Shown here in pieces: positions 1 through 17,547 of a stretch of DNA of 17,547 bases. The stretch's first letter is position 1. Each line of letters begins with the position of its first letter. The DNA lies in assembly GCA_024404275.1 (NCBI GenBank), contig JAKSQG010000021.1, positions 1 to 17,547 on the forward strand, read 5' to 3'. The notes under the pieces are model-generated. The model made no database searches. It saw only the letters and a list, made by a program, of their open reading frames with translations, and had not been told where the DNA came from. The position numbers were made by a program, and so were the translations under genes. This DNA comes from Clostridia bacterium. GTDB taxonomy: Bacteria > Bacillota > Clostridia > Christensenellales > Aristaeellaceae.

Positions 1-52
1 TGAAGGCGGCCGCACCGTTGGTTCCGGCGCTGTGACCAAGATCGTCGAATAA
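1..52 (+). CDS. tuf: elongation factor Tu, C-terminal end (5' part lies outside the window)
   Basis: The frame starting at nt 2 reads EGGRTVGSGAVTKIVE followed by TAA (50-52), the conserved EF-Tu C-terminus. It sits directly upstream of rpmG-secE-nusG, a common bacterial arrangement. Confidence 0.8.
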   Translation, partial: EGGRTVGSGAVTKIVE

Positions 53-65
53 TCATCGAATTTGA

Positions 66-95
66 CCGCTGCGGCAGGGTGACCTGCCGCGGCGG
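66..95 (+). other. GC-rich stem-loop between tuf and rpmG (possible attenuator or processing structure; not a tRNA)
   Basis: ccgctgcggcagg (66-78) pairs with cctgccgcggcgg (83-95), a 13-bp stem with one T-G wobble and loop gtga. No T-tract follows, so it is not a canonical intrinsic terminator. Confidence 0.4.
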
Positions 96-121
96 AACCT
101 GACCGAAAGAGGTGTTCCAAA

Positions 122-286
122 ATGGCAGCCAAGGAAGCCAGAGCAAACATCGTGCTGGCCTGCACCGAGTGCAAGCAGCGCAATTACAACACCAAGAAGA
201 ACAAGAAGAACACCCCCGACCGTATTGAGCTGAACAAGTATTGCCCCTTCTGCAGGAAGCATACTGCTCATCGCGAAACGAGGTAA
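122..286 (+). CDS. rpmG: 50S ribosomal protein L33 (zinc-ribbon C+ form)
   Basis: Not in the ORF track because it is too short. ATG 122 follows RBS agaggtg. Translation: [54 protein letters not shown], stop TAA 284-286. It has the CxxC...CxxC motif and the typical L33 sequence and position. Confidence 0.9.
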
Positions 287-290
287 TACA

Positions 291-701
291 ATGGCTGACG
301 AGAAAACGACCATCGCCAAAGAGGGCGAAAAGAAGGAAAACAAATTCCTTTCTTTCTTGAAGAACCTTCCGAAGCGCATTGCCACGCCTTTCAAGAACAT
401 GTGGCATGAACTGAAAAAGGTCACTTGGCCTACCAAGAAGGACCTGATTCAGTACACTTGCATCGTTCTGCTGTTCATGGCGTTCATGGGTATCGTGATC
501 GGCCTTCTGGACATGGGCGCTTCCAAGCTCGTCACTGCCGTCAGCTCTGCCAAGGCCCCCGCAGCCACGGAGATTCCCGCCCCTGTTGCGACTGAAGCTC
601 CCGTGGAAGCGACCGAAGGCACTGCGGAAGGAACGGATGGTGTGGAAGCCCCTGCCGACAACGCTGTTGTTGAAAGCACGGAAGCTCCCAGCGCCAATTA
701 A
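291..701 (+). CDS. secE: preprotein translocase subunit SecE with a long low-complexity C-terminal tail
   Basis: 136 aa. It has a basic N-terminus, the conserved KxVxWPxxxE/D-like motif (LKKVTWPTKKDL) and one TM helix (YTCIVLLFMAFMGIVIGLL). It lies between rpmG and nusG, with RBS gaggt upstream. The last ~52 aa form an Ala/Pro/Glu/Thr-rich tail. Confidence 0.85.
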   Translation: MADEKTTIAKEGEKKENKFLSFLKNLPKRIATPFKNMWHELKKVTWPTKKDLIQYTCIVLLFMAFMGIVIGLLDMGASKLVTAVSSAKAPAATEIPAPVATEAPVEATEGTAEGTDGVEAPADNAVVESTEAPSAN

Positions 702-713
702 GGAGATCTGTTT

Positions 714-1262
714 ATGAGCGAGTCCACCGAAAGGACCCCGCTGTGGTATGTAGTCCATACCTATTCGGGTTATGAAAACAAGGTAAAGGATAACCTTGAA
801 AAAACAGTCGAAAACAACGGTATGCAGGATCTGATCTTTGAGATCGTTGTGCCGACCGAAGAGGTTGCCGAAATCCGCAACGGCAAGCGCGTGACCTATC
901 AGCGCAAGACGTTCCCGGGTTATGTCCTTGTCAAAATGATCAACACCAACGAAAGCTGGTATGTGGTGCGCAACACGCGTGGTGTGACGGGCTTTGTGGG
1001 CCCCGACAGCACCAAGCCTACGCCCCTTACCCCCGACGAGGTTGACCGTATGCTGTCCAGCCGCTCTGCAGAGAGCCGCTTCAGCATTGCCGTTGGCGAA
1101 GAAGTCCGTATTCTGTCGGGCCCGCTTGCGAACTTTACCGGCATCGTCGAGGAGATCGATCTGGAGCACGCCAAGATGCGCGTGAAGGTGACCATGTTCC
1201 TCGGCCGCGAAATGTCGGTAGATGTCGAGCTTGACCAGGTGGCCAAGCTGGAGGCGGAATAA
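714..1262 (+). CDS. nusG: transcription termination/antitermination factor NusG
   Basis: 182 aa. N-terminal NGN domain (WYVVHTYSGYENKV), C-terminal KOW motif (GEEVRILSGPLANFTGIVEEID), RBS aaggaga 7 nt upstream, canonical secE-nusG-rplK order. Confidence 0.95.
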   Translation: MSESTERTPLWYVVHTYSGYENKVKDNLEKTVENNGMQDLIFEIVVPTEEVAEIRNGKRVTYQRKTFPGYVLVKMINTNESWYVVRNTRGVTGFVGPDSTKPTPLTPDEVDRMLSSRSAESRFSIAVGEEVRILSGPLANFTGIVEEIDLEHAKMRVKVTMFLGREMSVDVELDQVAKLEAE

Positions 1263-1296
1263 TCCGCCGATCTCAACCCTTTTGTTTGTCCCCTTA

Positions 1297-1332
1297 GTGG
1301 GAGGCATGACTTGATCATGCCGCCATTACCAC
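1297..1332 (+). promoter_or_regulatory. structured rplK leader; candidate L1-binding autoregulatory mimic
   Basis: Outer stem gtgg (1297-1300)/ccac (1329-1332), asymmetric internal loop (ga / gccatta), inner 7-bp stem ggcatga (1303-1309)/tcatgcc (1315-1321) and a GGGAGG motif. No T-tract follows. It sits just upstream of the rplK RBS (gaggagg, 1339-1345). The helix/asymmetric loop/helix layout resembles known L1 binding sites, but the assignment is from memory. Confidence 0.3.
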
Positions 1333-1356
1333 AATTATGAGGAGGTGCCATTTACA

Positions 1357-1782
1357 ATGGCAAAGAAAGTAACCGCTATCATCAAACTTCAGGTTAACGC
1401 GGGCAAAGCCAATCCCGCTCCGCCTATCGGTCCCGCTCTGGGCCAGCACGGCGTTAACATTCCCGGCTTCTGCAAGGAATTCAACGCCCGCACCGCGAAG
1501 CAGGAAGGCTACATCATTCCTGTCGTTATCACCGTCTATTCTGACCGTTCCTTCACCTTTATCACCAAGACGCCTCCCGTCCCGGTTCTGATCAAAAAGA
1601 CCCTGGGCATCGAGAGCGCTTCTGCCACCCCCAACAAGGTCAAGGTGGCCCAGCTGACCAAGGCTCAGGTTCGTGAGATCGCCGAAAAGAAGATGCCCGA
1701 CCTGAACGCTGCCAGCATTGAAGCCGCCATGAGCATGGTGGCGGGCACTGCCCGTTCCATGGGCGTGACCGTGGAAGAGTAA
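1357..1782 (+). CDS. rplK: 50S ribosomal protein L11
   Basis: The ORF track starts at 1345, but RBS gaggagg (1339-1345) fits ATG 1357 ([35 protein letters not shown]...), the canonical L11 N-terminus. Stop TAA. Confidence 0.95.
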
Positions 1783-1796
1783 GGGAGGAACTGAAC

Positions 1797-2486
1797 ATGA
1801 AGCACGGCAAGAAGTATGTAGACAGCATGAAGCTGATCGATTCCTCCAAGCTCTATGAAGCCGTGGAAGGCCTGGAGCTTGTCAAGCAGACCGGTAAGGC
1901 CAAGTTTGACGAGACCGTTGAGCTTTCCATCCGTCTGGGCGTTGACCCCCGCCACGCTGACCAGCAGGTCCGCGGCGCCGTGGTTCTGCCCAACGGCACC
2001 GGCAAGAAGGTGCGCGTTCTGGTCTTCGCCAAGGGCCCCAAGGCTGATGAAGCCAAGGCCGCCGGCGCTGACTATGTTGGCGATATGGACCTGGTGCAGA
2101 AGATCCAGCAGGAGAACTGGTTCGACTTCGATGTTTGCGTGGCTACCCCTGATATGATGGGCGTGGTCGGCCGCATCGGTCGTGTCCTGGGCCCCAAGGG
2201 TCTGATGCCCAACCCCAAGTCCGGCACTGTGACGATGGACCTGACCAAGGCCATTGCCGAGATCAAAGCCGGTAAGGTGGAGTACCGTGTGGACAAGACC
2301 GCTATCTGCCATTGCCCCATCGGTAAGGTCTCCTTCACCACCGAGCAGCTGCGTGAAAACCTGGCTGCCCTGATGGAAGCCATCAACAAGGCGAAGCCTG
2401 CTACTGCGAAGGGTATTTATATCCGTTCTCTGTATGTCAGCAGCACGATGGGTCCCTCCATCCGCCTGAACACGCTGAAGTTCTGA
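1797..2486 (+). CDS. rplA: 50S ribosomal protein L1
   Basis: 229 aa. Typical L1 sequence ([24 protein letters not shown]...VATPDMM...[11 protein letters not shown]), RBS gggagg, directly after rplK. Stop TGA. Confidence 0.95.
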
Positions 2487-2508
2487 TCAGCAAAAGCTTA
2501 ACAGCTTG

Positions 2509-2535
2509 CGCGGCCCGATTTCGGGCCGCGTTTTT
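2509..2535 (+). terminator. intrinsic terminator closing the rplK-rplA operon
   Basis: 8-bp GC stem cgcggccc/gggccgcg with loop gatttc, followed by TTTTT (2531-2535), 23 nt after the rplA stop. Confidence 0.8.
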
Positions 2536-2637
2536 GCGTGCGTAAAATGGGACGGGGAGAAGTTGTTCCATTCGAAAGCGTTCGAAAAACAACAGGCATG
2601 TTTCGGACGCCGGAAAGCGGTATTCGGGCAGAAGCGT

Positions 2638-2666
2638 TTGACCCCGCATACAAAGGATGCTATAAT
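2638..2666 (+). promoter_or_regulatory. sigma-70/SigA-type promoter for the flotillin gene
   Basis: TTGACC (2638-2643), 17-nt spacer, TATAAT (2661-2666), with an extended -10 TG (aTGcTATAAT). RBS aggaggggg follows before ATG 2711. Confidence 0.6.
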
Positions 2667-2710
2667 GTCGCCATAAAGAATTTCCAATATCTCACAGGAG
2701 GGGGAAGTGT

Positions 2711-4132
2711 ATGACGACAACTGACATCCTTCGCATTCTGAGCGGCAACTGGTACTGGATCGTGGCCGGCATTGCGGTGCTGATCATTCTGATCAAGTTT
2801 CTGCCGCGTTACAAGATCGCGCCGCCCGATACGGCGCTGATCATCTCCGGTATTGTGCGGCACCGCTACAAGGTGCGCAACCCCGATGGCACTACCTCTA
2901 CGAAAAAGTTTGGCTATCGCATCATCCGCGGCGGCGCGACTTTCTACATCCCCGCAATCGAAAAGATCGATAATCTGGACATGTGCCTGATGCAGGTGGA
3001 CATCAAAACCAGCCAGCCCGTGCCCACCAAGGAGTATATCTCTGTGCTGGTGGATGCCGTGGCGAACATCAAGATCGGTTCGGATGACCTGTCCATTGCT
3101 ACGGCGGCTGAACAGCTGCTGCACTATGATGCCAATCAGATCCGTGCTTTGGCCAAAGATGTTCTGGAAGGCAACATGCGTGAGATCATCGGTCAGATGA
3201 CCATTTCCGAGCTGATCCAGAATCGCGACAAGTGTGCGCAGGAATCCATCAAGGCCGCCATGCAGGACATGGGGAACATGGGTCTTGAGATCATCAACCT
3301 GACGATCCAGAACTTCTCCGATGAAAACGGCGCCGTCATCAACACGATGGCGGTACAGAATATCGTTTCCAAGGAACGCGATGCCGAGATCGCCCGTGCC
3401 AATGCCGCCCAGGAAGGCAACAAAGCGCGTATGGAATCCGAGGCAGCCATTGCTGAACAGCAGAAGGATCTGGAGCTGCGCCGTGCTGCTTACAAGATTG
3501 AGCAGGATCAGAAAAAGGCGCAGGCCGATCTGGCGTATGATATCGAAAAGGAACGTATTCGTAAGGATCTGGAGACCGAGCATGCCGCGGCTGAACTGAC
3601 CAAGCTGCAGAAGCAGACAGAGCTTCAGCGTCAGCAGGTTGAGATCGAGCGTGAACGGCTGAGCGTGGAGATCCGCGAAAAAGCGGCGGCTGAAAAGGAT
3701 GCCCGCATTGCCGAGGCAGAGGCGGAAAAGTTTGCCCGTCAGGCTAAGGCGGATGCCGACCTGTATGAAGCCGCCAAGCAGGCGGAGGCGATCCGTCAGA
3801 AGGGCGAAGCCGAAGCCGAAGCCATCCGCATGAAGGCGGAGGCGATGAAGCTGTACGGACAGGCGGCCATGCTGGAGATGGTGATCGATAAGCTGCCCGA
3901 CATTGCCCGTTCTGTGAGCGAGCCGCTGAGCAAGACCGAAAAGATCATCCTGTTCGGTGAGGGCGGCGCAACATCGATGGTGAAGGATACGGCCGGCACC
4001 ATGCTGCAGACCTTTGAAGCCGTAAAGGAAGCGGTCGGTCTGGACATTCCGCAGATGATGAAGGATGTCAGCAAGGGCGGTCTGGTGGGCAAAGCCCCCG
4101 GAAAGGATGAAGCTTCCGGCCTGACGGAATAA
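2711..4132 (+). CDS. flotillin-family (SPFH/band 7) membrane scaffold protein, FloT-like
   Basis: 473 aa. N-terminal hydrophobic hairpin (WYWIVAGIAVLIILI), then an SPFH domain, then a long Glu/Ala-rich coiled coil (AEAEAEKFARQAKADADLYEAAKQAEAIRQKGEAEAEAIRMKAEAMKLY) typical of bacterial flotillins. Confidence 0.9.
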   Translation: MTTTDILRILSGNWYWIVAGIAVLIILIKFLPRYKIAPPDTALIISGIVRHRYKVRNPDGTTSTKKFGYRIIRGGATFYIPAIEKIDNLDMCLMQVDIKTSQPVPTKEYISVLVDAVANIKIGSDDLSIATAAEQLLHYDANQIRALAKDVLEGNMREIIGQMTISELIQNRDKCAQESIKAAMQDMGNMGLEIINLTIQNFSDENGAVINTMAVQNIVSKERDAEIARANAAQEGNKARMESEAAIAEQQKDLELRRAAYKIEQDQKKAQADLAYDIEKERIRKDLETEHAAAELTKLQKQTELQRQQVEIERERLSVEIREKAAAEKDARIAEAEAEKFARQAKADADLYEAAKQAEAIRQKGEAEAEAIRMKAEAMKLYGQAAMLEMVIDKLPDIARSVSEPLSKTEKIILFGEGGATSMVKDTAGTMLQTFEAVKEAVGLDIPQMMKDVSKGGLVGKAPGKDEASGLTE

Positions 4133-4154
4133 CACAATAAAGAATCATTACATG

Positions 4155-4192
4155 AGCGGGTATGCTACCGAAAGGGGAGCATACCCGCTTTT
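4155..4192 (+). terminator. intrinsic terminator after the flotillin gene
   Basis: Perfect 12-bp stem agcgggtatgct (4155-4166)/agcatacccgct (4178-4189), followed by TTT. Confidence 0.8.
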
Positions 4193-4329
4193 ATGATGGG
4201 CATGGGGAAAATAACAGAATCATTATGCAGGAAGCAGATGAACAAGGTGCATTATTGCCCTAAAAGTATGAGAGCGGGAGACAGAAACTGCAATTTGTTT
4301 ATATTATTGAACTATTTGTGTCAATATGG

Positions 4330-4358
4330 TTGCTTTTCTTCCACATATCCATTATAAT
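4330..4358 (+). promoter_or_regulatory. candidate promoter for the hydrolase-membrane fusion gene
   Basis: TTGCTT (4330-4335), 17-nt spacer, TATAAT (4353-4358) in an AT-rich spacer. A second TATAAT lies at 4376-4381. RBS aagggagag precedes ATG 4403. Confidence 0.5.
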
Positions 4359-4402
4359 AAACTTATGCAACCCTGCATATAATTGAAAAGGGAGAGAATC
4401 AC

Positions 4403-6409
4403 ATGAAGAAAGGCCTTCGTCTGCTCTGCATCGCGCTGGTGCTGATCCTCGTCGGCAGTATTGCCGCCTCGATCTTCAATACCGGCAACGGTGCGACTAC
4501 CGTTTCCCGCATTTCCTTTGAAGCCGATCACGGCACGCTGAGCGGTCTGCTCTACATGCCCAAGGACGCTTCCGCCACCAATCCCAAGGCGACCATTATC
4601 GTCACCCACGGCTATCTGAATTCTGCTGAAATGCAGGATGCCAATGCCATTGAGCTGTCCCGCCGCGGCTTCGTCGTGCTGGCTCTGGACCAGTATGATC
4701 ATGGTCATTCCGACCTGAACAACGAAGTGTACGGTGGCGACACCTCCTTCTTCGGTGTCTGGCGCCCCTTCTGGAACTACTCCATGTTTGACGCTGTCAA
4801 GTACATGTACAATCAGCCCTACGTCCTGAAGGATGAAAACGGCAATGGTATGATCGGCGTGACCGGTCACTCCATGGGCGGCTTCTCCTCCACCATGGCC
4901 GTGTACATGGACGAGCAGAACTTTGCCACTGCCGGCTATCGTATGATCCATGCCTCCCTGACCGAAGGCTCCGACTTCAGCTACACCGGCATGCTGGGCA
5001 ACACCGCCGCGGTGTTTGATGCCAATGGCGGCGGCCGCTTCAACGGTAAGGTTGCCGCCCATTACGATGAGTTCTTCTTTGCTGCCCCCGGTACCAGCGG
5101 CGTGCGCTATAAGGATTATGTCTCCACTCCCGATGGTATGACCTTCCTGCAGCAGACCGAGCCCGCTACCGCCGGCAAGTGGTATGACACCACCGATGGC
5201 GGCCGCCGCGTCATCTATGAGCCCTCCGAGACCCATCCCTGGAACCACTTCTCCAAGACCACCACTGCCAGCGCTGTTGATTTCTATCTGACAGCCTTTG
5301 AAGGCGCGAAGGGCATCAATGCCGTCGCCGCTGACAATCAGGTCTGGCAGCTGAAAGAAGCCTTTGAGTGTGTGGCTCTGGTTGGCTTCGTGATGCTGCT
5401 CATCGCCGTGGCCTCCCTGCTGATCGAACTGCCCTTCTTCAAGATGGCCAAGAGCGGCAAGCTGCCCGTTCAGGCTTCTCCCAAGGGCGGCATGCTGGCC
5501 ATCACCGTGGTCATCCTGTGCATCGCGATCATCCTGCCCTGCATCGTGTTCCAGCCCCTGATGGATGGCAATGCCACCATTAAGGATATCGTCTTCTATG
5601 CTGCCATCGTGGCTGCTGTGGCCGGTGTTGCCGGCATCGCCCTGAACCTGAAGAACAAGAAGGGCCTCATCGGCGGCTGCCTGAGCATCGTCTCCGGCGC
5701 TCTGCTGGCTCTGGTCGTCAAGACCTCCATGTACGGCGATAACGGCTACTTTACCGCCATCGGCGTCAACTCCATCGCTTACTGGACCATCGGCTGCGCC
5801 CTGATCAGCGCGACCATCCTGAGCACCGTGTACACCTGGATCAAGTCCAAGGACGGTGTGGGTCTGGCTGCCTACGGTATCTCCTTCAAGCCCACTGCCA
5901 TCATCGGCGGTATCTGCACCGGTCTGGTCACCGTGGCCATCAGCTATGCTGTGCTGTTCCTGGTCGACGCCGTGCTGAAGGTGGACTTCCGTATCTGGAC
6001 CTTCGCCTTCAAGACCTTTGACGCCAACCTGGTGCCCGCCATCCTGCACTACCTGCCCACCTTCCTGCTGTTCTACGTGATCAGCACCATCGGTATCACC
6101 ATCAACACCAACACCACCCGCATGAACGGCGCTTGGGGTTATGTGCTGGCGATCCTGCTGAACGCCGGCGGCGGTGTCATCTGGCTGTGCCTGCAGTATG
6201 GCACCCTGTTCAACACCGGTGTTGCCTACTGGCCCGGCTCTGCCCTGTCCGGTATCATGATGTTCGCCATGGTTCCCACTCTGGCCATTGCCGCTATCAT
6301 CAGCCGCAACCTGACCAAGAAGACCGGCAACATCTGGACCGCCGCGGTGCTGAACGCTGTGCTCATGACCATCATGACCATCGCCAACACCATGGTCGTT
6401 TACAAGTAA
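4403..6409 (+). CDS. membrane-anchored alpha/beta-hydrolase fused to a ~10-TM integral membrane domain (function unknown)
   Basis: 668 aa. N-terminal signal anchor (LRLLCIALVLILVGSIAASIF), oxyanion-type HG (VTHGY) and nucleophile elbow GHSMGG (nt 4865-4882). From about nt 5365 there are ~10 predicted hydrophobic helices. Strong RBS. Codon usage resembles the ribosomal genes (CGT/CGC, GGC/GGT, CTG, ATC; almost no CGG/GGG). Confidence 0.85.
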   Translation: MKKGLRLLCIALVLILVGSIAASIFNTGNGATTVSRISFEADHGTLSGLLYMPKDASATNPKATIIVTHGYLNSAEMQDANAIELSRRGFVVLALDQYDHGHSDLNNEVYGGDTSFFGVWRPFWNYSMFDAVKYMYNQPYVLKDENGNGMIGVTGHSMGGFSSTMAVYMDEQNFATAGYRMIHASLTEGSDFSYTGMLGNTAAVFDANGGGRFNGKVAAHYDEFFFAAPGTSGVRYKDYVSTPDGMTFLQQTEPATAGKWYDTTDGGRRVIYEPSETHPWNHFSKTTTASAVDFYLTAFEGAKGINAVAADNQVWQLKEAFECVALVGFVMLLIAVASLLIELPFFKMAKSGKLPVQASPKGGMLAITVVILCIAIILPCIVFQPLMDGNATIKDIVFYAAIVAAVAGVAGIALNLKNKKGLIGGCLSIVSGALLALVVKTSMYGDNGYFTAIGVNSIAYWTIGCALISATILSTVYTWIKSKDGVGLAAYGISFKPTAIIGGICTGLVTVAISYAVLFLVDAVLKVDFRIWTFAFKTFDANLVPAILHYLPTFLLFYVISTIGITINTNTTRMNGAWGYVLAILLNAGGGVIWLCLQYGTLFNTGVAYWPGSALSGIMMFAMVPTLAIAAIISRNLTKKTGNIWTAAVLNAVLMTIMTIANTMVVYK

Positions 6410-6427
6410 TCATTTACGAGAGGCATT

Positions 6428-6467
6428 TGGGAACCACCCTTTTTGAAGCCAAAAAGGGCAGTTCCCA
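6428..6467 (+). other. imperfect hairpin downstream of the hydrolase gene
   Basis: tgggaac-ca-cccttttt / aaaaaggg-ca-gttccca: 7+8 bp with a 2x2 internal mismatch and loop gaagcc. No T-tract follows. Confidence 0.4.
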
Positions 6468-6478
6468 AGCCCTCCGCG

Positions 6479-6556
6479 AAAAAGCAGTTCTGGAATGAGA
6501 GCATTGCACCTTTGCTTTGCCAAAGGGGATGCATCATACCATGGACTGCTTTTTTT
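6479..6556 (+). terminator. long compound hairpin with a T7 tract; likely terminator of the 4403..6409 gene, or an independent structured RNA
   Basis: aaaaagcagt (6479-6488) pairs with actgcttttt (6545-6554). An inner stem (cctttg/caaagg, gcat/atgc) lies inside, and the T-run extends to 6556. Confidence 0.45.
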
Positions 6557-6598
6557 GAACATGGCCTTTCATGGCCCTGTATGACCCATAATAAAATA

Positions 6599-6635
6599 CC
6601 CTTGCCATGATGAGTTTCATTCATCAAGGCAAGGG
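6599..6635 (+). other. hairpin in the convergent intergenic region
   Basis: cccttgccatgatga (6599-6613) pairs with tcatcaaggcaaggg (6621-6635): 15-bp stem with one mismatch and loop gtttcat. The downstream sequence ggttctgttgtctg is U-rich. Confidence 0.4.
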
Positions 6636-6675
6636 GGTTCTGTTGTCTGAAAAGACTGCCCTTTCTCGGAGGGGG

Positions 6676-6722
6676 TAAAAGGGGGAACCATGCTTTCCGG
6701 CTTCGGAAAGCGTGGTTCCCCC
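6676..6722 (-). terminator. intrinsic terminator of the minus-strand metallophosphatase gene
   Basis: 19-bp stem gggggaaccatgctttccg/cggaaagcgtggttccccc (6681-6722) with one wobble and loop gctt. Read on the minus strand it is followed by TTTT (6677-6680). It starts 15 nt beyond the stop at 6737. Confidence 0.75.
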
Positions 6723-6736
6723 TTGTAATCTGTTTG

Positions 6737-7441
6737 TTACAGGTCGGCTTTGACGTAGAACTCCGCGCCGTCATCCAGACGAAGACAGGCCAGGCGTGCC
6801 GCGCTGAAACCATAGCCGCAGCAGCAATCGATATCGGTAAAGCCTTCAGCGTGCAGGATACGGAAATGGTCGCCGCGCTCGGTCAGCTTGCGGGAATAAA
6901 CATACATCTCTTCATCACTGCCGGGACAGACAAACTCGCACACGGGCGTATGACCGATGATAAGACGCGTATTGGGCGGCAGGTCGGGAACGGTATCGAT
7001 CTTGGGACGGTTCCAGACAATCTCATGCGTGCTGTTGCCCAGAAAACCGTGCACCAGAATGTAGTGCGTGCCATTGATATCCAGCTCTTCCTGCGGTTTG
7101 AGCGAACGGATGAAATCCATGGTCTCTTCTTTTTCCTCATCGGTCAGTGTATCCAATCCTTTGAGGGTAAAAAAGTTGCCGTTGCGGTTCCAGCGGCGGA
7201 TGATGGTGGTGTCGGCATCCGGCTCAAAAAAGTGCAGGCACATGTCCTCATGGTTGCCGAGGATCATGCGGATGCCCGGAGTTTTCATCGCAAAGCGCAG
7301 CAGCTCAACGGGCTTGGGACCGCGGTCCACCACATCGCCTAAGATGTATACGGTGTCGCTGTCTGAAAAATCGATCAGCTTCAGCATTTCCTGCAGGGCG
7401 TCAAACGAGCCGTGCAGGTCGCTCATGACGTAAGTTGCCAT
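6737..7441 (-). CDS. PPP-family metallophosphoesterase (Ser/Thr protein phosphatase 1 / PrpE-ApaH-like)
   Basis: The ORF track extends to 7525, but RBS ggaaggagagg precedes ATG 7441 (MATYVMSDLHGSFD...). Motifs DLHG, GDVVDRG and GNHE are the calcineurin-like phosphoesterase signature. 234 aa, stop TAA. Confidence 0.85.
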   Translation of the reverse strand: MATYVMSDLHGSFDALQEMLKLIDFSDSDTVYILGDVVDRGPKPVELLRFAMKTPGIRMILGNHEDMCLHFFEPDADTTIIRRWNRNGNFFTLKGLDTLTDEEKEETMDFIRSLKPQEELDINGTHYILVHGFLGNSTHEIVWNRPKIDTVPDLPPNTRLIIGHTPVCEFVCPGSDEEMYVYSRKLTERGDHFRILHAEGFTDIDCCCGYGFSAARLACLRLDDGAEFYVKADL

Positions 7442-7463
7442 TTCAATCCTCTCCTTCCAAACC

Positions 7464-7492
7464 ATTATAGCACAAACGCGAAGCGTTTTTAA
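7464..7492 (-). promoter_or_regulatory. candidate promoter for the metallophosphatase gene
   Basis: On the minus strand: TTAAAA (7492-7487), 17-nt spacer, TATAAT (7469-7464), with an extended -10 (gTGcTATAAT). The -35 is weak. Confidence 0.4.
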
Positions 7493-7559
7493 GGGGGAGA
7501 GGCACACCGGGCCTGCAAAAAGCATGTTTCAAAACATCGTCCGCTCCTTTGCCGCATTC

Positions 7560-7588
7560 TTGATTTCAGTGCGGCCACCGAGTATAAT
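7560..7588 (+). promoter_or_regulatory. candidate promoter for the FliB-like gene
   Basis: TTGATT (7560-7565), 17-nt spacer, TATAAT (7583-7588). RBS ggggagag precedes ATG 7613. Confidence 0.55.
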
Positions 7589-7612
7589 AAAGGGCGGAAA
7601 GGGGAGAGAAAC

Positions 7613-8545
7613 ATGAAAAGTGTCATGCCGGATTATCTTCCTTCCTTCAAGTGCATCGCGGGGCGCTGCCGTCATACCTGCTGCGCGGGATGGGAGATCG
7701 ACATTGATGAATACTCCCTGGAACGCTGGCGGCAGGTAAAGGGTCCCTTTGGCGAACGCCTGCGGGGCTGCATTGAACAGGACGCCGACAGCGCGCATTT
7801 TTGCCTGCTGCCGGGGGATCGCTGCCCGCTGCTGCGGGCGGACGGCCTGTGCGAGATGATCGTGCAGTTGGGGGAAGACAGCCTGTGTGATATCTGTGCC
7901 GATCATCCCCGCTTCCGCAACTTTTTCAGCGACCGCGAGGAATTGGGGCTTGGGCTTTGCTGTGAGGAAGCCGCGCGGCTGATTCTGACCCGCGAAACAC
8001 CGGTCTGCCTGATGGAAATGGGCGATGAAGCGCTGCGGTATGAAGAAACCGCACTGCTGAGTCTGCGCGCGGAAGCCATCGGGCAGGCACAAGACAGAAC
8101 GCTTTCCATGGAAGAGCGCTTATGCCGCCTGGAGGAGGAAACCGGCGGGGCGGTGTTTGCGACCGGTCCCGAGGCGGCTGCGCTGCTGCGTCCGCTGGAA
8201 CGTCTGGACACGGCGTGGGAGGAGCGGCTGGACTGCCTTGAAAAACAGCCCTCGCTGACCCTTTGCAATCACGCCGATACGCCCCTTGAGCAGCTGTGCG
8301 TGTACTTTTTGTTCCGTCACCTGCCCGGTGCGGCAGAGGATGGCAGGTTCACGGAAAGGCTGCTGATGTGTACCCTGCTCACACGCGTGACGGCGGCGAT
8401 CAGCCGCGGCATGGATGACTTGATCGAAGCTGCCCGGCAGATTTCCGGAGAGATCGAATACTCCGATGAAAACATCGGGCTGATTCTGGACAAGATCAAA
8501 GAAAAAACACAAGATCGATCAGATTTATTCACGATTCTGCCATAA
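7613..8545 (+). CDS. FliB-family (flagellin lysine-N-methylase-like) / YkgJ-like cysteine-cluster protein
   Basis: 310 aa. N-terminal FKCIAGRCRHTCCAGWEIDID (CxxxxCxxxCC-GW-I-ID), then CPLLRADGLCEMI and CDICADHPRF. This matches my recollection of the FliB/UPF0153 Cys-rich signature. The family assignment is from memory and unverified. Confidence 0.6.
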   Translation: MKSVMPDYLPSFKCIAGRCRHTCCAGWEIDIDEYSLERWRQVKGPFGERLRGCIEQDADSAHFCLLPGDRCPLLRADGLCEMIVQLGEDSLCDICADHPRFRNFFSDREELGLGLCCEEAARLILTRETPVCLMEMGDEALRYEETALLSLRAEAIGQAQDRTLSMEERLCRLEEETGGAVFATGPEAAALLRPLERLDTAWEERLDCLEKQPSLTLCNHADTPLEQLCVYFLFRHLPGAAEDGRFTERLLMCTLLTRVTAAISRGMDDLIEAARQISGEIEYSDENIGLILDKIKEKTQDRSDLFTILP

Positions 8546-8612
8546 AAATGCATTATACTGAAAAACGGTTCACAAAGACAGCCTTTGTTCTTTGAAATCA
8601 TTCTCCTTAAGA

Positions 8613-8639
8613 CCGGAAAACGGGAGCATTGTTTTCCGG
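8613..8639 (+). other. hairpin in the leader of the VTC gene
   Basis: Perfect 9-bp stem ccggaaaac/gttttccgg with loop gggagcatt, 22 nt upstream of ATG 8662. No T-tract. Confidence 0.35.
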
Positions 8640-8661
8640 CCTGAGCGCGAAAGGAAACCGC

Positions 8662-9330
8662 ATGCGACACGAAATCAAAAGCCGGCTCACAGCCGCGTAG
8701 GCTGCAGCGGTGCGGGTGCGCCTTCGGGCCATTACCACACTGGACCCGCATGTGCGGGAAGACGGCACCTATGATATCCACAGCGTGTACATGGATACGC
8801 CCACCGACCGTGCGCTGATGGAAAAACAGGTGGGCATGCCGGTGCGCGACAAATACCGCATCCGCTATTACAATGAGGACAGAGAGCATTTTGTCATTGA
8901 GCGCAAAAGCAAGGTGGGGTCGCTGTGTGACAAGGTGGGCTGCAAGCTGACCCGCAATGAGCTAGACCGTCTGCTGGCGGGAGACATCGACTGGATGCTT
9001 CATGACGACAGGCGCCTGCTCCGGGAGGTATGGCTGCGCATGAAAAATGAATTGCTGGCCCCCCGCATGCAGGTGCATTACACCCGGGAACCCGTCATCT
9101 ACGGTCCCGGCAATGTGCGGGTCACGCTGGACAGCAACATCCGTACGGGTCTGTACAATCCCGATTTTTTGACCGAGGGGCTGGTAAGACCCCGCACGCA
9201 GTCGCCGGATTTTGTGCTGCTGTAGGTCAAGTTTGATGCCTATCTGCCGCAGATCATTGCCGATATTACGCAGTGTAACTGCCGCCCCATGTCTTTTTCC
9301 AAATTTGAAGCCTGCCACAGCTATGATTGA
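8662..9330 (+). CDS. VTC-domain (polyphosphate-polymerase-like, triphosphate-tunnel fold) protein. A single frame is interrupted by in-frame TAG at 8698-8700 and 9223-9225: either a pseudogene or recoded.
   Basis: The standard-code ORF is 8710..9225 (GTG start). The same frame continues upstream to ATG 8662 (MRHEIKSRLTAA, then TAG) and downstream after the second TAG (VKFDAYLPQIIADITQCNCRPMSFSKFEACHSYD, then TGA 9328-9330). That gives 222 codons, the normal family length, and restores the family-typical N-terminal RHEIK strand and C-terminal L-x-VK-[FY]-D...FSK[FY]xAC end. Confidence 0.75.
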
Positions 9331-9343
9331 GAGGAATATAACG

Positions 9344-10021
9344 ATGAACAGCCTGCTGAAAGAAATTTTCTCCTGCAACGTGCCGGAAACGGCCCTGGCT
9401 TTTTCTCTGCCGGATTGCCTGATCGTGATGGCGGTCGCCGCATTGCTTGGCGTATTCATCGCCGCCTTGTATAAGGCCACCTATCAGGGTGTGATGTACA
9501 CCATGACCTATGGCGTGACGCTGGTGGGCATGGCCATGATCAGCGCCATGATCCTGCGTGTGGTGACCAGCAATGTGGTGCTGACGCTGGGCATGGTGGG
9601 CGCGCTGAGCATCATCCGCTTCCGCACCTCCATCAAGGAGCCCATGGACATCATGTACATGTTCTGGGCAGTGGGTGTGGGCATCGCCGTGGGCGCGGGC
9701 ATGCTGGGCGTGGCGATCATCGGCTCGCTGGTCATCGGCGCGGTGGTGGTTTTCCTCACCCGCGGACGCACCAACGGCGTGCCGTATATTCTGGTGCTGA
9801 ACGCGCAGGATCAGGCGGCTGAAAACGCTGCGCTGGCGCTGGTCAAGGATCAGGTCAAGCGTATGCGCCTCAAGAGCAAAAGCGTGACCAAAGCGGGCAC
9901 CGAGCTGACGCTTGATATCCGCCTGAAGGAGGAAAACACCGACTTCATGCATGAAGTCGCGGCCATGGAAGGCATTACCAATGCCGTGCTGGTGACCTAT
10001 AACGGCGAATACATGACCTGA
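9344..10021 (+). CDS. DUF4956-domain integral membrane protein (usual partner of bacterial VTC-domain proteins)
   Basis: RBS gagagga/gaggaa precedes ATG 9344 (MNSLLKEIF...); the ORF-track start at 9212 overlaps the VTC gene. It has several TM helices and the signature GALSIIRFRTSIKEPMDIMYMFWAV. It begins 13 nt after the VTC stop. Confidence 0.85.
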   Translation: MNSLLKEIFSCNVPETALAFSLPDCLIVMAVAALLGVFIAALYKATYQGVMYTMTYGVTLVGMAMISAMILRVVTSNVVLTLGMVGALSIIRFRTSIKEPMDIMYMFWAVGVGIAVGAGMLGVAIIGSLVIGAVVVFLTRGRTNGVPYILVLNAQDQAAENAALALVKDQVKRMRLKSKSVTKAGTELTLDIRLKEENTDFMHEVAAMEGITNAVLVTYNGEYMT

Positions 10022-10040
10022 CGGCAAAAGAGACCGACGA

Positions 10041-10079
10041 ACCCGTGAAGGATCCAAAGTGTTCCTTCACGGGTTTTTT
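10041..10079 (+). terminator. intrinsic terminator after the VTC-DUF4956 pair
   Basis: Perfect 12-bp stem acccgtgaagga/tccttcacgggt, followed by TTTTTT. Confidence 0.85.
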
Positions 10080-10142
10080 GATATTTTGGACAGATAATGC
10101 AAAAAACGAGGGGAAAATAAGGCATTTATTTGCGGAAAATGC

Positions 10143-10171
10143 TGGAACAGTCTGGCAATTTATTGTATAAT
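10143..10171 (+). promoter_or_regulatory. candidate promoter of the glycosidase/deacetylase operon
   Basis: TGGAAC (10143-10148), 17-nt spacer, TATAAT (10166-10171), with an extended -10 (tTGtTATAAT) in an AT-rich spacer. Confidence 0.45.
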
Positions 10172-10238
10172 TTCAGCAGACTGCTGACCCGAGCAGCGAA
10201 AAAAGGGAATGAATTGTATCCCGAACAAGGAGAAACCA

Positions 10239-11192
10239 ATGAAAAAGAGTTTCCTGCTGGTATTGCTTGTACTGATCGGCTGCATGGCGACGTGCAGCGC
10301 CAGTACGTTGTTTCCTTCCAACGCGCCCTGTGAAAGACCGGAGATCGAAGGTGTCGACGAGGATGGCTATTTGCTGTCGGACGAGGATGAGTTTGTGTAT
10401 GCCGATGCGGAAAACGGCCTGTGGGTGTATGTCAGCAGTGAAATGAGGGTGGAGATCGACCGTTTCAAGGCCAATGACCTGGACCTGGTGTGGCTTTCCG
10501 CCCACATCTGGCAGAAGGAGCCGACCGGCTTTGAAACCTTTTTCAGCAATGAAAAAAAGCCATGGGATGACCATATGAATCAGGAAACGCTGTCCCGACG
10601 CGAGCGGCTGATCTTTTCCTGCAATTCGGACTTTTTCTCTGCCCGACTGGGCGACATACCCGTGGGCATCGTCATCCGTCACGGCAAGGTCATTTCCAAA
10701 AAGACCGCTGCCAGCCGCAGCGGCATTCCCACACTGGACCTGATGGCGTTCTATCCCGATGGCGTGATGAAAACGTACGGTTCGCGTGAATATACGCCGG
10801 ATGCTCTGCTGGAGATGGGCGTGACGGATACCGTCTGTTTCGGACCGATCCTGGTACGCGATGGCGAGCTGAAGCTGGAGTATCTTCAAAATCTGGGGCA
10901 TGCCCGTGAGCCGCGTACGGCGCTTGGCATGATCGAGCCGGGGCATTATGTCTGCATCCTGACCGAGGGCAGAACCAAGGACAGCGAGGGCGTGGAGCTT
11001 TCCTGGCTCGGTCAAATGATGGCAGAGGAAGGCTGTGTGGAGGCGCTCAACCTGGACGGCGGTAAGACCAGTGTGATGTGCTTCATGGGCAACAAGATCA
11101 ACCAAACCGGTCTTCCCGGCAAGGATGAGTATGCCCGCAGAACGACCGATCTGCTGGGCATCGGACATTCCGAAAAGGTGACAAAGCCGTGA
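10239..11192 (+). CDS. phosphodiester glycosidase family (NAGPA/DUF2233-like) lipoprotein, paralogue 1
   Basis: RBS aaggag precedes ATG 10239. Lipoprotein signal MKKSFLLVLLVLIGC (lipobox LIGC). C-terminal motifs GVTDTVCFGPILVRDG, REPRTALG and ALNLDGGKTSVM are characteristic of the family as I recall it. Confidence 0.85.
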   Translation: MKKSFLLVLLVLIGCMATCSASTLFPSNAPCERPEIEGVDEDGYLLSDEDEFVYADAENGLWVYVSSEMRVEIDRFKANDLDLVWLSAHIWQKEPTGFETFFSNEKKPWDDHMNQETLSRRERLIFSCNSDFFSARLGDIPVGIVIRHGKVISKKTAASRSGIPTLDLMAFYPDGVMKTYGSREYTPDALLEMGVTDTVCFGPILVRDGELKLEYLQNLGHAREPRTALGMIEPGHYVCILTEGRTKDSEGVELSWLGQMMAEEGCVEALNLDGGKTSVMCFMGNKINQTGLPGKDEYARRTTDLLGIGHSEKVTKP

Positions 11193-12385
11193 GAAACGTA
11201 AAGAGAAGGTATGGCCTGTATATCGGGGCGATGATGCTGGCGGCGCTTTTCTGCCTGCTGACGGCGGCGGGTAGCGCCCGGGCGGAAGCGGCACGGAACA
11301 TCGTGGATCAATGCCATTTGTACGCCCCGCAGAACACGGAAAAGCTGGGAAACGCCCATGACGGCAACGATTTTACCATGTGGTCGTGCTCCGAGGCGTC
11401 CTATCTGCAGTTTGAGGTGCCCGAGGGGCAGACTGTGCACGGCGTGTACATCAAGTGGGGCATGGATGTGCCCGAATGGCAGATCGTCAAGACGGAAGAC
11501 AGCGCTGAAGTACTGTGCGGCGGCAGCGAGGGTCATGCGCATGAATATAAGACTTGTCTGCTGGAAAGCGGTACCTATCGCTTGAAGTTGACGGCTGCCC
11601 CCGAGGATGGGCGCATGCGTATCCGCGAGATCGCGCTGTATACCGATGGTGAACTGCCGAAGGATGTGCAGGTATGGCAGGTGCCGTCTGACAAGGTGGA
11701 CCTGATGGCCATGCCGGCGCATCCCGATGATGAGCTGCTGTTTTTCGGCGGCACGCTGCCGTATTATGCCGGAGAGCTGAAGAAGGATGTGCTGGTGGTC
11801 TATCCTACGTGCGCGACCTATAACCGCCGTACCGAAATGCTCAATGGCCTGTGGCATTGCGGGGTCAGGCTGTATCCCGTCATCGGACCGTTTGATGATG
11901 AAAAATTCTACACCGCCAATGAGATGTATCGTCATTGGGGCGGCCGGGAAAAGGTGCTGCAGTACTTTACCGAGGTCATCCGCCGTTATCGCCCGGATGT
12001 GATCGTGACCCACGATGTCAACGGTGAGTACGGTCATGGCGGACACATGGCGGTGTGCGCTTCGGTGACCGACGCGGTGACAAGAACGGCGGCGGACGCG
12101 GCGTATGAGACGCAATCGGCACCGTGGCAGGTGAAAAAGCTTTATGTACACCTGTATGAAGAACAGACGCGGGATATGAACTGGGAGATTCCGCTGGAGG
12201 CCTTTGACGGCAAGACGGCCTTTAAGATTGCCGAGGAAGCCTTCCTCTGCCACGAGTCGCAGACGCAGTCGTTCAATATGCATTCGGACGGAAGTTATTC
12301 CTGCCGCCGGTTCGGGCTGGCTTATTCATCGGTCGGCGATGATGTGAACATGGATGACTTTTTTGAAAACATCAACAAGGAGTAA
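11189..12385 (+). CDS. secreted PIG-L/LmbE-family N-acetylglucosaminyl deacetylase with an N-terminal discoidin (F5/8 type C)-like domain
   Basis: The GTG start overlaps the upstream TGA (GTGA), suggesting translational coupling. Signal peptide ends ...AAGSARA-EA. HDGNDFTMW and RIREIALY are discoidin-like. AHPDDE (11717-11734) and GHGGH (HxxH) are PIG-L motifs. The start is uncertain; the alternative is ATG 11231. Confidence 0.8.
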   Translation: MRNVKRRYGLYIGAMMLAALFCLLTAAGSARAEAARNIVDQCHLYAPQNTEKLGNAHDGNDFTMWSCSEASYLQFEVPEGQTVHGVYIKWGMDVPEWQIVKTEDSAEVLCGGSEGHAHEYKTCLLESGTYRLKLTAAPEDGRMRIREIALYTDGELPKDVQVWQVPSDKVDLMAMPAHPDDELLFFGGTLPYYAGELKKDVLVVYPTCATYNRRTEMLNGLWHCGVRLYPVIGPFDDEKFYTANEMYRHWGGREKVLQYFTEVIRRYRPDVIVTHDVNGEYGHGGHMAVCASVTDAVTRTAADAAYETQSAPWQVKKLYVHLYEEQTRDMNWEIPLEAFDGKTAFKIAEEAFLCHESQTQSFNMHSDGSYSCRRFGLAYSSVGDDVNMDDFFENINKE

Positions 12386-12391
12386 ATGCGC

Positions 12392-13342
12392 ATGAAAAAG
12401 CTGGCTGTTTTATTGTTGACGGCGTTGCTGCTGCTTCCGCTCTTTGCCGGGGCAGATGAGATCATTCCCGCAAACGAGAAACATCCGCGCCCCGAAATTG
12501 AAAACGTGGGTGAGGACGGTTATCTTGTGAACGAAGATGATGAGTTTATCTATGAGGATGCCGAGGAAGGTTTGTGGCTGTATGTCAGCAGTGACCTGCG
12601 GGTGGAGATCGATCGCTACACCGCCTCCAACATGCAGCTCATCTGGTATACCGCCCACATCTGGCAAAAGGACGGTGACGGCATGCACACCTTCCTTTCC
12701 AACCCCGCGAAACCTTTTGAAGACCGTATGTGGGTGGAACAGATCGCCCGCAAATATCAGCTGGTGTTTGCCATGAACGGCGACTTCTATGAGGACCGCG
12801 TCGGCAACATGCCCGTTGGCTGCATCATCCGCAACGGCAAGGTCATCAACAGCAAGCCCTCCATCCGCAGTGAGATTCCCACGCTGGACATTCTGGCATT
12901 GTTTTCCGACGGTACCATGCGCTGCTTTGGCGGGCGCAGCAATACGGCGGACGAATATCTGGCGATGGGCGTAACGGATACCATTTGCTTTGGACCCATC
13001 CTCATCCGTGATGGCGCTGTCAATGAAAAACAGCTGGTGGATATGGGCCGAGCGAGAGAGCCGCGTACCGCGCTTGGCATGGTGGAAAAGGGTCATTATG
13101 TGGCAATGCTGGTGGAAGGACGCACGGAAAACAGCATTGGCTCCCGCTACATTGAAACGGCGGAAATGATGGCCAAGGAAGGCTGCGTGGAAGCCCTGAA
13201 TCTGGACGGCGGTCAGACGGCGGTGATGTGTTTTATGGGCACCAAGCTGAACGTGACCGGGCAGTATGGCAAAGGCAGCGAACAGCGCCTGGTGACCGAT
13301 ATTGTCGGCATCGGCCACAGCGTGCAGGTAACGGAAAAATAA
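12392..13342 (+). CDS. phosphodiester glycosidase family (NAGPA/DUF2233-like) secreted protein, paralogue 2
   Basis: RBS aaggag (12377-12382) is 9 nt before ATG 12392; ATG 12386 is the alternative start. Signal peptide MKKLAVLLLTALLLLPLFAGA. Collinear with and by eye roughly half identical to the 10239..11192 product (RPEIENVGEDGYL..., GVTDTICFGPILIRDG, ALNLDGGQTAVM). Confidence 0.85.
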   Translation: MKKLAVLLLTALLLLPLFAGADEIIPANEKHPRPEIENVGEDGYLVNEDDEFIYEDAEEGLWLYVSSDLRVEIDRYTASNMQLIWYTAHIWQKDGDGMHTFLSNPAKPFEDRMWVEQIARKYQLVFAMNGDFYEDRVGNMPVGCIIRNGKVINSKPSIRSEIPTLDILALFSDGTMRCFGGRSNTADEYLAMGVTDTICFGPILIRDGAVNEKQLVDMGRAREPRTALGMVEKGHYVAMLVEGRTENSIGSRYIETAEMMAKEGCVEALNLDGGQTAVMCFMGTKLNVTGQYGKGSEQRLVTDIVGIGHSVQVTEK

Positions 13343-13356
13343 AGAATACCAAAGTG

Positions 13357-13400
13357 GGGGATGCTTTTTCAAAGAGGAAAAGCGTCTCCCCTTTTTCTTT
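13357..13400 (+). terminator. intrinsic terminator of the glycosidase/deacetylase operon
   Basis: Stem gggg-at-gctttt / aaaagc-gtct-cccc (bulged), followed by TTTTTCTTTT. Confidence 0.6.
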
Positions 13401-13553
13401 TGACAATTTTCAGGAAAAGCAGAACGCTTTGAAGGATTTAACGCAAAGAAGGCGAATAATAACCTTATGATGCCATAAACAAGTCGCAATCCATTGAAAA
13501 AGTGTGATTTGTAATTGCGAAAAAAATCCGTTTGCGCAAGGAGGAGTTTGTCA

Positions 13554-15047
13554 ATGAGCAAGCGAAAAATGAATACGGTCGCCATGGCGTCCTGCCTGCT
13601 TTGTGACGATGCGAAGTGTAAGGAAGCCTGTCCGCATTTTGATCCGTCCAAAGCGCTGCGCAGCCTTTGGTTTGACAATGAGGGCGGTGCGCGTGCGGTG
13701 ATTCCCGATACGATGCCCTGCGCTGATTGCAGCGCGCCCTGCGTGGATGCCTGTGTGCAGAGCGGAAAGATCGATATCCGCGGGTTGATGCTTCAGATGG
13801 GAAAGGAGATCCCGGCTTGCAGGGGACTGGACCCGGCGAGGCTGAAGATCGATTTCCTTGGCTTTCCGCTGGAAAATCCGTTTCTGCTTTCCTCTTCTGT
13901 GGTCGGCTCCAATTACGACATGTGCCGCCGTGCCTTCCAAATGGGATGGGCCGGTGTTGCCTACAAGACGATCTGCCTGTTTGACATCCATGAGACCTCG
14001 CCGCGCTATGCCGCGATCAAGGACCCGAGCGGTACGGTCATTGGCTTTAAGAATGTGGAACAGCTGTCCGATCTTCCGCTTGAAGAAAACCTTTTGACTT
14101 TCCGCAGGCTGAAGGCAGAATTTCCGGAAAAATACCTGCTGGTTTCCATCATGGGACGGGATGAAGAGGAATGGGAAACGTTGGCGCGTCTGGCGGAGGA
14201 GAACGGCGCGGACGCCGTTGAGCTGAATTTTTCCTGCCCGAACATGAAGGATGATGGTTTGGGCAGCGATGTCGGTCAGGATAATCTGCTGATCCGGCAG
14301 TTTACGGCGGCGGCGCGGCGGGGCACCAAAAAGCCGATCATTGCAAAGCTGACGCCCAATGTGCAGGAAATGTCTTCCGCCGCGTTGGCGGCAAAGGAGG
14401 GCGGCGCGGACGGACTTGCGGCCATCAACACGCTGAAAAGCTATATTACGCTGGACAGCGAAACATACGCGAAGGACAACGAGCATGCGGCGTACCATAT
14501 GACTGCGATCGGCGGCTATTCCGGTGCCTCCGTGAAGCCGATCGCCTTGCGTTTTATTGCCGAGCTGAAGCAGAACCCCATGCTTTGTGATTTACCGGTT
14601 TCCGGCATGGGCGGCGTGGAGACCTGGCGTGATGCCGCACAGTTTATGATCATGGGCGCTTCCTCTGTGCAGGTGACGACCGCTGTCATGCTGTACGGAT
14701 ATCGGATCATTGAAGATCTGTGCGATGGGCTGCTGCGATTGCTGGACGAGTATAAACTGGAAAATGTGGAGGAACTGGTCGCCATCGGATTGAAAAACGT
14801 CGTGCCGCTGCATGATGTGGAGCGGGACAAGGTGATCTATCCGCGGTTTGACCTTTCCCGCTGTGTGGGCTGCAGACGCTGCCTGCGCTCCTGCATGGAC
14901 GGCGGACATCAGGCTATTTTCTTTGAAAAAGGGCATCCGCGCCTGGACGCCGCGCGCTGCGTCGGCTGCCATCTGTGCGTGATTGTTTGCCCGAAGGAAG
15001 CTGTTTCCTCCTCCGGCATTTCGGTGCCGCGGCATCGGCAGCCCTGA
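13554..15047 (+). CDS. dihydropyrimidine/dihydroorotate dehydrogenase-like flavoprotein (PreA-like) with an extra N-terminal DPD-type Fe-S domain and a C-terminal 2x[4Fe-4S] ferredoxin domain
   Basis: RBS aggagg precedes ATG 13554; the ORF-track TTG 13515 is rejected. N-terminus: CLLCDDAKCKEACP and CADCSAPCVDAC. TIM-barrel core contains ELNFSCPNM...GSDVGQ. C-terminus: CVGCRRCLRSC and CVGCHLCVIVCP. Confidence 0.8.
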   Translation: MSKRKMNTVAMASCLLCDDAKCKEACPHFDPSKALRSLWFDNEGGARAVIPDTMPCADCSAPCVDACVQSGKIDIRGLMLQMGKEIPACRGLDPARLKIDFLGFPLENPFLLSSSVVGSNYDMCRRAFQMGWAGVAYKTICLFDIHETSPRYAAIKDPSGTVIGFKNVEQLSDLPLEENLLTFRRLKAEFPEKYLLVSIMGRDEEEWETLARLAEENGADAVELNFSCPNMKDDGLGSDVGQDNLLIRQFTAAARRGTKKPIIAKLTPNVQEMSSAALAAKEGGADGLAAINTLKSYITLDSETYAKDNEHAAYHMTAIGGYSGASVKPIALRFIAELKQNPMLCDLPVSGMGGVETWRDAAQFMIMGASSVQVTTAVMLYGYRIIEDLCDGLLRLLDEYKLENVEELVAIGLKNVVPLHDVERDKVIYPRFDLSRCVGCRRCLRSCMDGGHQAIFFEKGHPRLDAARCVGCHLCVIVCPKEAVSSSGISVPRHRQP

Positions 15048-15123
15048 CACCGCTGCAAAAAGGAAGCTGTAGCGTGCTGAGCGGGGGCTTCCTTCACGAC
15101 GGAAGAGCAGAGAGCGATAACTG

Positions 15124-15177
15124 AAAACAGACAGCATTCATGCCGTGAGTACGGTACAAATGCTGTCTGTTTTTTTT
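15124..15177. terminator. bidirectional intrinsic terminator between the convergent PreA-like and ATPase genes
   Basis: 15-bp stem aaaacagacagcatt (15124-15138)/aatgctgtctgtttt (15159-15173). The T-run extends to 15177 on the + strand, and the A-run gives U's on the minus strand. Confidence 0.8.
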
Positions 15178-15240
15178 ATATAGGGCCTTTTTGGGATTCT
15201 GGCATGATTGCAAGCGGCCCCCCTTGGGCAGCCTGTGCGA

Positions 15241-17547
15241 TCAATGCGTATTCGCGGAAGTTCTTTTGCGGCGGAACAGCAGCGACGCCGCACCCCATAC
15301 GCCGGTGCCTGCGGCCAGGCACAAAAGTCCATAGCCCCAGGCAGCGCCGGTGAGCATGCCGGTGCTGATCTTGAACAGATTACCCAACACCGCCACAGCG
15401 ATCAGGCTGCCGATGGTCATGAGAGACGCCACCGCGATGCGCAGCTTGCTGACAGGAACACACACGGAGTACAGGGCCAGCAGACCGACACCCAGTGCAC
15501 ACAGCGACGCCAGTACGGAGCACATTTCCGTGGGCAGACCGATCCAATACTCGCCGGCCATGCACAGCAGGGCCGCTACGGCCACAGCGCTGCCGCCCGG
15601 AACAGCCCGGCGCAGCACACGGGCGAGGAAACTGCCCTCAATGCGCTCCTGATTGGGCTCCATGGCCAGGAAGAAGGAAGGAATGCCAAGGGTCAGCGCG
15701 GAGATTAGGGTCAGCTGCACCGGCTGGAAGGGATAAGCCAGGGGCAGCAGCAGCGTCACCAGACTGATGAGGAAGGTCGATAATGTTTTGACCAGAAACA
15801 GCGAAGAAGCGCGGGTGATGTTACCCACCACGCGGCGGCCTTCACTTACCACCTGCGGCAGAAGCGGGAAACCGTCGCCGGGAATCGAGATCTGGGCGGC
15901 GTGACGGGCCGCGTCGGAACCGCCTGCCACAGCAATGGAGCAATCGGCTGCCTTGAGCGCGGGGATGTCGTTTACGCCGTCGCCGGTCATGGCCACGCGC
16001 AGGCCATGGGCTTTCAGGGCTTCCACCAGCAGGCGTTTCTGTTCGGGACTGACGCGGCCGAAAACAGTGGTCTGTTTGCAGCGCTGCTTCAAGGCATCCG
16101 CATCGAGGACAGAGGCATCCACCCATTCACCGTCCAGACCGAGGCGTTTGGCAATGGCGGAAACAGTGCGGGGATCGTCACCGCTGATCAGCTTCAGCTG
16201 TACTCCTTCATGGCGGAAAGCTTCCAGCGTGGCGGCGCAGCCGGGGCGCAGTTCGTCCCGGAGGGCCAGCAGGGCCATGGGGGAGAGCGTACCGCCCTGC
16301 ACCGAGCCGGCGAGGAGCAGCACGCGCAGCCCCTGCGCGGTCAAAGCGTTCTGCTGCTCCTGAAGCGGCGCGGGAAGGTTTTCCATCACAAAGGACGGCG
16401 CGCCCAGTACGATGCGCCGACCGTCCCGCAGGACCACGGCGCTGCATTTCTTTTCGGAGGAGAAGGGCTCGGCGGAGACGATATCCGTGGTATCGGCTGC
16501 CGGGGGACACCAGGCACGCAGCGCATCGAGGGTACCGGTGGCATCATCGAAGGCCGCCAGAAAACGGGAAAGGTCGCTGCGTAGAGAGTCTTCGGAGGTG
16601 TTTACAGGCAATACTGTTTCGACCTCCATACGGCCGGTGGTCAGGGTGCCGGTCTTGTCCAGACACAGAACATCAGCCCGGGCCAGGGTTTCAATGCCGT
16701 ACAGCTCCTGCACCAGCACGTCTTTGCGCCCAAGGCGCACCACGCCGACCATCAACGCAACACTGGTCAGCAGGATCAGACCCTCGGGGATCATGCCCAG
16801 CATGGAAGCGACAGCGGCCGGGACGGCGGCTTTCAGGGCGATGCCGTTGAAAAGGGTCTGCTTCAAAAGAACGAGCAGACCGAGGGGCACCAGGATCATG
16901 CTGACGTAATGCAGCAGCTTGTTCAGATCCTGCATCAGCTGGGATTTGGGGCTGCGGATGGCACGCCCTTCCCGGGTGAGCCCGGCGGCGTAGCTTTCAT
17001 CGCCGACCTTTTCCAGTTCCACAAACAGTGTACCCTCGGTGATGAAGGTGCCGGACAGCGCCCGGTCGCCGGAGGTGCGCAGCATGGGCTCGCTTTCACC
17101 GGTCAGCAGGGATTCATCGATGGCACCGCTGCCCGAGACCACTGTGCCGTCAGCAGGCACCTGATCGCCGCGCCGCAGCACCACAATGTCACCGCGCACC
17201 AGGGCATCGGGGTCGACAGACGTCTCCTCGCCATCCCGCAGCACATGGCATTTGGCACGGTGGAGCAGCTCCAGCCGGGCAATGGTCTTGCGTGCCCGCA
17301 GCTATTGAATGGTGGCAATGAGCGTGTTGGATACAACGACACCCATAAACAACATGTTGCGGTAGCTGCCCACCAGCAGCAGCGCCAGCGCCAGGGCTAC
17401 ATTCAGCGCGTTAAAAAAGGTAAAAAGATTGCCGGCCAGAATCTGCCCGACGGTTTTTCCATGCGTTTGGCTGTGGGCATTGCCCTCGCCCGCGGCAGCC
17501 CGGCGGGCGGCTTCCTCATTGGACAGCCCGCGAAGAGGTTGATTCAT
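15241..17547 (-). CDS. P-type cation-transporting ATPase (HAD-IC, P2-like, PEGL motif). A single frame is interrupted by one in-frame TAG at 17302-17304: either a pseudogene or recoded.
   Basis: The track splits it into 17302..17547 (81 aa) and 15241..17244 (GTG start). These are the same frame; the 19 codons between them (LRARKTIARLELLHRAKCH) are open. Motifs: TGES, PEGL, DKTGTLT, MTGDGVNDIPALKAAD. Total 768 codons. The ATG lies at the window edge (17547), so the start cannot be checked against upstream sequence. Confidence 0.85.

Follow-up and report, generated by a model that had tools for sequence, protein, structure and literature searches.

The window, that is, the whole stretch of 17,547 nucleotides analyzed here, belongs to an uncultured gut Clostridia species (NCBI metagenome-assembled genome GCA_024500545.1, locus tags MJ136_) and comprises a chromosomal ribosomal-protein cluster in the order tuf-rpmG-secE-nusG-rplK-rplA. 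The GC content of the genome is 56%; it is neither AT-rich nor visibly reduced. Seventeen terminators were placed. Eleven genes end in TAA (tuf, rpmG, secE, nusG, rplK, flotillin, hydrolase fusion, phosphatase, FliB-like, PIG-L and glycosidase 2) and six in TGA (rplA, VTC, DUF4956, glycosidase 1, PreA-like and ATPase), TAG being used by none. Translation of the window revealed three in-frame TAG codons, two of them on the plus strand at positions 8698 and 9223 within a VTC-domain gene and one on the minus strand at position 17302 within a P-type ATPase gene. An earlier note on this DNA had listed the same three codons and the same terminators, and both statements turned out to be correct. With TAA and TGA as sole stops, no other real gene of the window contained an in-frame TAG, the remaining TAG-holding open frames being antisense shadows, and no further in-frame TAG was detected in approximately 2.5 kb outside the window. 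In this sample of 5,198 codons, the TAG density is about 1 per 1,700 codons and roughly 0.85% of the Glu positions are written as TAG, none of them in the ribosomal and nusG genes. The codons CAG and GAG occur 125 and 162 times, respectively. If nonsense mutations arose by random single-base changes at the codon usage of the window, the chance that all three lesions were GAG-to-TAG would be 0.0004-0.0015, hence the TAG sites exceed random expectation.

The VTC-domain (polyphosphate polymerase domain) gene is located at 8662..9330 on the plus strand. Read through both TAGs, it has 222 codons and ends in TGA. Its homologues are 222 aa in length and the Pfam VTC model spans residues 2-218 of this reading, so that both TAGs lie inside the domain. 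The NCBI annotation contains the middle piece alone (8710-9225, 171 codons). The first TAG (8698..8700, plus strand) is codon 13. Among 115 homologues this position is occupied by D (71), E (38), Q (4), S (1) and A (1), thus by an acidic residue in 109 of them and by E in every close homologue. This TAG is retained in the contigs L011 and L092. The second TAG (9223..9225, plus strand), codon 188, belongs to the LL-E-VK strand, where all 115 homologues possess E. The nearest sister lineage (L098) has GAA at the first and GAG at the second site. A PDB search with the VTC sequence gave no match, while a PDB profile search matched Vtc4 over residues 37-169 only and covered neither TAG site.

The HAD-IC P-type ATPase gene (15241..17547, minus strand, 768 codons) is publicly annotated as two proteins of 81 and 667 aa. 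E1-E2_ATPase and Hydrolase domains were detected on the protein P0142 and on the gene calls of L092. The single in-frame TAG of this gene (17302..17304, minus strand) is codon 82 and is located in the IQ-E-LRARK motif following TM2. Of 80 relatives, 79 have E at this position, encoded by GAG in 60 and by GAA in 19 cases, and one has S. In a collection with one genome per GTDB species, the best match to the ATPase was 57% identical, so that the species is not represented there. The residues that the earlier note had given for the three sites, Asp/Glu and Glu in VTC and Glu in the ATPase, are borne out by the alignments.

TAG termination was also studied in relatives, using a codon-usage gene caller trained on database gene calls. 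Not a single TAG end was found in 130 called genes of eight of the nearest species-representative relatives, nor in 55 genes at four loci of the VTC-defined clade. A longest-ORF estimate of 13% TAG ends in relatives was discarded since it was inflated by antisense ORFs, only two of ten of which had Pfam matches; a GC3 filter on the ORFs still misfired and was superseded by the codon-usage caller. Because relatives without recoding show 0/130 and 0/55, the absence of TAG terminators in the window (0/17) is uninformative. The support that the earlier note had drawn from it fails, as it reflects a clade-wide trait. Neither the sister lineage L098 nor more distant relatives contained in-frame TAGs themselves. 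The candidates in relatives were real stops followed by a gene in the same frame, or antisense frames. Consequently, the trait would be limited to one species-level lineage. A MetQ-like lipoprotein of the sister was also tried as a route to further DNA of the species, since recurrent forms of 186 and 145 aa resembled TAG-split genes; they proved to be 5'-deleted remnants from a lineage with a GC content of 63%. Another candidate (L136) was assigned to a different lineage as well (GC 59%).

As the source is a metagenome-assembled genome and G-to-T changes are a known class of artefacts, for example by oxidation, the three TAGs might be sequencing or assembly errors. The probability of this is negligible, since the same three TAGs recur in independently sequenced and assembled ENA and Logan samples of the species at 96-98.5% nucleotide identity, i.e. 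in strains diverged by 1.5-4%. The trait is present in every sampled strain (at least 15 samples): the VTC gene with both TAGs was found on at least 13 contigs, the 81-aa N-terminal piece of the ATPase on seven, and the ATPase TAG in six samples (L092-L097), one of which (L092, 96.7% nucleotide identity) contains all three TAGs. Neither a TAG/GAG polymorphism among strains nor a strain-specific TAG was seen, and a full-length TAG-free form of VTC or ATPase from this species was not found among 5.8 billion proteins. Because the TAGs are carried on diverged haplotypes, they must be older than the divergence of the strains. The suggestion of the earlier note that they are artefacts is therefore refuted. 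Its other suggestion was fresh pseudogenes. Fixed nonsense mutations, originating from a G-to-T mutator episode and spread by hitch-hiking, would have left VTC and ATPase dead or split into fragments restarting at a downstream GTG. In favor of this possibility, the lesions number three in no more than two genes, the same G-to-T transversion of GAG, as caused by a mutY/mutM defect or by oxidative damage, explains each of them, and the public annotation indeed splits the ORFs. We nevertheless regard it as improbable, not only because the TAGs predate the divergence of the strains. At a within-species dS of about 0.07-0.13, VTC exhibits a dN/dS of 0.04-0.06 compared to two other strains and the ATPase a value of 0.10 past its TAG (37 synonymous and 10 non-synonymous differences), similar to the intact neighbor genes (0.02-0.17). 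Purifying selection was apparent before, between and after the TAGs, and there were neither indels nor other stops. Compared to the sister lineage, the whole VTC gene shows 97 synonymous and 10 non-synonymous codon differences, with seven synonymous and no non-synonymous ones in the 12 codons before the first TAG. In the segments that depend on read-through, change is exclusively synonymous. The VTC part downstream of the second TAG (34 codons), which cannot restart alone because it contains no start codon, has 17 synonymous and no non-synonymous differences to the sister and two and none, respectively, within the species. In the ATPase, 19 codons separate the TAG from the next GTG that could serve as a start, and the values for this spacer are five and none (L096). 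Moreover, a P-type ATPase without TM1-TM2 would not be expected to function, nor would a VTC tunnel that has lost the first and the last strand. Given the selection around the TAGs, the lack of indels and the failure to find a TAG-free allele, fresh pseudogenes are strongly disfavored.

If the TAGs are read through, this might be accomplished by site-specific programmed recoding, either by insertion of pyrrolysine or by a PYLIS- or SECIS-like signal. UAG is the pyrrolysine codon and pyl genes exist in some Firmicutes. However, the TAGs occupy conserved Glu positions, the two genes have no relation to methylamine methyltransferases, the three TAGs have mutually different sequence contexts, their fold z-scores (0.5, -1.5 and 0.9) indicate neither a recoding hairpin nor any significant structure downstream, and no Rfam element was found, which makes programmed recoding highly improbable. 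Another option is leaky termination without a dedicated tRNA, in which RF1 is weak, scarce or lost and near-cognate tRNAs (Gln(CUG), Tyr, Lys, Trp) read UAG inefficiently. A clade with almost no TAG terminators could tolerate a weak RF1 activity, and the TAG sites are few, absent from highly expressed genes and not strain-specific. Furthermore, searches with ARAGORN and Rfam did not reveal a tRNA(CUA) in approximately 20 kb of DNA of the species (the window and contigs of the same species), the sole tRNA being tRNA-Arg(CCU), which lies beyond the right end of the window. On the other hand, near-cognate tRNAs would mostly insert other residues, while all three sites are Glu positions, two of them invariant or nearly so. 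Relatives in which TAG ends are equally rare do not possess in-frame TAGs, and selection on VTC and ATPase equals that on their neighbors. Leaky termination is for these reasons rather unlikely.

The most plausible explanation is that TAG is a sense codon, because the TAGs are situated in intact genes under purifying selection, at positions where relatives carry glutamate. It is likely that UAG does not terminate but is translated in both genes, giving full-length products of 222 aa (VTC) and 768 aa (ATPase), presumably by a Glu-tRNA(CUA). Judged from the sequence data, this reading, which the earlier note had offered with Glu as a possible residue, is the best-supported one, and Glu is probably the inserted amino acid. 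No site falls on a position of Gln, Tyr, Lys or Trp. Glu is favored over Gln since, under a Gln suppressor, TAG would be expected to arise neutrally most often by CAG-to-TAG transitions, yet Gln sites are lacking. Decoding would be independent of the context and mediated by a tRNA with the anticodon CUA that is charged with Glu. The simplest source of this tRNA would be a duplicate of tRNA-Glu(CUC) with a single change at position 36, converting CUC to CUA and mirroring the GAG-to-TAG change of the codon. In the relative L045, tRNA-Gln(CUG) is followed by tRNA-Glu(CUC), and Glu-like tRNA(CUA) genes immediately 3' of tRNA-Gln(CUG) exist on two unrelated metagenome contigs (L105 and L112). When metagenomes were scanned for the pattern of a Glu-type CUA anticodon arm, 15 loci emerged, of which four contain a tRNA(CUA) and none derives from this species; in viral contigs, the scan detected no such arm. 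Since the relatives hardly ever terminate with TAG, the lineage may have been pre-adapted and a suppressor cheap. The small share of TAG among the Glu codons (about 0.85%) and the lack of strain-specific and of ribosomal or nusG sites fit a young reassignment as well as an incompletely efficient suppressor. Some points count against a sense TAG. Only three sites in two genes are concerned, both of which look dispensable (membrane, polyphosphate), and the approximately 2.5 kb outside the window added no fourth site. No tRNA(CUA) came to light in the approximately 20 kb of DNA of the species, and the trait would be restricted to a single species-level lineage. The lack of TAG turnover among strains does not favor a neutral equivalence of TAG and Glu, because some turnover would be expected at a dS of about 0.1. 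In addition, bacterial GluRS normally reads the anticodon, which speaks against a Glu-tRNA(CUA), and an engineered tRNA-Glu(CUA) of Escherichia coli is charged poorly or with Gln. It is conceivable, albeit tentative, that this species of the ruminant or animal gut is the first natural bacterium in which UAG has become a glutamate codon, by codon capture through a mutated tRNA-Glu(CUC) in a clade from which TAG terminators had already disappeared, with RF1 lost or dispensable and GAG-to-TAG changes starting to spread.

All known reassignments of stop codons in bacteria concern UGA, for which mutation of a tRNA anticodon together with loss of the matching release factor is the expected mechanism (PMC8629427, PMC13462651). 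The bacterial UGA codes (code 4, Trp; code 25, Gly) share with the situation described here a stop codon that lies within the frame of intact genes, at conserved sites, and that few or no genes of the lineage use as their end. What separates them is the use of UGA and RF2 instead of UAG and RF1. In the species studied here, the GC content is 56%, recoded sites are much sparser, and both the tRNA and the loss of the release factor are hypothetical. The same pairing of codon and residue as proposed here is found in eukaryotes, namely in the UAG (UAR) to Glu codes of peritrich ciliates and Blastocrithidia nonstop (PMC12153298), with the same one-step relation of GAG to UAG and of CUC to CUA. Contrary to the species studied, in which TAA is the commonest end (11/17), UAA is co-reassigned in these organisms, which moreover have eRF1 and other identity rules of GluRS. 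Gut phages using code 15 (TAG to Gln) resemble the proposed system in that amber is a sense codon in gut-associated genomes by virtue of a suppressor tRNA(CUA), but here the TAGs are located in a chromosomal ribosomal-protein neighborhood and the aligned residue is Glu rather than Gln. In some archaea with genome-wide UAG to pyrrolysine recoding (cited in the gTranslate preprint 10.64898/2026.05.24.727570), coding density is likewise kept and standard gene callers miss the codon; those cases differ from the bacterium investigated here, with its Glu-conserved positions and without a link to pyl. Finally, in amber suppressor strains such as E. coli supE (tRNA-Gln(CUA)), the tRNA(CUA) competes with RF1, and partial suppression would look like the present case. 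Classical suppressors, though, are strain-level variants, while the in-frame TAGs reported here are fixed and under selection across a diverged natural population. We know of no natural suppressor inserting Glu.

A literature search did not disclose any report on bacterial UAG to Glu recoding, the use of UAG as a sense codon in bacteria having been reported for pyrrolysine only. If the interpretation is true, a bacterial UAG codon for Glu, or for any residue other than pyrrolysine, would constitute a new code variant. It would represent an early stage of capture: recoded sites are few, GAA and GAG persist in the sister lineage, and the surrounding clade hardly uses TAG ends. The codon-capture and ambiguous-intermediate models could then be tested directly on a natural population. 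A natural pair of a Glu-accepting tRNA(CUA) and its synthetase would also be of interest for genetic-code engineers. Because coding density is not lowered, present code predictors would overlook such UAG recoding, and standard annotation already breaks the two genes into fragments of 171, 81 and 667 aa.

All three in-frame TAG codons described in the earlier note were confirmed. Two of them, 8698-8700 (codon 13) and 9223-9225 (codon 188), lie in the VTC-domain gene (8662-9330, 222 codons), the third one (17302-17304, minus strand, codon 82) is part of the gene for a P-type ATPase (15241-17547, minus strand), which is the final gene of the window. The Pfam VTC model covers residues 2 to 218 of the 222-codon reading, spanning both TAGs. 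When TAG was read as sense across the window, no real gene besides these two revealed an in-frame TAG. The best explanation is that UAG is functionally translated, most likely as Glu, and we consider this fairly probable.

In an unbiased search of 5.8 billion proteins, the VTC protein gave a single close match, the 171-aa piece bounded by its two TAGs (98% identity), while the other matches listed were at most 75% identical and mostly full-length (222 aa). The 90%-identity cluster of this piece comprises four TAG-bounded sequences of 171 aa, recorded on at least 13 contigs (NCBI, ENA and Logan). Similarly, the sole match of the ATPase above 59% identity was the 667-aa fragment following the TAG, and the 81-aa N-terminal piece stopping at the TAG was found in seven contigs. 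At the DNA level, a contig of another strain (L011, SRR27361835) matches the window with 96.4% identity across 5.6 kb and retained both VTC TAGs; a second one (L092, ERZ27247129; 96.7% across 10.3 kb) contains all three. A TAG-free allele of either gene is not on record for the species in the unbiased protein searches. The possibility raised before, that the TAGs are G-to-T artefacts, is refuted since the same codons occur in independent assemblies of diverged strains. It had also been considered that the VTC and ATPase genes are pseudogenes caused by fresh nonsense mutations. However, in a comparison of the window with L092 (for VTC also with L011), in which eight intact neighbours served as reference (dN/dS 0.02 to 0.17), VTC showed dN/dS values of 0.06 (L092) and 0.04 (L011), and the ATPase sequence downstream of the TAG exhibited 37 synonymous and 10 non-synonymous changes without any indel (dN/dS 0.10). 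The strongest evidence against pseudogenes is provided by segments that are untranslatable if TAG is a stop. The 34 VTC codons 3′ of the second TAG, which have no usable start, revealed 2 synonymous and 0 non-synonymous changes within the species; compared to the sister lineage, the numbers are 17 and 0, respectively. For the 12 VTC codons 5′ of the first TAG, 7 synonymous and 0 non-synonymous changes separate species and sister, and the 19 ATPase codons from the TAG to the next GTG showed 5 and 0 in strain L096. Moreover, haplotypes carrying the TAGs differ from each other at nearby synonymous sites, indicating that the TAGs are older than the divergence of the strains and that the frames have been kept by selection since then. 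Hence, nonsense mutation followed by loss of function is strongly disfavoured.

The residues given in the earlier note for the three sites (Asp/Glu, Glu and Glu) agree with the homologue columns. For codon 13 of VTC, all close homologues have E, and 109 of the 115 homologues have either D or E; at codon 188, all 115 have E. At ATPase codon 82, E is found in 79 of 80 relatives, encoded by GAG (60) or GAA (19). The closest sister (L098, JGI sample 3300020112; VTC 94.6% identical in protein, rplA 94% identical) possesses GAA at the first and GAG at the second VTC site. All three columns are acidic or Glu, and Gln, Tyr, Lys, Trp, Leu and Ser columns are not represented among them. Codon counts of the window are 125 CAG versus 162 GAG; with a suppressor inserting Gln, CAG-to-TAG transitions would be expected as an easy neutral route, yet no site falls into a Gln column. 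Under random nonsense mutation, the probability that all three lesions are GAG-to-TAG changes is 0.0004-0.0015. Because of the acidic columns, the GAA and GAG codons of the sister and this low chance, Glu is the best-supported meaning of TAG, as judged from three sites.

Neither a sequence context common to the three TAGs nor significant RNA structure downstream of them (fold z-scores 0.5, -1.5 and 0.9) was detected, and Rfam elements are absent from the window. This argues for decoding by a tRNA independent of context rather than for site-specific recoding; UAG would then be read irrespective of its surroundings. In about 20 kb of species DNA read, no tRNA(CUA) was found, the sole tRNA being tRNA-Arg(CCU). 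Such a tRNA might originate in one step, by a single change at position 36 converting the anticodon CUC to CUA and mirroring the GAG-to-TAG change. In a relative (L045, Ca. Limiplasma; 12383-12531), tRNA-Glu(CUC) comes immediately after tRNA-Gln(CUG). When metagenomes were scanned for anticodon arms of Glu type with the anticodon CUA, two Glu-like tRNA(CUA) genes were obtained from unrelated organisms with GC contents of 49% (L105, 3157-3234, minus strand; 40.8 bits with the Rfam tRNA model) and 40% (L112, 751-825, plus strand; 49.7 bits), each located directly 3′ of tRNA-Gln(CUG) like the tRNA-Glu(CUC) of L045. Glu-like tRNA(CUA) genes consequently do arise in nature. The three genes on L105 are without in-frame TAG. 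The tRNA of L112 has three additional bases between acceptor and D stems and adjoins the gene for a large serine recombinase (761-1915, minus strand). Two further, identical tRNA(CUA) genes (L102, 3691-3764; L108, 779-852) are not Glu-like and reside among closely packed tRNA genes (Lys, Leu, Met, Val, Pro, Ile), in arrays that look like those of a phage or mobile element.

The 17 terminators of the window were borne out as 11 TAA, 6 TGA and no TAG, but this absence of TAG, which had been put forward in favour of recoding, is uninformative alone since it is the norm in the clade. A gene caller based on codon usage, whose output reproduces the gene calls of the database, gave no TAG ends among 130 genes in eight of the ten closest relatives (species representatives); the remaining two had one or two of 18 (L015) and 6 of 22 (L017), and all loci with a GC content of 50-64% together had 47 of 542. 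Database gene calls at VTC-defined clade loci gave 0/22, 0/23, 0/7 and 0/3. A baseline of 13% TAG terminators in relatives was rejected because antisense ORFs had inflated it; of 10 long ORFs ending in TAG, only 2 had Pfam matches. TAG is normally used as terminator by L017, L025, L058 and L076 of the same data set. The relatives nearly free of TAG ends (among L012-L021, and L114, L118, L098, L117) have GC contents of 52-62%, and TAA is frequent among their terminators. The pattern suggests that TAG stops were selected against throughout the clade before the sense TAGs arose. As the relatives keep TAA but hardly ever TAG, a UAG suppressor would disturb very few genes. In-frame TAGs were not found in the relatives, and sense TAG therefore appears to be limited to this species-level lineage. 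On the plus strand of the window, where 15 of the 17 genes are encoded, the trinucleotide TAG is strongly depleted in all frames (19 observed, 105 expected from dinucleotides); for CTA, 75 were observed and 108 expected.

Of the suggestion that TAG is decoded as sense, possibly as Glu, translation stands as the best explanation on the basis of selection and the Glu columns, whereas full reassignment of UAG is unproven and rather unlikely. The recoded sites are sparse (three in 5,198 codons, 0.85% of the Glu positions), with no strain-specific case and no site within a translation gene. Such a distribution fits either a recent reassignment or a tolerated, but not neutral, suppressor, and also leaves room for leaky read-through under poor RF1 supply. 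According to Shulgina and Eddy, every known bacterial change reassigns UGA (PMC8629427). A paper and a preprint from 2026 still list only UGA for bacteria and add an archaeal UAG-to-pyrrolysine case (PMC13462651; 10.64898/2026.05.24.727570). Our literature search yielded no report on bacterial UAG-to-Glu.

MetQ-like lipoprotein remnants (145 and 186 aa), recurring between a GFO_IDH_MocA gene and msrA in a lineage with 63% GC (L122-L135), are not TAG-split but truncated by 5′ deletion. In one assembly of a relative (L116, 773-1506), a SpoU methylase gene, intact in L114 and L115, is divided into two overlapping 129-aa ORFs, which looks like a frameshift or assembly error.

The window is a chromosomal segment of bacterial type (GC 56%). 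It starts with tuf (3′ end only), rpmG, secE, nusG, rplK and rplA, in this order; rplJ-rplL are absent directly 3′ of rplA (2487-2710). Genes for a flotillin, an alpha/beta-hydrolase, a metallophosphatase (minus strand) and a Cys-rich 310-aa protein (7613-8545) follow. The latter is named flagellin lysine-N-methylase by NCBI and had no Pfam match at E <= 0.001. In the sister L098 (913-4673), the interval between rplA and VTC contains entirely different genes, namely those for a C39-like peptidase and a MetQ-like lipoprotein plus one for a 320-aa protein, which shares just 47% identity with the 310-aa protein. Downstream of VTC, DUF4956 precedes two NAGPA (phosphodiester glycosidase) paralogues, 54% identical, on either side of a PIG-L deacetylase gene (10209-13342; 4-nt overlap at the first junction, 11189-11192), and a PreA-like gene of the dihydroorotate dehydrogenase family with 4Fe-4S domains. 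Among named relatives, those closest to the ATPase (at most 59% identity) belong to Christensenellales and Aristaeellaceae-type MAGs, chiefly from ruminant gut. To the right of the window, tRNA-Arg(CCU) (L092, 26-102) is located 0.56 kb 5′ of the start of the ATPase gene. L092 stops just past this tRNA, the MAG contig ends before reaching it, and in one strain (L093, 1-2555) a type I restriction-modification methylase (HsdM) comes next, suggesting that the tRNA is the site of a variable island.

What the first reader, a model, noticed from the sequence alone, without database searches (positions are those of the whole stretch)
8662..9330. VTC-domain gene: a 222-codon frame broken only by two TAG codons that remove both terminal tunnel strands
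Translation from ATG 8662 gives MRHEIKSRLTAA, then TAG, then AAAVRVRLRAITTLDPHVREDG...SPDFVLL, then TAG, then VKFDAYLPQIIADITQCNCRPMSFSKFEACHSYD, then TGA. Under the standard code only the middle piece (8710..9225, GTG start) would be made. That piece lacks the N-terminal R-H-E-x-K strand and the C-terminal L-E-V-K strand. In CYTH/VTC triphosphate-tunnel enzymes these strands carry charged catalytic residues, so it should be inactive. Yet there are no frameshifts or other stops, and both flanking pieces still look like family-consensus sequence. Two identical lesions (both TAG, both at acidic positions) in a 669-nt gene is an odd way to decay.
Basis: partly seen in the sequence, partly recalled or inferred. 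Interest (0 to 1): 0.7.

Follow-up and report, generated by a model that had tools for sequence, protein, structure and literature searches.

The report
Amber codon TAG read as glutamate
In this uncultured Clostridia bacterium the stop codon TAG sits at conserved glutamate positions inside at least three unrelated genes that are still under selection, so it is most likely read as glutamate, a change to the genetic code that I could not find reported for any bacterium.

Summary
The VTC gene (8662-9330) is one 222-codon frame broken only by TAG at 8698 and 9223. It is not a decaying gene.

- **Glutamate positions.** Both TAGs fall where orthologues have Glu: E13 in at least 90% of 32 clade sequences, E188 in all 60 sequences.
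- **Same pattern in other genes.** The window's P-type ATPase has TAG at 17302-17304 (minus strand), where 119 of 119 orthologues have Glu. A conspecific contig upstream of secE has TAG in a SpoVK-like AAA+ gene, where 17 of 17 orthologues have Glu and another strain has GAG.
- **Real and conserved.** The three window TAGs are kept in every independent assembly that covers them (strains about 1-4% diverged).
- **Still under selection.** The "orphan" pieces beyond the TAGs show only synonymous polymorphism (14 of 14 in the ATPase N-piece, 3 of 3 in the VTC C-piece).
- **No other lesions.** There are no in-frame TAA or TGA codons and no disrupting frameshifts.
- **TAG does not terminate.** None of 31 genes in about 38 kb of this species ends in TAG. 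It is 0 of 129 with relatives included, against 15% in other VTC-bearing loci.

Best explanation: UAG is a rare sense codon for Glu in this species. The tRNA(CUA) and the state of RF1 could not be examined. A literature search to mid-2026 found no bacterial UAG-to-standard-amino-acid reassignment.

The parts
8650..8657 (+). Ribosome-binding site (AAAGGAAA) 4 nt upstream of ATG 8662. It marks the true start of the VTC gene, upstream of the first TAG.
   Evidence: Read directly from the sequence. No comparable site precedes the internal GTG at 8710.
8662..9330 (+). VTC-domain (triphosphate-tunnel, polyphosphate-polymerase-like) gene. It has 222 codons and is read through two TAG codons to the TGA stop.
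   Evidence: Pfam PF09359 covers residues 2-218, E 6.4e-31. Full-length 222-aa orthologues are 68-76% identical. pN/pS is about 0.05-0.08 between strains.
8698..8700 (+). In-frame TAG no. 1, codon 13. Orthologues have Glu here, encoded by GAG in L016 and L018.
   Evidence: The TAG is conserved in strains L004 and L015.
9223..9225 (+). In-frame TAG no. 2, codon 188. It is the invariant Glu of the L-L-E-V-K tunnel strand.
   Evidence: E188 is invariant in 60 homologues. Orthologues use GAG or GAA. The TAG is conserved in L004 and L015. It lies in strand 185-191 of the model.
9344..10021 (+). DUF4956 membrane-protein gene, the conserved partner of the VTC gene. Its start lies 14 nt after the VTC TGA stop.
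   Evidence: Pfam PF16316. The same VTC-DUF4956 pair is found in every relative examined.
15241..17547 (-). P-type (HAD-IC) cation ATPase of at least 768 codons, read through one TAG. The window ends at its ATG.
   Evidence: A strong RBS (AAAGGAG) lies just upstream in L104.
17302..17304 (-). In-frame TAG no. 3, ATPase codon 82. It is the Glu of the I-G-T-[VI]-Q-E-L-R-A motif at the end of TM2.
   Evidence: Glu in 119 of 119 orthologues. It aligns to the YQE Glu of solved P-type ATPases. The TAG is present in 7 contigs from at least 6 samples.

Best explanation
In this species (an uncultured Clostridia bacterium, MAG GCA_024500545.1, and conspecific strains in several metagenomes) UAG is not a terminator. 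It is a rare sense codon, most likely for glutamate.

What this means for the genes:
- The VTC gene is translated from ATG 8662 through both UAGs to the UGA at 9328. This gives a normal 222-residue tunnel protein with Glu at positions 13 and 188.
- The ATPase in the window and a SpoVK-like AAA+ gene nearby are made full-length in the same way.

What is shown:
- The TAGs are real and conserved between strains.
- They sit only at conserved Glu positions.
- The gene segments on both sides stay under purifying selection.
- TAG never ends a gene in the 38 kb sampled.
- One site is a GAG/TAG polymorphism between strains.

What is inferred:
- Decoding is by a tRNA with anticodon CUA that GluRS charges with Glu.
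- Release factor 1 is lost or no longer competes, and RF2 terminates at UAA and UGA, the only stops seen.
- The route was codon capture. TAG stops had already disappeared in the wider clade (0 of 98 genes in the sister species and relatives). TAG then re-entered genes of this one species through neutral GAG-to-TAG changes, so far in weakly expressed genes only.
For: 1. Four of four testable in-frame TAGs align to Glu. VTC codon 13: E in at least 90% of 32 clade orthologues. VTC codon 188: E in 60 of 60. ATPase codon 82: E in 119 of 119. SpoVK codon 317: E in 17 of 17.
2. Under random nonsense mutation, using this species' codon usage and its observed substitution spectrum, a stop is Glu-to-TAG with probability 0.074 (0.12 with equal rates). 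Four of four then has probability 3e-5 to 2e-4. CAG-to-TAG and TGG-to-stop would dominate, and none is seen.
3. The three window TAGs are identical in every assembly that covers them. These are strains 96.4-99% identical at the nucleotide level, with transition-dominated divergence.
4. The pieces that would be lost under the standard code are under selection. The ATPase N-piece has 14 polymorphic codons in 7 strains, all synonymous. The VTC C-piece has 3, all synonymous. The VTC middle piece has 16 synonymous and 4 non-synonymous differences.
5. SpoVK alleles in L109 (TAG) and L113 (GAG) differ at 20 nt: 19 synonymous changes plus the GAG/TAG site.
6. No in-frame TAA or TGA occurs in any species-level locus, and the only coding-region indels are one compensating pair in the ATPase.
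7. The 31 genes in this species end in 21 TAA, 10 TGA and 0 TAG. The sister species and clade relatives have 0 of 98, against 66 of 432 in other VTC loci (Fisher 1e-8).
8. Strong RBSs precede the upstream ATGs and none precedes the internal restart codons.
9. No unusual RNA structure lies downstream of any TAG (z-scores -0.8 to +0.9). This argues against a SECIS- or PYLIS-like local signal.
Against: - Only about 38 kb of this genome could be read, giving 4 secure TAG sites plus 1 probable site.
- No tRNA(CUA) gene was found in the fetched loci, and the status of RF1 is unknown.
- TAG is rare, about 0.6% of Glu positions. Inefficient or partial read-through cannot be told apart from full reassignment.
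- TAG-stop scarcity is not unique to this clade. Several more distant Clostridia loci also show none, and those gene calls are crude.
- The SpoVK TAG taken alone could be a very recent nonsense mutation.
- Two large computational screens did not report such a code.
- There is no protein-level evidence.
Confidence: 0.72

Rival explanations
1. Leaky termination. UAG is still formally a stop, but it is read through at a low to moderate level, either by a weak natural suppressor or by near-cognate tRNAs. Only a fraction of full-length VTC, ATPase and SpoVK protein is made, possibly as a way to keep these genes at low expression.
For: TAG is rare and is absent from the 11 translation-related, highly expressed genes sampled. 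Two TAGs sit in one small gene. No tRNA or RF1 data are available. E. coli supE-type strains show that partial suppression is viable (my own knowledge).
Against: Near-cognate reading of UAG mainly inserts Gln, Tyr, Lys or Trp (established knowledge). That would not explain why all four sites are invariant Glu, two of them in catalytic or structural motifs. If UAG were still a working stop it should end some genes, yet it ends 0 of 31 here and 0 of 129 with relatives. No local read-through structure is present.
Confidence: 0.13
2. UAG encodes another residue across the genome: pyrrolysine (as in Pyl-decoding bacteria and archaea), glutamine (as in recoded phages), or a non-standard acidic residue.
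For: UAG=Pyl and UAG=Gln are the only UAG reassignments documented in prokaryotes and their viruses. Genomes that decode Pyl also tend to avoid TAG stops (my own knowledge). The presence of pyl genes could not be checked.
Against: None of the four sites is a Gln or Lys position in orthologues, and all are Glu. The conspecific and orthologous codons are GAG or GAA, and GAG is one step from TAG. If TAG meant Gln, the frequent CAG-to-TAG transition should dominate. A bulky Pyl at the tunnel Glu188, or at the ATPase Q-E-L-R motif, is hard to reconcile with the strong purifying selection.
Confidence: 0.07
3. Ordinary gene decay. VTC, the ATPase and SpoVK are young pseudogenes knocked out by nonsense mutations.
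For: These are accessory genes. Standard-code gene callers split or truncate them in every assembly examined. The SpoVK TAG is present in only one of the conspecific strains.
Against: pN/pS is 0.05-0.08, and the cut-off pieces show only synonymous polymorphism (17 of 17 codons). No disrupting frameshift and no TAA or TGA is seen anywhere. Four of four lesions being the same minor mutational class has probability 3e-5 to 2e-4. The TAGs predate strain divergence and yet no further damage has accumulated.
Confidence: 0.05
4. Sequencing or assembly artefact, for example G-to-T oxidative damage or a consensus error.
For: GAG-to-TAG is a G-to-T change, the type caused by 8-oxoG damage.
Against: The same TAGs occur in independent assemblies from different studies, assemblers and strains: an NCBI MAG, MEGAHIT ENA assemblies, and Logan assemblies of SRR27361835 and ERR6929691. 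G-to-T is a minor class among strain differences.
Confidence: 0.01

Closest known systems
UGA-to-Trp (table 4) and UGA-to-Gly (table 25) reassignments in bacteria (Mycoplasmatales, insect endosymbionts, Absconditabacteria/Gracilibacteria, some Eggerthellaceae)
   Same: A standard stop codon becomes a sense codon across the genome of a bacterial lineage. It is recognised by in-frame occurrences at conserved positions of one amino acid and by loss of the codon as a terminator.
   Different: The codon is UAG rather than UGA and the amino acid is Glu. The release factor expected to be lost would be RF1, not RF2. The genome is not small or AT-rich (56% GC). The new codon is still very rare. According to PMC8629427 and PMC13462651, all known bacterial stop reassignments involve UGA.
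UAG = pyrrolysine, both the context-limited use in Pyl-decoding bacteria and archaea and the archaeal code with all TAG as Pyl (bioRxiv 10.1101/2024.09.30.615893)
   Same: The codon is the same, and UAG is read as sense in a prokaryote where TAG stops are scarce.
   Different: Here the sites are invariant Glu positions reached from GAG, not Pyl sites in methylamine methyltransferases. No pyl genes could be examined. No 22nd amino acid needs to be invoked.
UAG-to-Gln recoding (table 15) in crAss-like, Lak and other gut phages (bioRxiv 10.1101/2021.08.26.457843)
   Same: The amber codon is read as sense by means of a suppressor tRNA(CUA), in gut or rumen ecosystems.
   Different: Those are phage genomes, the amino acid is Gln, and use is often limited to late genes. 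Here it is a bacterial chromosome (the secE-nusG-rplK-rplA neighbourhood) and the amino acid is Glu.
UAR = Glu in eukaryotes: peritrich ciliates (table 30) and Blastocrithidia (PMC12153298)
   Same: The amino-acid assignment for UAG is the same (Glu), presumably through a tRNA-Glu with a changed anticodon.
   Different: Those are eukaryotic nuclear codes in which UAA and UAG change together and eRF1 is altered. Here UAA remains the main terminator (21 of 31 genes).
Engineered RF1-free, TAG-free E. coli (genomically recoded organisms; PMC11903333)
   Same: The inferred state is the same: no TAG terminators, UAG free to be assigned to an amino acid, and RF2 terminating at UAA and UGA.
   Different: That organism is man-made and uses orthogonal tRNA/synthetase pairs. 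This would be a natural counterpart. Loss of RF1 is only inferred here.

Membership tests
Genome-wide stop-codon reassignment (alternative genetic code) | The codon occurs in frame inside conserved genes, at positions where homologues have one particular amino acid | tested here: met
   Four of four TAGs are at Glu: at least 90% of 32, 60 of 60, 119 of 119 and 17 of 17 orthologues.
Genome-wide stop-codon reassignment (alternative genetic code) | Several unrelated genes are affected, and these genes remain under purifying selection | tested here: met
   VTC, the P-type ATPase and a SpoVK-like AAA+ gene are affected, plus a probable site in a PQQ-repeat gene, out of 31 genes. All 17 polymorphic codons beyond the TAGs are synonymous. 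Only about 38 kb was sampled.
Genome-wide stop-codon reassignment (alternative genetic code) | The codon is no longer used as a terminator | tested here: met
   0 of 31 genes in the species and 0 of 98 in the sister species and clade relatives end in TAG, against 15% in other VTC loci. The sample is small, and the calls for the metagenome loci are crude.
Genome-wide stop-codon reassignment (alternative genetic code) | A cognate tRNA with the matching anticodon (CUA) and the identity elements of the new amino acid | not testable with these tools
   No tRNA(CUA) lies in the 38 kb or in any fetched locus. The rest of the MAG could not be read.
Genome-wide stop-codon reassignment (alternative genetic code) | Loss or alteration of the release factor that reads the codon (RF1, prfA) | not testable with these tools
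   No RF gene lies in the fetched loci. Absence cannot be judged without the whole genome.
Pseudogene by nonsense decay | Relaxed selection (dN/dS near 1) after the lesion | tested here: not met
   pN/pS is 0.05-0.08 in VTC and the ATPase, and no amino-acid changes occur in the cut-off pieces.
Pseudogene by nonsense decay | A mixture of lesion types (frameshifts, different stop codons) and strain-to-strain variation in damage | tested here: not met
   Only TAG is seen, only at Glu positions. No TAA or TGA occurs in 20 species-level loci plus the sister-species contig L112, and the only coding indels are one compensating pair in the ATPase.
Pyrrolysine decoding | pylT, pylS and pylBCD genes are present | not testable with these tools
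Pyrrolysine decoding | UAG at known Pyl sites (methylamine methyltransferases), or at positions that tolerate a large Lys-derived residue | tested here: not met
   The sites are invariant Glu in a tunnel strand, a P-type ATPase motif and an AAA+ lid.
UAG = Gln (table 15-like) | In-frame TAG at Gln positions of homologues | tested here: not met
   None of the four sites is Gln in homologues.
VTC / CYTH triphosphate-tunnel domain (PF09359) | Profile match above the curated threshold over the whole domain | tested here: met
   108 bits against a cut-off of 23, over residues 2-218.
VTC / CYTH triphosphate-tunnel domain (PF09359) | Eight-stranded tunnel fold with charged residues on the first and last strands (R-H-E-x-K and E-V-K) | tested here: met
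   The model of orthologue P0003 has pLDDT 91.5. Its top Foldseek hits are Vtc4 structures 3g3r and 3g3q (E 1e-13, TM 0.74). The motifs are invariant. The window protein itself could not be submitted with Glu filled in.
VTC / CYTH triphosphate-tunnel domain (PF09359) | Polyphosphate polymerase or triphosphatase activity | not testable with these tools
   This needs biochemistry.

The most novel reading that the evidence does not exclude
This is a natural bacterial genetic code in which UAG means glutamate. It would be the first reassignment of the amber codon to a standard amino acid in a cellular prokaryote. It appears caught early: a Clostridia clade (possibly near Aristaeellaceae, judging only from the names of ATPase homologues) has purged TAG terminators, and one species-level lineage has begun to use TAG at Glu sites, with GAG/TAG still polymorphic between strains. 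It would be a natural analogue of RF1-free recoded E. coli and a live example of the codon-capture route.
Probability: 0.62. Interest if true: 0.92.

Novelty: new variant of a known kind. Interest (0 to 1): 0.85.

Why it matters
- **Known reassignments.** Stop-codon reassignments reported in bacteria all involve UGA. UAG has been seen as sense only for pyrrolysine, or in phages, where it means Gln.
- **What a UAG=Glu bacterium would add.** It would be a new code table. It would show that RF1-dependent termination can be given up in a free-living-type, 56% GC genome. It would also offer an unusually early stage of reassignment, with few sites, some polymorphic, and relatives that avoid the codon altogether. 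That would let the codon-capture and ambiguous-intermediate models be tested directly.
- **Practical consequence.** Standard-code gene callers truncate or split genes in this lineage. VTC is called as 171 aa, the ATPase as 81 + 667 aa, and SpoVK as 316 aa, and these fragments are already in public protein databases.
- **Possible tool.** A natural tRNA(CUA)/GluRS pair would interest genetic-code engineers.

Tried and rejected
- **In-frame TAGs in other species of the clade.** None is convincing in about 88 genes (L016, L018, L024, L025, L028-L031). The truncated VTC orthologues have other causes: P0036 has ACG in place of the ATG start, and P0038 lies on an indel-ridden contig, L020.
- **G-to-T mutator or oxidative-damage idea.** This was prompted by two G-to-T differences in P0002. 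It is rejected because strain divergence is 72% transitions.
- **tRNA(CUA) search.** ARAGORN and Rfam on the window and the fetched species and relative loci found only tRNA-Arg(CCT) beside the ATPase. An exact scan of viral contigs for a tRNA-Glu anticodon arm carrying CUA gave three chance matches that are not tRNAs.
- **RF1 search.** tblastn over all loci found nothing, which is uninformative.
- **Local recoding signal.** The 100 nt from each TAG onward fold no better than shuffled sequence.
- **Chromosome walking.** The window's own MAG (GCA_024500545.1) could not be read because the file is too large.
- **TAG-stop depletion as a stand-alone argument.** I downgraded it, because several distant Clostridia loci also lack TAG stops.

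Full report
**1. The observation**

It is a 222-codon frame with TAG at codon 13 (8698-8700), TAG at codon 188 (9223-9225) and a TGA stop, with no other lesion. The only standard-code ORF is the GTG-started middle piece 8710-9225, 171 aa.

Pfam VTC (PF09359) matches the conceptual full-length protein over residues 2-218 (E 6.4e-31). Both flanking pieces are therefore genuine VTC termini. An AAAGGAAA ribosome-binding site lies just upstream of ATG 8662, and nothing comparable precedes the internal GTG.

An AlphaFold model of the 76%-identical orthologue P0003 (pLDDT 91.5) has strands at residues 2-9 (R-H-E-I-K) and 185-191 (L-L-E-V-K). Its best structural matches are the yeast Vtc4 tunnel domain structures 3g3r and 3g3q.

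**2. What residue belongs at the TAGs**

A search of the protein collection found many full-length 222-aa orthologues at 68-76% identity. It also found one 171-aa fragment at 98% identity from another assembly. In the alignments, codon 13 is Glu in at least 90% of 32 clade members (Asp in distant homologues). Codon 188 is Glu in all 60 sequences. Orthologues use GAG or GAA at both sites.

**3. The same lesion elsewhere**

The window is a bacterial chromosome segment. It runs secE-nusG-rplK-rplA, a flotillin-like gene, a hydrolase, a metallophosphoesterase, orf310, VTC, DUF4956, NAGPA/PIG-L/NAGPA, a DHODH-like gene and a P-type ATPase.

- **ATPase.** The P-type ATPase on the minus strand (15241-17547) also carries one in-frame TAG (17302-17304, codon 82). 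That position is Glu in 119 of 119 orthologues (motif I-G-T-[VI]-Q-E-L-R-A). It aligns to the Y-Q-E Glu of solved P-type ATPases.
- **SpoVK-like gene.** Walking upstream of secE on a conspecific contig (L109) tested the idea on new sequence. A SpoVK/CbbX-type AAA+ gene there has TAG at codon 317, "GNARGVRNLF*TSIARQADRL". The position is Glu in 17 of 17 orthologues.
- **Polymorphism.** A conspecific strain (L113) has GAG at that site. The two alleles differ at 20 nt, 19 of them synonymous, plus GAG/TAG. The sister species (L112, 92.7% nt identity) has GAA.
- **Probable fifth site.** A PQQ-repeat gene has an evident start (AAGGAG RBS plus ATG) that puts a TAG at codon 30. The three strain differences upstream of it are all at third codon positions. 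No homologue is available to name the residue.

**4. Not an artefact, not decay**

The window comes from NCBI MAG GCA_024500545.1, labelled "Clostridia bacterium". The VTC TAGs recur in L004 (Logan SRR27361835) and L015 (ENA ERZ27247129). These are 96.4% and 96.7% identical to the window, with transition-dominated differences. The 81-codon ATPase N-piece ending in TAG occurs in 7 contigs from at least 6 samples.

Selection persists on the pieces that the standard code would discard.

| Region | Comparison | Synonymous | Amino-acid-changing |
|---|---|---|---|
| ATPase N-piece | polymorphic codons, 7 strains | 14 | 0 |
| VTC C-piece | polymorphic codons, 3 strains | 3 | 0 |
| VTC middle piece | window vs L015 | 16 | 4 |
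| ATPase remainder | window vs L015 | 36 | 8 |

No in-frame TAA or TGA occurs in any of the 20 species-level loci or the sister-species contig L112. The only coding-region indels are one compensating pair in the ATPase.

I modelled random nonsense mutation with this species' codon usage and its observed substitution spectrum. A new stop would be Glu-to-TAG with probability 0.074 (0.12 with equal rates), so four of four has probability 3e-5 to 2e-4. The expected majority classes, CAG-to-TAG and TGG-to-stop, are absent.

**5. TAG as a terminator**

The 31 genes in about 38 kb of this species end in 21 TAA and 10 TGA, and none ends in TAG.

- With proper gene calls, relatives L016 and L018 have 0 of 44 and the sister contig has 0 of 10.
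- With my crude caller, the clade loci have 0 of 88.
- Other VTC-bearing loci have 66 of 432 (15%). Fisher's test gives 1e-8 for species plus sister plus clade. Against the nearest outgroup it is 10 of 121, p = 6e-4.

One caveat applies. Several more distant Clostridia loci also show no TAG stops, so this line of evidence is supportive rather than decisive. The relatives have no convincing in-frame TAG. TAG therefore seems to be avoided across the clade and re-used only in the focal species.

**6. Mechanism**

Shown: UAG is translated through, at Glu sites, without any local RNA signal. Downstream folds have z-scores of -0.8 to +0.9.

Inferred:
- A tRNA(CUA) charged with Glu does the decoding.
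- RF1 is lost or ineffective, and RF2 serves UAA and UGA.
- The history was codon capture. GAG-to-TAG is now a neutral change, and it accumulates in weakly expressed genes. None of the 11 translation-related genes has a TAG.

Neither the tRNA nor RF1 could be examined. The accessible loci contain only tRNA-Arg(CCT), and the MAG itself could not be read.

**7. Rivals**

- **Partial read-through of a still-functional stop** cannot be excluded. It does not explain the exclusive Glu specificity or the lack of TAG terminators.
- **Pyl or Gln decoding** fits neither the aligned residues nor the GAG/GAA ancestry.
- **Pseudogenes and artefacts** are contradicted by sections 3 and 4.

**8. Comparison with what is known**

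The literature tools gave the following.
- Shulgina and Eddy state that all known bacterial stop reassignments involve UGA (PMC8629427).
- Work from 2026 repeats this for UGA-to-Trp (PMC13462651).
- A screen of 2.7 million assemblies and the gTranslate paper list, for UAG, only archaeal Pyl.
- UAG=Gln is known in phages, and UAR=Glu in ciliates and Blastocrithidia.

I found no report of UAG=Glu, or of UAG as any standard amino acid, in a bacterium. I therefore file this as a new variant of a known kind (stop-codon reassignment). Two defining features of that kind remain untested: the cognate tRNA and the loss of the release factor.

**9. Verdict**

- Its suspicion that this is not ordinary decay is supported.
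- The real finding is larger than the VTC gene: a probable UAG=Glu code in one uncultured Clostridia species.
- Confidence is about 0.7 that UAG is decoded as Glu.
- The main residual doubt comes from the small genomic sample and the missing tRNA and RF1 data.

Noticed in passing
L109 2151-2153 (minus strand); gene L109 1974-3101: A SpoVK/CbbX-type AAA+ gene on the conspecific contig upstream of secE has an in-frame TAG at an invariant Glu (codon 317). Strain L113 has GAG there and the sister species L112 has GAA.
   Followed up: yes
L109 about 9646-9830 (same as L005 1653-1832), minus strand: The PQQ-repeat gene probably starts at an upstream ATG with an AAGGAG RBS, which places another TAG in frame at codon 30 ("SSSRPTT*PGEG"). 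The strain differences upstream of it are all at third codon positions. No homologue is available to name the residue.
   Followed up: partly
L016, L018, L024, L025, L028-L031, L112 (relatives); also L001-L003, L033, L034, L040, L041, L063: TAG is not seen as a terminator in any relative of the VTC clade (0 of 98 genes). Several more distant Clostridia loci also lack it, while other VTC-bearing loci use it at 10-40%. The phylogenetic extent of TAG avoidance is unknown.
   Followed up: partly
L104 1-2000 (beyond the window's right end): Upstream of the ATPase lies tRNA-Arg(CCT), followed by a lower-GC segment (41-49% against 56%) that encodes a type I R-M HsdM methyltransferase. It is probably a strain-variable island next to the tRNA. 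Contigs of other strains end at this tRNA.
   Followed up: partly
window 10209-13342: Directly downstream of VTC-DUF4956 lies a NAGPA (phosphodiester glycosidase) / PIG-L-type deacetylase / NAGPA trio with overlapping or abutting stops and starts. Relatives have different neighbours at this place, such as PfkB and MurJ.
   Followed up: no
window 7613-8545: This 310-aa ORF has no Pfam match. NCBI names it flagellin lysine-N-methylase. It is conserved between strains.
   Followed up: no
L021 about 1010-1031 and L022 about 700-721: In one relative the VTC orthologue has ACG where the others have the ATG start ("P-T-R-H-E-I-K"), so gene callers start it 23 codons late. This may be a non-canonical start or a damaged one.
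   Followed up: no
window ATPase around codon 324 (gene positions about 969-972) compared with L015: A pair of compensating single-base indels between strains shifts one codon's worth of frame inside the ATPase without breaking it.
   Followed up: no
L020 (ENA ERZ4902972 contig_29561): This relative's contig has many split genes (PriA in three pieces, DFP and Fmt split). It looks like an indel-rich long-read assembly, so I did not use it as evidence.
   Followed up: no
window 4403-6409: This 668-aa "lysophospholipase" has an alpha/beta-hydrolase match only in its first 175 residues or so. The remaining 490 residues or so have no family match.
   Followed up: no
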